From contig CAXXQR010000001.1 of assembly GCA_963677955.2 (NCBI GenBank), positions 5,662,429 through 5,726,428 of the forward strand: DNA of 64,000 nucleotides. The letters run 5' to 3'. Shown here in pieces: positions 1 through 64,000 of the stretch. This DNA comes from Prolixibacteraceae bacterium. GTDB lineage: Bacteria; Bacteroidota; Bacteroidia; Bacteroidales; Prolixibacteraceae. Numbering within the stretch: the first letter of the stretch is position 1; each line of letters starts with the position of its first letter. The notes beneath the pieces were generated by a model. The model saw only the letters and a list, made by a program, of their open reading frames with translations. It made no database searches and had not been told where the DNA came from. Position numbers and translations under genes: made by a program.

Positions 1-2064
1 GGCACCGTTTATTTTGCGGATGCCGATTTCTTTAGTGCGTTTTTTAGAACTATATGAACTTAACCCAAATAGACCAAGAGAGGATATGAAAATAGCAATA
101 ATTGCCACTATAAAAAAAATGGTTCCTATCCGTTTATCACTTTCATAGAGGTGGGCATAGGTCGCATCCAGAAATTGAAAATCAACAGGGGCATTTGGAT
201 AAATATCTTTAACAATTGTTCGTATTTGACTGGTTAATTGGTCTATTGAAGAGAAATAGTGATTGTTGTATTTTACAAGAACATACGTGGGATTTTCTTT
301 ATGGATATAAAATTCAGGTTGAATACTTTCCTGAACCGATCGGATATGGATATTGTCAATTACACCAATAATATTATACTGTTTACCCCAGAAATGTAAA
401 GTTTTTCCTAATGGGCTTTCATTTCCGATAATTTCTTTAGCCTTCTGATTGATTATAACTGAATTACCCCATTCACTTTTTAAATCATTCGAAAAACTGT
501 GACCCTCGCTAATATTTACTTTCAACAACGAAAAATAATCTTCATCAACCTGGTTTTGGGAAAATGGCTTTCCTTGTTCGTTTGCAAGCCATTGAACATC
601 TGAAGTATTCATTATTGTTGAGGAGAAATAGTTTATTCCTCCAACCATTTCAATACCTGGCATCTTTTTTAATCGTTCTTTCACTGTTTGATAGCCCGAT
701 TTATCTGTTTCCAAACGAAAGTAGATTGTTTGTTCTTTGTCAAATCCCAGGTTTACTTGCCTGATATAGTTGAATTGTTTAAAACTGACCAGTGTGACAA
801 TGATTAAGAAAATTGACAGGAAAAACTGAAATACTACTAAGCCTTTACGTTGCCATTGATTCGTGCCTCCCTTAGAAACTTTTATCATCCCCAGAGGCGA
901 AAAGGAAGCCGTATAAAAAGCAGGATAGAGACCAGACAGGATGCCGGAAAAAAGAACTATTGAAATAAGAAATAGGATATGCGAAGGACTTGTGAAATCA
1001 AACGAAAGAGCTTTATGGGTAAATGTATTGAAATGAGGAAGTATCAGAAATAAAATGCCCAATGATATTCCTGTAGCTATCAAAGAGGCCTGTAATGACT
1101 TAAATAAAGATTTCCTTATCAATACTTTTTTACTGGCGCCTAATATTTTTTGGATTCCATTATTTTTTATATCCTTTTGAGAGACTGCTGTTGACAGGTT
1201 GATGAAATTAATGCAAGCTAAAATAAGGATAAATAAACCCATAAATGAGAATATATAAACATACTTTTTATCACCAATGTTTGTATAATCTTCATCGGCA
1301 AGATGCCTTTGAAAATGAATGTCTTGTATAGGTTGAAGAATCAGTTTTATCTTTTTTATTTCGGGATTATCATTGAAAGAAAGAAAATCAGAGATTTTTG
1401 GAGCCAGGTGCTTTGCTCTTATTTCTGGAACAACCTGTATATAAGTATATAAACTTTGGCTATCCCATCTTGTGCCTACCCCAAACAAATCCTCGGAGAT
1501 TGCCAGGTCAAAAGAGATATGTGAATTGAAATCAATATTTTTGAATATGGCTATTACCTTAACTGCCTTCTTGTCTATTTCTATAAATTTTCCAATAGGG
1601 TCGTCTTCTCCGAAATATTTTTTTGCAATTTTTTCCGACAATACAACTGAGTGTTTATCAGTCTTAATAAGCTGTGGGTTTCCATTTACAAATGGGAAAG
1701 AGAAAATATCGAAAAAATCTTTGCCAACAGCTGCCATTCCGTTTTCATTAAAATAATTCTCTCCTGCTTTTACCACAACAGGCCAATCCATTTCGAAACT
1801 GGCAACTTTTTCAATCTCAGGAATCTTTTCTTTTAAAGCTTTGGCCAGCGGAGCCATCGTCATTGCTGAATATGAATACCCTTGAATGTCGTTTTGGCCT
1901 TCAATAACACGGTATATTCTATCAGCATTTTTATTGAAAGAGTCAAATTTAAGTTCATCTTCAACCCACAACATAATCGTTAAAACGCATACTATTCCTA
2001 CAAAAAGACCAAAGATGTTAATCAAATTGTAATTTTTAAAATTTAGAAATTCAAATGCTTTCAT
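1..2064 (-). CDS. MacB/FtsX-family ABC transporter permease, 3' end runs off the window
   Basis: Absent from the ORF track because it has no stop in the window. Manual translation from ATG at 2064 gives MKAFEFLNFKNYNLINIFGLFVGIVCVLTIMLWVEDELKFDSFNKNADRIYRV... open to ...LFGLSSYSSKKRTKEIGIRKINGA at base 1 (688 codons). Same architecture as the neighbouring permeases. Confidence 0.9.
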   Translation of the reverse strand, partial: MKAFEFLNFKNYNLINIFGLFVGIVCVLTIMLWVEDELKFDSFNKNADRIYRVIEGQNDIQGYSYSAMTMAPLAKALKEKIPEIEKVASFEMDWPVVVKAGENYFNENGMAAVGKDFFDIFSFPFVNGNPQLIKTDKHSVVLSEKIAKKYFGEDDPIGKFIEIDKKAVKVIAIFKNIDFNSHISFDLAISEDLFGVGTRWDSQSLYTYIQVVPEIRAKHLAPKISDFLSFNDNPEIKKIKLILQPIQDIHFQRHLADEDYTNIGDKKYVYIFSFMGLFILILACINFINLSTAVSQKDIKNNGIQKILGASKKVLIRKSLFKSLQASLIATGISLGILFLILPHFNTFTHKALSFDFTSPSHILFLISIVLFSGILSGLYPAFYTASFSPLGMIKVSKGGTNQWQRKGLVVFQFFLSIFLIIVTLVSFKQFNYIRQVNLGFDKEQTIYFRLETDKSGYQTVKERLKKMPGIEMVGGINYFSSTIMNTSDVQWLANEQGKPFSQNQVDEDYFSLLKVNISEGHSFSNDLKSEWGNSVIINQKAKEIIGNESPLGKTLHFWGKQYNIIGVIDNIHIRSVQESIQPEFYIHKENPTYVLVKYNNHYFSSIDQLTSQIRTIVKDIYPNAPVDFQFLDATYAHLYESDKRIGTIFFIVAIIAIFISSLGLFGLSSYSSKKRTKEIGIRKINGA

Positions 2065-2096
2065 GGAATATTCTTTTTTATATATTAATACACGAT

Positions 2097-4457
2097 TTAT
2101 TCATACCTCAGCGCCTCCACCGGGTTCCTCGTAGCCGCCTTCCAACTCTGCCAGCTAACTGTAAGCAAGGCAATTCCCAATGCCAGCAACCCGGCCAGGG
2201 CGAAAATCCACCAACTCAGCGTGGTTTTGTAGGCAAAGTTTTCGAGCCATTTGTTCATGGCGTAGTATGCAACAGGAGTAGCAATTATAAAAGCGATCAC
2301 AACCCACCGTACAAAATCTTTATTGAGCATGGCCATGACTTCGGAGATGGTGGCACCACTAACTTTCCGAACTCCAATTTCCTTGGTTCTGCGTTCCATT
2401 ACAAAAAGCGACAGGCCAAATAATCCCAATATGGCTATCGAAATAGCAAGAATCATAAAATAGCTGAAAATTGTCCTGGTGTATTCCTCGGTGTGGTACA
2501 ACTCCGCAAAACGCTCATCAATAAACTGGTAGCTAAATGGAGAGCCTGAAGCATTATACTTTTGCCAGTTTTCTTCGATAAAAGAAATTGTGCTTTTTAA
2601 GTTTGTTGGAAGTATTCTTACCGAGATTCGGTTATAACTTGATGGATCGCTGTACATGATAATTGGCGAAACCGGGTTGTGTAATGTTTCGTAATGGAAA
2701 TCACCAACCACGCCAACTATTTTGCCTTTTTTGCCACCATATTCCATGAATTGCCCAATGGCATTTTCAGGCGTTCCCCAACCAATTTTCTCAACGGCCG
2801 ACCGGTTAACCAGGTACTCGGCTTCCTCCTTTTTCTGATCATTGATGTTATTTCCGGCGATAAGTTTAATTTCGTAAGTCGGAAGAAAATAGGAATCAAC
2901 CCGGACATTGGCGACCCGAAACCCAAGTGGTTCTATTTTTCCGCTTTGGATAACTTTAGCTTCGTTACTATCGCTCAGTCCTTGCGAAGGAATTCTTTTT
3001 GAACCCGAAACACTAACAATAGTTGGATTGAGCATCAACTCCTGACGAAAGACATCAAGCTTTTCGAATAGAAGCGGCGATGCGCTTAGTGTAATTACAT
3101 TTTCTTTATTCAACCCCAAATCTTTCGTATGGATGTAATTCAGTTGTTTGTTTACCGCCATGAATGACATGATTAGGGTGATTGAAACAAAAAACTGAAA
3201 AACGACAAGCACATTGCGAAAATTCATTTTCCCTGATGTTGGACTAGTAGAAGTATTCAGCGTTGAACTATTACCCGACAACGAAAAAATGACTGGATAC
3301 AAGCCTGATATTACTCCAATAGAAATAGTCAACAGGATGAATACAATAACCAGATCGAGGTTATTCGAAATGGAAAATGAAAGATTTTCGTTGAAAATCT
3401 GATGTAAGTTGGTTATGGTGAACGAAACGATGATTAAGGCCAGTATGAGTGCAATAAAACAGAAGAACACGGATTCGGCAATTAACAATGCGGCAATGCG
3501 TTTGCCCGAAGCCCCAACTATTTTTTTTACCCGGATTTCCTTAATCCGTTTGGAATAAATGGCTGTATTCAGGTTCATGTAATTAATACTTCCCAAAAAC
3601 AAGATCAGGAGAGCAATTGACAAGAGAATATAAATGTAAGAACGGTTTCCGTACCAGTTAAAATGAATATCGGTAAGTTTCTCCATCCTGATTTTAGTCC
3701 ATTTGGTTCCATTTTCAAGTTGTTTATTTATGAACTGGTCAAGCCTGGCATCCAACTCTTTGGGTGGTTGTCGCATTAGGGCAAACGTTTCGTAATTGTT
3801 GCTGCCCCAGTCTTTCATTTCGTTTTCACCAACATACGATACATAAGTTGAAAAGGAGATGAAAACTTCAGGATGAAAATGGCTATTCTTGCCCCAGTTT
3901 TTGAAAACTCCGGTAACTTTTAAATTGTAACTTTTCCCAAAATCGTCGAAGAATTCCATGTTATTTCCAACTGCGTCTTTACCTCCAAAGAATTTTTGAG
4001 CTATATTTTCAGAAATAACAGCGGTGAGCGGTTCGTCTATCAAATTACCATTTTCAGGCAACCCATCAAAAGTGAAAATTTTCAGAATATCAGGTTCTGC
4101 AAAGCAAACATCAGGTTCGACAATTTTTTGATTATTGAGGGCAAAGAGCATTCCAGTATGACTCACCCGGGCTACATTTTCGATTTCTGGTAGCCAGTCT
4201 TTTAACAATGGAGCTATTGGAGGAGCAACTTGTGGTAAATGCAGATTCTCAGTTCCGTTGGCATCGTAAAAATAACGATGGACTCGATAAATATTGTCTG
4301 CGTTTTTATGAAACCGGTCGTAGCTCAGCTCGTTTTTGATCCAAAATGCGATAAAAATGACACACACAAAGCCAACGATTAATCCGGAGATGTTGATGGC
4401 TGTGTATAATGGATTTCGCTTAACCGAACGAACTAAATTTATGATGAACCTTTTCAT
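2097..4457 (-). CDS. MacB/FtsX-family ABC transporter permease (786 aa)
   Basis: N-terminal TM then ELSYDRFHKNADNIYRV; two periplasmic MacB_PCD-like and two FtsX-like halves; RTKEIGVRKVSGA; ends NPVEALRYE. Confidence 0.95.
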   Translation of the reverse strand: MKRFIINLVRSVKRNPLYTAINISGLIVGFVCVIFIAFWIKNELSYDRFHKNADNIYRVHRYFYDANGTENLHLPQVAPPIAPLLKDWLPEIENVARVSHTGMLFALNNQKIVEPDVCFAEPDILKIFTFDGLPENGNLIDEPLTAVISENIAQKFFGGKDAVGNNMEFFDDFGKSYNLKVTGVFKNWGKNSHFHPEVFISFSTYVSYVGENEMKDWGSNNYETFALMRQPPKELDARLDQFINKQLENGTKWTKIRMEKLTDIHFNWYGNRSYIYILLSIALLILFLGSINYMNLNTAIYSKRIKEIRVKKIVGASGKRIAALLIAESVFFCFIALILALIIVSFTITNLHQIFNENLSFSISNNLDLVIVFILLTISIGVISGLYPVIFSLSGNSSTLNTSTSPTSGKMNFRNVLVVFQFFVSITLIMSFMAVNKQLNYIHTKDLGLNKENVITLSASPLLFEKLDVFRQELMLNPTIVSVSGSKRIPSQGLSDSNEAKVIQSGKIEPLGFRVANVRVDSYFLPTYEIKLIAGNNINDQKKEEAEYLVNRSAVEKIGWGTPENAIGQFMEYGGKKGKIVGVVGDFHYETLHNPVSPIIMYSDPSSYNRISVRILPTNLKSTISFIEENWQKYNASGSPFSYQFIDERFAELYHTEEYTRTIFSYFMILAISIAILGLFGLSLFVMERRTKEIGVRKVSGATISEVMAMLNKDFVRWVVIAFIIATPVAYYAMNKWLENFAYKTTLSWWIFALAGLLALGIALLTVSWQSWKAATRNPVEALRYE

Positions 4458-4483
4458 TTTTCAGTAAGTTTATTTGTTTTTGA

Positions 4484-6829
4484 CTATTCATACCTCAACG
4501 CCTCCACCGGATTTCTCGTAGCCGCTTTCCAGCTTTGCCAACTAACCGTCAAAAGCGCAATCCCCAATGCAAGTAGGCCAGCTAGGGCAAAAATCCACCA
4601 GCTGAGTTCGGTTTTGTAAGCAAAGTTTTCGAGCCATTTATTCATCGCGTACCAGGCAATTGGTGTAGCAATTACGAAGGCAATGGCCACCCATTTCACA
4701 AAGTCTCTGTTTAGCATTGTCAGTATCTCCGAAACTTTGGCCCCGTTTACTTTGCGGACACCAATTTCCTTGATTCTTTTATTAATGGTCAGCTTAGCCA
4801 GTGCAAATAAGCCCAAACAGGAAATGAATATGGCAAAGAAGGAGAAGTAACCCAGCAAATGTGAGGCTTTAACTTCGTTAACGTATTGGTTCTGGATTTG
4901 ATTATCGAGAAATTGTATGTCGAAAAACGCGTTTGGAGCAACTTTTAAAATGCTTTTATTAATTGCTCCTATAAGACTGGAGACGCCCTTAAATGTTGAA
5001 GATTTTGTCCTGATCATTAATATGTTGCAATCCTCATTATTATAACGAATGGCCAATGGCTCAACCTCTTTATACAGCGAACCGAAATTGAAATCTTTTA
5101 CAACGCCGATAATTTTATGTCCGCATAAAATACTTTCGTCCAAATTGTTAAGACCATACTTCTTTACAAACGACTCGTTAACCAGGAAACTAAATTGATC
5201 GGCTGGTCGTGCCGGATCAAAATTTCGCCCTTGCAAAATTTGGAGTCCCAGTGTTTTTATATATTCGTCGCTAACACCTGTATAATAAAACCTGATATCT
5301 TTTTCTTCTCCGTTTACACTATATTTTTGTCCCCATTGGGCAAAAGTCTGCCCGGGGATACGGTCGCTGGTACTCACATGTTCAACTTCAGGAATGTTTT
5401 TTAACTGATCCATTATAATTCCTTTCTTGTTTTTCAATTCATCAGTAAGTGGAACAAACAATACCTGAGCTTTATCAAAGCCCAGTTGTCGTGTCTGAAT
5501 AAAGTCCATCTGACGGTTCAGGAAAAGAGTTGATATAATCAATGCTATTGAGATGGTAAACTGAAAAATTACCAGACGGTCTCTCCATTTATCCGAACCG
5601 ATTTGTGAATAGTATTTATTGCGAATAAAGGATGTGAGCGACACACGTGAAAATTTGTAAGCAGGATAAGCCCCTGCAATTAAACCTGTCAACAAACCCA
5701 TTCCAGCCAAAGCGAAATAAAACCAAAGTTGTCTCAACTGAGCCCGCTCCAGAGAATTGCTTAACAAACGGTTGAATTGCGGGAAAAACAGTTCGATAAG
5801 AAAGGCTGCAACTACTGCGGCTGTCAGGCTAATTAATACCGATTCAAACAGATATCCGGCTATTAGTTGAAGCTGGCTTGCCCCTTCAATTTTCCTGATG
5901 CCGTTCCCTTTGAACCGTGAAGATGAAAGGGCAACGTTGAGGTTGATGAAGTTGATGGTAGCGATTAGCAATACAACCAAGGCAACCAGCATAAAAACAT
6001 ACAATTCAGTTTTGCTACCGTGTTTGAAAATGGAATCAAAAGGAGAATCTTGCGAGAAATGAATTTCGGGCAAAGACACGAATGAAAAAGAAGCTGTAAA
6101 ATCAGGAAAATCCTTTTTAACCAAAGAGTTGACTTTTTCGGATAATGTATGAATATCGGAATTTAGAATTATGAAAGTCTGATAAGAACTACTTCCCCAG
6201 TTCTTTTCGTCGAAACCTTGGTAATCGGCCATGCTTAAAATGGGCAAAAGCAAATCGAATTGCATGGATGAATTGGGTGGAGATTTTTTTAAAACCGCAG
6301 TGATTGTGTAAGGTTTTTTTCCGCAGAAAGTTATAGTCCTTCCAATCGGGTCCTCTTTGCCAAAAAGTTTCTGGGCCAGCGACGCTGTTAATACCACCGC
6401 CTTTTTATTGCTAAAACCTCCTGTTTTATCTCCGTATGCGATTGGGAAAGAGAACATCCGAAAGAAAGTAGAATCAACAAAAAGTGGGTTCTTCACTTCT
6501 ACCTTGTTATTATCCGCTGTAACATATTTAATGGCTTCAAACAAAGGGGAAATTCGTGTAGTGAGTTCAACATCCGGGAAATTATCTTTTAGCCACCCCG
6601 CCATTGGAAGAGGGGTAAGCGGAGCCGATTGCGATTGAATATGTTCTTCAATCCGGTAAATGTTTTGAGCGTTTTGATGAAACTTATCGGCCTGAAGTTC
6701 ATTTCGAAGGTAAAAGGCAATAAACATAACCAAAGTGAGGCCAATACTCAATCCAATGAAGTTTATAAACGCAATGAGTTTCTGTTTGCGAAGACCTCTG
6801 AAAATAGATTTAAAAATAATAGTGTTCAT
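4484..6829 (-). CDS. MacB/FtsX-family ABC transporter permease (781 aa)
   Basis: DKFHQNAQNIYRI, VGVVKDFNF-like motif, KEIGVRKVNGA; ends NPVEALRYE. Confidence 0.95.
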   Translation of the reverse strand: MNTIIFKSIFRGLRKQKLIAFINFIGLSIGLTLVMFIAFYLRNELQADKFHQNAQNIYRIEEHIQSQSAPLTPLPMAGWLKDNFPDVELTTRISPLFEAIKYVTADNNKVEVKNPLFVDSTFFRMFSFPIAYGDKTGGFSNKKAVVLTASLAQKLFGKEDPIGRTITFCGKKPYTITAVLKKSPPNSSMQFDLLLPILSMADYQGFDEKNWGSSSYQTFIILNSDIHTLSEKVNSLVKKDFPDFTASFSFVSLPEIHFSQDSPFDSIFKHGSKTELYVFMLVALVVLLIATINFINLNVALSSSRFKGNGIRKIEGASQLQLIAGYLFESVLISLTAAVVAAFLIELFFPQFNRLLSNSLERAQLRQLWFYFALAGMGLLTGLIAGAYPAYKFSRVSLTSFIRNKYYSQIGSDKWRDRLVIFQFTISIALIISTLFLNRQMDFIQTRQLGFDKAQVLFVPLTDELKNKKGIIMDQLKNIPEVEHVSTSDRIPGQTFAQWGQKYSVNGEEKDIRFYYTGVSDEYIKTLGLQILQGRNFDPARPADQFSFLVNESFVKKYGLNNLDESILCGHKIIGVVKDFNFGSLYKEVEPLAIRYNNEDCNILMIRTKSSTFKGVSSLIGAINKSILKVAPNAFFDIQFLDNQIQNQYVNEVKASHLLGYFSFFAIFISCLGLFALAKLTINKRIKEIGVRKVNGAKVSEILTMLNRDFVKWVAIAFVIATPIAWYAMNKWLENFAYKTELSWWIFALAGLLALGIALLTVSWQSWKAATRNPVEALRYE

Positions 6830-6861
6830 CGTTTTCTGCTCGTTTTTCTGATTTGTTTAGG

Positions 6862-9261
6862 TTATTCATACCTCAGCGCCTCCACCGGGTTTCTAGTAGC
6901 TGCTTTCCAACTCTGCCAGCTAACGGTTAGCAGTGCAATTCCCAATGCCATTAATCCGGCAATGACAAAGATCCACCAACTTAGTTCGGTTTTATAGGCA
7001 AAGCTTTCGAGCCACTTGTTCATGGCATAATACGCAACGGGCGTGGCTATTACAAATGCGATGGCTACCCATTTCACAAAGTCGCGGTTGAGCATAACCA
7101 TCATCTCTGAAATTTTTGCTCCGTTTACTTTGCGGATGCCGATTTCTTTCGTTTTTTCATTTGTGATGTTCAACACTGTTCCTAAAAGTCCAAAACAGGA
7201 AATCAGTATGGCGATCAAACTAAATATACCAGTTGAACGTCTGGCTTTTATCTCTTTTTCATATAAAACGGACATCCGGTCGTCGAGAAACGAATAGTTC
7301 ATGTATTCATTTCCCGCTATTTTATTCCATGCTTTGCTGATTTCTGCCAAAAGCATTTTGCGGGTTGGAGCATTCCCTTTTATTTCGATATAACGATAAT
7401 AATCACCTTTGTTTAAAGGTGTCAATAAAAGTGGCTCTACTTTATGATGCAATGAGCGGAAGTTAAAATCATTAACCACTCCGATTACTTTAACTTTTCG
7501 GGTTTTGGACAAATCACTGTAAAACTCTTTGCCGATAGGGTTCGTGAACCCCATTTCCTTAACGGCTGTTTGATTCAAAATGATGGCATCTTTATCGTTT
7601 CCCATTTCATCAGAAAACCATCGGCCATCAGACATCTTATACTTAAACACACCCTGAAATCCAATATCGGTTTGGAAATAAGGAAATGGATATGGCGTTT
7701 GATCCGGTAAATCGACAGGGATGTAACTTCCTGTAGTCATGCCGCTAAAAGGATAGGAATTTGAACAAGCTACTTCCTGAATTAAAGAAGACTTTTTTAG
7801 CTCATTCCTGAACGCTTCATAATGATCCCTGATTTTGTAGGCCTGATTAATAATCACGACATTTTCGGTATCGATACCAAGGTTGAAACCCGATATAAAT
7901 TTTAGTTGTTTGTAAATCCCGGTTATGCAGATAATTAATATGATTGAGGTTGCAATTTGTGCAATTAACATCGCACGGTTTAACCAAAATGTAGAATAGC
8001 CAATTGATTTTACAACGCTTGTTTTTAGCGAAGTCCGGTTAAAATAGAACCCTAAAATTAATCCGCATGAAATCGCGATAAGTCCGGCTAATAAAAACAG
8101 CCCGGCAACAGGAGCAATATAATTTGTCAATGCAATGTTTGACAGTCCAGCTAAACTTGGTAAGTTCAGGTTGAATAGAATAACAGAGATTCCCGAAGCA
8201 AGCAGAAAAGCAAGTAGGGTGTAAACCATGTTCTCAACAATAAATGCCAGGATAATATCCTTTTTGGTACCTCCCAAAAACCGTTTGATATTAAGTTGAG
8301 ACTGGTGCTTTTTCCCCTTCGAAAAAGCAAAACCCATGAGGTTAAAATAAGCAATGAGCAGCAACACCAGCACAATTGCCAAATTAATGTAGATGATAGA
8401 GATATTGCTTTGCTTTTCAAAACTTGATACAAAAGAACCATGCAAATGGATGTCGGGTAACGGAAGTAGTTTGAGTTTCATTGAATTCTCATTGTTAAAC
8501 ACATAATCCAAATTGTAATGTGTCTTGAGCCAGGGAATCCAATAATCCCTAACAAGTTGCTGTACCTTTACCTCAAAAGCTTTCGGGTCGGTTTCATTTT
8601 TGAATTTAATGTAGGTGAGAAATTCAGTACTTTCCCAATCGTACGAATCGTATTGATTTACATAGTCTTTAAGCGGCAATAATGCCATAAATTTCTGGTG
8701 TGAATTAAGTGGGTAATCGTTAAAAATACCTGCGATGGTGTAATTTCTGTCGTTAACTTTTATTATTTCCCCGACAGAATTCAGTTTTCCGAATATTTTT
8801 TCAGAAAGTGATTTTGCAATATAAATCTCTCCGGATTGTGTTAAAAACGAAGCTTTATTCCCTGAAATTAAATCCAGCGAAAACACATCGGTAAAAGAAG
8901 GATCTGTCCACAGAACATCTTCTTTAAAAGCATTTCCATTTTCTTTAGCAATGACTACATCCGAATTGTCTTTCGTTCGCACCATGCTTTCCACTTCTGG
9001 GAACAAATCCTTTAAATATGCCCCAATAGCCAGGGGACATTCGCCATAAATATCTTTTGTCCCCCGGTAAACCTCATCGATATACACATTGTAAATCCTT
9101 TGGGAATCTTTATGAAAACGGTCAAACGACCTTTGGTAGGCCACATCGCATATTAGCAAGATAGCAACACTAAATGCCAGAACCAAACCAGCCATTTTCA
9201 AAATCGACAAGCTTTTGTCATTTTTGATTTTCCGAAATACTATTTTAAAGTTTTTCATCAT
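6862..9261 (-). CDS. MacB/FtsX-family ABC transporter permease (799 aa)
   Basis: SFDRFHKDSQRIYNV, IGVVNDFNF, KEIGIRKVNGA; ends NPVEALRYE. Confidence 0.95.
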   Translation of the reverse strand: MMKNFKIVFRKIKNDKSLSILKMAGLVLAFSVAILLICDVAYQRSFDRFHKDSQRIYNVYIDEVYRGTKDIYGECPLAIGAYLKDLFPEVESMVRTKDNSDVVIAKENGNAFKEDVLWTDPSFTDVFSLDLISGNKASFLTQSGEIYIAKSLSEKIFGKLNSVGEIIKVNDRNYTIAGIFNDYPLNSHQKFMALLPLKDYVNQYDSYDWESTEFLTYIKFKNETDPKAFEVKVQQLVRDYWIPWLKTHYNLDYVFNNENSMKLKLLPLPDIHLHGSFVSSFEKQSNISIIYINLAIVLVLLLIAYFNLMGFAFSKGKKHQSQLNIKRFLGGTKKDIILAFIVENMVYTLLAFLLASGISVILFNLNLPSLAGLSNIALTNYIAPVAGLFLLAGLIAISCGLILGFYFNRTSLKTSVVKSIGYSTFWLNRAMLIAQIATSIILIICITGIYKQLKFISGFNLGIDTENVVIINQAYKIRDHYEAFRNELKKSSLIQEVACSNSYPFSGMTTGSYIPVDLPDQTPYPFPYFQTDIGFQGVFKYKMSDGRWFSDEMGNDKDAIILNQTAVKEMGFTNPIGKEFYSDLSKTRKVKVIGVVNDFNFRSLHHKVEPLLLTPLNKGDYYRYIEIKGNAPTRKMLLAEISKAWNKIAGNEYMNYSFLDDRMSVLYEKEIKARRSTGIFSLIAILISCFGLLGTVLNITNEKTKEIGIRKVNGAKISEMMVMLNRDFVKWVAIAFVIATPVAYYAMNKWLESFAYKTELSWWIFVIAGLMALGIALLTVSWQSWKAATRNPVEALRYE

Positions 9262-9331
9262 TTTAGCCTATGAATATTAGTCACTTATCGTTCCATTTAT
9301 TCTCATAACCTTTAAAATTTTACCGTCACGA

Positions 9332-9364
9332 ATCCCTCCTCTTCGTGGAGGTCCGGAGGGGCTT
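9332..9364. repeat. GC-rich REP-like intergenic element
   Basis: atccctcctcttcgtggaggtccggaggggctt is a self-complementary CCTCC/GGAGG-rich stretch in an otherwise AT-rich spacer between two permease genes. Confidence 0.4.
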
Positions 9365-11767
9365 TTATTCATACCTCAATGCTTCCACCGGATTCCTCGT
9401 AGCTGCTTTCCAGCTTTGCCAACTAACCGTTAGCAAAGCAATTCCCAAAGCAAGTATTCCCGAAAGAGCAAAAATCCACCAACTCAATGTGGTTTTGTAG
9501 GCAAAGCTTTCGAGCCATTTATTCATGGCGTACCAAGCAATGGGTATTGCAATCACAAAAGCAATAGCAACCCATTTCACAAAGTCTTTATTCAGCACGG
9601 CAAGTACTTCAGAAACTTTTGCTCCATTTACTTTTCGGATGCCGATTTCTTTGGTTCGGCGCTGACTGGCAAACAGCGACAAAGCCAAAATGCCGAGGCA
9701 ACAAATAAGGATGGCACAACCGGCAAAAAGCGAAAAGGTTCGCCGGAACTGCAATTCGGATTGGTACATATTCTGTATTGCCTGATCGAGAAAGTTTATT
9801 TCGACCGGAAAAGAAGGAGATAAATTAGTAGCTGCCGCTTTTATTTCCTGAATGGTTTTATGCAGCGAATTAAAATCTGTTGTTTTCAGGCTAATCAAAC
9901 AAACGGAAGCAGCCGGATCGTTTCGGATGACAAGCGGATCGATTGGAGAATTAACCGATTTGAAGTGAAAATCTTTTACAACACCGATAATTTCGTACGA
10001 TTTGGTTGCTGATTTGATCAGCTTCAGGCCAATAGGATTCGTGATTTTGTTTTCCCTGATAAACGTTTCATTCACGACCACTTTGTTCTTATCCGTTGAA
10101 AGGTCGTTTGTATAAAAACGGCCACTTTTCAGTTCCAATCCCAGCATTTTTGCAAAGTCGGCATCGGCACAAAATGTATTGAAACCGAGTTCCTTTTTTT
10201 CACCATCCGTGTTAGCCTCAATTCCCCACCATTTCGAAAAAGATTTCCCCGGGAAAAACTGTGTGAACGAAATCTCTTTTATGGAAGGTTTTTCTTCCAG
10301 AATTTTCCGGAGTACTTCTTTTTGATCATTCAGTTGCGACGATAATTTTATCCCGATAATGTTTTCCTGGATGAATCCAAGATTGCTTCCGAAATAGACC
10401 TGCTTTTGTACCAGTATCGTAAAAGCGATTAGCACAATGGCAATTACAAACTGAGTGGTGACCAGTACTCCCCTGATCAGGGAATTTGAAGAACCCTGCT
10501 CAACGATCTTTTTCAGGTTATCAACAGCTTTTGACGAAGAAATGCGCAAAGCAGGTATTAAGCTGAAAACCATGCTCAGTATAAAAACACCGATAATGGA
10601 AATGATCAGGAAGGATGAGGTGTAAAACAATTGCCCGTTGAAATGAATGCCGGTATAATTACTGATTGAAGGCAATAAAAACACTACAAACAAAATTGCC
10701 AGAAACAATGATACCAAAAACAGAATAAAAGCTTCGGAAAGTACATTTTTGAGAATAGTTGATTTACTTGCCCCGATAACTTTCAAAACGCCGGTCTGCC
10801 TAATTTTGTCGAGCCATTGCGACGAAGAAATATTAATGAAATTGACCAGAGCAATCATCAGAACAAGTGCGGCGACCATCACCAGAATCATGATTTTTCT
10901 TTTGTCTCCGTTCCGAAGATATGTGTCACCCAGCAGCGAAAATTTGGAGAAATAAATTTGTTTCAATGGAGTTAGTTTCAATTTCGAATGATCTTCCGGA
11001 TTCTGCTCATTCTTTGGGAATAAGCTGGCAATCTTTGGGGTTGTTTCATTGGGTTTTGCTCCTTGTTTCAGGAGTGTGAATGTCAGGAAATTATGCCATC
11101 CCCAATTGATAAACTCCCCGTTGTCTGGTTGAACAATTTTTCGGGTAGCGATTGATGTAATTGAACTGAAAGAAAGACAGCTATTTGCTCTTGGTTCGTC
11201 GATTACAGCAGAAACTGTCAGTTCCTTATCGTTGTTTAGTTTGATGCTTTTACCCAGCGCGCGTTCCCGCCCGAATAGCTTTTCGGCCAAAGGTTTTGCG
11301 AGCACAATGGTCATCGGTTCTTTCAAAGCGGTTTCCAGATTGCCTTCAATGGCCTGATAAGTGAAAAATTTAAAAAAATTGTCATCAGCAAAAACAATAT
11401 CTGAAGTAACCAGGTCTCCGTCTCCGACCTGAAACACCGGTGTTTCATCAGCTCCTGCCAGTCGTACCGATGATTCAATTTCAGGAATATTCAAATCGAT
11501 CTGATCTTTCAGTATTCCCGGCATAAACATATTATCGTTTAAGTCGGCATACAAATAAACACGATCTCCATTTTTATGAAAGTGGTCTGTTGTTAGTTCG
11601 CTGTACGAATAAACCGACAAAATAATGACCAGAGCCAGACTGATTGCCAGTCCAATCAAATTGATTAGGTTCGTGGCCGGTTTTCGTCCAAAGTTTCGGA
11701 TAGTTGATTTTAAAATAGATTTCATGGCTTTCAGAATAGATTTATTGTTTTGAGAATCTTCAGACAT
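9365..11767 (-). CDS. MacB/FtsX-family ABC transporter permease, first gene of the array (true start may be ATG at 11725)
   Basis: SELTTDHFHKNGDRVY, IGVVKDFHF, RRTKEIGIRKVNGA; ends NPVEALRYE. MKSILKSTIRNF (11725) matches the paralog N-termini better than the first ATG. Confidence 0.95.
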   Translation of the reverse strand: MSEDSQNNKSILKAMKSILKSTIRNFGRKPATNLINLIGLAISLALVIILSVYSYSELTTDHFHKNGDRVYLYADLNDNMFMPGILKDQIDLNIPEIESSVRLAGADETPVFQVGDGDLVTSDIVFADDNFFKFFTYQAIEGNLETALKEPMTIVLAKPLAEKLFGRERALGKSIKLNNDKELTVSAVIDEPRANSCLSFSSITSIATRKIVQPDNGEFINWGWHNFLTFTLLKQGAKPNETTPKIASLFPKNEQNPEDHSKLKLTPLKQIYFSKFSLLGDTYLRNGDKRKIMILVMVAALVLMIALVNFINISSSQWLDKIRQTGVLKVIGASKSTILKNVLSEAFILFLVSLFLAILFVVFLLPSISNYTGIHFNGQLFYTSSFLIISIIGVFILSMVFSLIPALRISSSKAVDNLKKIVEQGSSNSLIRGVLVTTQFVIAIVLIAFTILVQKQVYFGSNLGFIQENIIGIKLSSQLNDQKEVLRKILEEKPSIKEISFTQFFPGKSFSKWWGIEANTDGEKKELGFNTFCADADFAKMLGLELKSGRFYTNDLSTDKNKVVVNETFIRENKITNPIGLKLIKSATKSYEIIGVVKDFHFKSVNSPIDPLVIRNDPAASVCLISLKTTDFNSLHKTIQEIKAAATNLSPSFPVEINFLDQAIQNMYQSELQFRRTFSLFAGCAILICCLGILALSLFASQRRTKEIGIRKVNGAKVSEVLAVLNKDFVKWVAIAFVIAIPIAWYAMNKWLESFAYKTTLSWWIFALSGILALGIALLTVSWQSWKAATRNPVEALRYE

Positions 11768-11807
11768 TTTAATAGATACTCAAAACATGGCTCATATTAA
11801 TTAGTCG

Positions 11808-11822
11808 GCCAAAACTATACCA
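11808..11822 (-). promoter_or_regulatory. Candidate sigma54 (-24/-12) promoter of the permease array
   Basis: Minus strand TGG-TATAGTTTTG-GC has exact GG-N10-GC spacing, about 40 bp upstream of the first ATG. Confidence 0.45.
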
Positions 11823-11876
11823 AAACAACAATTAACTAACAAACAACATATTACATCAAAATTACTTATTTTTTTT

Positions 11877-11893
11877 TGTCAAATAATTTGACA
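11877..11893. promoter_or_regulatory. Perfect palindrome, candidate activator/operator site
   Basis: TGTCAAA-TAA-TTTGACA, about 55-70 bp upstream of the sigma54-like -24 element. Confidence 0.4.
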
Positions 11894-11905
11894 TCCTATG
11901 TATGA

Positions 11906-12289
11906 TTATTTACCATTTAAGCATTGACACAATCGGAAAACTAAAACTCTTTTGTCTTTTGATTCACTCTCAAATGCAACCCGATTAAACAACTCACGCA
12001 TCCAGCTACGAATGCGGTTTCCGTAAGTGGATTCCAGCTCTGAAGCTGAGAGGTCTGTTGTAATGTGGGTCATCATTCGTTTGGAAACAAATAAATCGTA
12101 ACAGTTTAGCTGGATATCAGCCATCACGTTGCATTCGTTGCCGAAGTATTTTGGGTTCTGTTCCAATCCCATATCATCGAAACAATACACTTTGGGGATG
12201 AAAGGCGTATTGGCATATCTGACAAACGATCCTTTGCTGTAATGGTTGATCCCATCAGATGCTTCGCTATTTGTTGATGAATTATGCAA
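11906..12289 (-). pseudogene. C-terminal remnant of a P-loop ATPase (DnaC/IstB-like) typical of Bacteroidota integrative elements
   Basis: YCFDDMGLEQNPKYFGNECNVMA...THITTDLSASELESTYGNRIRSWMRELFN...DKR. Walker-B-like FDD and 'YGNR.RSR.RE' segments are present, but there is no Walker A or N-terminal half. Confidence 0.7.
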
Positions 12290-12494
12290 ATATACCCGGC
12301 TCTAGAAAGACCGATGTGGCCAAATCTAGGGTTGTTGTAGCCGAAAATGCTTCTGAGTTATTTAACAAAATGAGACCGAATTTAGAGTACCGGTTTATTT
12401 CATTTATTGATCCAAAATACGCTGTGCTTTCAGTTTATTTTGTGCCATTTTTGTAACCAGGTTACTTTCTTTCTTAAAATAGAAAATTCATAAG

Positions 12495-12502
12495 TACATT
12501 TG
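12495..12502 (+). promoter_or_regulatory. Bacteroidota sigmaA -7 element (TAnnTTTG) upstream of the TMEM175 gene
   Basis: TACATTTG about 43 bp before ATG 12545; -33 TTTG only imperfect. Confidence 0.4.
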
Positions 12503-12544
12503 TTAAAAGTGGTTGACTGATTATAAAACTAATAATTTACTGGC

Positions 12545-13243
12545 ATGGCAACATCTAAACACAGGCTTGAAACTTTTATTGATGGAGTAATTGCCATTAT
12601 CATCACCATTATGGTTCTGTCGATTCCGCTGCCAAAGTCATTCGAACTGAAAGAATTGCTGGGTTTTGCTTCTTCGCTGTTTATTTACCTGCTCAGTTTT
12701 TTGGTGGTCGGCGCTTTCTGGAACCAGCATCATCAGGCGTTCAGCTATCTGGAGAAATTGAATCAAAAGATCATCGCAGCCAATATCTTCTTTCTGTTTT
12801 TTCTTTCGTTGATCCCGCTTTTCACCAAGTGGGTAATCGAAAATCAGGGCTCGCTGATTCCGGTGATTGGCTACGACTTGGTTTATTTGGCAGTAAGTTT
12901 TTTCTACGCGTTTTCGTTCCGGTTAATCATCGAAGAAAGCGGCAATGACGAAATCAAACACTTAACAGAGCGGATGAAATCGCGAAAAGAAGCAGAACGT
13001 CATGCCTCGTGGTTGCCCCTGATTGTGTTGTTGCTGATCACTGTTGCGGTGGTATTCGGTTCAATTTACTTCCCGAAAGTTTCAATCTTTATGCTGATGG
13101 CAATCCCAATTTCATCGTCCATCTTTAATCTGTTTATTTCCGGAGAAAGAAAAGTTGTCGGCAGAAATAAAAAGAACGATATTCCAAAAAAACAAACACA
13201 CCAACTTGATAGAAGTCAGTGTGTTTATTGGTTCACAGCATAA
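12545..13243 (+). CDS. TMEM175-family (DUF1211) potassium channel
   Basis: RLETFIDGVIAIIITIMVLSI resembles the TM1 RxxxFSD signature; also SFLVVGAFWNQHH and FLFFLSLIPLFT; about 6 TM helices. Confidence 0.9.
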   Translation: MATSKHRLETFIDGVIAIIITIMVLSIPLPKSFELKELLGFASSLFIYLLSFLVVGAFWNQHHQAFSYLEKLNQKIIAANIFFLFFLSLIPLFTKWVIENQGSLIPVIGYDLVYLAVSFFYAFSFRLIIEESGNDEIKHLTERMKSRKEAERHASWLPLIVLLLITVAVVFGSIYFPKVSIFMLMAIPISSSIFNLFISGERKVVGRNKKNDIPKKQTHQLDRSQCVYWFTA

Positions 13244-13245
13244 AT

Positions 13246-16200
13246 TTAAACTGTTTCGATAGTTGCCTGCAATTTCTTCTTCCTGAAAAATTTATCAATC
13301 TTGCGGGAAAACCAAAGTTTTATATTTTCCACCGTTAAAAACATCACCGGGACAATAATCAATGTCAGAAACATTGAACTGGTCAATCCGCCAATGAGTA
13401 CCCAGGCAATGCCGTTTTTCCATTCCGAAGCAGCTCCCGAAGCCAAGGCAATAGGTAGCAGCCCGATAATCATAGCTACGGTGGTCATCAGCACCGGACG
13501 CAAACGTGTTTTGGTTGCTTCGAGCAACGCGTCGGCGGTATTTTTTCCCAACTTTTTCAGATGGTTGGTAAAATCGACTACAAGAATTGCGTTTTTGGCA
13601 ACTAGCCCAATCAGCATAATTATCCCTACAATACTGAAAATACTCAGTGTTTGTTTGGCAAGCGCCAGACCCAGAAGTGCGCCAACAATGGCCAGTGGGA
13701 TGGTAAACAGCACTACAAACGGATAGAGGTACGACTCGTACAAAGCAACCATGATGAGGTAAACCAGGAAAATGGCGGTTAGCAGCGCAAACCCAAGAGT
13801 ACCGAATGCATCGCCCTGCATTTCCATATCGCCGGCATAGGTTACTGAAACGTTGGAAGGTAGCTTCATAGCATCAATTTTTTTGCGGATTTCGTCGCCC
13901 ACATCGCCCGATGAACGGCCCAAAACCTGCGCCTGCAAAGTGGTAGAAGCATTCTTGTCGTATCGTTCCAGGGCCGAAAATCCTCTTTTATAGTCAATTG
14001 TGGCAAACTGCGACAAACGGATTGGCTGATTTTCAGTATTAATAAACGTAAGGTCGGAAACATCGCTCAGTTTGCGGCGGTTAAACTCATCGTACACCAC
14101 ATTGATGTCGTATTCGTAGGAACCATCAGCAAATTTGGCATCCGTGTTTCCACTGAAAGCCGTTGAGATAACGCCGCCAACAGAGCTCAAATCGAGGCCG
14201 AGTGTAGCCATTTTCTTTTTGTCGAGTTCCACCGAGATTTCGGTATTGGCATTTTCAAGTGTCGATTTCACATTCGTGGTTCCGGGTGTTTTTTCCACCA
14301 ACTCCTGAATTTCTGCTGAATATCTGGTCAGCGAATCGGGATTCGACGACATAACAATAATCTGGATAGGAGCATCGTCCGTACCTCCAAACATCGGGTT
14401 CATAACTGCGGCGGTGATTTTTGCCCCTGTAATTTTCCCCATCAGTTCGTTTTTCAACTGATTGGCATACACATTGGCCGTCACCTCACGAAATTCTTTG
14501 TCAACCAGTTTTATATCAATTTCAGCTTTGTTGGCGCTGTTGGCATTCATCCCCATTCCTTCGCTGGTTGCGCCAATCGTCGAAAACAGCGATTTTATCT
14601 CGGGCTTCGTTCTCAAAATCCGTTCAACTTCGAGCACTTTCAGGTTTGTTTCTTTCAGCGTGGCGTCCTTGGGCATTTCTACCTGGATGACACATTCTCC
14701 GGCATCGCCCAGACTAAAAGCTTCCGTCCCGACAAATCCTGCCGGAATCAACATCACCGAAGCGATGAAAAGTAAGGTTGCTGCAGCAAATGTGATGAAT
14801 TTATGGTGCATGGCCTTTGCCAGTAACTTCTGGATAAAATTGGAAAACTGATTAATTTCTTTTTCAATCCAAAGGAAAAAGCGGCCGGTGATTTTTTTGT
14901 TGCTGAGGTGTTCCAATTTGGCAAAACGCGAAGCCAGCAGCGGAATAGCGGTGAACGCAACCAGCAAACTAAGTAGCGTTGTAATTACCACCACCAGAGC
15001 AAACGGCCCAATCAACGGGGCGATAAAGCCGGAAGACAAGCCAATGGGCAGGAACACCACCACATCGACCAGTGTAATGGCAATGGCTGTGAAGCTGATT
15101 TCGGAACGTCCGTCGAGTGTGGCTTGCATGCGGTCTTTACCCATTTCGAGGTGCCTGTAAATGTTTTCGAGAACCACAATGGCATCGTCAACCAGAATAC
15201 CAATTACCAGCGACATGGCCAGCAAGGTCATAATATTCAGGCTATAACCAAGCAAATACATGCCGATGAACGACGAAATAATGGACAACGGGATGGCTAT
15301 CATAACAATCAGCGCGTTGCGTAAACCGTGCAGGAAAATCATCATGACCAGCGCCACCAGGAAAATGGCAAACATCAGGTCGTGCATCACCGAGTCGGCG
15401 GCATGTTCAGTAAAATCCGACGAGTCGAATGCTACTTCAAAGTGTAGTTTGTCTGCCTGGTAATTTTGTTCCATTTCTGCAATTTTTTGGCTCACATTAT
15501 GGCAAACTTCCACCGCATTGGCATCGGTTTGCTTTTTAATGCTGATGCCAATTGAATTCGTACCATTGATGCGGTTCAATACCGTGCTTTCCTTCTCCAC
15601 ATCAAGCACCTCGGCCACGTCTTTCACCAAAACGCTGGCACCATTTTCTCCTGAAGTAATCACTGCATTGCGAACGTCGTTGATGTTCCTGAATTTGCCC
15701 GTAAGACGAATGTTGGTTTGCGAATGACTGTCTTTTATCTTTCCCGCCGGGAAATCGGCATTCGATTGCTGAATGGCTTGCAAAACCTGTAACGAAGACA
15801 GATTGTGCGCTTTCAGCTTGTCGGGATCAAGGCTAATCCTTATTTCGCGCTCGTTACCACCTGCCAGCGAAACTTCGGCAACCCCTTTTATCCGTGACAG
15901 TTCGGGCTGAATGGTGTGTTTCACCAGGTCGTAAAACTCGGTGGACGGCATACCGGAAGTCACCCCCATTTTCATCACCGGAAGATCGCTGGTTGCAATC
16001 TTCGAAATGACAGGCTGCTCCACATTTTCCGGCAGAGAACTAATCCCGCCGTTAATCCGGCGTTGAGCATCCTGAATGGCATTGTCAACATTGCCCGACA
16101 TTTTCAGCGAAACGCCAACAATGGAAACTCCTTCGTATGAGGTTGACTGGATGTGGTCGATATTTTCGACAGACGAGATGATTTCCTCCAGTTTTTTGGT

Positions 16201-16389
16201 CACATCGTTTTCCACTTCCGATGGCGATGCGCCGGGATAAACTGCGGTGACGACAAATGCAGGGGCAGTCATTGGTGGAAGCAATTCGTATTTCAGGCTT
16301 TTGTAGCCTGAAAAACCGAGAAACAACAGGACGGTAAAAACCACTACCACCAATGTGGGTCTGTTGACCGATAATTTTGAAATATTCAT
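13246..16389 (-). CDS. RND efflux permease, AcrB/AcrD/AcrF family
   Basis: 1047 aa; GILVDDAIVVLENIYRH, GLVAKNAILVVDF, RLRPVLMTT. Confidence 0.96.
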   Translation of the reverse strand: MNISKLSVNRPTLVVVVFTVLLFLGFSGYKSLKYELLPPMTAPAFVVTAVYPGASPSEVENDVTKKLEEIISSVENIDHIQSTSYEGVSIVGVSLKMSGNVDNAIQDAQRRINGGISSLPENVEQPVISKIATSDLPVMKMGVTSGMPSTEFYDLVKHTIQPELSRIKGVAEVSLAGGNEREIRISLDPDKLKAHNLSSLQVLQAIQQSNADFPAGKIKDSHSQTNIRLTGKFRNINDVRNAVITSGENGASVLVKDVAEVLDVEKESTVLNRINGTNSIGISIKKQTDANAVEVCHNVSQKIAEMEQNYQADKLHFEVAFDSSDFTEHAADSVMHDLMFAIFLVALVMMIFLHGLRNALIVMIAIPLSIISSFIGMYLLGYSLNIMTLLAMSLVIGILVDDAIVVLENIYRHLEMGKDRMQATLDGRSEISFTAIAITLVDVVVFLPIGLSSGFIAPLIGPFALVVVITTLLSLLVAFTAIPLLASRFAKLEHLSNKKITGRFFLWIEKEINQFSNFIQKLLAKAMHHKFITFAAATLLFIASVMLIPAGFVGTEAFSLGDAGECVIQVEMPKDATLKETNLKVLEVERILRTKPEIKSLFSTIGATSEGMGMNANSANKAEIDIKLVDKEFREVTANVYANQLKNELMGKITGAKITAAVMNPMFGGTDDAPIQIIVMSSNPDSLTRYSAEIQELVEKTPGTTNVKSTLENANTEISVELDKKKMATLGLDLSSVGGVISTAFSGNTDAKFADGSYEYDINVVYDEFNRRKLSDVSDLTFINTENQPIRLSQFATIDYKRGFSALERYDKNASTTLQAQVLGRSSGDVGDEIRKKIDAMKLPSNVSVTYAGDMEMQGDAFGTLGFALLTAIFLVYLIMVALYESYLYPFVVLFTIPLAIVGALLGLALAKQTLSIFSIVGIIMLIGLVAKNAILVVDFTNHLKKLGKNTADALLEATKTRLRPVLMTTVAMIIGLLPIALASGAASEWKNGIAWVLIGGLTSSMFLTLIIVPVMFLTVENIKLWFSRKIDKFFRKKKLQATIETV

Positions 16390-16400
16390 GACAGTCGGAT

Positions 16401-17468
16401 TTATTGAATGATTTTTACTTTGGTACCGTTCGTCAGGTTTATTTGTCCTGAAACCACCAGGACATCGTCTTCGGCTAAACCTGAAGTTACTATCACTTCC
16501 TTTTCATTTAAAGGGGAGACTGATATTTTGGCGAGCACTGCCGAATCACCTTTCACCAAAAAAACTTCGGCATCCTTTATACTTCCCTGAATGGCCACAC
16601 GCAGAATGACCAGCGCCTGCTGACCACCCCCTTCTGCAAACGTTACTTTCCCGAACATGCCTGGTTTTATTTGGCCGTTAGCCGTGGTGTTCAGCGAAAT
16701 TTCCACTTCGAATTGATTCGACTGATTCGCTTTTTCATTGATTGAATTAACCGTTCCTTCCATGTTTTCGACAGGTAAATCATCGGCTGTAACTGAAACG
16801 GTCTGCCCCTTTTTTATAGAACCAAGCTGTTCTGCAGTGACATTCACCACTAGCTTGATGCGCGAAGTCGTTGCCAAATAAAAGGTTTCGCTTCCGGGTG
16901 AGAGGAAACTCCCATTTTCCACTTCGCGCCTGGTGATGCTGCCCTCAAACGGGGCTTTGATGTACGAATTATCGTACTGGTTCTGAAGGTCGGTGAGCGT
17001 GGTACGGGCATCCATCACATCTTGTTTCGACTGTTCAAGCTGCTGCGCTGTTGCACCGTCAGTTCTTACCAGCGACTCGTTGCGCTGCAAATCTTTTTCA
17101 AGCTTTTGTAAATTCGCTTTTGCCTGCTGCAACTGCACTTCGAGCACCGAATGATCCAGTTCGGCCAGCACTTGTCCGGCGTAAACGCGGTCGCCAACTT
17201 TGACATTTACGGCAATAACTTTTCCTGCAATTTCCGACGACAACACAACTTCTTTGTCGGCAGCAAATGTTCCATCAGCCGTGAACTCGTTGTCGATGGT
17301 CTTGAGGATGGCTTTCTGTGTCAGCACCGGTACGGCGCCCGATGTTTCGGAGGCCAGTTTTTGTTCGCGATCGAAACTTTCTTTGTTCGATACCAGTCGT
17401 GCTGCCACGGTGGCAATTAGGATAAGCACGATGGCGATTACTTTAAAATTCTTTTTCAGTAGTTTCAT
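16401..17468 (-). CDS. RND periplasmic adaptor (membrane fusion protein)
   Basis: N-terminal anchor; SEIAGKVIAVNVKVGDRV and IKAPFEGSI lipoyl-like halves; helical hairpin; IKPGMFG. Confidence 0.94.
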   Translation of the reverse strand: MKLLKKNFKVIAIVLILIATVAARLVSNKESFDREQKLASETSGAVPVLTQKAILKTIDNEFTADGTFAADKEVVLSSEIAGKVIAVNVKVGDRVYAGQVLAELDHSVLEVQLQQAKANLQKLEKDLQRNESLVRTDGATAQQLEQSKQDVMDARTTLTDLQNQYDNSYIKAPFEGSITRREVENGSFLSPGSETFYLATTSRIKLVVNVTAEQLGSIKKGQTVSVTADDLPVENMEGTVNSINEKANQSNQFEVEISLNTTANGQIKPGMFGKVTFAEGGGQQALVILRVAIQGSIKDAEVFLVKGDSAVLAKISVSPLNEKEVIVTSGLAEDDVLVVSGQINLTNGTKVKIIQ

Positions 17469-17482
17469 TTTGTATCTTGATT

Positions 17483-18817
17483 TTAATTGTTCCCAAGTTT
17501 TCCATTGATTTTTTTCAGTTCCAGTGCTGCATTATTCAGCTGCAACACTGCATCAACGTATGAAAGCCGCGCTTCGGTGAGCGAGTTTTCTGCCAGAATA
17601 AGTTCCGAGAGAAGCAGCATTTGCTGTTTATATTGATCCAAACTAATGTTGTAATTGTCTTCGGCCACCTTCATGTTTTCCTGCTGGCGACGAATGGCTT
17701 TCAAGCTGTTGTTAAATTCTGTCAGCGCATTTTGGTAATCTTTTCCAAGGTTGTTCAGCGCATTTTGGCGGGTATTCTGCAATTGCTCGACTTCCGAATC
17801 GTATTGCTTGATTTTGTTATGCTTTTCGAATCCGTCGAAGATGGGCACATTCAAGCTCAAGCCCACAAAACCAACATGAAAAAAGCGGTCGTTTCCATCG
17901 AAAAAATTGAATTTGTTTTGTTGCCCCTGGTAGTAAAACTGGCTTGACGCAGCCAGCGTAGGGATGTATTCATGAGCAATGGATTGTTTGTTTAACCGTG
18001 CCGATTCAAGTTCGTTTTCAATAAGTTTGACATCATTATGGCTGGCAAAATCAGGCTGCCCAAGTTCTGAGATTTCAGGTTGCCTGTTCAGAGAATCGGT
18101 TAGCCGAAGCTGAGTATCTCTGTCCAAGCCCAAAATGTATTTGAGCATATTATTTTGTTGATCCTTTAGTTTTTGCAGATTGTCAATCTGGGTCAGAAGG
18201 TTATTTCGGGTTACCGACACTTTCGAATAATCGATTTTTCGGGCAACTCCGTTTTTAATCTGGCCGTCCAGAATTTCGAGTAGTTTATCTGTATTGACGA
18301 GGTTTTTGTTCAGGTACGCAACCTGCTCGCTGGTTGACTGGCTCAAATAATACAACTGGTGCACCTGGTACAAAATTTCCTCTTTCTTCTGTTGCAGTGA
18401 GAGATTACCCATTTCTTTCATGCTCCTGGCCAGCTTGATTGCAGTGAGCTTACTCAAATCAACCAGCGACATCGAAGCTTTGAAGCCACTGCTCCAGTCG
18501 AATTTGGTTCCTATTTCCACAGAAATTTCTCCTTCCTGACCAAAAAATTCGCCAGGCATCATCATTCGCGGAATGGCATAGTAGTAATTGAAATCGCTGT
18601 AGCCTTCAACCGTTGGGTAAAGTTTGCTTTTGGCTTCCAGTTCCTGAAAATGGTTTTTCTGGATTTCAATGCGGGCATTGACGATTTGCAGGTTGCTGTC
18701 AACCGCCAGTTGGCAAGCTTTTTCCAACGAAAGTCCCAGGGTTCGTTCCTGTGCATTTACCGAAAATAAAATTCCAGATAAAGCACTGATAAATAATAGT
18801 TTTGTGAACTTTTTCAT
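17483..18817 (-). CDS. TolC-family outer membrane efflux protein
   Basis: Signal peptide; LSLEKAC; GLSLNVPIFDGF; helical repeats; first gene of the efflux operon. Confidence 0.92.
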   Translation of the reverse strand: MKKFTKLLFISALSGILFSVNAQERTLGLSLEKACQLAVDSNLQIVNARIEIQKNHFQELEAKSKLYPTVEGYSDFNYYYAIPRMMMPGEFFGQEGEISVEIGTKFDWSSGFKASMSLVDLSKLTAIKLARSMKEMGNLSLQQKKEEILYQVHQLYYLSQSTSEQVAYLNKNLVNTDKLLEILDGQIKNGVARKIDYSKVSVTRNNLLTQIDNLQKLKDQQNNMLKYILGLDRDTQLRLTDSLNRQPEISELGQPDFASHNDVKLIENELESARLNKQSIAHEYIPTLAASSQFYYQGQQNKFNFFDGNDRFFHVGFVGLSLNVPIFDGFEKHNKIKQYDSEVEQLQNTRQNALNNLGKDYQNALTEFNNSLKAIRRQQENMKVAEDNYNISLDQYKQQMLLLSELILAENSLTEARLSYVDAVLQLNNAALELKKINGKLGNN

Positions 18818-19109
18818 AGATATTTAATTTGTTTTTTTGCATGTAAAGAGCCTGTCCCGCATCAATCGGGATTCAAATGGCTTGTAAAATCATAATGTTG
18901 AATTAAAAACTCAGACAGAAATTATCTGGTTGTTTTATGAAGTTTTCTAGTTTTCTGAATTCATAAACTGTTTTCTCAAATTTTCATGTGTTAAATTTTA
19001 AAAGTTGCTTCTACAATGTTCTCACCATTGCAGACAAGCAGCTTTGAAAAATATTTTAGAGAACTGGCATTTTTTCGTCTTTTATTTAAAATATGCTCAC
19101 AATAAGCAA

Positions 19110-19139
19110 GAAAGGCTGCCCTTTTCAGAGCAGCCTTTC
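19110..19139 (-). terminator. Hairpin downstream of the ECF sigma gene, probable intrinsic terminator
   Basis: GAAAGGCTGC-N10-GCAGCCTTTC perfect 10-bp stem; followed by TTGCTTATT on the minus strand. Confidence 0.6.
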
Positions 19140-19197
19140 CAATCGTTTCATTTGAGCGGACATTTGAATTTTGAATGTTCCTCTCATTTCTATCCTT

Positions 19198-19785
19198 TTA
19201 GGAATAAATAATTTCATGGTATAAATCGGCCATGCGTTTACGCAGATGCACCACTGCATAGTGTTTGCGCGAAAGCAAAGTGTTTACCGGTACACCGGTG
19301 GTTTGCGAAATTTCCTTTACCGGGAGTCCATCCAGTTCGGTCAGTTCAAAAATTTCACGTTGCTCGGGCGGCAGCTCCGAAAGTGCGCGTTCGAGTTCGG
19401 TCCAAACGAGCGAACGCAGGTACTCCATTTCGGGTGATGGAGAAGTTTCTTTGCTGAACAAAATATCCGAGAAATCCTTCAAAATATCGCTGTCAGAATC
19501 CTTGTATTTAAACGTGGGAAGTTTCTCCTCCTTCTTTTTCTTCCCTCTGTTGATAATGGAGTTTCGCGCAACTTTGTACAACCAGCCCGAAACATGTTCG
19601 ATTGGATTCAGCGCATCTTCAACTGTTTTCACCAATTGAAAAAAGACATCCTGAAGAATGTCATCGGCATCCTCAATGTTATCAACATGCTTTCGGACAA
19701 AAGCCTTCAGACGGGGCTGGTATTCTTCCACCAACTGCCCCACTTCCTGCCGATTAAACTGCTTATTGTTCTTCGGCGGCATCAT
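19198..19785 (-). CDS. ECF sigma-70 factor (start revised to MMPPKNNK at 19785)
   Basis: Region 2 DADDILQDVFFQL...WLYKVARNSIIN; region 4 LPPEQREIFELTELDGLPVKEIS...TLLSRKHYA. The ORF-track extension to 19890 lies inside the upstream gene. Confidence 0.9.
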   Translation of the reverse strand: MMPPKNNKQFNRQEVGQLVEEYQPRLKAFVRKHVDNIEDADDILQDVFFQLVKTVEDALNPIEHVSGWLYKVARNSIINRGKKKKEEKLPTFKYKDSDSDILKDFSDILFSKETSPSPEMEYLRSLVWTELERALSELPPEQREIFELTELDGLPVKEISQTTGVPVNTLLSRKHYAVVHLRKRMADLYHEIIYS

Positions 19786-20173
19786 CCTGGGTTGCGCTGT
19801 TGCTTCTTCTTTTCCAGAAATCTTCACGGCTAAACGGCCTCTCCCTGAAGAAATCATTTCTTTTATCAAAGAAATTCTTCCGTTCTTCATCGGTCATTTC
19901 CATCCATTTTTCCCGCAGCGGATTACTTTTACCGAAATCGTGACGGCCAAAATGACGGTCTCCGTGATTGTCACCCCCAAAGTGACCAAACAAAATCCGG
20001 GTTAGTGCGAACATGGCAGCAGCCTGCCAAAAAGTGATGGCTTTCAGCCCCAATATTTCAGGAACCCAAAAATTCCACAAAAGCATTACAATACCGCTGA
20101 ATGCTGTAATGATGAGCAGGCCCAACAATGCTCTTTTCAAAATCGCGATTGCGAAAGAACTTCTATTCTTCAT
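19763..20173 (-). CDS. Hypothetical membrane protein (2 TM helices plus charged tail), overlaps the sigma start by 23 bp
   Basis: LLGLLIITAFSGIVMLLWNF...ITFWQAAAMFALTRILFGHFG, then KWMEMTDEERKNFF. Confidence 0.85.
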   Translation of the reverse strand: MKNRSSFAIAILKRALLGLLIITAFSGIVMLLWNFWVPEILGLKAITFWQAAAMFALTRILFGHFGGDNHGDRHFGRHDFGKSNPLREKWMEMTDEERKNFFDKRNDFFRERPFSREDFWKRRSNSATQDDAAEEQ

Positions 20174-20570
20174 ATTTTATTGTTTTTAGTGATTCAATTG
20201 TCAAAATATCTGTGGCAATCCAAAAATAAATGGGCATCCAATTTGAGGACTTCTTTGTTCATGAATTTAAATCCTACAAGTGACGACAATTAACTCGTGA
20301 AAATATTTTAGGGATTGACACTTTTTTGTAACCGGAAAATTTGAATTTACGGCTTTTATTAAGTAGAAGCATCTGAAACATAGTTTTCTGTGTAACCTTG
20401 AAGACGAAAAGGAATGGATGAGCCTACAAGTATGATTAATGACAGACAACCACTTCTATGGTAACTTGACGGTGCAATGAATTGATGAATTGTTCGAACC
20501 AATCCAGCTCCCATTTGTACTAATGCAGACGCCTATTCCGATTGTTTTTTATTCCAGATATGATGTGCAA

Positions 20571-20632
20571 TAAAAAGCTCCGTAATCTCTTTCTTGACGC
20601 GGAGTTTTTATCTTATGGTGACTCATCCTGGG
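20571..20632 (-). mobile_element. Degenerate att-like site: tRNA-3'-end-like sequence followed by a hairpin
   Basis: Minus strand CCCAGGATGAGTCACCA (20632-20616), then imperfect hairpin ...CTCCG...CGGAG... and a T-rich run. Confidence 0.3.
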
Positions 20633-21116
20633 CAGAGGTTTGTCAAACTTTTGGGCTGAAGATTTTGAGGCTGTGATGAAGTTTATGAGTGCAGAAATTC
20701 AGAGGGAAAACTTCATCTTTGAATATAATCATAAAAGCAAACTAACGAATATCCTCATGTTGTTCTTGTTACAGTCAGTTGAATAACACGTTAAGTTATA
20801 ATCCAATGACAGCTATGGAGTTAGGTGAAAGTTTGCATTGTAAATTGCAATCATTTGGCTCCAGACCAAATTTGTGGCATTCAAAACCTTTGACCTCCGC
20901 GTTAACCAAAATATTGTGTGAGGCAGACTAAATGGATGATTTAGAACTTATTAATCGAGCAGTTCGCATATAAGATCAGTTCTTATTGATGGGAATTGAC
21001 GGGATGGAGGAATATTTTGTAGAGGCAGCAATGCTATAATTAAATCAATACTCGAGAGGTGTAGTGAATATTGCAGATAAATCGGTTATCCCTACAGCAG
21101 ATTTAATTAAAAAACA

Positions 21117-21256
21117 ACAGAGGTATGAAGACAAATCATACCTCTGTGAAGACAAATTACCAAGTGACCCAGTTGGAGTTTGAACTCTCCCCTATTCCTA
21201 GCTGATTATCAATATTTTAAAAAGCGCTTATTTCAATAGGTCTCGATATAGTCTCG
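21117..21256 (-). mobile_element. att-like element end: tRNA-3'-end-like core, terminator and arm-type-like repeats
   Basis: Minus strand GAGTTCAAACTCCAACTGGGTCAC (21187-21164), then perfect 12-bp hairpin ACAGAGGTATGA/TCATACCTCTGT (21117-21147) and TTGTTTTTT. On the other side, CTGATTATCAAT (21202-21213) and GTCTCG twice, 11 bp apart (21240, 21251). Confidence 0.45.
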
Positions 21257-21411
21257 TCTGATATTCAATTCATTACAATACAAATATACAAAATTCGATT
21301 GAAAATAATTCAACTTAAAAATGACATCAAAGAGATAAAAATCAGTCAGAACTACCCAAATTTGTTGAGCATTCTTGATTGCAAATACTTCATAGAATGC
21401 AAAACATCCAT

Positions 21412-23175
21412 TTATTTGGTTAATATTTTCACCTCTTTGGGAGCTTCAAAGGTGGTTTTAATCGTTCCGTCGGCCAATTTTTTGTGTTCAATTTTAACTA
21501 CACCATACGGAGTTGGAAAAGTTCCCTTGACCCATTGCAAATCGCCCAAATGAGGTTCAATCTTGATTTTCCTACAACCGGGTTCAAGAACATCGATTCC
21601 CAATACATATTGAGTTAACCAACTTGTTGGACCTGATGCCCAGCCATGGCAGAAACTATGACGGAACTGTTTGTAGCAATATCCGCCATACGAAGAATGA
21701 ACATCCACTTTTCCTGCGGGTACAACTTCATCAATCCGTGCCGCATTATTCATCCAGTCGATGTCGAAGTCCTCCCAGAATGTTGTAGCACCAAGGTAGA
21801 GCATAGATCCCCAGTATTCACGGATGTTGTCGATTGCTCCCTGATAATCGCCGGCCTCAGCGCGGGCTTTCAACATATAATATCCATAGAAAGTCGACAT
21901 CTTATGAACGCCATCTTTTAACAGAACTTCAGTATTGGCTTTCTCCGGAGATACTAAGCCAGACAGAGCAAGCAGAGCTGCAGCCTGTTTAGAACCTGCC
22001 ATTTCAGGAACATGTTCCTTTAGTTTTTCAACCGATGAACGACATAGCCTTTCGGCTTCCCGATCATCCAGAATTGTACACAATTCAACTCCGGCCTGAA
22101 ATGTCATTACCATCATCGACTGTAACCCGGCGTGAATAGCTTCCTTATTCTCGCTCGAAGGCCAGTCGAGGAAACGCCCTCCATCAAGGATTTCTTTTCC
22201 GTCGGCATCAATTTTAGTGGACAACTGATGCAGTAAGGCAACCATATACTCTTTTTGCTGTTTCAGGTAATTCAGGTTTCCCTGATAATAATACCAGTCG
22301 CGCTGGATCAAAATCCACCACATTGAATACGAGCTGATACCATTCATCCAGTTGGGAAGCGGGGTCAGGTCTCGAGCCAGATCAAGGCTTTTCGGTACCA
22401 CCTCATTGTTTCCAAATACCGAATTGATGGTCATCACCTCGGGGTGCATGTCGCCCACCCAAACCAAACGGTCGCGTTTTACGCCATCCCACAGGTAATC
22501 CTGCATATTCAGGTGTACGGTATAGGCGCCAGTCATCCAGATTTTGTTCAAGCGATCGTCGTTGCACGTAAACAATCCGAGGTAAGGAATGTCGCGAAAG
22601 GTAAATGTGGCGCTTATTTCTTTAAGTTCGATTTTAGCGTTAGGGTCAACCAAGTCGATGCGCATAAAGCGGAACCCTGAATTGCCAACTTCCAACCGTC
22701 CCAGCCAAGGGAGCTGAACCTCAAAGTCGCGCATGGCATGATCGTTAGTGGCTCCTTCTTTACCAGCATCACTCATAGTTTCGCTCACCGATTCGCCAAA
22801 CCGGATTCGAATATGTCCAACCGGATTTTTATTGCTGATGGTAGTCACGATTTCGATGCCTCCCTGAATTTCGCGCCCAAAATCAAGAATAATCCCCGGT
22901 TTTGATACTGTATCACTAATTAAAGTCAGATATTTTCCTTGGTTCTGGTCGGCCTGCCCGATACCAGGTTTCAGGATAGATTCGGCATTTTGTACCTGTT
23001 TGCCTGAAGGGTCAGAAACCCAGACAATGCGCTCGGCAGTCAGGTATTTCCGGGTAAGGCTGGTAGAACGCACTTTTGAAGCTTCTGTGGTATTAAAAAC
23101 AGGTGGAAGTTGAGCCATTGCTGGCACAAACACCATCATGAAAATGGTAATAACTAATGATCGGGATAACTTCAT
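21412..23175 (-). CDS. Alpha-L-rhamnosidase, GH78-like short form
   Basis: Signal peptide; DGVKRDRLVWVGDMH (acid region), GATTFWEDF (base), SFCHGWASGP. Confidence 0.9.
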   Translation of the reverse strand: MKLSRSLVITIFMMVFVPAMAQLPPVFNTTEASKVRSTSLTRKYLTAERIVWVSDPSGKQVQNAESILKPGIGQADQNQGKYLTLISDTVSKPGIILDFGREIQGGIEIVTTISNKNPVGHIRIRFGESVSETMSDAGKEGATNDHAMRDFEVQLPWLGRLEVGNSGFRFMRIDLVDPNAKIELKEISATFTFRDIPYLGLFTCNDDRLNKIWMTGAYTVHLNMQDYLWDGVKRDRLVWVGDMHPEVMTINSVFGNNEVVPKSLDLARDLTPLPNWMNGISSYSMWWILIQRDWYYYQGNLNYLKQQKEYMVALLHQLSTKIDADGKEILDGGRFLDWPSSENKEAIHAGLQSMMVMTFQAGVELCTILDDREAERLCRSSVEKLKEHVPEMAGSKQAAALLALSGLVSPEKANTEVLLKDGVHKMSTFYGYYMLKARAEAGDYQGAIDNIREYWGSMLYLGATTFWEDFDIDWMNNAARIDEVVPAGKVDVHSSYGGYCYKQFRHSFCHGWASGPTSWLTQYVLGIDVLEPGCRKIKIEPHLGDLQWVKGTFPTPYGVVKIEHKKLADGTIKTTFEAPKEVKILTK

Positions 23176-23193
23176 TTTTATTTATTTAAGTTT

Positions 23194-25296
23194 CTATTTC
23201 GTCCAGATGCAACGGTAGTTAAATCGTCTGTTTGGTGCTGTATCGCCATCGGTACACAGCGAAATTGGATCTTTCAGTTCGGCTGCATTATCGCTCCATT
23301 TGAAATCGAACGTAAATTGATTGCCCGATAAACCAAGCAGTTCACGGGGGACCGATATTTCCAGTTTACTTCCTGAGAACCGGTATTTCAAATCAGCAAC
23401 TTCGACCCATGGATTCTCAGGATGAGCAGCATCATAACGCATCAGCGTAGTAGTTTGTCCATCTTTCACTTTCTTGTTGATCAGGTAATCGTAGCCGTAC
23501 CAACCTGTAGCCGGATTATTATCGGCATCAATCAGCAACAACATCCAATTATTATCGGTTGAAGCCGTAAGAGTTGCAACGGTTTCTGCATAAAAGCTGA
23601 TGTTTTGCTTATCGACAGCGACTTTACTTGTAACGATGTCGTTTCGCCCTGAAGTGTTGGTATAGTGCAACCCTCCATAACCGTTGGCATTTCGATGAAA
23701 GGTATCACCCTTTGTGTCACGGTACTCTGTTGAAACCAAATTCCAGTCGTCAAAATTGCCATCTGTTTTAATTTCTGAATAGCCCTTCAATTCAGGAATT
23801 GGACGAATTCCCTTGTATTTTCGGATATTCTGAGCCATCTGCATGTAATAATTGTCGGTATAACCACCTTTCATCGGGCTTACAGTCCGGTTGAACTCCG
23901 AATTGTACTGGTCGACAAAACGGAATGAACTATCTCGTCCAAGCCAAGGTGTTGTTCCTCCATCATCCAGTTGATATTTTCCTGCAGTCCATTCATTCCA
24001 ATCGTTAATATACAGAAATTCGGGGTTTGCAGCGATCGCTTCATCCCATCGCTCCTGGAAATAGATTCCGTAGCCTTCGGGACCTGCAACCGTTTTTCCC
24101 AGCCATGAAACGTAAGTAGGTTCTGGCAGATCGTATTTGTTCAGTTTTGGCTCTCCGTTCTGTCGAGACCACGATTTACCAACGCCCATGTTCTCTTTGG
24201 TCATGGTAACCGGATGCTGTGCCGGAGTAACGGCAGTCTCTTCGCGTTTGCCATTATGTGTTGAAAGTAATTCGTCAGGACTCATAGCTTTCACTTTTGG
24301 TTCGGCCATACTATAACCAAAACTCCAGTTATCTTCAGTGCCGATATAACGTCTGCCAGCCCATTCGTAATAGCCCCACCACATTGTTCGGGGGGTAAAG
24401 AAATTTTTAACTTCTTTGGTATAATCTTTATAAAACTCTTCGGTATAATCCGGATCTCCGTAATGCGGATTATTTTTATCGGTTTTGGCTGATGCATCGA
24501 AATGAGGGTTCGGATTCTCAACACCACTACCATTGGCATCTACCGCAGGATTGCCGTTGTATAATAACAGTGGTTTGCCATCCCAGTAAAACCAAAGGTC
24601 TTTGTACTTTTCCTGTTTGTAAATCCGATCGTACAAATCCTGAACAACTGTAATTACCGGGCCATTGAATGCCCAGAAAACAAATTTCGGGACCTTATTT
24701 CCTTCGGCTTTCATTTTCTGCATGGTGCTGAAAGTAACATCCCATTCGTCCCAATAGCGCACGGCATTGGTCACATCCATCACCAGCACATCAACGCCGG
24801 CATCGGCCAACATCGACATATCTTTTCGGATTACATATTCATCCTGACTCAGGAAATAACCCATTTCAGGCTCGCCCCAGTGGTATGAACCTTCAGTCCA
24901 AAGCGGGTTTTTTGCATCCAACCGTGCATTCGGATCTGCTTTCAGTATTTTTGAAACATCAGCAGAATAAGGACTTTTAAAATTGGTATAATGATCCTGA
25001 GTGTGCCATGTGATGTAAAAAATACCTGCAATGCGGCGTTGGTCGTTTTTTACGGGGCCAACCTCCTGAAAATGGGGCATCATCCGGCCCAGCGCATCAT
25101 TTGCTACCCATGTGTCCGGATAAATGTCTCGATAATAATTTTCGCCTGACGTTGCGAATGAAACTTGAGTGCCGGAATCCTCCGGACTTGTAGATTTTGA
25201 CTTTTTATCTTTCGCAAAACAGGACGAGACCGTCCCCCAAACTAACATCAACAAAACAATCAAAATATGAAAATGAAATAATTTTTGTCGCTTCAT
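23194..25296 (-). CDS. Uncharacterised GH99/GH71-like TIM-barrel glycosidase with C-terminal DOMON/CBM9-like domain (paralog 3; start revised to 25296)
   Basis: MKRQKLFHFHILIVLLML signal; IFYITWH, YHWGEPEMGYF, MLADAGVDVLVMDVTN, LYINDWNEWTAG, FVDQY, TSGRNDIV, GDTAPNRRFNY. Confidence 0.8.
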   Translation of the reverse strand: MKRQKLFHFHILIVLLMLVWGTVSSCFAKDKKSKSTSPEDSGTQVSFATSGENYYRDIYPDTWVANDALGRMMPHFQEVGPVKNDQRRIAGIFYITWHTQDHYTNFKSPYSADVSKILKADPNARLDAKNPLWTEGSYHWGEPEMGYFLSQDEYVIRKDMSMLADAGVDVLVMDVTNAVRYWDEWDVTFSTMQKMKAEGNKVPKFVFWAFNGPVITVVQDLYDRIYKQEKYKDLWFYWDGKPLLLYNGNPAVDANGSGVENPNPHFDASAKTDKNNPHYGDPDYTEEFYKDYTKEVKNFFTPRTMWWGYYEWAGRRYIGTEDNWSFGYSMAEPKVKAMSPDELLSTHNGKREETAVTPAQHPVTMTKENMGVGKSWSRQNGEPKLNKYDLPEPTYVSWLGKTVAGPEGYGIYFQERWDEAIAANPEFLYINDWNEWTAGKYQLDDGGTTPWLGRDSSFRFVDQYNSEFNRTVSPMKGGYTDNYYMQMAQNIRKYKGIRPIPELKGYSEIKTDGNFDDWNLVSTEYRDTKGDTFHRNANGYGGLHYTNTSGRNDIVTSKVAVDKQNISFYAETVATLTASTDNNWMLLLIDADNNPATGWYGYDYLINKKVKDGQTTTLMRYDAAHPENPWVEVADLKYRFSGSKLEISVPRELLGLSGNQFTFDFKWSDNAAELKDPISLCTDGDTAPNRRFNYRCIWTK

Positions 25297-25405
25297 ACTT
25301 TTAAAAGATTTAACTTTATCCAAATCAATAAGGTATGGCAATTTATGTCTAATCTGAAATGCCAGTCTTCTGCTTAATCCTCCTCGTGACAGGATCATCA
25401 CACTA

Positions 25406-25441
25406 CCTTCCCTTTTTACTGAAAGGGGTTTTGGAGTGGTT
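25406..25441. repeat. Degenerate REP-like hairpin in intergenic spacer
   Basis: CCCTTT-TTACTG-AAAGGG flanked by GGAGTGG; similar layout to the element at 9332. Confidence 0.25.
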
Positions 25442-25483
25442 CTATATTTTGAAATTTCCATAATAATTCTGAATAAAACTATA

Positions 25484-28400
25484 TTAATACTGAACACTTG
25501 AAATTCTCACAGGGCCAAACAATCCGGAAGGTTGTAGCGGGCTGTCAGCATTGTAGGTATTAACCGGACACCATGTTTTTCGCTGATCGACCGGCAATTT
25601 GCTGTCGCCAATCAACCTATTGACCCAGGTATTGACCACTTCAATTTTCAGGTCGTTTTCACCAGCTTTGACTAGTTTGGTAATATCAAGCTGGTAAGGC
25701 GCTGTCCATAATCCACCGGCATACGTGCCATTTACTGTGACTTTGGCCATCGCCGTGAAACTGCCCAGATCAATAATTACATTCTTGCCCTCAGGAATTT
25801 GAGCTACATTGAATTTAAAGCTGTAAAAGGCTGTTCCTGAATAGTATTTAATACGGTCATCTGAAGAAGTGGTCCAGTCCTGAAGTGTTTCGAAAACCGC
25901 TGGTTGCTCCGGACCACGTTGCGAAGCATCGAAAGCAACTGTCCACGGGCCTTTCAAATCGGCCAGAAGTGTTGGTTCAGGATAATTGGCATACACGCCT
26001 TTACCGGTAGCAGTAGCAGCCTTTTCGCGAAAAACAACAAATACACTTTCGTATGGAGCCAGTTTCAACGGAACGGCTGTCGTAATTCCGTTTTGCTCGT
26101 AAGCCGGAAGTTTGCGAATCGAACCGGTGGCGGTTTGCCAAAGTTCGGGTTGCAATCCTTTTATCCTGAATTCAGGAGTAACTATCTTGGTTTCTCCGGT
26201 TTGATTGGTCACAAAATACAACTCGCCGTTTTGTGAAGTGCGGTGTCCGTAGTGAATGGAGCGGTCTTCAGGCAATTTACAATCCGGAACACAATTAATC
26301 TGAGCAAAAGCTTCTTTCATGCTCAAACCGTTTATGATTGTTCCTTTACCGAATTTTCGTGATTTTACATTCACACCGTCCACTTCACCCCAAAGTTCTG
26401 TGACCATTTGCTGAACTTCTTGGTCGGCTGTTGGCTGGTTTTGTAAACTGGGAGATCGTTTGGGAGCAGGTCCCAGAATAACCGCACCACCATTAACCAA
26501 CTGTTTGATTTTTGCCAATAATTCAGGACGCATGGTTTCGAGTTTTGGAAGCACCAGAATACGGTATTGGGTTCCGTGAGGTAAAGTGATCAGGCCATCT
26601 TTCACGGTCATGTATTTCTCAATAACCTCGGCATTCATGTAGTCGAATTGATAACCGACAGGAAGAGCAGGATCGGTGATTCCGGTCATTTTCGGCGCAT
26701 CTTCGCCAATAAAATAGGCTACATCAGCAACGTTCAATCCCTGCTGAAGCATATAATTTGTCCGTTTCAGGTATTGGGTATAAACATCCATTTGCGAAAA
26801 CCAGGTGTTTTTCCGGTTAAACTCATTCCCAAACCATGCATTCATACCGGGATTCTTGTCCTCGTAGGGCTGGGTGATGTAAACGTGCAATAATGTATTA
26901 TTGATTCCCTCAGCGAAAAAGCGGTCGCCACGTTGTTTGATCGTTCCGGGGTAACGGCTGAAATGATTGCCAGCACAGGTATTCGATTCGGCTGAGATTT
27001 TTGTTTTGCCATAGATGTGCCCACACGAAGTAGCTGCGCGGTTTTCGATGTTTCCCAAATCGCCTTCGCTCCAGAATTCGCCACCAATTTCGTCGGATTG
27101 TCCGCCGTACATCAGGAATTCGCTCGGGAAGCCCCAGTGTCCGTAACATTCCAGCCATGTATGCAATCCATATTTGTGGCTAATATCGCGCAGACCGCCC
27201 ACATAATCATAAGCAACTTTGTCGGCCACCATGCGGCGCATGTCCCATAAAAAACGATCCGATGACTGTTCGCTGTTCACAACCAGTCCTTTGTACACCG
27301 GTAGGTATGGAACCGGATCATACCCATAACGTTGTTTGAAGTCGGCGATAAAATCGTCAGTGAAGTTCTGACCACCGGTTTCATAACTATCCTGAACCAC
27401 CACTTTAAAGCATTTGCGGTCGGCCACCGGAATGCGTTTCAGGATTTCACCCATGTGCCCTTCAAAATGCATGGCGACATGTTCACGGCTCATTTTGTCG
27501 ACTTCATAACCAGTAGCTTCGGGCGATGCCGGAGCGTTTGTTGTTCCGGTCGGGGTCATTCCGGTACGAAGAATTACCCATTCGCCTTCAGGAACATCCC
27601 AGTTTAGGGTTCCATCGGCAGATAGGTTCTTCGTAATATCAATTACTTTTGATCCATCAATCACCATTGACTGATCTTTTGGTTCGGGCTGCTGCGGCCA
27701 TTGGTATTCGTGCCAGTAAGGAAGAGGAGTTTGGTACATTTTGGCCAGTGTCTTCTCAGCATAGCGTTCAACGCGGGGCGCCGCTGAAAGCTCTACTTCT
27801 GCCAATCCATCGCCCGAATTAATACCTTTTACAAGAACACGGAATGTGGTTGAAGTGACAGCAGGGAAAGATACCACCACCGGAGCATAAGAATCAAAAC
27901 CTACATTTAATGTAGCGTTAAAACGGTTAATCTGGAATTCAGCAACCGTTCTGAATTTTCCGTTGGCTTCCTTTACCTGTAATATCGCCGGGTTATTAAT
28001 TGCCCCTTCTATCGGAGTAACCGACAGGCTCCGGGCAGTAAACGGTGAGTTCGATTCGAAATCGATTGTAAAATCGCCGTTTGCCGGGAAATGAATCCCG
28101 GTATTGCGGTCCCGGTCAACAATCTTCGACAAATCTGAACCCTTGGGAGATGAACTGATTTTTGCGTTGTTGACGTCAAGAATCAGCTGGTCATCTTTGG
28201 GGGTGGGATAAGCGATTACCTTAACATCCTGAAACAATTCTATTGGTTTTTCGAGCTTTTGGCTGAACTTCATCGGACCTTTTACCCGTAATTCTGACGA
28301 AGTCAGGTAGCGCATAGCCGCATCAGCTTTCACCCACGGCCCACCCGACTGGCTCCAGCCCGGCGAGTTGAAAATCCCGATTTCGATGTTCAGTTCAGTA

Positions 28401-28726
28401 GCCGTTTTTAACGCAGCATGAAGGATATCCCACCACTCGTCGCTGAGCATTTTTACTTTTCCGTAGGGAATATCTGAAAGGCCTATATTCCCAATAAATG
28501 CGCGGTTAATTCCGGCTTTTTTCATCGCGTGAAGGTCGTTGATCACGCCTTCGTTCGAAATGTTATCGGATATCCAGTACCAGTAAACACTGGTCAGTAT
28601 CGAATCGGGTGGTGCAATGAAGCCTCTCTCAAATGCCTCTCCTGGTACTTTTCCCTTATCAATTTTGCAAGAAGAAAAGAATAGTACCACAAAAAGGTAA
28701 ATTATCAATCTGTATACTAAGCCCAT
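25484..28726 (-). CDS. GH106 alpha-L-rhamnosidase-like lipoprotein
   Basis: Lipobox FFSSC; VYWYWISDNIS.EG...DL..MKKAGI, PGWSQSGGPW, GYEVDKM, VVQDSYETG, ISAESNT; C-terminal GH2-type sugar-binding domain (PSGLFGPV). Confidence 0.88.
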   Translation of the reverse strand: MGLVYRLIIYLFVVLFFSSCKIDKGKVPGEAFERGFIAPPDSILTSVYWYWISDNISNEGVINDLHAMKKAGINRAFIGNIGLSDIPYGKVKMLSDEWWDILHAALKTATELNIEIGIFNSPGWSQSGGPWVKADAAMRYLTSSELRVKGPMKFSQKLEKPIELFQDVKVIAYPTPKDDQLILDVNNAKISSSPKGSDLSKIVDRDRNTGIHFPANGDFTIDFESNSPFTARSLSVTPIEGAINNPAILQVKEANGKFRTVAEFQINRFNATLNVGFDSYAPVVVSFPAVTSTTFRVLVKGINSGDGLAEVELSAAPRVERYAEKTLAKMYQTPLPYWHEYQWPQQPEPKDQSMVIDGSKVIDITKNLSADGTLNWDVPEGEWVILRTGMTPTGTTNAPASPEATGYEVDKMSREHVAMHFEGHMGEILKRIPVADRKCFKVVVQDSYETGGQNFTDDFIADFKQRYGYDPVPYLPVYKGLVVNSEQSSDRFLWDMRRMVADKVAYDYVGGLRDISHKYGLHTWLECYGHWGFPSEFLMYGGQSDEIGGEFWSEGDLGNIENRAATSCGHIYGKTKISAESNTCAGNHFSRYPGTIKQRGDRFFAEGINNTLLHVYITQPYEDKNPGMNAWFGNEFNRKNTWFSQMDVYTQYLKRTNYMLQQGLNVADVAYFIGEDAPKMTGITDPALPVGYQFDYMNAEVIEKYMTVKDGLITLPHGTQYRILVLPKLETMRPELLAKIKQLVNGGAVILGPAPKRSPSLQNQPTADQEVQQMVTELWGEVDGVNVKSRKFGKGTIINGLSMKEAFAQINCVPDCKLPEDRSIHYGHRTSQNGELYFVTNQTGETKIVTPEFRIKGLQPELWQTATGSIRKLPAYEQNGITTAVPLKLAPYESVFVVFREKAATATGKGVYANYPEPTLLADLKGPWTVAFDASQRGPEQPAVFETLQDWTTSSDDRIKYYSGTAFYSFKFNVAQIPEGKNVIIDLGSFTAMAKVTVNGTYAGGLWTAPYQLDITKLVKAGENDLKIEVVNTWVNRLIGDSKLPVDQRKTWCPVNTYNADSPLQPSGLFGPVRISSVQY

Positions 28727-28761
28727 AGTTGATTGTAGTTATAGTTTATGTTAGTTTATTT

Positions 28762-30576
28762 CTACCTTTCCGAATAAACAAAATTGAAACGTCCGCCAGG
28801 AGCAGTATCTCCATTGACGTAAAAATCCATGATGTTACCGTTTTCCTGCATGTTATCATTCCATTTGAATTCGAGGTTGATCGACTTTCCAACAAGGTTC
28901 AATATGCTTCTCGGGATTTCAAGTTCCAATTTATTGCTGTCAACTGCAAACTTTGAATCGGAAACCTTTTCCCATTCCCAGCGATTGCCAATGTTCTTTT
29001 CCACGATGGCTTTATTCCCTTTGGGGTTTACACGGTTGACAATAAAATCGTAACCATTCCAGCCGGTCGATTTATCGCGGTCGGCATCAATAAAAAGCAT
29101 CATCCAGTTGCGATCGGTCTGTGCAGTAAGGGCATCAGCGGTTTCCACATAGAAATAAACTTTCTCAGCATCACGGGCTACTTTTGCACCCACAATGTCA
29201 TTTCTACCTGTATTATTCTTGTAATATTGGTCGTAACGACCTTCGTGGTCGCGGTGCATGGTGTTTCCTTTGTAGTGTTTGAAGTATGGAGCAACATCAG
29301 CCCAACCATCTGTTTTACCTATTTTGATTGTTTTAGGTGCCGACACCTTTTCCGGAGCCGACATTCCTTTGAATTTCCGAATCTGGTCGGTTAACTGAAG
29401 ATAGTACACATCGCCTCTGTCGCCCCATCCGTTGTTGGGTTCAATGTCGCGGCTGTGTTCCCAGTCGAACTGATCGACAAACGAGAACGGATCGCCGGTC
29501 CAGCCATCTTTGGGTAACCATTGCCCTGCAATGTATTCGTTCCATCCGGTCACAAAAACCAGTTCCGGATCGAGTTCGAATGCACGATCCCATTGCTCCA
29601 TAAAATTCCATCCGTATAAGTAGCCATCCACACGCGGATCGAACCCATTTCGTTTGGTGAAACTGCGACCATAAGATCCGGGCAAGTTGAATGCGCTGCA
29701 ATGTCCTTTGGTTTCGGGACTGGCATTTTGGGCAATACCCACGGTAACCTGCTCAAATTTGCCATCGGAACCTTTCACATAACCATGCTGCGGATAATCT
29801 TCGAGCCATCCCCATTGGTCGTTACGACTTGGTCCGCTCACGTAATCGGGTTGCCCCGGGCGGAAGGTGAAAAAAGCTGCAATCTCCCGATCTTCTGCAG
29901 AATCAGTTAAATTATCGGGATAACCCATGATGCAAGGTTTTCCTTTCCAATAGAACCATAGATTCTTGTAACGGCCAGGTTTATATACATCGCGGTACAA
30001 CTGGCGAAGCGAAACCAGCGCATGAGGCACCGGGCCAAACGGGAGCATGTAGGCAATTTTAGGTGTATTCACACCATCTTTCTGCGCCTGATCCCAAGTT
30101 TTCAACAATGCTTCGTACGATTCTTTCCAGGTAAGGTCGCCATTGGTACAATCAAAAAATACAGCATCGACTCCGGCATCGGCCAGCATTTCGGCATGTT
30201 TACGCAACACCCAGGGATCGGTTGTTTTATAATAACCAAGTAATGGTTGTTCCCAAAAAAAGAATCCCGGTTGTTTATCGCCCCATGCAGGATGATGATA
30301 ATCTTTCATTGCCTCGGGGTATTTCCTGACAATCTCGGTAATGTTTTTTACCTGATAAGTAGTATCATCATTACCCTGATGCCAGGTCCAGTAAAACATG
30401 GCGATGAACTTGTCTTTCTTTTTTTCTCCGGCGTCACGGTATTCGCGCACTTTTCGTCCAAGTGCGTCGGTTACCGCCCACTGGTCGCTATCAACAGGCT
30501 GTGCCATAGATTGACCGAAGCTGAAACAAGCAATTGCTACTACAACAAATGATTCAAATAGAATTTTCTTTTTCAT
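28762..30576 (-). CDS. Uncharacterised GH99/GH71-like glycosidase (paralog 2, minimal form)
   Basis: Signal peptide; MFYWTWH, FFWEQPLLGYY, RKHAEMLADAGVDAVFFDCTN, VFVTGWNEYIAG, FVDQF...SRDIEP, NTGRNDI, GDTAPGGRFNF. Confidence 0.82.
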   Translation of the reverse strand: MKKKILFESFVVVAIACFSFGQSMAQPVDSDQWAVTDALGRKVREYRDAGEKKKDKFIAMFYWTWHQGNDDTTYQVKNITEIVRKYPEAMKDYHHPAWGDKQPGFFFWEQPLLGYYKTTDPWVLRKHAEMLADAGVDAVFFDCTNGDLTWKESYEALLKTWDQAQKDGVNTPKIAYMLPFGPVPHALVSLRQLYRDVYKPGRYKNLWFYWKGKPCIMGYPDNLTDSAEDREIAAFFTFRPGQPDYVSGPSRNDQWGWLEDYPQHGYVKGSDGKFEQVTVGIAQNASPETKGHCSAFNLPGSYGRSFTKRNGFDPRVDGYLYGWNFMEQWDRAFELDPELVFVTGWNEYIAGQWLPKDGWTGDPFSFVDQFDWEHSRDIEPNNGWGDRGDVYYLQLTDQIRKFKGMSAPEKVSAPKTIKIGKTDGWADVAPYFKHYKGNTMHRDHEGRYDQYYKNNTGRNDIVGAKVARDAEKVYFYVETADALTAQTDRNWMMLFIDADRDKSTGWNGYDFIVNRVNPKGNKAIVEKNIGNRWEWEKVSDSKFAVDSNKLELEIPRSILNLVGKSINLEFKWNDNMQENGNIMDFYVNGDTAPGGRFNFVYSER

Positions 30577-30618
30577 AGTTATTATTTTTAGTTGGGTTAC
30601 TGTTTTTCAATGCTGAAC

Positions 30619-31728
30619 TTATTGAGTTCCTACTTCCCATACTTTCCAACGGCTGTCTTTGCCGCCCGGTCCTTCAACCGTAAGCTTTACAGTCCATTCG
30701 CCTGCCCGTAAATATTGATGTACCGGATAAGCTTCCGTTGATGTTGTTCCATCACCGAATTCCCAAATCCGTTGGTGCACTTCACCAGCAGACTGATCTT
30801 CAAAACGAATCTGACGATTAACCCGGTCGATTTCAGAAAATATCCAACGGGCTTCCAACGCAGGTTTAAATACGGATTCCAGGGGCATTAGCCGAAATGC
30901 ATTCAGGAACGAAGCGTCACGAATCATCCGGAAGTCGTGTGAAAGGCACAGCACCTGAGTAGCTTTTGGCTGATCGAAATCAAAATCGATAATGCACCAG
31001 GAGAGACCGATCAGTTCATTTTCCTTCAACTTGGTTTCAACTGATCGGCTATATCCATCGATATCCGCATGATCGAAAGGGGTAATCCAAAATTCCATCT
31101 TCAATTTGCCCTTTTCGCCTTGGTTGAAATTATAGCTGTATGCATAGTTGGAATATGGAAAGTCTTTTATCCACGGAGTAGAACCCCAAATCATTGCCCA
31201 ATTCTTTCCTTGCTGAACAGGTGTAAAAACGTGATAATTCTGAGCATGAGCACCGTGTCCTTTGAAATGCAATTTTTCTTTGGGAAGCTTATTGAGATTG
31301 CCATTGTCTTCCTTGATGAAAAGTCCGCCAGAAAGATCGCCATCAACCACCAATTCAAAAATATCCTGACGCAGAGTGGCATCTGAAAAATCCCAGCAAT
31401 CATCGTAAGCATCAATGTAAAAATAGAGTCTATTGAGCCCATTCACCCAACCCACTTTCACGTTAATGTCATATTCTTCCGGATCAAGATTGGTTCCTCG
31501 TCCGCCGTGAGTATCTTTCAGTTCCGATAAGCCAACCGAATAGCTCGCCGGAACCATATCCCAGTCGGAAAACTCACCGTCAATCCGAGGCATCTGGTCT
31601 TTGGGGAATTGAAAAATCGGATATTCCTTTTCCGGACGGGCAAATGCAAATACCTCAGCAATGCTAAGAACTAGCAAAGTCGGTAGAAACATCATTTTTA
31701 GCGGCCCCATTGTTGATGTATATTTCAT
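30619..31728 (-). CDS. Secreted DOMON/CBM9-like plus PKD-domain protein
   Basis: PRIDGEFSDW...KVGW...LYFY N-terminal motif; C-terminal WEFGDGTTSTEAYPVHQY...VKLTV PKD repeat. Confidence 0.8.
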   Translation of the reverse strand: MKYTSTMGPLKMMFLPTLLVLSIAEVFAFARPEKEYPIFQFPKDQMPRIDGEFSDWDMVPASYSVGLSELKDTHGGRGTNLDPEEYDINVKVGWVNGLNRLYFYIDAYDDCWDFSDATLRQDIFELVVDGDLSGGLFIKEDNGNLNKLPKEKLHFKGHGAHAQNYHVFTPVQQGKNWAMIWGSTPWIKDFPYSNYAYSYNFNQGEKGKLKMEFWITPFDHADIDGYSRSVETKLKENELIGLSWCIIDFDFDQPKATQVLCLSHDFRMIRDASFLNAFRLMPLESVFKPALEARWIFSEIDRVNRQIRFEDQSAGEVHQRIWEFGDGTTSTEAYPVHQYLRAGEWTVKLTVEGPGGKDSRWKVWEVGTQ

Positions 31729-31752
31729 TTACCAAAGCATTTTAATACCTGA

Positions 31753-33875
31753 CTATTTCTTTGTTTTTATTTCTCTATCCATGATGAAATAGATATTATC
31801 GGCAACAGCAACAGGAGGAATAAACATTCCTCCATAGTTTCCGGTCACGCTGTTGTGCGTATCTGGAAAACAATAGTCGAATGCCCCTTTCGTGTAACTT
31901 TCGTAAGTTTCTGGAATGTTATGCGGACGCCAGTTCTGGTCTGTATGCACGTTCAACCAACGTATAGCCGCATGGGTAATTCCCTTATAATAGCGCATCC
32001 AATCAATTTCAGGATCAATCTCATCCCAGTAAATTCCATTGGCCGACGACTGATTGAAGACCGCCAGTACCTCCCATTGCACATGATCCCTCACCCAGTT
32101 GGCAAAATACCAGTCGCTCGAACTCAAAACTGGCTTAGTATTGTAGAGCATCGGTAGATTGTCAGGTTCCCATAGGTGCGTAAATGTCAATAAAGTACGA
32201 ATCCAATAGACAGCCTTTTCTTTGTATCTCAGGTCTCCAAATTGTTTGTAGGCCAGATAATTCCCAACGGCAGCATGTCCGGCAGCAAACAAATTTGCTG
32301 CATGTAAAGGACATTCCCAGAAATCACCAGCTTCGGGTCGGTGCATTGGCATACAGAAATCGAAGGCTTTCGGGCGGCATCCAGAAAGCGTTGATCACCG
32401 GTTTTCTGGCCGATATTCAGCAAATCGATGGCTGGCAAAATTGTAATGTCCAATGCCGTTTCTCCATCCTGGCCCATAGGCTCAACAAACGAAGTGGCCA
32501 CTTTAAAATCGTCTTTGCGGTAATGTCGCCCTTCCGGATCAAAAGCAAAGGATCCGTCCGGACGTTGCAGCTTCAGCAAATTCTCACCGGCGTTAATCTG
32601 ATTTTGCATATCTTTCTCAGAATCAGATTTCTCTCCTGAGATTTTTGGACGCATCGATTCTACTTTAAAAAGAAGTTCCTTGCCAAGCTGGGTTTTGTGA
32701 TGATCATTAGCATAACGGATCAAGAATGCTGGTGCAGGTCCTATTTGTGGCGATTTCTGAATAATTCCAAATCCTTTGCCTTCGTGCCACATATTAGTGT
32801 TATAGGCGTTGGCAATCCGATCCAATGTTTCCTGATAAGTCCATTTAAGAGCTGAAGGCTCAGGTAGTCCGCGACGTTTTACCCAATCGGCAATCACTGC
32901 CACACTATTTCCTTTGCTCAACCATACCTCTGCCTCAAAATTAATTTTCTGACCTATCTTCAATTCCAAAGGTACGTTTGCATAAATTTCATTTTCGTGA
33001 CCCTCGATGGAGGCATCAGGAATCATTAAACCCATCAGGTTGTTGTTCATCCGATCGACAAAATTGGGCGCTGCAAAAACCGGTTGTGCGTATTGTGCCC
33101 TGTAGTTGAACCACCTCGACACTACCTGATTCGGATTCCAAGCCATTCCGATTCCGTCGCTCTGATAGCTGATAGCCATAACCGGAGCTGTAACTTTATT
33201 CGGATGTGGGACTACGCGCAAAGCCCATGGATCTTTAAAGAAATCGATGCCGCTGGTCCACTCATTTCCAATAACCCAGTCCACTCCGGGAAGTATAGCA
33301 TCATCCTTTTCAGTGCCAAATGACGATTCGCCAACTTTGATCCATGGTCCGCGGATGTAACGGGCATTGTAGTTTCCTGTTGCCGTGAGGTTATAACTCA
33401 GTTTAACTAACGAAGATGTTGGTGAAAGGGTAATAGTCACAGTTCCGGTGATGGCTGGTTCATTTAGCGGGTAGTGCATCCAGTTGTCAAACGACGTATT
33501 GTTCAGCATTTCACGCACAACTACCGACTTCACCTCAAATATCAGTGATTCGCCTTCAGCAGTTTGCTTTTTGGAGTATGTTTCTGCTTCAAGCCGCATC
33601 GGAATATCCTGATCGCGAATCATCAGCTCGCCCAGATGATCCAATACACCCATTAACTTTCCTGAAGGAGTATAGATCTCACCCCATCCCCAACCTTTGA
33701 TCCGTCTAAAGAAGTTCAGGGTGATGTAATCGTTTTTCAGCGCAACAGATTCATTGCTGTAACTAGCTTTGCGAAAACGAGGAGAAGGTTCATCTGTTTC
33801 CTGCGCTGCGCTGTATAATGTTCTACCTGAAAGGAGCAGAAAGGCAATCAAACATATCAATACATTTTTCTTCAT
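31753..33875 (-). pseudogene. Frameshifted secreted protein of unknown function (~707 aa if repaired), helical C-terminal domain
   Basis: Two overlapping ORFs (32229-33875 and 31753-32352). Restoring one A in CGAAAG near 32368-32370 gives ...DAARKAFDFCMPMHRPEAGDFWECPLH... Could be a sequencing error. Confidence 0.75.
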
Positions 33876-33919
33876 TATTCTTCAGGCTTAATTAGTTCCT
33901 AACTATAAACATTCCATTT

Positions 33920-36079
33920 TTACGGAATTACTTCCGTATAGCGAACATCATCCCATGAGTTAGTTCCTATTATCGATTTGTAAGGCTCAAATACAGCATC
34001 TTCTTGATTGGCGTCGGCTGCCTGATAAGCAAACCACACCGGTTTCCGTCCTCCCGGGTCAGCAGAATCGTCCGGAAAACGGCGTAGACCAATCCGCAAA
34101 CCATCTTCAGCCCTGTTGTCAATCCAGTTGTGCCATTGCACCGCATCTATCCCATCGAGTACTTTCAACTTTTTCCAGGTATAAACAAATCCGGCGGCCT
34201 GCTCTTTCAAATCGGTATCGCTATAGGTTCGCGAATTCGTCCCGTTTTCCGACAGCCAAAGTGTTCGTTTAACAGTGCCTTTGTATTTGTTCTCAGGCTT
34301 CTTTATCCAGGAGTCAAGAACTTCCAGATTTTTAAATGTGATTAATGGAGAATTTGAACTGAATTTAGCATTCTCATCGTTCCATGTTTTAGGTTCAAAC
34401 AGATTCTCCGGATAAGGATGATAAGCCAGTCCCCATTGGAAGTCTCCTTCAGCTTCGCAATAATCGTTTAAAACGTTCAGCATTTTTTTTGTTGCATAAC
34501 ATTTTGCCCCCACTGACGCCGACCAGGAGTGAGTAAACGAGCCAAACACTTCGCTGTTTGCATCATATTTCCGGGCAATGTTGTAGCACAACCTCATCGA
34601 TTTAATGTAAGTGTCGGTGTAAACAAGCATAGGCTTTTCACCCATGTTGGTCCACGAAATTCCTGCATCTACCTCGTTGTGCATAATCCAATGGTGGATA
34701 CGCCCGTAACTGTTATCACTTCGACAATAGCGACTTGCCAGAAAATCGAGCGCTGCGGCATAACAATTTACACTTGCCGGAGTGGTCATATTTGGCATGG
34801 TATAAATGCCTTCAGAAGTATAATTCGGATGTTGAAGTAACTTTCCAATCTCAGGATCGGCACATTGCGATGCCTTCTGAACCAGAATAATGGCCGCTAC
34901 CACAATATTTTTCGACAGGGCCATTTTCATTGTACGATCAAGCTCATCAACTCTGGAATTATCGAAATAATATGTTTTATCGCCATAAGTGTGGGCAATT
35001 GCATTGGAACGCGATTCCAAGTACATAAACTCAGTAAAAGCCACATTTACAGTTACGCTTGAAATATTTAGATCATCCAGATCAGAACCAAATCCGCGGT
35101 TAACAGAATACCCGCCCAATCCCTTCCGGCCAGAAGGTCGTTGTGCAGACATGTTTTGAGTAGATGAAATCTCATCAGCATAACGTGCATGTGAAACAAC
35201 TTCATCAGACAGCGTTCCAATTTTAGCAATCACCCATTTCGATAAAAGCCGATCGTATTTCAATCCTTTACGACTTACAAAACGATCTATATTCATTGAA
35301 AAAGCTGGACTGCTTACCGGAAACTGATCGGAGAATTTACTCATCAGTGTTAGGTCATCGAATGGGGAAATTTCACAAAGGCTATAATTTCCGTCTCCTG
35401 AATAATTCACAGTGATTGTGATCGTTGATACACCTACTTTAACTTCAGTAATATGAGAGCTATAGCTGGATGCAAGGTATTTTTTCAGATTCGATTCAAA
35501 CAGAAGATCTTTTGCGATTAAGTCTTCACGCTCCTTTGCCAAAGCTTCTTCAGCAGTAGTTCTGGCTCTCATCTGCATACTTTTGATCTGAATAACTACG
35601 CTCGTTTGATTTCCAAAATCGAGACGAAAAAAATTACCTACGTTTCCCCATACGAAACTTTTAATGTATTCGCCTAAATCGATGGAAAAAGTTTTCCAAG
35701 AACTTGTGGCAGAGATTGTTTCTGTTTTAACTGAACGATCCTCGCTTACTGGTGCAGCAAAGAAAATCTGTAAACTGGCAATATCTTTTGTACTTTGATA
35801 ATCAAATGTAAAAACAACTTTTTCGGAGGGATTTGTAACACTCAGCGGCAAAAGTGAAACATAAGGATCTTCACCAGTGGTCGTCAACTCATACTGATTA
35901 GAACCTTTCGATGTTACCTGAAGTTGATTCGCTGTGGAGGATTGAAAACTCATATAACTATTAACCGTTACCGAAGGTAGCTGATTCGCTGGTTCGTCCT
36001 TGCATGACAAAAAAGAGAATCCAATCGTCAGAAAAAACGATAAAATGGAAACTTTGTATTTGATATATCTATACTTCAT
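33920..36079 (-). CDS. DUF5722-like lipoprotein: N-terminal beta-sandwich module plus clan GH-A-like TIM barrel
   Basis: Lipobox FLSC followed by KDE; HHWIMHNEVD (acid/base NE), LAYHPYP, LWLSENG (nucleophile E), WHNWIDN. Confidence 0.75.
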   Translation of the reverse strand: MKYRYIKYKVSILSFFLTIGFSFLSCKDEPANQLPSVTVNSYMSFQSSTANQLQVTSKGSNQYELTTTGEDPYVSLLPLSVTNPSEKVVFTFDYQSTKDIASLQIFFAAPVSEDRSVKTETISATSSWKTFSIDLGEYIKSFVWGNVGNFFRLDFGNQTSVVIQIKSMQMRARTTAEEALAKEREDLIAKDLLFESNLKKYLASSYSSHITEVKVGVSTITITVNYSGDGNYSLCEISPFDDLTLMSKFSDQFPVSSPAFSMNIDRFVSRKGLKYDRLLSKWVIAKIGTLSDEVVSHARYADEISSTQNMSAQRPSGRKGLGGYSVNRGFGSDLDDLNISSVTVNVAFTEFMYLESRSNAIAHTYGDKTYYFDNSRVDELDRTMKMALSKNIVVAAIILVQKASQCADPEIGKLLQHPNYTSEGIYTMPNMTTPASVNCYAAALDFLASRYCRSDNSYGRIHHWIMHNEVDAGISWTNMGEKPMLVYTDTYIKSMRLCYNIARKYDANSEVFGSFTHSWSASVGAKCYATKKMLNVLNDYCEAEGDFQWGLAYHPYPENLFEPKTWNDENAKFSSNSPLITFKNLEVLDSWIKKPENKYKGTVKRTLWLSENGTNSRTYSDTDLKEQAAGFVYTWKKLKVLDGIDAVQWHNWIDNRAEDGLRIGLRRFPDDSADPGGRKPVWFAYQAADANQEDAVFEPYKSIIGTNSWDDVRYTEVIP

Positions 36080-36119
36080 ATTATTTGGGGGTCTTTGAAT
36101 TTATTTTATCAAAACTTCT

Positions 36120-37808
36120 CTAATTTAATTTGGCTTCTTTTAGTTGAGCACCTTTTCCCATAATACCCAGGTAATAGGTACCATCTTTTTCAACGTTTAT
36201 ACTAATTGATTTATCCATCCATTCGTAGGTCATAATTTTCAACTTCTCAATTACCTTATTCGTGCCGGCATCCTGAATAAATAGTTCGCCACAACCTTTT
36301 GTATTCGCAGAAAAAGTTTGGGTTCCCTTTTTCAACCAGAGACCTTCGAACAGACGACCTCTTTTAACAAAACCATATCCTTTACTGGTCCCTGCATTAC
36401 CTTCGGTTGTCCAGTTAGCGCGTCCATGTTCGAAGTTCCCGTTCTGAAATGTTTCGCTACTACAAATACCACAATCGGTGATAATATTCGTAGGTTGGAT
36501 ACAAAGCAGATTGGATTCGCTCAGATATTTGTTATTGTAAATCCAAACATTCTTTACCGGACAGTAATCATTTGTCTCTGTATTGTCGAACGACTGTTTT
36601 CCTCCATAAGGGTTATCGGGCCAGGTTCCAACCGAATAACCGCCATTGAGTACATTATCGAATACGTCGATATTGTAGATTTCCTGATTTTCCTGATTTG
36701 GGTCGTCAGTTCCCCAGGGAATAAAAGCGATTGCTTTTCCTCCAGTAACAGCTCCTGATGCGATATAACGTTTTCCATAAAAAGAATTGTCTCCGCCTAA
36801 AACCACTTGCCCACCTCCTTTTTCAGAAACATCGTTAATAACAGCCTGAATGACATCGGTATCATCTGTAAAACCATCGCCATTTGCACCATATTCAGAA
36901 ACATTCGCTGTTAATTTAGGCAACTTAAACGCGTAGGGATTGTTTTCAAAATCGCGCCAATTTTCAATATAAAAACGGGACGCAACCTTCAAATAGTTTC
37001 CATTAACATCTTCAACAACAGCAAGAAACTGGCTACTCAAACGACTTACATTTCCTTGGTATAAAGGAATATTGTTGATGACGAACTCCGAAGCTACCGG
37101 AACCTCACGCAATTTAATCATCTTCGAAACATCGTCGATTTTCAGCAACATGGATATTTCGCAAATTGCAATTTTATTGTACTTATTTCGATATTCGGGA
37201 GCAATATTCCCCTTTATTGTAGTGTTTTTTGTTGAAGCCCGACATTCAGCAATCTCACCGGCAAACGGTTCCAGCTTCGTTTCCTGTTCAAAGGTAATGC
37301 GATCGATGATGATCTTTCCGCTTCCGTTCAATGGCTCAATGCGCTGCCCCATTAGGCGGCCTTTTGCTTTTATATTGTCCGAAATATTGAAATAAAAAGC
37401 ACCCATGGGAGCGTTGGGTTGAATGTCAAATACTTTCGATTTCGAGTTGTCGTAAACGCGATCTTCCGAAGTTATAAAACTCAGTTTTAGTTTTGTTGCA
37501 GAACTTCGGTTCTCCATAACAAAGAACATGGTATTACGCATTTCCAGTATTGGATTATAAATCCCGTTGCAACTGTTTTCGAACGATGGTGAAGTAAGAG
37601 AAGAACCTTTCGGAAAAGTATATTCCAGCGATCCGTTGTTTTGAGTAATGCTGCCTGCCGTCGCTGTGAAAAGAGCAGCCGATCCTTTTGTTTCAAAAGT
37701 CAGATCTAATAATGGGGTTACCTGCCCATATAGCAGAATCGCCCTTAACTGAAAAGAGGAAACAATTATTAAAAATGCTGATATAAAAGCAAATGGTCTT
37801 TGTAGCAT
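36120..37808 (-). CDS. Multi-module protein with the start of a GH28/pectin-lyase-like beta-helix; appears internally deleted
   Basis: NVSEYGANGDGFTDDTDVIQAVINDVSEKGGGQVVL is followed almost at once by a C-terminal segment; N- and C-terminal CBM-like domains (FQNGNFEHG..NW). Confidence 0.7.
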   Translation of the reverse strand: MLQRPFAFISAFLIIVSSFQLRAILLYGQVTPLLDLTFETKGSAALFTATAGSITQNNGSLEYTFPKGSSLTSPSFENSCNGIYNPILEMRNTMFFVMENRSSATKLKLSFITSEDRVYDNSKSKVFDIQPNAPMGAFYFNISDNIKAKGRLMGQRIEPLNGSGKIIIDRITFEQETKLEPFAGEIAECRASTKNTTIKGNIAPEYRNKYNKIAICEISMLLKIDDVSKMIKLREVPVASEFVINNIPLYQGNVSRLSSQFLAVVEDVNGNYLKVASRFYIENWRDFENNPYAFKLPKLTANVSEYGANGDGFTDDTDVIQAVINDVSEKGGGQVVLGGDNSFYGKRYIASGAVTGGKAIAFIPWGTDDPNQENQEIYNIDVFDNVLNGGYSVGTWPDNPYGGKQSFDNTETNDYCPVKNVWIYNNKYLSESNLLCIQPTNIITDCGICSSETFQNGNFEHGRANWTTEGNAGTSKGYGFVKRGRLFEGLWLKKGTQTFSANTKGCGELFIQDAGTNKVIEKLKIMTYEWMDKSISINVEKDGTYYLGIMGKGAQLKEAKLN

Positions 37809-37830
37809 TGTTTGGTTCGGTTAGCTTAGA

Positions 37831-38706
37831 TTATTTTATCGTATACAGTCCCTTGCAACTCACGTAGTTCGTTTTTATACCAAGCGAATCTACGAGTTCT
37901 CTAATTTCAATAGTTTTTAAAATGTGCGTGTTAAATCCGTTCCCGATATCATTGTTATACACCCAAGATGGAGAAGGCCATAAACATGCCTTGAATTTTA
38001 TCGTTCGGTAGAAATCTTTACTCGTACCCTGTTGCCCATGATGAGCCATTTGCAGGTAATCGCAATCCAAATCCTTCCTGAAAGTCCCATTCAGCAAACG
38101 GTCGCCTTCCTCACTTCCGCAATCGCCCAGAAAAACCAAAGATTTTGAATTATCCCAAACCCGAATAATCATGCTGGAATTGTTGTACGGATTCACGGTA
38201 ATGTCTTCGTTTTTCACACCCAAAATTTTAAATTTGGTCTGGTCAATTTCGATGATCAATCCGGGTTCAGTAACATTCACGACTGCTGTTCCAGATTTTC
38301 TAAGACTAGAATAGAACTCTTCAGCAGCAGCTTTATAATCGGGTTCGTAACCACAAAAGTCGTACGATAGTTCAGATTGGCAAACTTCTCCGATTTCTAT
38401 CCCGTTTGGCGTGTTTAAAATTTCGGTCAATGCACCAATGTGGTCCGGATGAGGATGACTCACAAACCAAACGTCAACATGATTTCCCAAAGCTGCTAAA
38501 AACCCGCGTAAATAAATCGCTTCCTCTTTAACCCCGCCGTCCATGACGACTACTTTCCCGTCGTTCATCCTGAAAACATACGAGTTTCCAATGGTGTTAA
38601 TCTGGGAGGGAAGCTGCCATACCTCGAAATTGGATTTCTGTCTCTTAAAGCCAGACATGATTGCAAAAAGAAAAACGATCAAAATAATTCCTTGCTTTTT
38701 CATCAT
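37831..38706 (-). CDS. Secreted MBL-fold (ComEC/Rec2-type) metallo-hydrolase
   Basis: VVMDGG, SHPHPDHIG (HxHxDH), NNSSMI, FLGDCG, QMAHHG; N-terminal signal. Confidence 0.88.
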   Translation of the reverse strand: MMKKQGIILIVFLFAIMSGFKRQKSNFEVWQLPSQINTIGNSYVFRMNDGKVVVMDGGVKEEAIYLRGFLAALGNHVDVWFVSHPHPDHIGALTEILNTPNGIEIGEVCQSELSYDFCGYEPDYKAAAEEFYSSLRKSGTAVVNVTEPGLIIEIDQTKFKILGVKNEDITVNPYNNSSMIIRVWDNSKSLVFLGDCGSEEGDRLLNGTFRKDLDCDYLQMAHHGQQGTSKDFYRTIKFKACLWPSPSWVYNNDIGNGFNTHILKTIEIRELVDSLGIKTNYVSCKGLYTIK

Positions 38707-38710
38707 TGAT

Positions 38711-40675
38711 TTACTTATAGCTTTCGTCTGATTTTATAACGTAATTAATAGCTGCCTCCATGTTAATTCCACTTTCCCAAGGCCTATAGCGGCAACCATT
38801 GGGGACATCGTCTTGATAATATTCGCACCACGTGCCGGTTTCATCCCGCAGATTCATCATTTTTCGATAAATCTCGCCAGCCAGCGGATGGTTAAACTCT
38901 GATAGGGCATAAAGGAATAAACCGTAATCGTATCCTAACAACCGCTTATCCTGCTGATTCAGCGTGATTCTTCCAGTTTCCTGATATCTCCTTACCAACT
39001 CATTTAGCATATTTTCTTTTTCCTGCCGTGAAAAAAGAGAAGACCCAATATAAATTGGCATCAGATAAATGGAAGAAAGAAAAAATTCTTCCGGCACTTC
39101 GGGTTCTATTCCGTCGCCTGATTTTCCGTAGCATTCTTTGCAGAAATAAAGAGACCCTTTGAAATGTTTCAGGATTCCCTGATAACCGCCGTGTCCGGGA
39201 TACAGACAAACGCCGTATCGATACTCGGGAAATGTACACAATTGAGCGCGCTTCGGATTGTTAACCATCAATCGCCCGCCTTTCACAAAATTATCGCGAT
39301 AATGTTCCGCGACTTCATCCAGAAGTTCAGAATTCTGTTGCAGCCACTGTTTATTTTTAAAATTTGAACTTTTGGCGTAATTCAGAAATTTTCGGCCACC
39401 TTCGATAAACAACAATGTTGCTTCGGAAGAGCCATCGTTCAAAACTTTTCTCGAAATCAATCCGCCAGCAATGTATGTTTCATCGCCATTAAACGGCAAC
39501 ATGTTATCCACAAGGTTCTTCTTTTGCATTTCCCAACACCATTCCAGAAAAAGCATTATTTGACTGACAAATTTCCTATTCTGCGTTTTTTCAAGATAAT
39601 CGAAAGCCTGAATAAGTAGATATCCTGTTATTTCTACCTCATCGTTTTCGTGCCGGTGAAAAATTCCAGGAACTCCCATCGCCTGAGCATTACTGATATG
39701 CCCAAACTCTTTCCAGATGTTGTTGTAAAAATTCAAGATTTGTCGGGCCTGATCGTAATGACCCAACGATAAAAAAGCCCTTGAAACACCATACTGATCC
39801 CGAATATAAGCCAGATGATAATAATGTCCGGCAAGCACGCCTCCGCCACTTCCTTGCTGCGTTTTCAGCAAAACAGAAACATCATCGATGGTTTGCAACA
39901 GTTGCTTCTTATCAGGATTATTATTACTGATTCTTTCAGCAATATTCGCTTGGCTGTTAGTAAACGAATGCCAATCTGTACGGGTTTGTATAAGTAAGCT
40001 TTCAGGAGATTGGCTTAAGACACTCTGGATATGATCATTAAGCTCAGGAAAAGAAGGACCTCCAACCAAATAAAAAATGCCTTGTCCTTTCCCAAATTCC
40101 AAAACATAATCGTTATGACTTCCTTCTTTTGACGAAAATTTTACAGTTCCATTACTCAAAACCTGATGATTAATTTCGAAGGGGCTTGGATAAGAATGAT
40201 ACACAAATACTCCTGAAAGAGCTGAAATCAACATACTGTTATTCACTCCATATTCCTCACGATATCTCGGATAATCAGTAATTGAAACCCTTCCATCCAG
40301 ATCGTTAACTGACAAAGTGAATGATACAGGTTCAGTCAAATCTGATAAACGGCAAAAACAGGACAAACGACTACAAACGAAGTCTGTAATCGTTCCTATC
40401 GCTTTTCCATTTCTGAATAGTTTATGAACATATATATCGGTTCCCTGTTCGCGTTTAGTTTCTACCACAACATCCCTTGACTGAAGTGATGCGCTAAACA
40501 AAGAAGGCGAACTGTAAGGTGGACCAAATACCTGAATCAGGTTTATGCCTTCTTCATACAGACAATAATCACTATTACCAAGACAATAAATTGCTTTGTT
40601 TGTATGAGCATAACCGGTCAGAAAAGTAATAATCCAAACGAATGTCGTAAATGATAATTTCATAAGAATATGCAT
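38711..40675 (-). CDS. Six-hairpin (alpha/alpha)6 glycosidase-like protein, family unassigned
   Basis: Signal peptide; AYIRDQYG, HENDEVE, FNGDETY, C-terminal WCEYY...RPWESG. Layout is reminiscent of GH15/GH63-type barrels. Confidence 0.6.
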   Translation of the reverse strand: MHILMKLSFTTFVWIITFLTGYAHTNKAIYCLGNSDYCLYEEGINLIQVFGPPYSSPSLFSASLQSRDVVVETKREQGTDIYVHKLFRNGKAIGTITDFVCSRLSCFCRLSDLTEPVSFTLSVNDLDGRVSITDYPRYREEYGVNNSMLISALSGVFVYHSYPSPFEINHQVLSNGTVKFSSKEGSHNDYVLEFGKGQGIFYLVGGPSFPELNDHIQSVLSQSPESLLIQTRTDWHSFTNSQANIAERISNNNPDKKQLLQTIDDVSVLLKTQQGSGGGVLAGHYYHLAYIRDQYGVSRAFLSLGHYDQARQILNFYNNIWKEFGHISNAQAMGVPGIFHRHENDEVEITGYLLIQAFDYLEKTQNRKFVSQIMLFLEWCWEMQKKNLVDNMLPFNGDETYIAGGLISRKVLNDGSSEATLLFIEGGRKFLNYAKSSNFKNKQWLQQNSELLDEVAEHYRDNFVKGGRLMVNNPKRAQLCTFPEYRYGVCLYPGHGGYQGILKHFKGSLYFCKECYGKSGDGIEPEVPEEFFLSSIYLMPIYIGSSLFSRQEKENMLNELVRRYQETGRITLNQQDKRLLGYDYGLFLYALSEFNHPLAGEIYRKMMNLRDETGTWCEYYQDDVPNGCRYRPWESGINMEAAINYVIKSDESYK

Positions 40676-40792
40676 TTAGTTATGTCAATCAACAGCAACC
40701 TAGTTTTGTACCTTTCTGCCTTCATTTTAATCATGGCATTTCATCCCAAATTATTAATTATACAATTACTACAAACAAATGAAAAGGACCAT

Positions 40793-42493
40793 TTAAAAAC
40801 CAACCAGGCACCATCTGGTTTTCCAGCGTCCCCAGTCCGTACCATACGCATAAGAAATATATTGCTGCACCCTTGATTTAATATGTCCCAATCCATCGCC
40901 ACTCCAACCGCAGTTATGCAAGTAGGGTTCCAGATTTGAACGTATTTCACCAATTTTGCTAAACTTCAAGCCATCATCGGATTGCCAAACAATAATATAA
41001 CTTGATGCCGACATACGGGATGCCGTATGAATAGCCTGAAATTTATTTATGTCCTCGCGGTATTTTACATCACAATGATCAGATCCGGAAATAGAACTTT
41101 TATTGATCGCTGTTCCCCGGAATGTCAAAGCTCCTGGCCAGTTCGGATTGTTTGCGTCAGCAGTGGAAACACGGGTAGTTGTAGCGGCTTCGCCACTGCC
41201 ATCATTCCATGAATAATAAAAATATACAACATCATTAACTACTACGAAAGAAGGTTCGCCAGCGCCAAAAGAACTATGATTACCTGTAAACTCAATTACA
41301 GGTTCGGGATTCCCTCCCCATCCGTTTCCATTCCATTTTTCCCATGGTCCATCAGGATATTTCGAACGACAAACATAAACATCATTGTCTACCATATTTG
41401 CGTCTTCAGTTGTTGTGTAGCCCAAATAGTAATATCCACCCCAACTTGCAACGCCCGGATCGCAGACAGAAAATGCATCTCTGCTGTATTCAGTAGGCTT
41501 CAGCACCATTTTTTCATCTGTCCATTTTACACCATTGTCATACGATCTCTGATAGGAAGCCTGATCCCAAAAAGTTGCGCCGGTGGTTTTATCGAGAGTA
41601 TATTTTGCCTGAAAGTTGTAGTCGACCTTAAATCCGTTATAATAGCTGGTTACTCCGGAAATATCACCTGTATTAGTCCAAGCTCCGGAATATGTTGTCA
41701 GTCCATTCTTTAATTCCCATAAATATGTTCCTGCCGGAAATTTTTCATCGTTTGAAACTCCAATGTAGGAGTTATCTCCATAATCAACGAAAGTTGCCGT
41801 TGCAACCGGGCTCGCTGCAACTGTGGTTGCATAGTCAGTACTCCACTGGTACAAATAAAATGTAAAACCACAATGTTGTCCGCTCCAGTTCGGACAACAA
41901 ACACTAATTTTCCAGAACGGTACCTCGGAAGTAAATTTCTGAGCGGCAACATTACTTCCTAAGCTAATGGCCGTCTGACCGGTATCTCCAAAGAGTGATA
42001 TATCATTTCCAAAAGTTCCTCCCGAGGCTGCAAACCAGGCATCCACAGAGCCGTCGTCGTTGATAATAATTGAAGACCCGTAACGGTAATTCTCTCCAGT
42101 ATAAATATCCCAGCTACTTGTAATAGTTGGAAGCAAGGACCTGCCCGATTGTTTAACCGTTAACTTTTTTGTTTCGCCACCGGAAGAAATACTGATCTTC
42201 ATTTCTCTCCCCGAGGCTAGCATATTCTCTGTCAGGATAAAAGTAAAACTGAAAACTCCAGATGAACCATTCTGTACGGGCAAAGTACACCAGCTTTCTT
42301 CATCTTCAGCATATTCTGCTTTTGCACTCCAACTGTCACCCGCCGAAACACTTACGCTACCTATACCTCCAACAGCGGACAAGGTAACATTCGTTTTATC
42401 CAAGGCAAAAGTATATTGAGCATCATCGCTTTTGCACTGTAGAAATAAAAGACTCAGTAAAAGACATCCATAAATCCTAAGATAGTTATTCAT
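40793..42493 (-). CDS. Surface lipoprotein: BACON domain plus GH43-like five-bladed propeller with inserted module
   Basis: Lipobox FLQC followed by KSDD; BACON motifs (W..L...G...EN....R...I.I....VKQ); YRYGSSII, VCDPGV, GAGEPSFV propeller acids. Confidence 0.75.
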   Translation of the reverse strand: MNNYLRIYGCLLLSLLFLQCKSDDAQYTFALDKTNVTLSAVGGIGSVSVSAGDSWSAKAEYAEDEESWCTLPVQNGSSGVFSFTFILTENMLASGREMKISISSGGETKKLTVKQSGRSLLPTITSSWDIYTGENYRYGSSIIINDDGSVDAWFAASGGTFGNDISLFGDTGQTAISLGSNVAAQKFTSEVPFWKISVCCPNWSGQHCGFTFYLYQWSTDYATTVAASPVATATFVDYGDNSYIGVSNDEKFPAGTYLWELKNGLTTYSGAWTNTGDISGVTSYYNGFKVDYNFQAKYTLDKTTGATFWDQASYQRSYDNGVKWTDEKMVLKPTEYSRDAFSVCDPGVASWGGYYYLGYTTTEDANMVDNDVYVCRSKYPDGPWEKWNGNGWGGNPEPVIEFTGNHSSFGAGEPSFVVVNDVVYFYYSWNDGSGEAATTTRVSTADANNPNWPGALTFRGTAINKSSISGSDHCDVKYREDINKFQAIHTASRMSASSYIIVWQSDDGLKFSKIGEIRSNLEPYLHNCGWSGDGLGHIKSRVQQYISYAYGTDWGRWKTRWCLVGF

Positions 42494-42518
42494 AATCTTC
42501 CATTTTCAAATATTTAAA

Positions 42519-44477
42519 CTAGCGCATCCATCCGCATGATTTATTGTTTACTCTATACTTAGCCTTGGGAAACCATGTACAAATGTGTTTGCCATTCCAG
42601 TTATTTACCGAGGCATAATCGACCATCCTGATAAAGCCGCTCTCAACAGGAACCCTGAACTGCATTTTTGCTCCTGAAGCCGACGGATCCTCTTGGACTA
42701 TGTTAACATATCTGTCATTTGAAACCACAAAAATCGGTTCATTATATTGTTCATCCATATTTTCATCGCGGGCCAAAACGACCGGACCACGCACCAGCGC
42801 CTGAAAATTGTCTCCCGCCCTATTGCTTCCGAGCGGTGCATCAACAATCCGGCAACGCATATCCAGTTGCAATTCAATCTTATCTCCGGAATTCCACTTC
42901 CGGTTTAGCACAGCATAAGTTCCCCTTTTTGCCTCAACAGATTCACCGTTTACTTTTAATACCGTTGATTCACTCCATGATGGAATTCGTAATCTGACGG
43001 TGAATTTTTCTGAAGATTCAGGAAAAACTTTTATAACCACACTACCGGAAAGTGGGTAATCTGTTTCTATTTCAAGGTTTACTGGATTCCTTTTAGCTGT
43101 TGTTGCCGTGGCAGTTCCTGCATTATATAGGTTTATAACGGGACCCGAATCAGAATTCATAACTGCAACGAACGGCAAATAAGACAACCCCATCGGGCCA
43201 TTCAGATTACAGCAAGTTACATAAACACTGTCGATCATTCCGCCCCAGCCTACCGTATTCGTTTTTACTCCATTCAATAAGTTGACGTAACTAAATCCAT
43301 CGCCCTCGGGCTTCATCGCTCCAATTAATCCATTGTAAGTGTATTTTTCAATCATGTCCATAGCAAGCGGATCTCCGGTCAAGCGCATAATCTGACTGCA
43401 TAACTTCAGCCAGGTCACACCGACACAGGTTTCCATCATTCGTTGAATATCTGGATTCGTTTGTTCGAGCGCAGTGTTGTCCCATCCTTCACCCATCACA
43501 GCAGGATGGTAAGGCAGGTCGCCGCCACCGTTGCCGATAATCGTAATTTCCTTTTCTATAATATTGTGATATAGGTTCATAACAGACTGCTTCCATTTAT
43601 CGTTGCCCGTAACCCTGTAATATTCGACCAAACCTTCAAATAGCGACATCATCTCATAGGCTTTAGGATAAACTCCACCGATTTGCTCCGGAGCTTTGTT
43701 GTTGAATGCATCTTCAATAATATTGAAGCCTTTGGCACCGCCTTCAACTTCGACAATGTATTTTGCAAAATCAAGGTATCTCTGATATCCTGTCAGTTTA
43801 TACAATCGCATAATTGGTTCCAGAATGGTACTCGATTCAATGTGATTTGGGCTCCATCCCTGATCAACGATAGAAACCTTGGGAGATGAACCTATTTGAG
43901 ATAAAACACAATCGGCATGTTTTATCATTGCTGCCAGCACCAAAGGGCTTTGTTCTACCTGTTGATAGTACTGTTCAAGTCCTAACAAAACATATTTTCT
44001 TTCCCATAGATCGCCTCCAGAGCCGTCTGGTTGATTCTTAACTGGAGAACAACTGATAGATCCATTTTCTCGCTGCGTTGTCAGTAAGTCGGCAACTGTA
44101 GCCTGTAGTATTTTTTTCAGCTCTGGATCCTGCGTATAACGATAAAACATACATCCAGAGCGGACAGCCTTCCCCCACATTTCTCCTTGTGCAAAAAAAG
44201 ATCTGCCAGACCTGAATTTTTCAACCAACGCTGCATAAGGCACAGCTCCTTTGTTCCAATGGTTGATTGAATTCTGAATATAACCTTCCAGAAAACCTTC
44301 GAGATGAATTGAATTTGCAGGAAGCGGCGTAAACTTATCCTGAATATTTACTCTTTTTGTTGTATGGCATGAACCTAAAAAAAGGAATCCAAGCAATATC
44401 ACCAATTTCGTTTGATTACTGAAATTGTTTGTTTCTCTAAAGACTTTTCTAAATAAACTCATATAAATTCCTGTCAA
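42519..44477 (-). CDS. GH127/GH146-family (beta-L-arabinofuranosidase-like) lipoprotein
   Basis: GEMWGKAV, KAYEMMS, GEGW, METCVGVTW and TCCN (Glu/Cys Zn-site pattern), LRIPSW, RGPVV. Confidence 0.85.
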   Translation of the reverse strand: MTGIYMSLFRKVFRETNNFSNQTKLVILLGFLFLGSCHTTKRVNIQDKFTPLPANSIHLEGFLEGYIQNSINHWNKGAVPYAALVEKFRSGRSFFAQGEMWGKAVRSGCMFYRYTQDPELKKILQATVADLLTTQRENGSISCSPVKNQPDGSGGDLWERKYVLLGLEQYYQQVEQSPLVLAAMIKHADCVLSQIGSSPKVSIVDQGWSPNHIESSTILEPIMRLYKLTGYQRYLDFAKYIVEVEGGAKGFNIIEDAFNNKAPEQIGGVYPKAYEMMSLFEGLVEYYRVTGNDKWKQSVMNLYHNIIEKEITIIGNGGGDLPYHPAVMGEGWDNTALEQTNPDIQRMMETCVGVTWLKLCSQIMRLTGDPLAMDMIEKYTYNGLIGAMKPEGDGFSYVNLLNGVKTNTVGWGGMIDSVYVTCCNLNGPMGLSYLPFVAVMNSDSGPVINLYNAGTATATTAKRNPVNLEIETDYPLSGSVVIKVFPESSEKFTVRLRIPSWSESTVLKVNGESVEAKRGTYAVLNRKWNSGDKIELQLDMRCRIVDAPLGSNRAGDNFQALVRGPVVLARDENMDEQYNEPIFVVSNDRYVNIVQEDPSASGAKMQFRVPVESGFIRMVDYASVNNWNGKHICTWFPKAKYRVNNKSCGWMR

Positions 44478-44508
44478 ATTTCATTCTTTTAAACTGATAA
44501 TTAGAAAC

Positions 44509-47013
44509 TCAATTCACAATGAATTTTTTCCTTTCTCTTTTACCTTTATTGCTTAATTCGACAATATATATTCCCTTGTTTCTAAGAAATTCAAGGTTGA
44601 TCCGATTGGCTTCCATCATACTTGTCAATTGCTTCTCCCACAGCAATTTTCCCAAACTATTATAAATACTAAGTTTTGAACCGCTTGGTGCTCCAACATA
44701 GAAAACCACATTCAAGATATCATTTGTTGGATTGGGATAAATCCGAAATGTGGATTCCGCGTGTGCTAATAAGTTAGTTGTTCCGCCAATAAAAAAATGA
44801 TAATTAAATCGGCCTGACGGAGCCACATCGCCGTTAACATAAAAGTCCATGATATCACCATCGACCTGCATGTTGTCGCTCCATTTAAATTCAAAATTTA
44901 ACAACCGATCATCTGCGATGCCAAGTTTTGAACGCTTAATCTTGAACACTAAAGTTTCCCCGTCAACAAAATATTGAGCTGCACCTACTTTGTTCCAGTC
45001 CCAACTGTTGTAACTCGTTTCAATACTTACTGAATCCGTAGGACTGTTTCGGTTGATTACAAAGTCATAACCTTCCCATCCGGTATCTTTATTACGATCG
45101 ATGTCAATGAACAAACGCATCCATTTCGGATCCGATTTATCAGTCAATGCAGTAGCTGCCTCAACGTAGAAATATATGTATTCTTCATCTCTGGCAACTT
45201 TAGCTTTGATAATATCGTTTCGTCCGGTGTTGTTGGTATAGATAAGTTGAGTTCCTTGTCCGGCGTGGTTCCTGTGAATGATATTTCCTTTATAAGAAAA
45301 GTATTCTGGCGTTACATCATTCCATGAATTGCGATCATTCAATGCAATAGTTTTTGAAGCTGATGCTGCAACTTCATTGTCCATTCCTTTATATTTCCGG
45401 ATATTACTTATTAGTTGCATGTAATAAACATCTCCTTTGTTTCCCCACGATTTAACGGGTTCAATGTCTCTGCTTTTTTCAGCCAAATATTCATCAACGA
45501 AAGCAAACGGTTTCACATTCCAGTCGAACCAACGCCCGGTGATCCATTCGTTCCAACCGGTAACAAAAATCAGATCAGGATTAAGTTGAAAGGCGCGTCC
45601 CCATTGTTCCTGAAAATTCAAACCATACAAATATGCATCAGCACGTGAATCCTGGCCATTCGCTTTGGTGTAGCTACGTCCGTAGGTTAGTGGACTGTTA
45701 AAACCACTGGCATGTCCACCGCTGGCATCCGATGCATTCTGAGCTACACCAACAGCAACCTGTTCGTAGCCTCCGGTTATTTTAGAAACATATCCATGTT
45801 GCGGGTAATTTTCCAACCATCCCCATTGTTCGTTGGTTGATGACCCATTCACGTAATCGGGCTGGCCCGGACGGAAAGTAAAAAAGGCCTTTACAGCATC
45901 AACTTTTTGCTGATCAATCATGGCAAGAATCTGGACAGGAGTGTGATCATTCCCTCTTGTTAGTTTCGTAAAAGTTAAACCTGAATTATATGCTATTTCG
46001 CTTTCGTAATTACCGTTTAACTGTGTCGAGTTGAAATAGCTAACCGGGGTTCCGTTGGCTTCTGTATACTTCCATACACCCACCATTTCTGTTCCATTAC
46101 TAAGTTCCCAGAGGTAAGTTCCAGCATCTTTTTTTTCGAAAGTAAGGGCGAGTTTTTCGTTGTCGGAGAAATTCTCGAAGGTTTTTTCGGCAAGAACTGT
46201 TCCGGAAACAGTTTCGTTGTAATTATTTTTCCATTTATATAATCTGAAAGTGAGATTTCCGATGTTGTTGCCCCAACTAGGACAAGTTGCAGTAATCCCA
46301 TAAAAAGGACTTGTTGCAGTAAATTTTAAGCCAGCACTGTTTCGTTTAACGACCATACTGTTGGGGTAAGCCATAATCAACGGTTTGCCATTCCAGTTAA
46401 ACCACAAATCTTCATACAATCGGGGCTTGTAAAGTTCGTCGTACAACTCGGTCAACGATTCCATTGATCCTTCTGTAGCACCAAAAGGTAAAAGAAATGC
46501 AACTTGCGGAGTTTGAACTCCATCTTTACGGGCTTGACTCCAAACTTCCAATAGCTTAGTGTAAGATGTTTTCCAGGTCAGGTTTCCATTGGTACAATCA
46601 AAAAAAACGACATCAACACCCGCATCAGCCAGCATTTCGGCATGTTTACGCAGAACCCATTCGTCTGTAGTGCGATAATAGCCAAACAAGGGTTCGTCCC
46701 ACCAGAAAACGCCACCGGTTATGCCTTGCCAAGCAGGATGCTCTGCATTAGTTTCTGCATCAGGATATTGCTGTAAAATTTGAGTAATGTTTAGTACGGG
46801 AGAAAACGATGCATTGGCATCGGTATGCCAGGTCCAGTAAAACATTCCAACCAGCTTATCTTTGCGAGAACCGCCTGCTTCTTCAAAAGTGGGCAGTTTT
46901 CGGCCAAGAGCGTCGGTGGCAGGTAGTCCGTTCCCGTAATTACCGGCGACTTGAGCGAATAGTTCTGAAATACAAAAAAAGGCAAATAGAATAACTGAAG
47001 ATAGTTTTTTCAC
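44509..47013 (-). CDS. GH99/GH71-like glycosidase (paralog 1) with inserted module and T9SS C-terminal sorting domain; GTG start
   Basis: MFYWTWH, RKHAEMLADAGVDVVFFDCTN, TGWNEWITG, SRDIEP; C-terminal IYPNPTND...IYNSLGK...GIYIV...KKFIVN. Confidence 0.85.
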   Translation of the reverse strand: MKKLSSVILFAFFCISELFAQVAGNYGNGLPATDALGRKLPTFEEAGGSRKDKLVGMFYWTWHTDANASFSPVLNITQILQQYPDAETNAEHPAWQGITGGVFWWDEPLFGYYRTTDEWVLRKHAEMLADAGVDVVFFDCTNGNLTWKTSYTKLLEVWSQARKDGVQTPQVAFLLPFGATEGSMESLTELYDELYKPRLYEDLWFNWNGKPLIMAYPNSMVVKRNSAGLKFTATSPFYGITATCPSWGNNIGNLTFRLYKWKNNYNETVSGTVLAEKTFENFSDNEKLALTFEKKDAGTYLWELSNGTEMVGVWKYTEANGTPVSYFNSTQLNGNYESEIAYNSGLTFTKLTRGNDHTPVQILAMIDQQKVDAVKAFFTFRPGQPDYVNGSSTNEQWGWLENYPQHGYVSKITGGYEQVAVGVAQNASDASGGHASGFNSPLTYGRSYTKANGQDSRADAYLYGLNFQEQWGRAFQLNPDLIFVTGWNEWITGRWFDWNVKPFAFVDEYLAEKSRDIEPVKSWGNKGDVYYMQLISNIRKYKGMDNEVAASASKTIALNDRNSWNDVTPEYFSYKGNIIHRNHAGQGTQLIYTNNTGRNDIIKAKVARDEEYIYFYVEAATALTDKSDPKWMRLFIDIDRNKDTGWEGYDFVINRNSPTDSVSIETSYNSWDWNKVGAAQYFVDGETLVFKIKRSKLGIADDRLLNFEFKWSDNMQVDGDIMDFYVNGDVAPSGRFNYHFFIGGTTNLLAHAESTFRIYPNPTNDILNVVFYVGAPSGSKLSIYNSLGKLLWEKQLTSMMEANRINLEFLRNKGIYIVELSNKGKRERKKFIVN

Positions 47014-47081
47014 AATCTATTAGGATTAGACTTTAACTAAAAAACTAAAGCAATCTGAAATATCAGGATGGATAGCAAAAT

Positions 47082-47126
47082 GAACTACCCCGCAGCAAGC
47101 TGCGGGGAACTAGCCCCAAAGAGATT
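47082..47126. repeat. Small palindromic insertion (REP/MITE-like)
   Basis: GAACTA-CCCCGCAGC-AA-GCTGCGGGG-AACTAGCCCCAAAGAGATT: perfect 9-bp GC-rich inverted repeat (47088-47107) in an AT-rich spacer. Confidence 0.55.
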
Positions 47127-47131
47127 AGAGT

Positions 47132-47164
47132 ATGGGCTCTCAGAAACAAGCTCCGAAAGCCCAT
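47132..47164 (-). terminator. 13-bp stem-loop after susD2 (terminator or mRNA-stabilising hairpin)
   Basis: Minus strand ATGGGCTTTCGGA-GCTTGTT-TCTGAGAGCCCAT pairs fully with two G.U pairs; no strong U-tract. Confidence 0.55.
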
Positions 47165-47210
47165 TATCTAGTCGGTTAGAATGACCAGAATCCAAATAAA
47201 GAGGTTAATC

Positions 47211-49409
47211 CTACCAACCAAGGTTCTGCCAATTGACTCCTGAAAGACCAATAATCTTGTCAACTTCATTCTGATCAATCGGGTACATTAGATATTTATC
47301 GGAAGAGCAGTTCCTGTCTCTAATTTTGAATCTATTATATGTCAAGGTTGATCCTTGTTTAGTGATTCTCATTCCGGTAACAAACTTATCTGTTTCGCTC
47401 AAAATTTTCCAGCGACGCACATCAAAGAAGCGATGCTCTTCAAAAGCCAACTCAATACGGCGTTCGTTCCGATATCTCTTTTCGAAGGCTTCCTTGGTCA
47501 TACCAGTCGGCAAAGCCGGCATTCCAACTCTTGCGCGAATTGCATTAACTGCACCTCTGGCACTCATTGAAAAGCTTCCTGAAGTAATGGTAGCATCAGG
47601 TCCATCTGATTGATAAGCTGATTCTGCAAAGTTCAAATAAAATTCGGCCAGACGGAACAATCGTACAGCACCATCAGCATCGTTACTTTGTCCTGATTTG
47701 AAATTATTGAATTTGCGTAAATAATATCCAGTGCGGGTATGTTTACGGTTAAGATCTGAAATCTCTTCATTTCCGCCAACATAAGTCTGGACTGCTGAGG
47801 CATCGACCTCACCTGAAGTAGAAGTTTTTACCTCAATCCGTATATTCTTAATCTGCATAGTAACTCCAGAGTTAACACCCACGTCAAAACGAAGATTATC
47901 TCCAGCATTTCCCCAACCGAACGAGGCAACATTGCTTGTGATATCAATAGAATAGGTACTCCATTCAGTTGATTTCGGAATAACAACTGGGTGAATCGAA
48001 TTGGCTTCTGAGAGTGCCGGGCCAAAAAAGATTTGAGGACTGACCTCTGCAGAACTTTTATACTCGAAAGCAAAAATAACAGAAGGAGGATTGTTCAAAC
48101 CTTCAGTTAGCGCTGAGAGCATTACATTTGGATCACCTCCGGTAGTCGTCAAATCGTAAGTCCCATTAGCCTCGGTCACATCAAGTTGATTGACAGCTCC
48201 GGTAAGGGTCAGATTATAGGTATCGTCACGATCATCAACAACCTTACCCAAATTCCGTGTTGCGCCGTTGTAATATATGGATGCGTAAAATCTTGGATCT
48301 CTTCCTTCGTAAGGTTTTGCAGGATCATAACCTGAAGTGTTGTTTACGATTGGATTCAACCGACTTGCATCTGAGTAACCAGTGATTGGTATTTCGCCAT
48401 TCTCCATTTCATAACTATCAACTAGCTCCTGCGTCGGACATGGACCTGCTTTTTCCATTCCCGGATTTGTTGGCAAACCAGCATATTTCCATATCTGCAT
48501 CTGATTACCGCGCTGATAAATCGTTTCTTTATCTACCGATCGTTGATCGTTGGAACTGGTAAAGAAATAAAGAGCATAAGTATTTTGGGCAATCGTGTTG
48601 TCAGGAATTACATCAAACAATTTGTAATCGTTTGCTAAACATTGAGCCAAAGCTTCCTTGTTTATTGCAGTTGCATCTGACCATGTGTAGGTGCCGTCTG
48701 ACCATAGTGGGCTAGCAGCATAAGTAATGGCTTCCGATTTAATTGCATAAGCTACCGCGCGGCTCATAATGCCGAACTGGTTGTCATAGATAGCCCAATG
48801 AAACCCATCTTCAGTATTCGGAACAGCCAACGCAGCATCGCAATCAGCCATGATGAATGTAACTACTTCAGAAAACTTAGCCCGGGAATCTTTAGAAAAA
48901 TCGTAACCCACTTCGATTGGTTTATCAAAAATAGGTACCCCGCCATAACGTTTTATCAATTGAAGATAGTAAAGTGCACGCAGAGTACGGGCTTGTGCAA
49001 CCCATCCGGCTTTTATTTCTTCGGTAGCATATACAGTAGCTGTCTTCATGTTTTCGATAAAGACATTACATTTCCGAATTCCTTCATAAAGACTTCCCCA
49101 TGGACTACCGTCTGATGAATAGGCTGGATATGTTGTAGAGGTAATACTTCCGGCATACCACAAGCTGTATCTCGAACCAGAAGTTATATCGTCCGCGTCC
49201 TGCGCTTCGTCCGTAAATGAGGAACGATCCATGTAAGGTGCTGGACAGTATCCGTAGCAAGAATTTAGATAACCTTTAGTCCGGTTCAGGTCACTGAAAA
49301 CCTCATCCATCGTTATGCGGCCATCGCTGGGCAAATCCAACTGTTTGTTACACGAAAATAGGAAGCCCGATAAAATTATAGCAAATAAAATATTAATATA
49401 TTTTTTCAT
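47211..49409 (-). CDS. susD: SusD/RagB lipoprotein (SusD2) with a 130-aa inserted module
   Basis: Lipobox LFSC; EARTLRALYY-type motif LIKRYGGVPI, RDPRFYASIYYNG, RLAEFYLNFAE, RNERRIELAFEEHRFFDVRRW. Confidence 0.95.
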   Translation of the reverse strand: MKKYINILFAIILSGFLFSCNKQLDLPSDGRITMDEVFSDLNRTKGYLNSCYGYCPAPYMDRSSFTDEAQDADDITSGSRYSLWYAGSITSTTYPAYSSDGSPWGSLYEGIRKCNVFIENMKTATVYATEEIKAGWVAQARTLRALYYLQLIKRYGGVPIFDKPIEVGYDFSKDSRAKFSEVVTFIMADCDAALAVPNTEDGFHWAIYDNQFGIMSRAVAYAIKSEAITYAASPLWSDGTYTWSDATAINKEALAQCLANDYKLFDVIPDNTIAQNTYALYFFTSSNDQRSVDKETIYQRGNQMQIWKYAGLPTNPGMEKAGPCPTQELVDSYEMENGEIPITGYSDASRLNPIVNNTSGYDPAKPYEGRDPRFYASIYYNGATRNLGKVVDDRDDTYNLTLTGAVNQLDVTEANGTYDLTTTGGDPNVMLSALTEGLNNPPSVIFAFEYKSSAEVSPQIFFGPALSEANSIHPVVIPKSTEWSTYSIDITSNVASFGWGNAGDNLRFDVGVNSGVTMQIKNIRIEVKTSTSGEVDASAVQTYVGGNEEISDLNRKHTRTGYYLRKFNNFKSGQSNDADGAVRLFRLAEFYLNFAESAYQSDGPDATITSGSFSMSARGAVNAIRARVGMPALPTGMTKEAFEKRYRNERRIELAFEEHRFFDVRRWKILSETDKFVTGMRITKQGSTLTYNRFKIRDRNCSSDKYLMYPIDQNEVDKIIGLSGVNWQNLGW

Positions 49410-49470
49410 CTGAATGTTTTTAATTTAAAAAAATTTACAGTTCATTTCTTCAGATTAAGTTATCAAACCA

Positions 49471-52400
49471 TCAGAATGTGATACTTACTCCAATGTTGTA
49501 AACCCTGTAAACAGGAAATGAAGAGTAGCTTCCTTCCGGTCCAAAATCATCAGATTTCATCTTATCCCATGTAATCAGGTTTTGTCCGCTAAGGATTAAT
49601 TTCGCAGAACCAGCTGAAATTGCTTTAGTCATTCTGCCAGGTAAGGTATAAGTCAGTTCAGCATTTTTAAGTCGTAAATATGACCTGTTATAGTTATAAT
49701 AATCATTCGATTCATGACTGACTGATTTTGTCAATGAAAGAGCAGGAGAGGTAATTTTATCACCATTCTGAAATCTTTCCTCGGTCCATGCATTTTGGTG
49801 CAGCGCACCAAATACTCCATCGTAACTGGTTTCATAAACATCGGTTCCTCCATAAATAGAAGAATAATCGCCTATTCCCTGAAACATAAGGTTTAATCCG
49901 AATGACTTATAATTTAAACCACCTGAGAAAGCATAAGTTATACGAGGAAGAGCTCCTTTTCCAATCGGAGCCATGTCGCGTTCGTCAATGATGCCATCGT
50001 TGTTCAAATCCTCATATTTAAGATCTCCAACCCGAGGGCTACCAAAGTCGTATTCCAGATTGCTGGTTTCAATTTCAGATTCGGAATTGAAAAATCCGTT
50101 ACCATTGCTATAATCTACCAGATATCCAAAACTTTGTCCATAAGAGTATCCTTCTTCTCTTTTCCTATAAGCATAATCTTCAGTCTTGACGGCTTCATTC
50201 CAATTAATGACTGTATTTTTGGCATAACTAAACATGCCTCCAACAAAAACGTTCAAATCTTTGCTGATTGATTTGGTGTAGTTTATCGTAATATCATATC
50301 CTTTATTTTCGAATGTTCCGGTATTGGTTTTCGGGTAATTATCTAAAGGGACTCCCTGATAAAGTGGAATCGTAGAATAAGCGCTAACAACCATGTTCTC
50401 CATGCGTTCGTTAAAAACATCAACTGAAACGGACAGGGCGTTGAACAATCCCATATCGATTCCATAGTTTTGTTTAGACGAAACTTCTGCCGCAATTTTT
50501 GGATTCCCCACAGTTCCTTCATTAATGTTATACTGAAGATAACCAATGCTTCCACCCCCGGTTACCGTTACATTATCGAGGTAAGAATAACGACTCAACC
50601 CGCTTTGATCGTTAGCCGTTTTTCCGTAAGAGGCCCTTAATTTAAGGTTACTTAGCCAATCAACTTCCTTCATAAAATTCTCGTTTGAAGCGACCCATGC
50701 AACCGAGACTGCAGGAGTAAGCGTATAACGACTATTACGAGCATATTGCTCTGAGCCAGAATAACCCATATCAAATTTGGCCAGATACCTATTATCGTAA
50801 CCATAGGTTGCTTCTAAACCAGAGCTTACCCTGTTGTATGGAAGACACCATGGTGATTGGGTATCTGTTTTTGTAAGGTTCTGGTAAAACATATAGCCCA
50901 TGCCTGTTACACGATGTTTTCCAAAATCGCGCTGGTAGTTCACGGCTATGTTATACGTCAGATGGTAATAAAATGAGTGTGATTTGCTATATGATAACGG
51001 GCTATCTGTTTCAGAACCCTTTTTAATAAAAGCAAGTTCAGTATTATCATCTGTTCTTATCCAACGCTCGTAGTTCTGTGTAGTTCCCAAACTTCCAACC
51101 GAGTTAGTCTGGTAAGCCATTACTCCATTCAAGCTTAACCCTTTTGTTAGAAAGCTCATGTCAAGATCAAGACCAAACTGAGAGGTAATGTTGGTTACAG
51201 TATGACGATAATAGCCTGAACGGTTAAGCATTCCATAGGTTGGAGAAGCTACGCGTTCTGTCGTGATCACCTTGCCTCCTGCATCCAAAATATTGCCCTC
51301 ACTATCAAGAACCTGTGGGGTTACAGGACCATAAACTGTTGAAGGCATCTGGAACAAACTGCTGTAGATTGTTGAATTTGCCGAACCTGGCGTCCTTTCC
51401 CGTTTCACATTTCCGCTCAAACGAACATAAGCCTTCAGATATTTATTAAGCATCATATCAACATTCGAACGATAATTTACCCACACATTGTTTGCATTCG
51501 GGTTATACTTGTCTTGATCTGTTTTAAATTGCCCTCCTTGATGCATGACATTGATATTTGAGAAAAACTGTACTTTTTTGCTTCCCCCACTTACGTTAAT
51601 TCCCACTCGCTGCATGCTGGCAAAGTCTTTCATAAATTTGTTGTACCAGTTGTTGTTGGGATAAAGATCAGGATTTGTTCCTGATCGATAGTTGGCAATT
51701 TGTTCCTCGCTAAACAAATAATTCCGACCAAGGCCGTCGTTATAAGCCGCTTGGTTTCTCATTTCTGCATAGTCAGCAGAATTGTAAAAAGTGGGGGTCG
51801 TAGTTACCTGTTGTACGGATTGATCAAAACGTGTGCTAATTTTTAATCCTTCTGTTGATCCCCTTTTTGTAGTAACCACAATTAAACCATTTGCTCCCTG
51901 AATACCATACAGTGCCTGAGTTGACGCATCTTTCAATACAGTGATTGATTCAATCTCGTTGGCAGAGATGTATTCCAGCGTTTGATTGCTATTGTATGCG
52001 CAAATAATTCCATCAATCATAACCAATGGACTTGCATCTCTGGCGGCTGAAATACCCCTAACATAAAGACTTGTATTAGCTCTGGACAATTCGGATGAAG
52101 TCTCCATTGCCATTAGGCCAGAGAGTCGACCCGCTAAGGTCTGTCCCAGATTAGCGACAGGTGATTTCTCAAGTTCCTTCCCACTTACCGTGGCTACAGA
52201 ACCGGAAATTTCGCTGCGCAACTGAGAAGTATAACCAAGTTGAATGACCTCATCCAAATTGTGTGCATCTGGTTTGAGCTTGACATCAATCTGCTCGTTA
52301 CTACCAATTTCAACTTTCTGTCTGGCATAACCAATGATTGAGAAAGTCAGGAATTCGCTCTTTTCATTCATAATCAGAACGTATTCCCCATTGGCATTAG

Positions 52401-52587
52401 TCAAGGCTCTGGATTGACCATCATCAGAAATTACTACCACTCCTTCAAGGGGGGTGCCAAATTCGTCCAATGCTACCCCATTAATGGAAGTTGATTGCTG
52501 CTGCGCGCTAAGTGTTGCCGCAAAGGAACACATCAACACAAACATAAACAGCATTCTTATTTTTATAGCTAATTTATTGTGTCTCAT
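49471..52587 (-). CDS. susC: SusC/RagA TonB-dependent transporter (SusC2)
   Basis: N-terminal carboxypeptidase-reg-like domain; VLKDASTQALYGIQGANGLIVVTTKRG plug motif; C-terminal YNIGVSITF. Confidence 0.96.
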   Translation of the reverse strand: MRHNKLAIKIRMLFMFVLMCSFAATLSAQQQSTSINGVALDEFGTPLEGVVVISDDGQSRALTNANGEYVLIMNEKSEFLTFSIIGYARQKVEIGSNEQIDVKLKPDAHNLDEVIQLGYTSQLRSEISGSVATVSGKELEKSPVANLGQTLAGRLSGLMAMETSSELSRANTSLYVRGISAARDASPLVMIDGIICAYNSNQTLEYISANEIESITVLKDASTQALYGIQGANGLIVVTTKRGSTEGLKISTRFDQSVQQVTTTPTFYNSADYAEMRNQAAYNDGLGRNYLFSEEQIANYRSGTNPDLYPNNNWYNKFMKDFASMQRVGINVSGGSKKVQFFSNINVMHQGGQFKTDQDKYNPNANNVWVNYRSNVDMMLNKYLKAYVRLSGNVKRERTPGSANSTIYSSLFQMPSTVYGPVTPQVLDSEGNILDAGGKVITTERVASPTYGMLNRSGYYRHTVTNITSQFGLDLDMSFLTKGLSLNGVMAYQTNSVGSLGTTQNYERWIRTDDNTELAFIKKGSETDSPLSYSKSHSFYYHLTYNIAVNYQRDFGKHRVTGMGYMFYQNLTKTDTQSPWCLPYNRVSSGLEATYGYDNRYLAKFDMGYSGSEQYARNSRYTLTPAVSVAWVASNENFMKEVDWLSNLKLRASYGKTANDQSGLSRYSYLDNVTVTGGGSIGYLQYNINEGTVGNPKIAAEVSSKQNYGIDMGLFNALSVSVDVFNERMENMVVSAYSTIPLYQGVPLDNYPKTNTGTFENKGYDITINYTKSISKDLNVFVGGMFSYAKNTVINWNEAVKTEDYAYRKREEGYSYGQSFGYLVDYSNGNGFFNSESEIETSNLEYDFGSPRVGDLKYEDLNNDGIIDERDMAPIGKGALPRITYAFSGGLNYKSFGLNLMFQGIGDYSSIYGGTDVYETSYDGVFGALHQNAWTEERFQNGDKITSPALSLTKSVSHESNDYYNYNRSYLRLKNAELTYTLPGRMTKAISAGSAKLILSGQNLITWDKMKSDDFGPEGSYSSFPVYRVYNIGVSITF

Positions 52588-52621
52588 TATGATTTTTCAT
52601 TTAAGTCCATTACTAATATTA

Positions 52622-54520
52622 CTACCAACCTAGATTTTGCCAATCTTCACCAGTAATCGCTTTAAGTCGATTCGCTTCAGCAAGAGGCATCGGTACTCTA
52701 AGGAATTTGTTGGTGTAACACTTCCTCTCGGTGGCGCGCACGTTGCGGCGCCCATAAGAATAAGTACCGTCCGAATTTCGGGTTATTTCCATTGCTGTTA
52801 TCCATCTATCGGTTTTTGAAAGATCACTTTCAGGATCGCACCAACGACGTACATCGAAATAACGATTCTCTTCCATTGCCAGTTCGACTCTTCGTTCATT
52901 GCGAACGCGCAGAATGAGAGCCTCTTTGGATAACGACGCCGGTATGTCAGGCATACCAACTCTTCTTCGTATTTCATTCACGGCATCTGTAGCTTCTGTT
53001 AACTTTCCAGCTTCTGCTGCGGCTTCAGCAAAGTTCAGAATTACTTCGCCTAAGCGAAAAAGTTTCCAGTTCGCTCCTCCAACAACATTATCGCCTCCTG
53101 AGTTTGGATGCAAAAATTTTCGTTCAAAGTATCCCGTTCGTGTAGCTCTTCTTACTGAAGCACTAATACCTGTCTGAGGTTCGCCAACATAGGTTGCAAT
53201 AATTCTGGTCCTATTACCCATAGGTGCAGGATAATTCTCATAAGATTCAGGGGCTTCAGCAAAACTCCAATAACATTTTCGTTTTGAACCATTATAGTAA
53301 ATTGAAGCATAAAAACGGGGATCTCTATTTGCATAAGGATCCTGTGGATTATAAAGCGAATTGGCTGAATTATAATTGGGCTGTAAATGATTTTCATCAA
53401 GATATGGAGTTTCAAGATTCAGAATTGATTGCCCATCAATGGTTTCGTAAGCATCCACCAACTCCTGTGAAGGACATGTTCCAGATTTATATCCATCTTG
53501 GCACCCAATACCATCAATGTTCCATATATTTCCCTGGCCTTCACGACTTTGATAGATCGTCTCTTTATCAACAGGAGTTGACGAATAACTCATCGTTTGC
53601 GTAAAATATTCATTATAAAGCGCAGAGTATTCACTCTTCTCTGGTCCAATAAATGCCACATCTGACATATAAGTTTGAGGAAAATTTACTTTGCTGTACA
53701 ATTCAAATCCATTTGACTTCAGGTTTGCAAGCGAAGTTTTGTTGATTTGATAAGCCTCTTGCCAATAGTCATTTCCTTCGTTATAGAGTGGACTAGCAGC
53801 AAAAAGGATCATTTTCGATTTAATTGCTTCTGCCATTCCTTTATTTACACGCCCAGATTCTGAAGCTATGGTAATCCTCCAGGGTAATTCGGCGGTAGCA
53901 ATAGCAACGTCACAATCCGCAATAATGAATTTAACTACATCATAATAACTTTCTTTCTTCAGTTCAGAAAAATCATCAGCAAGACCGTATGAAGTCTGTT
54001 CGATTGGTAGAACAGGGCCAAACCATTTGAGCAATTCAGAATAATAATACGCTCTAAGTAAATGTGCTTCAGCCTTCCAGCGTTTGCGATCAGTTTCATT
54101 GGTTACAGTGGCATTATCTATACGCTCAATAAATACAGAACAATTGCGAATCGCACTCCAATACCTGGCCCAGTAATCGCCATTTCCCATATCAGAACTA
54201 ATATTGGTAACCGGATGGTTACTTGCAGAAGCATCTCCGTTATACATACGACCCGACATAATCCATGATTCGGCTTCTGCATCAGTGTCCCAAGCTTCAT
54301 CGCTCCAATCGACCGGGCCTCTGCTCCAGAAAAAATACCTTGTGCCTTTCGCTGGCATATTTGTATAACAACTGTTAAGAAATGCCCCGACCTTTTCATT
54401 ATCAGTAAAAACTTCATCCATTGTAATTTTACCATCGGGAGCCATATCCAAGGCTTTAGAACATGACCCTAAGGTTAGTATCACCACTACTAATGCGGAG
54501 TATATGCATTTAATCTTCAT
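52622..54520 (-). CDS. susD: SusD/RagB lipoprotein (SusD1)
   Basis: Lipobox LGSC; EAHLLRAYYY, RDPRFYASIYYNG, RLGEVILNFAEA, RNERRVELAMEENRYFDVRRW. Confidence 0.95.
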   Translation of the reverse strand: MKIKCIYSALVVVILTLGSCSKALDMAPDGKITMDEVFTDNEKVGAFLNSCYTNMPAKGTRYFFWSRGPVDWSDEAWDTDAEAESWIMSGRMYNGDASASNHPVTNISSDMGNGDYWARYWSAIRNCSVFIERIDNATVTNETDRKRWKAEAHLLRAYYYSELLKWFGPVLPIEQTSYGLADDFSELKKESYYDVVKFIIADCDVAIATAELPWRITIASESGRVNKGMAEAIKSKMILFAASPLYNEGNDYWQEAYQINKTSLANLKSNGFELYSKVNFPQTYMSDVAFIGPEKSEYSALYNEYFTQTMSYSSTPVDKETIYQSREGQGNIWNIDGIGCQDGYKSGTCPSQELVDAYETIDGQSILNLETPYLDENHLQPNYNSANSLYNPQDPYANRDPRFYASIYYNGSKRKCYWSFAEAPESYENYPAPMGNRTRIIATYVGEPQTGISASVRRATRTGYFERKFLHPNSGGDNVVGGANWKLFRLGEVILNFAEAAAEAGKLTEATDAVNEIRRRVGMPDIPASLSKEALILRVRNERRVELAMEENRYFDVRRWCDPESDLSKTDRWITAMEITRNSDGTYSYGRRNVRATERKCYTNKFLRVPMPLAEANRLKAITGEDWQNLGW

Positions 54521-54540
54521 AATTTTAATAATTTAAAGGA

Positions 54541-57500
54541 TTAGAAAGTGAGGTCGAGACCAAAGTTTTTCATTTTGGTTACAGGATACCCGATTGGATT
54601 GTTGTTCTCCGGATCGAGGTGACCCATTCTTAAATGATCCCACGTAAAGAGGTTTTGTCCACTCACATAAATCCTTAGATTCTGTACTCCAAGTCTTTTG
54701 AGTGACCCCTTAGGAAGCGTATATCCCAACTCTATATTTTTCAGACGGGTAAAAGAACGATCCATGATAAAGAAATCGTTCGCCACATGATTTGTATTGC
54801 TGTGAGTACTTAATGCCGGATAAGTAATTTTCTCCCCATTAGCATATCGCTCAGCAGTCCAGGCATTTTTGTGGTAATCAAAATAAGTTCCCTTTATGAT
54901 GTACTCGTATACACCCTGGGCAGCATAATTGCTGCTATATTTACCAACGCCTTGAAAAAATACAGTGAAGTCGAAGTTTTTGTATGCAAGATTAATGGTG
55001 AGCCCATAGGCAACACGAGGGATACTGGAAAATCCGATTGGTGCCTGATCCTTGTCATTGATAATGCCATCTTTATTCAAGTCTATATATTTGAAATCAC
55101 CAACACGCGGATCTCCAAAGCCATAAGTTGTTGTGGCCAAGTAATTGTCTAATTCTTCCTGTGAATTGAAGTATCCGTTACCATTGCTGTAATCAATTTT
55201 GTAACCCCATGCCTGTCCAATGGAATAACCAGTGCTTCGGTAACGATAAGCGTATGATTCGTCACGAATTGGTTCATCCATGTACTTTCTTTTATTGTGA
55301 TTATAACCATAATTACCTCTGATTGTAATCGAAAGATCTTTGGACAACGTTTTATTGTATGTCATCTCAATCTCATACCCACTATTGTCAACTTTTCCCA
55401 TATTAACTTTTGGTATATTACCCAAAGGAACACCCTGCAATTCAGGAACGGTACCACGAGATATAAGGATCTGACTCCGGTTCTCAACAAAGTAATCAAC
55501 TGAAAGGCCAAGCTCACTAAATAGTTGAAGATCGACACCATAATTTTGTTTTTTAGCAACCTCCCAACTTAAGTTCGGATTTCCCAAAAGCCCTTGATTT
55601 ACTCCTTGCCCCAAACCCAGGCTACCAAGAGGTCCTCCTCCCATACTGATATTATCTTGATAAAGGAAACGTGCATTCCCCATTTTATCGTTACCAACCT
55701 TTCCATACGAAGCCCTTAGTTTCAGGCTACTGATAATTTCGCTTTCTTTCAGAAAATCTTCATTGGATATAACCCAACCTGCAGATATTGCAGGGAAGAA
55801 CCCGTAACGTTTACTTGGTGCAAATTGCTCGGAACCGTTGTAGCCCATATCCACTTCTCCTAGGTACCGGCTATCGTAATCATAGGTAAAACGACCTGAA
55901 ACGCCCAACAGATTGTATGGGATTTCTCCCGCTGTTGTTTCCCAATAATCTCTTTGGGCCAAAATCATTCCGGTAACATTGTGTTTCAATCCAAATGTCC
56001 TTTTGTAATTAATAGATCCCTGCATGTTAATGTTGTAACGAGAATCAGCGCCCTTACTTATTGAAAGTAAACTTTCACCTGACCGTTTAACAGCATAACT
56101 CAATGTATTTGTTGCAGAATTAACGTCAGCCAAGTATAGTCGTTCTGATTTATCTCCCTGCATAGCTGTAGTTGATTTTGAATCATATGACATCATCCCT
56201 TTTACACTTAAACCTTTAGTAATAATCTCACTTAAATCCCAATCCAGAGCAAAGGAGGCATTAAGGTTAGCTCTTACTTCATTCCGATATCCCATACGAT
56301 TCATAATTTCAAAAGCAGAACGATCCATGTAACCAGGGTCGACTATTTGTCCAGGCTCAACTCCAAAACCAGCAATAGTAGTTGGGCCGGGAGTTATTGG
56401 AAGAATTGTTTGCGCCTGATAAAGAAGATCTGACATCATCCAATTTGTATCGTTACCATATAACCAAGCTGCGGGCATATTAACTTGTTCAATGTAACTT
56501 CCAATATTCAGAAATGATTTTAATGATTTCGTTACATTGTAGTCAATATTAGCCCTGAAATTATAACGATCCATTTTGGAAGAGGGGTCATACCCTAAAA
56601 CTGATTTAGATTCGGTATTCAGATTTCCTCCCTGATGAAGGTAAGCCGCATTCACGAAATAAGAAATTTTTTCGGTACCACCACTTGCGCTCATATTAAT
56701 TCGCGTTTGCGGCGCATACCTGGAAATATATTCACGATAATAATCATGGTCAGGGTACATATATTGACGGATGCGGGCTTGTTCTGCATAATCTGAAGCA
56801 TTCGGATCAAGGCCTGCCAGCGGATTTGCATACCTATCCATGGTTGTTTGATCAAAAGGAGGTGTTGTTATCCCGTCATTCAATGAAGCTTCATTCCGAA
56901 GTGCCATATATTCCAAAGAATGAAGACGCTCGGGTTCACGTGTAAATGAAGTATAACTCTGTTCGGCATTAACCGAAAGCTCCATTTTACCAGTAGTACC
57001 TCGTCGGGTGGTAATCAGAATTACACCATTAGCTCCTCGTACACCAAACAAGGCTGTAGCCGATGCATCCTTTAATATTGAAACCGATGCTACTTCATTG
57101 GGGTCAATTGTGCGAATGTTATCGCGAGGAACTCCATCTATAAGGATCAATGGACTCGTACCATTGGTAGTAGCGGCTCCACGCAGATACATAGTTGCAT
57201 CATCGCGCCCAGGCTGGCCACCACCTGATTGGATAGAAGTCAAACCGGAAATCCGACCTGACAATGCATTAGCTAAACTGGCAGACGAGCTTTGTACAAT
57301 TTCTTTGGTTTCGATGGAAGAGACTGCTCCTGTAACAGTAGCTTTTTTCTGAACACCATAACCGACAGCGACAACTTCTTCCAATCCGACAGTCTCGTCT
57401 TCCATTACTACAGTAAAGTTTGTTTTATTTCCAACCGGAACTTCCTGAGTTTTCATTCCAACAAATGAGAAAACCAGAATTTTGGCTTCACCTGTATAAA

Positions 57501-58026
57501 GCACCCGAAAATTTCCATCTGCATCAGAAATATTACCGAATGTTGTGCCTTTAATAATAACAGTAACCCCAGGCACCGATATATTTTGCTTATCAACAAC
57601 TCTTCCCGTTATTTCCTTTTTTTGTTCGACAACGGATGGTTCTATAATACCCCCAGTCGCTGGATTTTTTTTGCCGATGACAATTTGTCGGTCAAAAACC
57701 TCAAACGTATTTCCTGTCGAATCCAAAACTCTTTCAAGAATTTTTTCAACAGAAAGGTTCTCTACTCGAATATTGATTTTTTGATTTAAATCTAGAGCAT
57801 CATCGTAAAACACAAAAATAAATTCACTTTTGCTTTCGATTTCTTTAATTAGCTGTTGGATTGTTGCATTTTGTAAATTTAATGACAACTTCGTATTCTG
57901 AGAATAGCTGACACTGGCACTTACAGAAGCAATGGTGGTTAGCAGAAAAAACAGACATATTTTCATAGTCAGTAATAGTTTTTTCAGGTACCGAAATTTC
58001 GGTTCATGAAACTTGTTTTTTTTCAT
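54541..58026 (-). CDS. susC: SusC/RagA TonB-dependent transducer with N-terminal STN signalling domain (SusC1)
   Basis: SLNLQNATIQQLIKEIESKSEFIF (STN); ILKDASATALFGVRGANGVILITTRRG; ends NFGLDLTF. Confidence 0.97.
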   Translation of the reverse strand: MKKNKFHEPKFRYLKKLLLTMKICLFFLLTTIASVSASVSYSQNTKLSLNLQNATIQQLIKEIESKSEFIFVFYDDALDLNQKINIRVENLSVEKILERVLDSTGNTFEVFDRQIVIGKKNPATGGIIEPSVVEQKKEITGRVVDKQNISVPGVTVIIKGTTFGNISDADGNFRVLYTGEAKILVFSFVGMKTQEVPVGNKTNFTVVMEDETVGLEEVVAVGYGVQKKATVTGAVSSIETKEIVQSSSASLANALSGRISGLTSIQSGGGQPGRDDATMYLRGAATTNGTSPLILIDGVPRDNIRTIDPNEVASVSILKDASATALFGVRGANGVILITTRRGTTGKMELSVNAEQSYTSFTREPERLHSLEYMALRNEASLNDGITTPPFDQTTMDRYANPLAGLDPNASDYAEQARIRQYMYPDHDYYREYISRYAPQTRINMSASGGTEKISYFVNAAYLHQGGNLNTESKSVLGYDPSSKMDRYNFRANIDYNVTKSLKSFLNIGSYIEQVNMPAAWLYGNDTNWMMSDLLYQAQTILPITPGPTTIAGFGVEPGQIVDPGYMDRSAFEIMNRMGYRNEVRANLNASFALDWDLSEIITKGLSVKGMMSYDSKSTTAMQGDKSERLYLADVNSATNTLSYAVKRSGESLLSISKGADSRYNINMQGSINYKRTFGLKHNVTGMILAQRDYWETTAGEIPYNLLGVSGRFTYDYDSRYLGEVDMGYNGSEQFAPSKRYGFFPAISAGWVISNEDFLKESEIISSLKLRASYGKVGNDKMGNARFLYQDNISMGGGPLGSLGLGQGVNQGLLGNPNLSWEVAKKQNYGVDLQLFSELGLSVDYFVENRSQILISRGTVPELQGVPLGNIPKVNMGKVDNSGYEIEMTYNKTLSKDLSITIRGNYGYNHNKRKYMDEPIRDESYAYRYRSTGYSIGQAWGYKIDYSNGNGYFNSQEELDNYLATTTYGFGDPRVGDFKYIDLNKDGIINDKDQAPIGFSSIPRVAYGLTINLAYKNFDFTVFFQGVGKYSSNYAAQGVYEYIIKGTYFDYHKNAWTAERYANGEKITYPALSTHSNTNHVANDFFIMDRSFTRLKNIELGYTLPKGSLKRLGVQNLRIYVSGQNLFTWDHLRMGHLDPENNNPIGYPVTKMKNFGLDLTF

Positions 58027-58033
58027 AAATTTG
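58026..58033 (+). promoter_or_regulatory. sigmaA -7 element on the antisense strand, overlapping the susC1 start codon
   Basis: TAAATTTG is an exact TAnnTTTG match; no clear -33 element. Confidence 0.35.
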
Positions 58034-58039
58034 ATTCGT

Positions 58040-58124
58040 TTTTAATTTGCACTAGAATAATTCACGACTCTTGCGATTAAAACACTGGACGGGTTATATG
58101 TGACGGTATAACCTGTCCTTTTTT
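58040..58124 (+). ncRNA. Candidate cis-antisense sRNA against the susC1 leader
   Basis: Inferred from the -7 element at 58026 and the plus-strand terminator ending at 58124; 5' end approximate. Confidence 0.35.
58087..58124 (+). terminator. Rho-independent terminator oriented against the PUL
   Basis: GGACGGGTTATA-TGTGACGG-TATAACCTGTCC then TTTTTT. The stem pairs fully (one G.U) only on the plus strand. Confidence 0.65.
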
Positions 58125-58193
58125 GTTTTAAGCTGTTAGTTAGTTTGTTCTTACTTCGTTACTTTTTTCAATAGGCATCAGTTTTTAAGATTA

Positions 58194-59393
58194 TTAATTG
58201 ATCGACTTTTTGGATATTATGATAACATCATCTTTCACATCAGCAGAAATAGGGGCAGTTGAACTGATTGCCTTAAATATTTCAGAACATTCGGTTTTCA
58301 GATCCAGTTTACCGGTCAAGCTCATTTTCCGTGTTTCTGCGTCCTTAAATTCTATTCGTAGATTGTAGTATCTCGAAAGCTTGGTGGCAATTGTTTCCAG
58401 TGTTTCTTTTTCACAATACAACCATCCTTCCTTCCACGAAATATATGGCAGGACATCAGTTGTACTTAATGTTGTTGCGGCTGATCGTTTTTCGTAGGCA
58501 AGCAACTGATTGGGTTTCATCAACACTTTTTTTGAATTCACAGTCGCCTCAACACTTCCCTCGACCAGCACTACTAAAGTGGACTCGTCATCGGAATATG
58601 CTGATACATTAAACGTGGTCCCTAGTACTCTTAAATGTACATTATCAGTCACCACAAAAAAGGGTTTAAATGCATCGTGGGCGACTTCAAGATATGCTTC
58701 CCCTTCAATAAATATCTCACGCTTTTGTTTAGTGAATACAACAGGAAAGATAGCCCGGCTACCAGAATTAAGCCATAATTTTGTGCCATCAGAGAGGGTG
58801 AGACTAGTCCTTTTTCCGAGAGGAACAACCAACTGGTTGAGTTGCTCTGTTTCACTATCCGAATTTAGATTTTTTTTTGCCAATCGTTTGTCAGAATTAA
58901 CTTCAACTTCGCCTTTACTGTTGTATTTTATATCCAGATCTTCTGATGGAAGTACTTCCTCAGATTTATCTGCAAAAATCAATTTGACTTCACTATCCTG
59001 GGATTCAACTCTTGCAATAGACTTGTAATCAATGCTATAATTATTCTGTTTATTTAGTTGAAAATATACAAGCCCAGTAATTCCCACCAGTAAAAGGAAA
59101 CTTGCAGCAGTCATCCAGGTTGATATTCGAAAGATTTTTTTTCGGGGACTGATCGTATCATTTTCAATACGGGTCCAAAGATTGAGAACAACTTCTTCCG
59201 TCAATTCCTTTTCTTTCGGGATAATACTTTGAATGAAAAAAATGGCATCTTCTACTTCCTTTTCATGTCCAGAATTTTCCGAAATAAATTTTTTCCAATG
59301 CTGATCTGATTCTTTTGTTGGTCTGATTACCCACTCAAAAAATTCAGGATTATGAATTAAGGCTTCAGAATTTGTGTCTAAATTGTGATTCAT
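58194..59393 (-). CDS. fecR: FecR-family anti-sigma factor
   Basis: Central TM; VPLGKRTSLTLSDGTKLWLNSGS, EGEAYLEVAHD, RVLGTTFNV, LVEGSV, SWKEG. Confidence 0.95.
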   Translation of the reverse strand: MNHNLDTNSEALIHNPEFFEWVIRPTKESDQHWKKFISENSGHEKEVEDAIFFIQSIIPKEKELTEEVVLNLWTRIENDTISPRKKIFRISTWMTAASFLLLVGITGLVYFQLNKQNNYSIDYKSIARVESQDSEVKLIFADKSEEVLPSEDLDIKYNSKGEVEVNSDKRLAKKNLNSDSETEQLNQLVVPLGKRTSLTLSDGTKLWLNSGSRAIFPVVFTKQKREIFIEGEAYLEVAHDAFKPFFVVTDNVHLRVLGTTFNVSAYSDDESTLVVLVEGSVEATVNSKKVLMKPNQLLAYEKRSAATTLSTTDVLPYISWKEGWLYCEKETLETIATKLSRYYNLRIEFKDAETRKMSLTGKLDLKTECSEIFKAISSTAPISADVKDDVIIISKKSIN

Positions 59394-59417
59394 GCAAAAT
59401 GTGTTTGTCTGTAAAAG

Positions 59418-59443
59418 CAGACAATGGCAGTTTTGTACTCACC
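59418..59443 (-). promoter_or_regulatory. Possible ECF-dependent promoter upstream of fecR
   Basis: Minus strand A-tract, then GGTGAGTAC-AAAACTGCCAT-TGTC. The layout resembles ECF -35/-10 elements; recalled pattern only. Confidence 0.25.
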
Positions 59444-59538
59444 TTATTTTATTTTTTTATAAATATTTAATGTAAAATTAACGATCCGGCAGGTCGTAGC
59501 CTAAGGGACTGATTTGGATACTAAATTTAAATTAAGTC

Positions 59539-60129
59539 TTATCGCTTTAAAAACGAGCAAAAAAGCACAAGGGATTTCTTTTGGCAAGTTTCTCTCAACT
59601 TTTCAATTCCGCGGAAAATCAAGTTCCGGACTGATTGGTAATTCATCTGAAGAACCTCACTTAATTCTTCATAGCTCAAGCCTGTTACAAACCTCAGATA
59701 AATTGCTTCGCGCTGACGATTACTAAGCCCTTGCATAGCCTTTTCAAGTAATTCAAATTGCCTAGATTTTAAGTCATCTTCGATTTCCGTACAGACTGAT
59801 AAGGAATAAAAAAAAGAGGGGTTTTCTGAATCTAAAGCAACATACCGTCCTTCTTCATTAAGTATCTTGAAAAGTTTCCTTTTAAGCGAAATAAACAAAT
59901 AAAGTTTGATATTATTTGTACTTTTTAAATTCTTTCTATATCTATGAAGATCAATAAAAACATCATGAACACAATCGTGAATTAACTCTTCATTTTTAGT
60001 AAAATGATTGCCAAATTTAAATAACGACTGAACATAGGTATTATAAATAGTCTTGTAAGCCTCTGTACTTCCGGAAAGGAAATCATTCCACAATTGGGTA
60101 TCCGTTGTAAATAGAGGAGCTTCCGGCAT
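59539..60129 (-). CDS. ECF sigma-70 factor of the PUL
   Basis: DCVHDVFIDL, YLFISLKRK, LSNRQREAIYLRFVTGLSYEELSEVL; directly upstream of fecR. Confidence 0.95.
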   Translation of the reverse strand: MPEAPLFTTDTQLWNDFLSGSTEAYKTIYNTYVQSLFKFGNHFTKNEELIHDCVHDVFIDLHRYRKNLKSTNNIKLYLFISLKRKLFKILNEEGRYVALDSENPSFFYSLSVCTEIEDDLKSRQFELLEKAMQGLSNRQREAIYLRFVTGLSYEELSEVLQMNYQSVRNLIFRGIEKLRETCQKKSLVLFCSFLKR

Positions 60130-60178
60130 ACATTAAAACTAAAACAGGATTTCTTAAAAAATCAAATATCTTCAATCG

Positions 60179-60186
60179 CAAAATTA
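60179..60186 (-). promoter_or_regulatory. sigmaA -7 element upstream of the ECF sigma gene
   Basis: Minus strand TAATTTTG(C), about 50 bp before ATG 60129; a second match (TATATTTG) lies 12 bp further upstream. Confidence 0.4.
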
Positions 60187-60541
60187 ATCCCAAATATATC
60201 TATTTCTACATTAACAGATTATAAAAAGCTTATAAATTGAAGAGAAATCGCTTTTAAACATTGACTAATTCTTCTCCTTGGTAAAGCCAATAGAATTCCT
60301 CTAGTGGTTAACCTGTCATTTATAATCTCCTATTTCAATTTTTTATGAGGAACAAAAAATTGTTAAATCATTGAATTAAATTGCAGTTAAATTCAATTGA
60401 TGAATTAAAGTGCAACCCCTATAGTACATAACTTAAGCCATTAAATGAGGAAAATAAGGCTTATAGAAAATATTCTTGCCTCTTAGTAACTGTTAGAAAA
60501 TTCAATTAAATTCTGTTTACGTATATTCTAATAATGGATAA

Positions 60542-61000
60542 TTAACCGCCAAACAAAACGATCGTAAGGAATGGCCGTTCGTGAAATGGCTGATTGAGGT
60601 GTATTACGCCAAGCAGATCGATCAGGATATGGAACTGAACGAGTATTACAAAGGTGTTTATGTAGCTCCTGATGCCGGAGCCGATGGTACTGGGATGGAT
60701 GGGCTGAAAAAACTACTCCAGGATAGTGTGGATGCCAGAACGATTAATACCATCAATATAGGTCCGCTGGATAAAGACCAGATTTTTGATCAGGTGGAAG
60801 AATTTACTGATAAGATTGCCGAGGTTTACCAAGGAATCTCAATGGATATTTGCATGAATCAATACTGGTGCAAGAAATATCTTCAAGACAAACGCGCACA
60901 GCGATATTATCATAATAAATCCGACCAGGACATCAATACCGAAATTGATTTTACTCCCTTGAAAATTAAAGGTCTGGCTTCAAGAATGAATTTCTCTTAG
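60542..61000 (+). pseudogene. Internal fragment of a Bacteroidota phage major-capsid-like gene
   Basis: In-frame from 60542: LTAKQNDRKEWPFVKWLIEVYYAKQIDQDMELNEYYKG...MDGLKKLL...IFDQVEEF...DFTP. Stop immediately upstream, no proper start, premature end. Family call is from recall. Confidence 0.5.
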
Positions 61001-61017
61001 CAAAAAGTAAGGATTTT

Positions 61018-61491
61018 ATGGAATACCTGGATCGATATACATCGTTGTCAAAAGAGTCGCTTCATCCGCAATCCATTTACAAATCGTTGAAAGAACTAAA
61101 GGATTCTGAAAAACGAGCACGTGAACAAGCCCTAGAAAAAGAGAAAAGAGATACTTTGTTGAGAGAAGTTGAACTAGCAAAACAGAAGGAAGAAGAAGAA
61201 AGGGAACGGCGAAAGAATGCGAATCAAATTGAAGCCTTAAATTCAGGTTTTGTTTCGTCGATTGCCGATTTTTCGAAACGTGATTCTTGGGATCAACTAA
61301 AAAAGGAAGTCGAAGTTTTTATTTGCAAGATTCAGAAAGATAACAATTACAGTAGGATTTTGAAAAACAGTCCTAATGGAATCCTGTCTGGTAATAACCG
61401 TGACATAGTTCTTAATTGTATTTCGAAACCGTATAAAGCGTCAAAAGAGAAAGCCAAGTGGGAACATCCGTTCGATAAAAATTCTTATTAA
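61018..61491 (+). CDS. Hypothetical coiled-coil protein, probably 5'-truncated
   Basis: E/K/R-rich. The frame stays open upstream (KNEFLLAKSKDF) to the end of the capsid-like fragment. Confidence 0.45.
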   Translation: MEYLDRYTSLSKESLHPQSIYKSLKELKDSEKRAREQALEKEKRDTLLREVELAKQKEEEERERRKNANQIEALNSGFVSSIADFSKRDSWDQLKKEVEVFICKIQKDNNYSRILKNSPNGILSGNNRDIVLNCISKPYKASKEKAKWEHPFDKNSY

Positions 61492-61571
61492 AAAAAATTG
61501 CTGAATGGATAGGGAAAGACAATACCATTGCTTTTTATGAAACCTTGATAAAATCTAAACACTCATAAATT

Positions 61572-62207
61572 ATGAAATACTTTAAAATAACACTATTCCT
61601 TTTATTGGTTGCTTTTCAGGCAACTGGCTCATTTGCTCAAAAACAGAATTCAACTTCAGAAATCGATTCTCTAAAAAAGCAAATTGAGAAACTCGAAAAA
61701 GAACTTAGTTCACATGATTCAGGGATAAGAAGTATAGATTATAAATTGAATTTCGTCCATGCCAAAGCAGTTGAGGCAGAAGAAAAGGACTACAAAACCG
61801 AGCGTGAATTATGGAAAGAGCATTTTGGTTTATTCGAACTTGCTTTTACTTTGGTCGTTGCCCTTTTAACATTCTTTGGAATAAAGAATAGGTTAGAAGA
61901 AAAAGTAAAAAAGAAACTCGATGAAATAGTGAAAGACCCCAAACGCATTGAAGCAATGGAAGCTAAGATTGATAAACATTTAGCTGAAAATAAGTTTAAA
62001 GAAGAGATTAAGAGACCAACCCGCAAAATATGGAGGAAAATCGATTTAGAGAAACTAAATCCAGAATGCTTCAATCAGGAGATGAACCGCAAAGGTATAA
62101 CAGCATACTCGGCCATTGTATATCCCAAGTCTCTTGAAAGGAATATATTGCTGGTTGTAAAGCTATTCCTATTAAAAGGGAAAACAATTTACCGTCTTTT
62201 ATTTTAA
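61572..62207 (+). CDS. Chimeric ORF: signal peptide, coiled coil and TM, fused to ~60 aa read from an IS transposase remnant
   Basis: MKYFKITLFLLLVAFQATGSFAQ signal and FELAFTLVVALLTFFGI TM; the C-terminus KIDLEKL...YSAIVYPKSLERNILLV is transposase-like. Confidence 0.65.
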   Translation: MKYFKITLFLLLVAFQATGSFAQKQNSTSEIDSLKKQIEKLEKELSSHDSGIRSIDYKLNFVHAKAVEAEEKDYKTERELWKEHFGLFELAFTLVVALLTFFGIKNRLEEKVKKKLDEIVKDPKRIEAMEAKIDKHLAENKFKEEIKRPTRKIWRKIDLEKLNPECFNQEMNRKGITAYSAIVYPKSLERNILLVVKLFLLKGKTIYRLLF

Positions 62208-62595
62208 CCGATACCACGCAAGCCCCCATCGATGTGATTGATATTTATCATACCTGCTTTCAAATAGAATTTGGATTCAGGGATGCTAAGAAATTTGCTG
62301 GCCTAGAAAACTCATAGAAAAGAAGCGGAAATAAACATAATTTTCATTTCAATGCGGCCTTAACAACGGTAAATATTACCAAGGTAATGCAACTGAGCAA
62401 TTCAGAAAAAAGGGAAAACTCATTTCCGATGGCAACTTACAAGATCCTGTTTCATAATATCTTAATAATATCAAGATTTTTTCGCTTGTCTGCTATTAAC
62501 CAGAACTCAATCAAAAATCGTCAACATGTCAATGAACTATTGTATTTCGAAACTATGGCCGCTTAATTATACGTGACTTTCTTAACGAACTATTG
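62018..62595 (+). mobile_element. Decayed IS4-family element: 3' half of the transposase plus right terminal IR
   Basis: PAKYGGK/IDL, YSAIVYPKSLERNI, FLTDT...YHTCFQIEFGFRDAKKFAGLEN*, FHFNAALTTVNITK, ...ETMAA* (stop 62564-62566), with frameshifts and a stop. Terminal CGTGACTTTCTTAACGAACTATTG (reverse complement CAATAG...). Confidence 0.8.
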
Positions 62596-62678
62596 CAATA
62601 TATAAATCTGTGTAACCATCAGCACACCTATTTTTGTTCGTACTACATTTATATTCACGACATAATTAATAAAAGAGT

Positions 62679-64000
62679 TTAGCGTTTCAGAGTATCTGTA
62701 AAATGGACTATTGAGCGAATGCTCACTGGACTTATCCGTTCCCCATTTTTAAACGTTGCGGCCCTAATGGTGGTATACTTTTTCACGTCAAAAGGGGTTT
62801 CGTATCGGGAAGATACTGATAAGGGCTCGGTTCCATCGAGGGTATAGTGGATTTCAGGTTGATAGCTATCGGTTTTCAGTATGACTACAGACTTTTTCTC
62901 CTGTACATGATCATCCACTTCAAAATAAACCTGATACGCACTTTTTGCATAGTTTATGCCAATTTGTTGATAACGTACGTATTGAGTTTCCATGCGCCGA
63001 ACAAAATCATCCCAATTCCTATTTTTTTTACTACTCCAACCCACTTCCGCAATGGCTGCTCCTCTTGGATAAGCCATATAATCACACTTATCCGGTGAAT
63101 GGATAAACTCTCCCCATATATTGCCTTGTACCCCTAAAATGAATTTACTTTCGGTAGCGTTCAATACTTCTGGAACCGGCTCATAGGCATAAACCTTGCG
63201 CAACGGTGTATGCCCGCCAATCGCGTTAGGTTCGAGATAAGGTTCCCCCTGAAAATGATCCAGATACATATGTGTGGTAGGACACATTACTACGGGGTGA
63301 TGAAGGCGAGCTGCTGCAATCCCACCTTCATCACCCTGCCAAGACATAACAGCGGCATTAGGAGCCAAGCCTCCCTGTAAAATTTCATCCCAACCAATAA
63401 CTTGTTTCCCTTTGCTGTTTAAAAAACGTTCTATTCGTTTTATAAAGTAGCTCTGTAGCTCATACTCATCCTTTAATCCATCATCCTTGATCCGCTGTTG
63501 ACAATACATACATGTACTCCACCGGTCTTTTAACGCTTCGTCGCCTCCTATATGGATAATTTCACTAGGGAAAAGCTCACAAATTTCAGAAAGAACGTCT
63601 TCCAGAAAAGTGAATACTTCTTCCTTGCCAGCACAATAAATATCTTTTTGGATAGCCCATTCTTCCGGAAATTTAAAGGGACCTCCAGTGCACGACAATT
63701 CAGGATAAGCAATCAATGCCGACAACACATGCCCGGGTAGCTCGATTTCAGGCACCACCGTCACATATCGAGCCTGTGCATAGGCTACCACCTCCCGAAT
63801 TTCGTCCTGTGTATAATATCCACCATGTGGATTTGGATCAATAAAAAATGATCCCCTTTGAAAATTGGTATTTCGACGCCAGGCCCCCACTTCTGTAAGC
63901 TTAGAATATTTTTTAATTTCAATACGCCAGCCAAAGTCTTCTACCAAATGCCAATGGAAAATGTTCATTTTATGCATAGCGAGGTAATCGATAAACTTTT
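62679..64000 (-). CDS. GH20 beta-N-acetylhexosaminidase, 5' end beyond the window, with C-terminal chitobiase/Fn3-like domain
   Basis: KMNIFHWHL..D.GWRIEIKKY, VPEIELPGH, IHIGGDE catalytic pair, YLDH, GVQGNIWGE, YPR; IHYTLDGTEP. Confidence 0.95.
   Translation of the reverse strand, partial: KFIDYLAMHKMNIFHWHLVEDFGWRIEIKKYSKLTEVGAWRRNTNFQRGSFFIDPNPHGGYYTQDEIREVVAYAQARYVTVVPEIELPGHVLSALIAYPELSCTGGPFKFPEEWAIQKDIYCAGKEEVFTFLEDVLSEICELFPSEIIHIGGDEALKDRWSTCMYCQQRIKDDGLKDEYELQSYFIKRIERFLNSKGKQVIGWDEILQGGLAPNAAVMSWQGDEGGIAAARLHHPVVMCPTTHMYLDHFQGEPYLEPNAIGGHTPLRKVYAYEPVPEVLNATESKFILGVQGNIWGEFIHSPDKCDYMAYPRGAAIAEVGWSSKKNRNWDDFVRRMETQYVRYQQIGINYAKSAYQVYFEVDDHVQEKKSVVILKTDSYQPEIHYTLDGTEPLSVSSRYETPFDVKKYTTIRAATFKNGERISPVSIRSIVHFTDTLKR

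Follow-up and report, generated by a model that had tools for sequence, protein, structure and literature searches.

The gene array at positions 21412-60129 of the window (the whole 64,000-nt stretch of Prolixibacteraceae DNA analyzed here) is a real, widely conserved sugar-harvesting cluster of the Bacteroidota. As a PUL the system is of a known kind, but at its centre stand two or more large families that have no characterised member or solved structure, GH99/71-like and DUF5722, and several smaller unassigned families adjoin them in the cluster. In our preferred reading, to which we assign a probability of about 0.5, it is a trans-envelope-signalling, Prolixibacteraceae-like PUL that would break down a rhamnose-containing, non-pectin complex heteroglycan in a stepwise manner. 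Since the core enzymes belong to large families without a characterised member, the cluster is a good place to seek new enzyme activities, and identification of the substrate would give function to thousands of 'hypothetical proteins' and probably extend the list of glycoside hydrolase families. The cluster could also supply endo-acting enzymes for neutral rhamnose-rich polymers, which have so far been limited to phage tailspikes and the ulvan-specific GH39 (PMC13706346). Our literature search found no paper on DUF5722 or on this locus.

Gene array, regulators and transporters

All 19 genes lie on the minus strand (every array ORF of at least 150 aa was checked); they appear as 20 ORFs because one gene is split in two by a frameshift. 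The chance probability of such co-orientation is ~2^-18, the intergenic gaps measure 4-197 bp throughout, and the clustering exceeds chance both in co-orientation and in the synteny of a core across many genomes. The array encodes an ECF sigma factor, an anti-sigma factor, two adjacent SusC/SusD pairs and thirteen enzyme-type genes, GH106, GH127 and GH78-like ones among them, whose products are secreted proteins or lipoproteins. The strand, gap, transporter and regulator data thus bear out the PUL of 19 co-oriented genes that had been proposed from the letters alone. The regulatory and transport genes, with two terminator-like hairpins, are as follows.

59539..60129, minus strand: g01, ECF-type sigma factor (Sigma70_r4_2 E 1.9e-13; Sigma70_ECF)
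58194..59393, minus strand: g02, FecR-type anti-sigma factor (FecR E 3.6e-16; FecR_C E 2.1e-13)
54541..58026, minus strand: g03, SusC-type TonB-dependent transporter with N-terminal STN (STN E 5e-10; Plug; CarbopepD_reg_2; TIGR04056 873 bits)
52622..54520, minus strand: g04, SusD-like lipoprotein (SusD_RagB E 5.8e-50; lipobox LGSC)
49471..52587, minus strand: g05, second SusC-type transporter, without STN (Plug; CarbopepD_reg_2; TIGR04056 729 bits)
47211..49409, minus strand: g06, second SusD-like lipoprotein (SusD_RagB E 7.7e-45; ~125-aa beta-sandwich insert)
47088..47107, minus strand: terminator-like GC-rich hairpin where the SusC/D block gives way to the enzyme genes (8 pairs, 7 G-C; a consensus match only)
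21117..21147, minus strand: terminator-like hairpin at the array end (12-bp stem, then a T-run; 265 bp past the g20 stop)

g03, with its STN signalling domain, probably partners the anti-sigma factor g02; g05 is 37% identical to g03. The insert of g06 (residues 403-530) is 39% identical to residues 47-175 of the DUF5722 enzyme g13; this beta-sandwich module forms the N-terminal part of DUF5722 enzymes and recurs in SusD and SGBP-like proteins of related loci. A SusD that shares a putative binding-type module with an enzyme of its own locus is unusual and constitutes a testable glycan-capture feature.

Enzyme families of the array

The thirteen enzyme-type genes are listed below in order of transcription. 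Most of them fall outside the families of Pfam, NCBIfam and PDB, as the sequence-only reading had supposed.

44509..47013, minus strand: g07, GH99/71-like paralog A (Por_Secre_tail E 1.8e-12; TIGR04183; motif WNEWITG)
42519..44477, minus strand: g08, GH127 six-hairpin glycosidase, lipoprotein (PF07944 E 4.9e-35, 121.7 bits; PF20736 E 4e-22, 78.6 bits)
40793..42493, minus strand: g09, BACON-domain lipoprotein (BACON E 7.4e-8; GH130 E 1.3e-4, below cut-off)
38711..40675, minus strand: g10, 654-aa secreted protein (796 homologs, some with PF06202 GDE_C)
37831..38706, minus strand: g11, secreted metallo-beta-lactamase-fold (MBL) hydrolase (Lactamase_B E 7.4e-12; intact HPHPDH motif, residues 84-89)
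36120..37808, minus strand: g12, C-terminal right-handed beta-helix protein (PF12708 E 2e-5, below cut-off)
33920..36079, minus strand: g13, DUF5722 lipoprotein (PF18989 E 6e-124; two N-terminal beta-sandwiches and a (beta/alpha)8 barrel)
31753..33875, minus strand: g14/g15, single ~707-aa gene (ORFs 32229-33875 and 31753-32352; 1-nt frameshift near 32365)
30619..31728, minus strand: g16, secreted protein with C-terminal PKD domain (PKD_4 E 3.5e-12)
28762..30576, minus strand: g17, GH99/71-like paralog B (signal peptide; TIM barrel and C-terminal beta-sandwich; AF2 pLDDT 93.4)
25484..28726, minus strand: g18, GH106 alpha-L-rhamnosidase-family lipoprotein (PF17132 E 3.5e-226, 753.6 bits)
23194..25296, minus strand: g19, GH99/71-like paralog C, lipoprotein (31% identical to g17 over 667 aa; lipobox VSSC)
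21412..23175, minus strand: g20, short GH78-related six-hairpin protein (Bac_rhamnosid6H E 1.7e-16; Bac_rhamnosid_C E 1.4e-7)

The three paralogs g07, g17 and g19 found no match in Pfam (E up to 0.01, and up to 5 for g19), NCBIfam or PDB sequence searches. Their GH99/71-like character, claimed earlier, was supported by predicted fold and by profile: Foldseek placed the g17 model closest to GH99 in the PDB (E 1.6e-7; TM 0.5-0.59 on target) and next to GH71 (E 1.5e-6), and a g17 profile matched BxGH99 across the whole barrel (E 5e-5), which gives homology to the (beta/alpha)8 fold of BtGH99 and BxGH99. g07 and g17 are 52-56% identical to each other, g19 is 31-38% identical to both, and g17 is the most conserved of the three, with top matches at 78-89%. 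Translation of g19 really starts at Met68 of the ORF as listed (25296), where the copies in its own genome begin, and not the GTG at 25497. g07 carries a beta-sandwich insert (residues 219-348) common to g09, ends in a T9SS C-terminal sorting domain, and is a candidate surface or secreted endo-acting enzyme.

In the g17/BxGH99 alignment, E347 falls on E333 and A350 on E336; the paralogs keep just the first residue of the GH71/GH99 acidic dyad (E347-x-x-A350). Position 350 is Ala, conserved at 90% or more in the family, and Thr in g07, while W345-N346-E347, D37, D120, D137, D142, E275, D368 and D389 are invariant in 90 sequences reaching down to 31% identity. With Ala or Thr at the second dyad position, even a hydrolytic role of the paralogs is inferred, and the lost residue poses a mechanistic question of its own. 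The same substitution, at a position where GH71 (DxxE) and GH99 (ExxE) require an acid, would fit proteins that are not hydrolases at all, such as binding proteins, transglycosylases or phosphorylase/lyase-type enzymes; we regard this as improbable given the invariant Trp-Asn-Glu and acidic residues, CBM and dockerin fusions typical of catalytic modules, and copy numbers of 2-5 paralogs in each locus that resemble expansions of exo- and endo-GHs. The family comprises 4,305 clusters at 50% identity. A scan of 44 long members detected CBM6 in 12, CBM35_2 in 4, a T9SS tail in 5 and a dockerin in 1, and F5/8 type C (CBM32-type) models gave 3 and 2 matches; such fusions are as expected for a secreted polysaccharide-active enzyme. 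Judged by sequence and predicted structure, g07, g17 and g19 most likely form a glycoside hydrolase family of their own, with a catalytic apparatus unlike those of GH99 and GH71.

PDB sequence and profile searches with g13 returned no match. Its AF2 model (pLDDT 89.8) resembled GH2, GH39, GH1 and GH5 in Foldseek with a TM of 0.51 or less, and all 27 DUF5722 sequences compared keep N468-E469 and E611. The predicted TIM barrel, with an N-E acid/base motif and a Glu at the nucleophile position, makes g13 a putative clan GH-A-type barrel outside the assigned families.

The rhamnosidase-type enzymes and g08 were more readily placed. g18 covers positions 2-741 of the 743 in PF17132 and matches PDB entries 6q2f (E 2e-152) and 5mqm (BT0986; E 9e-121), as a GH106 member should. 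g08 matches 6ex6 (E 2.6e-34), 5mqo (E 5.8e-31) and 4qjy, consistent with its GH127 domains; by sequence it would belong to the beta-L-arabinofuranosidase/aceric-acid-hydrolase family, related to BT3674 and the aceric-acid hydrolase BT1003. The two domains of g20 score above their Pfam cut-offs (60.9 bits vs 24.5; 31.7 vs 22.1), but the 587-aa protein is 21% identical to canonical GH78, reaches 19.9 bits vs 1800 in NCBIfam, and lacks detectable Bac_rhamnosid_N and concanavalin-like domains in Pfam. Its sequence marks it as a distant GH78 relative, not a canonical GH78. Hence, of the three families that had been called confidently classifiable, GH106 and GH127 held up whereas GH78 did not.

The remaining genes are less defined. 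g09 has no sequence relative in the PDB, and its C-terminal domain belongs to no family. g10, which found no match in Pfam, NCBIfam or PDB searches, probably has a six-hairpin fold. g11 is a candidate for removing a non-sugar, perhaps phospho, substituent; an MBL homolog is fused to GH20 in Proteiniphilum (locus L021). The cap motif of g12 matches GH55, epimerases and GH28 in the PDB. In g14/g15 the frame switches between FLDAARK and AFDFCMPM, an intact 707-aa homolog (P0242) aligns with both parts, and homologs measure 697-734 aa, so the split represents either a pseudogene or an assembly error. In g16, described earlier as a DOMON-PKD gene, the PKD domain was found and DOMON was not detected; its N-terminal 300 aa gave nothing further in Pfam at E up to 5.

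Related loci and the conserved core

Among 78 related loci, we counted DUF5722 in 24, a second SusC/D in 23, g19 in 22, GH106 in 16, canonical GH78 in 13, GH78-like in 10, GH127 in 8, HTCS in 8, PF14307 in 7, GH140-like in 6, and GH20, FGGY kinase (rhamnulokinase-type) and CotH in 4 each, with RhaA in 1; the pectin-backbone families PL, GH28, GH105 and CE8 were not found among the neighbours. The cluster is conserved in such different hosts as Bacteroidales of the rumen and human gut, Sphingobacteriia of soil and Prolixibacteraceae of marine origin. Of 200 genomes sampled in the phylum, 1 has the GH99/71-like family, as do 6 of 19 in the genus, yet identity reaches 75-78% across classes, which suggests horizontal transfer.

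A conserved core consists of the tandem SusC/D pairs, g17, g19, DUF5722, GH106 and the GH78-like gene, joined by g10 and the MBL gene in close relatives. One congener (G012) holds this core alone (g01-g06, g10, g11, g13 and g17-g20). The absent genes, g07, g08, g09, g12, g14/15 and g16, may therefore serve another glycan, and the earlier assumption of a single glycan for all 19 genes was overstated. It is conceivable, if on balance unlikely, that the array is a mosaic in which this core was supplemented with accessory genes for other glycans or target variants, some of them decaying. Besides the core-only congener and the patchy but highly similar family, this would account for the absence of g15 from 30 relatives, the frameshift in g14/15, and a duplicate of the g18-g19-g20 module elsewhere in the same genome, which adjoins a DDE transposase and contains a broken GH78-like copy. 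On the other hand, orthologues of g07 and g08 keep the same order in Gaoshiqia (L010), as do those of g08 and g09 in Dysgonomonadaceae loci; g07 is a paralog of core enzymes that has a module in common with g09, and short intergenic gaps run all along the array.

A second PUL lies next to the array, and its last gene is cut by the window end.

62679..64000, minus strand: GH20 beta-hexosaminidase gene, truncated by the window end (GH20 E 3.5e-99)

This adjacent PUL, complete in a related locus (L093), comprises a sigma factor, an anti-sigma factor, SusC, SusD, a 730-aa protein and GH20. Homologs of the last two adjoin g17 orthologues in five loci (L011, L012, L077, L013 and L019), and the functional unit probably extends beyond the window end into it. 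Type I phosphodiesterase and EEP genes also occur near family members in related loci, a calcineurin-type phosphoesterase stands next to a third g19 copy, and another is fused to a member of the g07/g17/g19 family. The GH20 and phosphoesterase associations are infrequent (4-6 of the 78 loci each).

Substrate and comparison with known systems

Rhamnose in the target is well supported by sequence, through the GH106 and canonical GH78 genes of the related loci together with their FGGY kinases and RhaA. In the locus itself we detected neither lyase nor sulfatase families, and the pectin-backbone families are missing among the related-locus neighbours; on rhamnose, on the poor pectin/RG-II fit and on the lack of lyases and sulfatases, the sequence-only reading was sound. 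Its microbial target (wall, capsule or EPS) and phospho-substitution have circumstantial backing: the GH20 associations hint at HexNAc, and the intact MBL motif, the GH20-MBL fusion and the scattered phosphodiesterase, EEP and calcineurin-type genes hint at phosphate. We tentatively favor, at somewhat short of even odds, a surface glycan that contains rhamnose and HexNAc and belongs to other microbes (wall polysaccharide, O-antigen, capsule, EPS; necromass), with phospho-decoration as a best guess on circumstantial grounds. The MBL fold by itself does not point to phosphate in particular.

Under the preferred reading, T9SS-exported g07 together with three lipoproteins (g09, g13 and g19) would bind and cut the polymer on the cell surface, with the system-specific ~125-aa beta-sandwich module on the second SusD and DUF5722 aiding binding. 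The fragments would enter through both SusC/D pairs, and sensing of one of them at the STN-SusC would release the sigma factor. Within the periplasm, removal of alpha-L-rhamnose would fall to GH106 and the GH78-like enzyme and that of a beta-L-arabinofuranose-type branch to GH127, and g17, g10 and g14/15 would cut the remaining linkages; the MBL hydrolase may strip a non-sugar substituent, possibly a phosphodiester.

A plant glycan, either pectic side chains (RG-II chain A/B-like, RG-I) or a rhamnose-capped arabinogalactan-protein, is an unlikely target. In that case the unassigned enzymes would stand in, outside Bacteroides, for activities of the GH137-GH143 type, and their fold classes (beta-helix, propeller-like and six-hairpin unknowns) agree with this, as do the kinship of g18 to BT0986 and of g08 to BT3674 and BT1003, the frequent GH78, the GH140-like genes, and the origin of many related loci in plant-fed habitats (rumen, horse, termite and digester genomes). 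Against it, PL1/9/10/11, GH28, GH105, CE8 and CE12 are absent from the locus and from the recurrent related-locus neighbours, NCBIfam models of B. thetaiotaomicron pectin enzymes stay below their cut-offs, the associated GH20 and phosphoesterases correspond to nothing in pectin or AGP, and regulation in this genome is by an ECF sigma factor, not HTCS. Less probable still is a rhamnose-rich green-microalgal or cyanobacterial wall or exopolysaccharide, e.g., Chlorella-type Rha/Ara/Gal/GlcA polymers with a glucosamine-containing wall. Rhamnosidases, GH127 and a neighbouring GH20 would suit Rha/Ara-rich algal walls, and the lineage of the host lives in water or sediment. Among viral proteins, the structure closest to g17 is M1HHB3 (24% identity, E 4.5e-15), presumably a chlorovirus protein from its accession block. 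A Chlorella pyrenoidosa polysaccharide contains 51.8% Rha and 12.2% Ara (compositional table, PMC13706346). However, the family is common in MAGs from mammalian gut, rumen and termite, habitats in which microalgae contribute little to the diet, and IMG/VR gave only 2 weak matches.

Returning to the microbial surface glycan, one bolder extension is that g07, g17 and g19 form a third GH71/GH99 superfamily branch, unclassified in CAZy and with a new catalytic arrangement, that endo-cleaves rhamnose-containing bacterial surface glycans and, alongside DUF5722 and an 'uncapping' esterase of MBL type, makes up a widespread Bacteroidota pathway of wall/O-antigen recycling in guts, soils and sediments. 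We hold this to be speculative and rather unlikely.

Compared with known enzymes, the paralogs share the N-E(333) motif of GH99 (BtGH99, BxGH99 and human MANEA; endo-alpha-1,2-mannosidases/mannanases) as W-N-E347, but they are ~14% identical, have no Pfam GH99 match, replace the second Glu of the ExxE pair (E336) with Ala/Thr, carry an additional ~180-aa C-terminal beta-sandwich, and lie in loci rich in rhamnosidases, not mannosidases. With the GH71 alpha-1,3-glucanases (AnGH71C, Agn1p), g17 shares the layout of barrel and C-terminal beta-sandwich, which in AnGH71C pack on each other (PMC12394665). GH71 requires a conserved DxxE dyad (PMC12394665), which is E-x-x-A in the paralogs; in addition, the structural match is weaker than that to GH99, identity is 10-11%, g17 superposes poorly (rmsd about 17 Å full length), and the alpha-glucan context is absent from the loci. 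DUF5722 shares the Asn-Glu after strand 4 and the Glu after strand 7 with the clan GH-A retaining glycosidases (GH2 beta-glucuronidases, GH39, GH1, GH5), at 8-14% identity and the low TM given above.

At the level of whole systems, the RG-II degradome of B. thetaiotaomicron employs BT0986 (GH106), BT1003 (GH127), GH78s and GH140. GH78, GH106, GH127 and GH140-like enzymes together also recall that system, an observation that weighs against the preferred reading: the array shares GH106 (5mqm match), GH127 (5mqo match) and a GH78-type enzyme with it, and GH140-like genes appear only in related loci. It differs in that the PL1, GH28, GH105, GH2, GH43 and GH95 set is missing, g08 scores 143 vs 950 bits at the NCBIfam aceric-acid hydrolase equivalog cut-off, control is by ECF sigma, and GH20 and phosphoesterases are associated; GH137-GH143 were likewise undetected in the locus by Pfam and NCBIfam, a soft result as Pfam covers these families incompletely. 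Finally, Bacteroides ECF-sigma/anti-sigma PULs signal across the envelope via an STN-bearing SusC, and the present array has the sigma factor, FecR anti-sigma factor and STN-SusC in the same canonical order. Unlike them, it adds an extra SusC/D pair without STN, a SusD with an inserted binding-type module, and one enzyme exported by T9SS.

Layout and assigned genes of the array

All ORFs of the array (21412-60129) lie on the minus strand with intergenic gaps of 4-197 bp, and the 20 ORFs, numbered g01 to g20 from the 60129 end, represent 19 genes, two ORFs being the halves of one gene; the count of 19 co-oriented genes made in the sequence-only reading was thus borne out. The array is a real, conserved PUL. 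The features at its borders, together with a hairpin inside it, are as follows.

Border and internal features of the array
21147-21117, minus strand: terminator-like hairpin with a 12-bp stem, 3' of the last array gene
47107-47088, minus strand: GC-rich hairpin, 3' of the second susD (g06)
62679-64000, minus strand: GH20 gene truncated by the window end, the last gene of an adjacent PUL

A sigma-70 promoter scan returned counts equal to those of shuffles, its consensus not covering Bacteroidota promoters. Upstream of the array, two small plus-strand ORFs (61018-61491 and 61572-62207), neither with any Pfam match, occupy the low-GC gap (60130-62678, GC ~0.34) that separates the two minus-strand PULs. 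Downstream are a sigma factor and an RND efflux operon, both unrelated. The stretches 1-11767 and 13246-18817 begin with five tandem genes of 688-800 aa, the first truncated by the window start, of which the two that were scanned are both MacB/FtsX-type permeases; after them come a TMEM175-like channel gene and the RND efflux operon (AcrB, HlyD, OEP), all unrelated to the PUL.

Pfam and NCBIfam assigned an ECF sigma factor (g01), a FecR anti-sigma factor (g02), a first SusC carrying an STN signalling domain and followed by its SusD (g03/g04), a second SusC lacking STN and followed by the second SusD (g05/g06), a BACON protein (g09) and a PKD protein (g16). The g08 protein is a GH127 enzyme with the solved relatives BT3674 (6ex6) and BT1003 (5mqo), g18 is a GH106 enzyme (754 bits; relatives 6q2f and BT0986), and g11 is an MBL-fold hydrolase with an intact HPHPDH motif. 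The g20 product, previously called a confident GH78, is a short GH78-related protein: it does exceed the Pfam cut-offs, but its identity to the canonical GH78 of a related locus is 21% and the N-terminal domains are missing, so the call was too strong. A DOMON domain proposed for g16 was dropped, as Pfam gave no such match up to E 5, nor any match at all to the g16 N-terminus at that threshold. The g12 protein has a beta-helix cap motif, and its PDB sequence matches are limited to the generic beta-helix cap. PDB sequence searches with g09 and with the 654-aa g10 protein yielded nothing useful; g10 also had no Pfam match up to E 5, and PF06202 (GDE_C, six-hairpin) occurs in some of its 796 homologs. 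Here, an enzyme is termed unclassified when it is unassigned in Pfam, NCBIfam and PDB.

Lipoboxes were found in g04, g06, g08, g13, g18 and g19 (counted from Met68), and g09 was judged to bear one as well. Ordinary signal peptides are present in g10, g11, g12, g14, g16, g17 and g20, and g07 combines a signal peptide with a T9SS sorting domain. From the conserved Met (25296), the longest g19 ORF (23194-25497) reaches 67 codons further upstream to a GTG, and this N-terminal extension, which overlaps the end of g18, is probably not translated. The split gene, g14/15, consists of 32229-33875 and 31753-32352, which form one gene of ~707 aa (31753-33875) with a single-base frameshift near 32365, the junction reading ...FLDAARK|AFDFCMPM.... 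Both pieces align end to end with P0242, an uninterrupted homolog of 707 aa (86-95% identical), and the remaining homologs measure 697-734 aa. Either a true pseudogene or an assembly error would account for the frameshift. Neither g14 nor g15 matched Pfam up to E 5, and g15 is missing from the genomes of 30 relatives.

Unclassified enzymes and shared modules

The three paralogs g07, g17 and g19 are homologous to each other over their whole length (g07 and g17, 52-56% identity; g19 to either, 31-38%), and g19 had no Pfam match up to E 5. An AlphaFold2 model of g17 built from 90 sequences (mean pLDDT 93.4) found as its best PDB folds the GH99 endo-alpha-mannosidases (E 1.6e-7, TM ~0.5-0.59 on the target, 14% identity), the E333Q and E336Q variants among them, and next the GH71 alpha-1,3-glucanases; for the C-terminal beta-sandwich the match was weak and CBM9-like. 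The family profile also reaches BxGH99 by sequence (E 5e-5) across the barrel. From these fold and profile matches, the earlier "GH99/71-like" call for the three paralogs was right. In an alignment of the motif N-E-x-x-[E/A]-G anchored on both sides, the invariant E347 falls on E333 of BxGH99, and A350, nearly invariant but Thr in g07, falls on E336. Both families need a catalytic dyad, ExxE in GH99 and DxxE in GH71 (PMC12394665). The g07/g17/g19 family keeps the fold and, in E347, the first dyad residue, but with Ala (Thr in g07) as the second it fails a feature that defines GH99 and GH71 alike.

The family has more than 6,282 homologs among 8,000 candidates scored; at 50% identity there are 4,305 clusters, of which 1,538 lie at E 1e-30 or better, and the named matches are all "hypothetical protein". 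Literature searches on new GH99/GH71-type families and on WbsX/PF14307 found no characterised counterpart. The fusion partners of 44 long members were scanned.

Domains fused to long members of the g17 family (of 44)
CBM6: 12
Cu-amine-oxidase-N1 stalk: 8
T9SS tail: 5
CBM35_2: 4
F5_F8_type_C_2: 3
F5_F8_type_C: 2
PA14: 2
Dockerin: 1
Calcineurin-type phosphoesterase: 1

Judged from these domain assignments, the spectrum is the signature of what would be a secreted, polysaccharide-active catalytic module. In two other loci, from Muribaculum caecicola (L074) and a rumen MAG (L049), 4-5 GH99/71-like members stand in tandem, which suggests that their specificities have diverged within a single locus. 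Among viral structures, g17 is best matched by the BFVD entry M1HHB3, a 463-aa viral protein (24% identity, E 4.5e-15) nearer to g17 in structure and sequence than any solved GH99; its accession block is one that we take to be chlorovirus. With just 2 weak matches in IMG/VR, the idea that the family came from phages or viruses was rejected.

The g13 protein belongs to DUF5722 (E 6e-124), in which N468-E469 and E611 are invariant across 27 sequences. Its model (pLDDT 89.8) has two N-terminal beta-sandwiches and a TIM barrel, and Foldseek matched it to generic clan GH-A enzymes alone (GH2 beta-glucuronidases, GH39, GH1, GH5) at TM <=0.51. Searches of the PDB with a single sequence and with a profile found no relative, and a literature search on DUF5722 found no paper; a control search reported one member in B. 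thetaiotaomicron. The first DUF5722 domain (g13 residues 47-175, 35555-35941) is 39% identical to a ~125-aa beta-sandwich that interrupts g06, the second SusD (residues 403-530, 47820-48203). This module, which has no Pfam assignment, recurs in many related loci in g06-type SusDs, at the DUF5722 N-terminus and at the C-terminus of DUF4959/F5-8C proteins. A second module (34% identity) is shared by g07 (residues 219-348, 45970-46359), where it is an insertion in the barrel-containing protein, and by the BACON protein g09 (residues 175-308, 41570-41971). Both may be system-specific carbohydrate-binding modules.

Related loci and the extent of the system

Relatives were searched in one genome per species, giving 581 stretches that encode them, and 78 loci were fetched. 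These came from gut Bacteroidales (rumen, horse, chicken, mouse, human, termite), digester Proteiniphilum and Dysgonomonadaceae, soil Pedobacter, Chitinophaga, Parapedobacter and Olivibacter, marine Prolixibacteraceae, one Kiritimatiellota MAG and one Sedimentisphaerales MAG. Cultured strains and species among the carriers are Gaoshiqia hydrogeniformans Z1-71, Maribellus luteus XSD2, Proteiniphilum acetatigenes DSM 18083, Parapedobacter defluvii, Pedobacter psychroterrae and Chitinophaga pinensis.

Neighbours within 10 kb of a g17 relative (loci, of 78)
DUF5722: 24
g05-type SusC: 23
g06-type SusD: 23
g19: 22
GH106: 16
Canonical GH78: 13
DUF4959 + F5/8C surface-binding-type protein: 10
GH78-like (g20): 10
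GH127: 8
HTCS regulator: 8
PF14307, another GH99-like family: 7
GH140-like: 6
GH20: 4
FGGY kinase: 4
CotH: 4

The 110 rarer neighbours tallied include GH2, GDSL esterases, GH43, sulfatase, type I phosphodiesterase, EEP phosphatase and one RhaA; pectate and rhamnogalacturonan lyases, GH28, GH105 and pectin esterases are all absent from the tally. One complete genome of a congener has the sigma and anti-sigma factors, both SusC/SusD pairs in the same succession, g10, g11, g13 and g17-g20, and lacks g07, g08, g09, g12, g14/15 and g16. The g17 family is patchy, occurring in 6 of 19 genomes of the genus and 1 of 200 others sampled across the phylum. Within the genus the SusC/D proteins share just 45-57% identity and the enzymes 70-85%, and g17 orthologues of another class (Parapedobacter) share 75-78%. 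This patchiness and identity pattern likely reflect enzymes under strong constraint in a locus that spreads horizontally.

The adjacent PUL, upstream of the array (62679-64000 here, complete at 1108-12336 of locus L093), encodes, in order, a sigma factor, an anti-sigma factor, SusC, SusD, a 730-aa protein without assignment and the GH20. Two integrase-family genes lie beyond it (L093 12431-14749). Homologs of its GH20 (41-42%) and 730-aa protein (41%) directly adjoin g17 orthologues in Draconibacterium, Maribellus luteus, Proteiniphilum acetatigenes and two MAGs, and a Proteiniphilum MAG (L021) joins a g11-type MBL domain and GH20 in one 799-aa protein. By gene neighbourhood, the functional unit probably extends past 21412-60129 into the adjacent GH20 PUL.

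The genome from which the window comes carries two further g19-type copies. One belongs to a duplicate of the g18-g19-g20 module (C1:4400436-4407804, at 4.40 Mb; L089 8436-15804; 82-86% DNA identity) that adjoins a DDE transposase and whose GH78-like copy is broken into two ORFs. The other (C1:4953688-4967737; L091 1688-15737) lies in a separate cluster with a calcineurin-type phosphoesterase, a GH63/MGH1-like six-hairpin enzyme, an esterase, two unassigned proteins and a beta-helix protein.

Target glycan

That the target contains rhamnose is well supported, and the GH20 links suggest that it has beta-HexNAc too. To our knowledge, pectins and arabinogalactan-proteins lack beta-HexNAc. A pectin target was down-weighted, as neither the locus nor related loci hold backbone enzymes; a plant glycan, RG-II-like or AGP, is a less likely alternative. 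Phosphoesterases recur at low frequency and span four folds (MBL, type I phosphodiesterase, EEP, calcineurin-like). The sole precedent we know of for an MBL-fold enzyme that takes a phospho-substituent off a wall polymer is pneumococcal Pce. A microalgal glycan is also a less likely alternative: M1HHB3 as the best viral structural match of g17 is a curious hint through its presumed chlorovirus link, and rhamnose/arabinose-rich Chlorella polymers exist (PMC13706346).

Going beyond the domain assignments, the reading that we favour is of a PUL whose target would be a surface glycan of other microbes, one that contains rhamnose and HexNAc and is partly substituted. The interpretation in the sequence-only reading was supported in part, and its underlying observation was confirmed. 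The exported g07 would act as the endo-enzyme, the two SusC/D pairs would take up the fragments, GH106, the GH78-like protein, GH127, g17, g10 and g14/15 would complete degradation in the periplasm, and the MBL-fold g11 would remove the substituent.

Literature searches on GH78/GH106/GH127 PULs, rhamnan PULs and teichoic-acid PULs found no characterised counterpart, and one on endo-rhamnanases returned phage tailspikes alone. Just phage-type GH90 and ulvan GH39 are listed as endo-rhamnosidases in a review (PMC13706346); an enzyme of cellular origin that cuts neutral rhamnose-rich polymers internally would therefore be new. Within a known kind of system, the PUL, the locus holds at least two candidate new glycoside hydrolase families.

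Follow-up and report, generated by a model that had tools for sequence, protein, structure and literature searches.

Why should two sugar-degrading enzymes with unrelated folds, encoded in a single gene cluster, carry the same domain, and what might that domain do? The question arose in the window, the whole 64,000-nucleotide stretch of DNA that was analysed here, where a sequence-only reading had proposed that an aromatic-rich and possibly undescribed carbohydrate-binding module was grafted onto two enzymes predicted to lie outside the cell. We found that the two enzymes have in common one beta-sandwich domain of about 125–140 residues, here called module B, and that it is, with near certainty, a real, shared, mobile and unannotated domain.

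One domain in two unrelated enzymes

Both stretches singled out in the earlier reading were found where it had placed them, on the minus strand, with 45988-46335 encoding aa 227-342 of P0001 and 41600-41947 encoding aa 183-298 of P0002. The two enzymes, their domains and the P0001 paralogs are as follows.

44509..47013, minus strand: P0001, a secreted enzyme of 834 aa made up of a signal peptide, a GH99-like (beta/alpha)8 catalytic region into which module B is inserted, a beta-sandwich region at the C-terminal side and a T9SS sorting domain
44512..44742, minus strand: T9SS type A C-terminal sorting domain, P0001 aa 758-834 (PF18962, E 1.8e-12; TIGR04183, E 4.9e-14)
45922..46350, minus strand: module B copy 1 (P0001 aa 222-364), the strand-permuted form of the beta-sandwich, its strand HTPVQI being C-terminal
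40793..42493, minus strand: P0002, a predicted surface lipoprotein of 566 aa (lipobox Cys20, then KSDD) that combines a BACON domain with a GH117/GH43/GH130-like beta-propeller, the latter containing module B
42149..42310, minus strand: BACON domain, P0002 aa 62-115 (PF13004, E 7.4e-8)
41570..41986, minus strand: module B copy 2, P0002 about aa 170-308, canonical in form, its extra strand TAISL being N-terminal
28762..30576, minus strand: P0003, a 604-aa paralog sharing 52-56% identity with P0001, which lacks both module B and a T9SS domain and has an empty insertion site
23194..25497, minus strand: a 767-aa third paralog in the P0001/P0003 family, more divergent (31% identity to P0003) and likewise lacking module B

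Comparison of P0001 aa 226-347 with P0002 aa 183-308 by BLASTP gave 36% identity over 126 columns (78.6 bits, E 2e-22), a significant alignment that bears out the claim of one domain inside two unrelated enzymes, and a six-frame search of the whole genome located exactly two copies, those in P0001 and P0002. There is practically no chance that this similarity is compositional, accidental or an artefact of ORF calling. In addition to the pairwise E value, a profile built from the module retrieves hundreds of clusters, its fold is predicted with confidence, and both ORFs are conserved over their full length in other genomes; no point in favour of an artefact was found, and we regard that reading as refuted. 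The discrete, aromatic-rich character of the domain was confirmed as well, as were the export signals of its hosts, namely a T9SS type A cargo domain in P0001 (47.8 bits for PF18962 and 52.1 bits for TIGR04183) and the lipoprotein cysteine followed by KSDD in P0002.

The alignment of P0001 with P0003 breaks at aa 221/365 of the former and aa 224/223 of the latter, leaving P0001 aa 222-364 as a clean insertion at a site where P0003 has the loop YPDNLTDSAEDREIAAFF alone, just as the sequence had suggested. The exported paralog carries the module, and P0003, without the T9SS domain, does not. In the full-length model of P0001 the module lies between a barrel strand (aa 210-214) and a helix (aa 368-377), and this order of secondary structure elements would put it on the barrel's catalytic face, within a beta-to-alpha loop. 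The relation of the barrel itself to GH99 is weak, and is one of fold-level similarity only. A Foldseek search with full-length P0001 was dominated by Ig-like matches to the T9SS domain, and GH99 alone was informative on the catalytic part, where the best match was 4ad0 (E 5e-4, probability 1.0, about 20% identity over about 170 columns). The catalytic part had no Pfam match at E<=0.1, including PF16317 and PF14307, and in the search with the P0001 family profile it matched no PDB chain. GH99/WbsX-like barrels (4ad0; PF16317, PF14307) and P0001 have in common the motifs PLxGYY...D..V......GVDVxxFD and WNEW; however, hhalign of the P0001 family against a neighbouring WbsX/GH99-like family gives a probability of just 8%, and the link to GH99 therefore stays weak. 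P0001 carries NEWIT in place of the GH99 motif NEWHE, so that the second Glu is not conserved.

In P0002 the module is flanked by propeller segments rich in invariant residues, Y136-R137-Y138-G139...W153 on one side and W309-D310 onward on the other. The propeller family profile matched 5ta7 (E 3.6e-8) over about 130 residues, aligned only downstream of the module, and the Pfam GH130 match of P0002 was sub-threshold (21.5 bits against a cut-off of 26). Module B was present in every one of the 120 propeller-family homologs retrieved, and no module-less propeller paralog was found in the bacterium's own genome. Because the module is constant in this family, it is not a recent graft there; the idea of grafting holds for the P0001 lineage, while in the propeller family the module is a standard part. 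Such constancy would equally fit an integral structural or catalytic role.

The copies in P0001 and P0002 are not duplicates of one another, since the former is SusD-like and permuted and the latter canonical. Relative to the propeller version, the version found in P0001 and in SusD proteins has one strand shifted from the N- to the C-terminus, and copies within the SusD proteins of other organisms, which have the same strand-permuted form, match that of P0001 at 60-65% identity.

Fold, family and the SusD loop

Modelled alone with AF2, module B forms a 12-strand beta-sandwich (pLDDT 88, pTM 0.84), and the same fold recurs in the full-length P0001 model; the module is thus a contiguous sequence with a discrete predicted fold, as CAZy asks of a CBM. 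No Pfam-A or NCBIfam model matched it above cut-off in P0001, P0002, 10 + 55 full-length relatives or 45 diverse instances, and the sole Pfam matches on the module were sub-threshold ones to CBM64 (19-21 bits against a cut-off of 25) in two or three proteins. Among PDB sequences, module B profile A1 had 0 matches at E<=10 and the broad profile A6 had spurious matches only (E>=0.003); whether queried with the single sequence or with narrow and broad profiles, Pfam, NCBIfam and PDB sequences yielded no usable match. Foldseek against PDB and BFVD returned generic jelly-rolls with TM<0.5, the best fold neighbours being CBM6, PHR and the CE20 ancillary domain (TM 0.35-0.45); even these closest neighbours to known folds were weak, and none was significant (all E>0.007, TM<=0.45). 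Literature searches on DUF5722, GH99-like PULs and SusD proteins with inserted domains did not find a description of the module. The "putative CBM" of the GH183 paper is the C-terminal domain of EndoMA1, and not module B. The earlier description of the module as possibly undescribed stands with respect to Pfam-A, NCBIfam and PDB sequences; beside it must be set the prospect of a family already listed in CAZy, which we weigh below. Only W46, G83, Y85 and G114 are near-invariant across the family, and as they have the look of core residues they do not mark out a conserved ligand site.

The family comprises 689 clusters at 50% identity (E<=1e-3), or 366 at E<=1e-10, in Bacteroidota, Calditrichota, Ignavibacteriota, Chloroflexota, Kiritimatiellota and Firmicutes. 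Copies are single, terminal or in tandem (2-9) in secreted proteins of several phyla, including Gram-positive SLH, dockerin and secreted proteins; N-terminal copies follow signal peptides, and there are also single-module lipoproteins of about 220 aa. Among cultured bacteria, Gaoshiqia hydrogeniformans Z1-71 has genes that bear the module, and a protein with both propeller and module is encoded by Paenibacillus sacheonensis DSM 23054. Module B is not special to the locus in the window and forms a widespread mobile family, and 0/300 evenly drawn Bacteroidota genomes carry it. Its partners are GH20, GH116, PL11, CBM6, CBM35, PA14, F5/8C, dockerin, SLH, the T9SS CTD and SusD, which are typical of CBM-bearing proteins, and relatives of P0001 of 1200 aa have CBM6 domains alongside it. 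CAZy further expects a CBM to occur within carbohydrate-active enzymes or glycan-binding proteins, and GH99-like, propeller, GH20, GH116, PL11 and SusD hosts were all found.

The SusD-family protein of the window has, in the corresponding loop, a different insertion, here called module A.

47211..49409, minus strand: SusD-family protein P0089, 732 aa, in which the loop after 'DPRFYASIYYNGATRNLG' holds module A, at the exact site of module B in orthologs
47775..48227, minus strand: module A in P0089, about aa 395-545, with homology to the N-terminal part of the DUF5722 protein
35555..35941, minus strand: the module A copy carried by the DUF5722 protein, at aa 47-175 of ORF 33920-36079

Across 122 orthologs of P0089 this loop is empty in 72, holds module B in 13, inserted between DQPxG and KKVETF, and holds the unrelated module A in 37, including P0089 itself. 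Module A occurs there in one or two copies, and the copy in P0089 is 39% identical to that in the DUF5722 protein (E 4e-22); module A had no PDB or Pfam match. Homology between modules A and B was ruled out (hhalign probability 0.1%). The orthologs with module B are genuine SusD proteins (PF07980, PF14322) and adjoin SusC. In a syntenic PUL, L003, module B is present in the SusD protein, and the 835-aa T9SS enzyme and 490-aa propeller belong to module-bearing families, as assigned by family and not by direct scan. A SusD/RagB glycan-binding lipoprotein with an inserted beta-sandwich domain was not found in the literature searched.

Proposed carbohydrate binding and its alternatives

From its context, we favour with moderate confidence a role for module B in non-catalytic carbohydrate binding, as a new CBM-like family. 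This reading is preferred because of the insertion relative to the paralog, the stand-alone fold, the mobility of the module, its CBM-typical partners, its insertion in SusD and its weak carbohydrate-binding jelly-roll neighbours. Module B is an autonomous, mobile accessory beta-sandwich from a large family that the libraries searched do not annotate, and its chain ends are near enough to each other to permit splicing into the surface loops of scaffolds that are not related. Three such scaffolds were seen, namely the GH99-like barrel in P0001, where the module would occupy a beta-to-alpha loop at the catalytic face, the GH117/GH43-like propeller in P0002, where it occupies an early loop, and, in other organisms, the SusD glycan-binding lipoprotein, where it occupies a hairpin loop; terminal and tandem modules occur as well. 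In the window it may hold the cell-surface and secreted parts of a rhamnose/arabinofuranose-type PUL on the polymer before import.

It is conceivable that module B is instead an integral sub-domain of the host enzymes, extending or capping the active-site cleft and determining substrate specificity, like domain B of GH13. Its presence in all propeller-family homologs is consistent with such a role, as is its predicted position on the catalytic face of the P0001 barrel. However, the module is also found in SusD proteins, which are not enzymes, and in tandem arrays, it is the sole recognisable domain of small lipoproteins, and P0003 keeps every family-invariant residue despite having no module, which together make an integral role unlikely. 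A function in protein-protein contact, or as a spacer, could assemble a surface "utilisome" of SusC/D, the lipoprotein enzyme and the T9SS-anchored enzyme with no glycan binding at all. That would suit a module found on the surface components of one PUL, and would suit L003, with its module-bearing SusD and its T9SS enzyme and propeller from module-bearing families; spacer roles are on record for beta-sandwich domains of PULs, for example DUF1735 (PMC11216935). Yet the Gram-positive SLH, dockerin and secreted proteins and the tandem arrays occur where SusC/D is absent, and the other occupant of the SusD loop is the unrelated module A, which fits interchangeable ligand specificity better than conserved docking. 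We therefore consider a contact or spacer role very unlikely.

The function could also be as we propose and yet not new, if module B belongs to a CBM family that is in CAZy but not in Pfam or PDB, such as CBM112 or one numbered above about CBM100. CBM112, described in 2026 as an internal beta-mannan-binding module of Bacteroides GH26 with no deposited structure, is a comparable case, a beta-sandwich set into a surface GH from PULs of Bacteroidales (PMC13357471). Against this, the 82 proteins in which CBM112 has been reported are chiefly GH26, GH5, CE7 and SGBPs from beta-mannan PULs (PMC13357471), whereas GH26, GH5 and CE7 were seen in 0/65 of the long module-B proteins scanned, and the module B family is far larger, spans several phyla and was absent from the 300 evenly drawn Bacteroidota genomes. 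Identity with a listed family is accordingly improbable in our estimation.

There is also a broader idea, which we offer tentatively as a possibility. Modules A and B may be interchangeable "specificity cassettes", swapped in one SusD hairpin loop and in PUL surface enzymes, and domain shuffling of this kind could retarget a conserved SusC/D transporter together with its enzymes to a new glycan; the permuted module B would then be the trace of excision from a tandem array. If binding is confirmed, module B would represent a new large CBM family of at least several hundred 50%-identity clusters in six phyla, would improve the annotation of many secreted proteins now called "hypothetical", and would add to the few documented CBMs spliced within catalytic domains. 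Both host enzymes are uncharacterised, one belonging to the GH99-like family with three paralogs in the PUL and the other to the propeller family, which makes the locus a good starting place for discovery of the target glycan.

Comparison with known modules

The best fold neighbours of module B are jelly-rolls of the CBM6, CBM36 and galactose-binding-domain-like type (1uxx, 1gmm, 1w0n), which are all-beta sandwiches of similar size. The likeness is at the level of fold only (TM 0.33-0.42, E 0.03-0.25), and module B does not fall within CBM6, with no PF03422 match and with E 0.035-0.059 and TM 0.35-0.42 for 1uxx/1gmm. The ancillary domain of CE20 (7tok, 9ega; PMC12313940) resembles module B as a beta-sandwich in a catalytic-domain loop of Bacteroidota carbohydrate-active enzymes, but it differs in host fold, that of an SGNH hydrolase, scores a TM of about 0.3 and shows no similarity in sequence.

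A parallel in architecture is CBM112, whose reference is the internal module of BcWH2_GH26/BuGH26. The two differ in context, since CBM112 has GH26, GH5 and CE7 hosts in beta-mannan PULs and the relatives of module B have none of these, and CBM112 is a small gut-restricted family not reported inside SusD, unlike module B (PMC13357471). Both are nevertheless beta-sandwiches that stem from sequence of unknown function and interrupt the catalytic domain of a PUL enzyme at the cell surface. Like module B, CBM112 also occurs terminally, in repeats and on surface glycan-binding proteins, and it is proposed to act within the outer-membrane utilisome (PMC13357471).

Two hosts with export signals in one polysaccharide utilisation locus

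The minus strand of the window carries a Bacteroidota polysaccharide utilisation locus (PUL), whose regulation and import genes comprise an ECF sigma factor, an anti-sigma factor and two SusC/SusD pairs. The enzyme order begins with P0001 (a secreted GH99-like enzyme), GH127, P0002 (a propeller protein, predicted to be a lipoprotein), a 654-aa protein and a metallo-beta-lactamase-fold protein, followed by a protein whose pectate-lyase-like Pfam match is weak and sub-threshold. It runs thereafter through a DUF5722 protein, a 548-aa protein, a PKD protein and P0003 (a P0001 paralog), and ends with GH106, a third P0001 paralog and a GH78-like rhamnosidase. The nearest named homologs are from Prolixibacteraceae, Gaoshiqia and Paludibacter MAGs. 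Neither the 654-aa protein (38711-40675, -) nor the 548-aa protein (32229-33875, -) has a Pfam match; the former has its counterpart, of 655 aa, at the equivalent position in L003, a syntenic PUL of another genome. The ORFs 31753-32352 and 32229-33875, both on the minus strand, overlap by ~124 nt, perhaps through a miscalled start codon or a frameshift. Five MacB/FtsX-type permease paralogs (~690-800 aa, mutual identity 26-34%) lie in a row at 1-11767 (-).

P0001 and P0002 have in common a beta-sandwich domain of ~130 residues, module B.

Module B, its hosts and the P0001 family
44509-47013, -, P0001 (834 aa), P0001 family
45988-46335, -, module B stretch in P0001, encoding aa 227-342
40793-42493, -, P0002 (566 aa)
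41600-41947, -, module B stretch in P0002, encoding aa 183-298
28762-30576, -, P0003 (604 aa), P0001 family
23194-25497, -, third paralog of the P0001 family

The sequence-only reading had proposed that both ORFs contain the same domain, placed in P0001 where P0003 has a short loop. The P0001 segment matches P0002 at E 2e-22 (BLASTP; 78.6 bits, 36% identity over 126 columns), and P0001 and P0003 are 52-56% identical on either side of a break at which P0001 aa 222-364 has no counterpart, P0003 having only that loop. On the coordinates, the BLASTP match and the break, the observation is confirmed; the first propeller blade is the proposed site of the module in P0002. A six-frame search of the 6.5-Mb genome found module B in P0001 and P0002 only. 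P0001 has a T9SS type A sorting domain at its C-terminal end; at its N-terminal end P0002 has a lipoprotein signal (Cys20, then KSDD) and next a BACON domain; P0003 has neither the T9SS domain nor module B. Surface or periplasmic localisations are predicted from these sequence features.

The further suggestion that the module had been grafted onto both enzymes holds for the P0001 lineage, in which it is an insertion that two paralogs in the same PUL do not have, but not for the propeller family. There, 120 of 120 retrieved homologs (45-95% identity, several bacterial families) align straight through module B, one relative (P0216) has two tandem copies at the site, and the window's own genome holds no propeller paralog without it.

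Host enzymes and the fold of module B

The two hosts do have unrelated catalytic folds, as had been claimed. For the catalytic part of the P0001 family, searches of Pfam, NCBIfam and PDB sequences gave no relative, even when a family profile was used. In the full-length AF2 model of P0001 (pLDDT 82), strands and helices alternate as in a (beta/alpha)8 barrel, and the sole informative Foldseek match is the GH99 endo-alpha-mannosidase 4ad0 (E 5e-4, ~20% identity, ~170 columns). "GH99-like" is a fold-level statement, since hhalign of the family with a WbsX/GH99-like neighbour from a syntenic PUL gave a 34-column motif match only. In L003, an extra 392-aa WbsX/GH99-like gene (PF14307; 7556-8734) lies between the SusD and T9SS enzyme genes; the window has none at the corresponding position. 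The P0001 family, which may be a new glycoside hydrolase family, has among its invariant residues D139, N142, E417, N488-E489 (the 'WNEW' motif), D507 and R515. The profile of the P0002 family matches 5ta7 at E 3.6e-8, only downstream of module B; this entry, labelled only 'Glycoside Hydrolase' in the PDB, we take to be a GH117 enzyme. P0002 also has a sub-threshold match to Pfam GH130.

Modelled alone (AF2, 15-sequence alignment), module B forms a 12-strand beta-sandwich (pLDDT 88, pTM 0.84). Pfam and NCBIfam searches of P0001, P0002, 65 full-length relatives and 45 diverse isolated instances yielded no model that covers it, the sole signal being sub-threshold CBM64 matches in two or three proteins. 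Neither narrow nor broad profiles found a PDB chain, and Foldseek found no significant PDB fold neighbour, the best being jelly-rolls at TM 0.35-0.45 (CBM6, CBM36, PHR domains and a CE20 ancillary domain). Matches in BFVD were weak; most were phage proteins of uncharacterised function, and several of these contain collagen-like repeats. Only W46, G83, Y85 and G114 are (nearly) invariant across the family, and they name no conserved ligand site. The earlier description of the module as possibly undescribed is borne out across Pfam, NCBIfam and PDB sequences. Module B is a real, significant, so far unannotated domain family.

Distribution, the SusD loop and strand order

Searched with a module B profile, 1.84 billion representative proteins yielded 689 clusters with E<=1e-3, of which 366 reach E<=1e-10. 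The module occurs in tandem arrays of 2-9 copies, directly after signal peptides at the N-termini of long proteins, at C-termini, and singly in small lipoproteins of ~220 aa. Its partners include T9SS CTD, F5/8 type C, CBM6, CBM35, PA14, GH20, GH116, PL11 rhamnogalacturonan lyase, dockerin, SLH and SusD. Named carriers belong to Bacteroidota, Calditrichota, Melioribacteraceae, Anaerolinea, Kiritimatiellales, Paenibacillus, Clostridia and Lachnospiraceae, and within Bacteroidota the module is thinly spread, with no carrier in 300 evenly drawn genomes and 5 carriers among 61 relatives, the window's genome included. In Paenibacillus sacheonensis DSM 23054, a Gram-positive propeller-plus-module protein (L055 3725-6700) also has fn3 and three F5/8 type C domains. 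A Wzy_C (O-antigen ligase-like) gene precedes its gene by a few positions, a hint that the context is one of exopolysaccharide.

A region search returned SusD-family proteins with a module B 60-65% identical to the P0001 copy, and these are orthologs of the window's SusD (47211-49409). The SusD loop is uninterrupted ('...RNLDQPAGKKVETF...', ~589 aa) in 72 of 122 orthologs, holds module B at exactly this site in 13, and holds another insert of ~150 aa, module A, in 37, the window's SusD among them; in one ortholog (P0362, 873 aa) module A stands twice in tandem.

Module A copies in the window (~130-150 aa)
47775-48227, -, window's SusD, aa 403-530
35555-35941, -, N-terminal region of the DUF5722 protein, aa 47-175

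These two are 39% identical (E 4e-22), with no match in Pfam or PDB. A relationship between modules A and B was rejected on comparison. In L003 the SusD bears module B, and the 835-aa T9SS enzyme and 490-aa propeller belong to the module-bearing families. The literature searched held no report of a SusD with an inserted beta-sandwich module.

In the propeller family and most module B members, the core 'AGxKF...' is preceded by a strand 'G-T-x-x-P-V-Q-I', which the P0001 and SusD forms have after the core instead ('...GNDHTPVQILA'). Among 122 propeller-family proteins, an HMM of the C-terminal tails of the P0001 and SusD forms matched the sequence flanking the module upstream in 79 and downstream in only 12, every downstream score being negative. 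Where copies stand in tandem, the C-terminal strand of the profile extends into the beginning of the following copy. We infer from these sequence comparisons that the two forms may differ by a one-strand circular permutation, as would be expected of an inserted form excised from a tandem array with an offset of one strand.

Role of module B and comparison with known systems

Module B has a stand-alone fold and exclusively extracellular or surface-associated hosts, and it accompanies CAZymes and known CBMs. It is inserted in SusD, which itself serves to bind glycans, and is present on the exported paralog P0001 and absent from P0003, the paralog without an export tag. Taken together, these observations make a non-catalytic carbohydrate-binding role the best explanation, with moderate confidence, ahead of a structural or catalytic sub-domain of the hosts and of a protein-docking or spacer domain. 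In the P0001 model, module B lies between barrel strand 210-214 and helix 368-377, and so is modelled in a beta-to-alpha loop on the catalytic face, where it could lengthen the substrate cleft.

Were module B a carbohydrate-binding module, it might still belong to a CBM family listed only in CAZy. The 'putative CBM' described for GH183 EndoMA1 (PMC10509167) was rejected as a candidate: it is a domain at the C-terminus of another protein. In concept, module B comes nearest to CBM112 (2026), which binds beta-mannan from within Bacteroides GH26 and is present on SGBPs as well (PMC13357471); CBM112 has a different context, and identity of the two is unlikely. Module B is most likely a new CBM-like family, and its more unusual aspects are the SusD cassette pattern and the proposed strand permutation.
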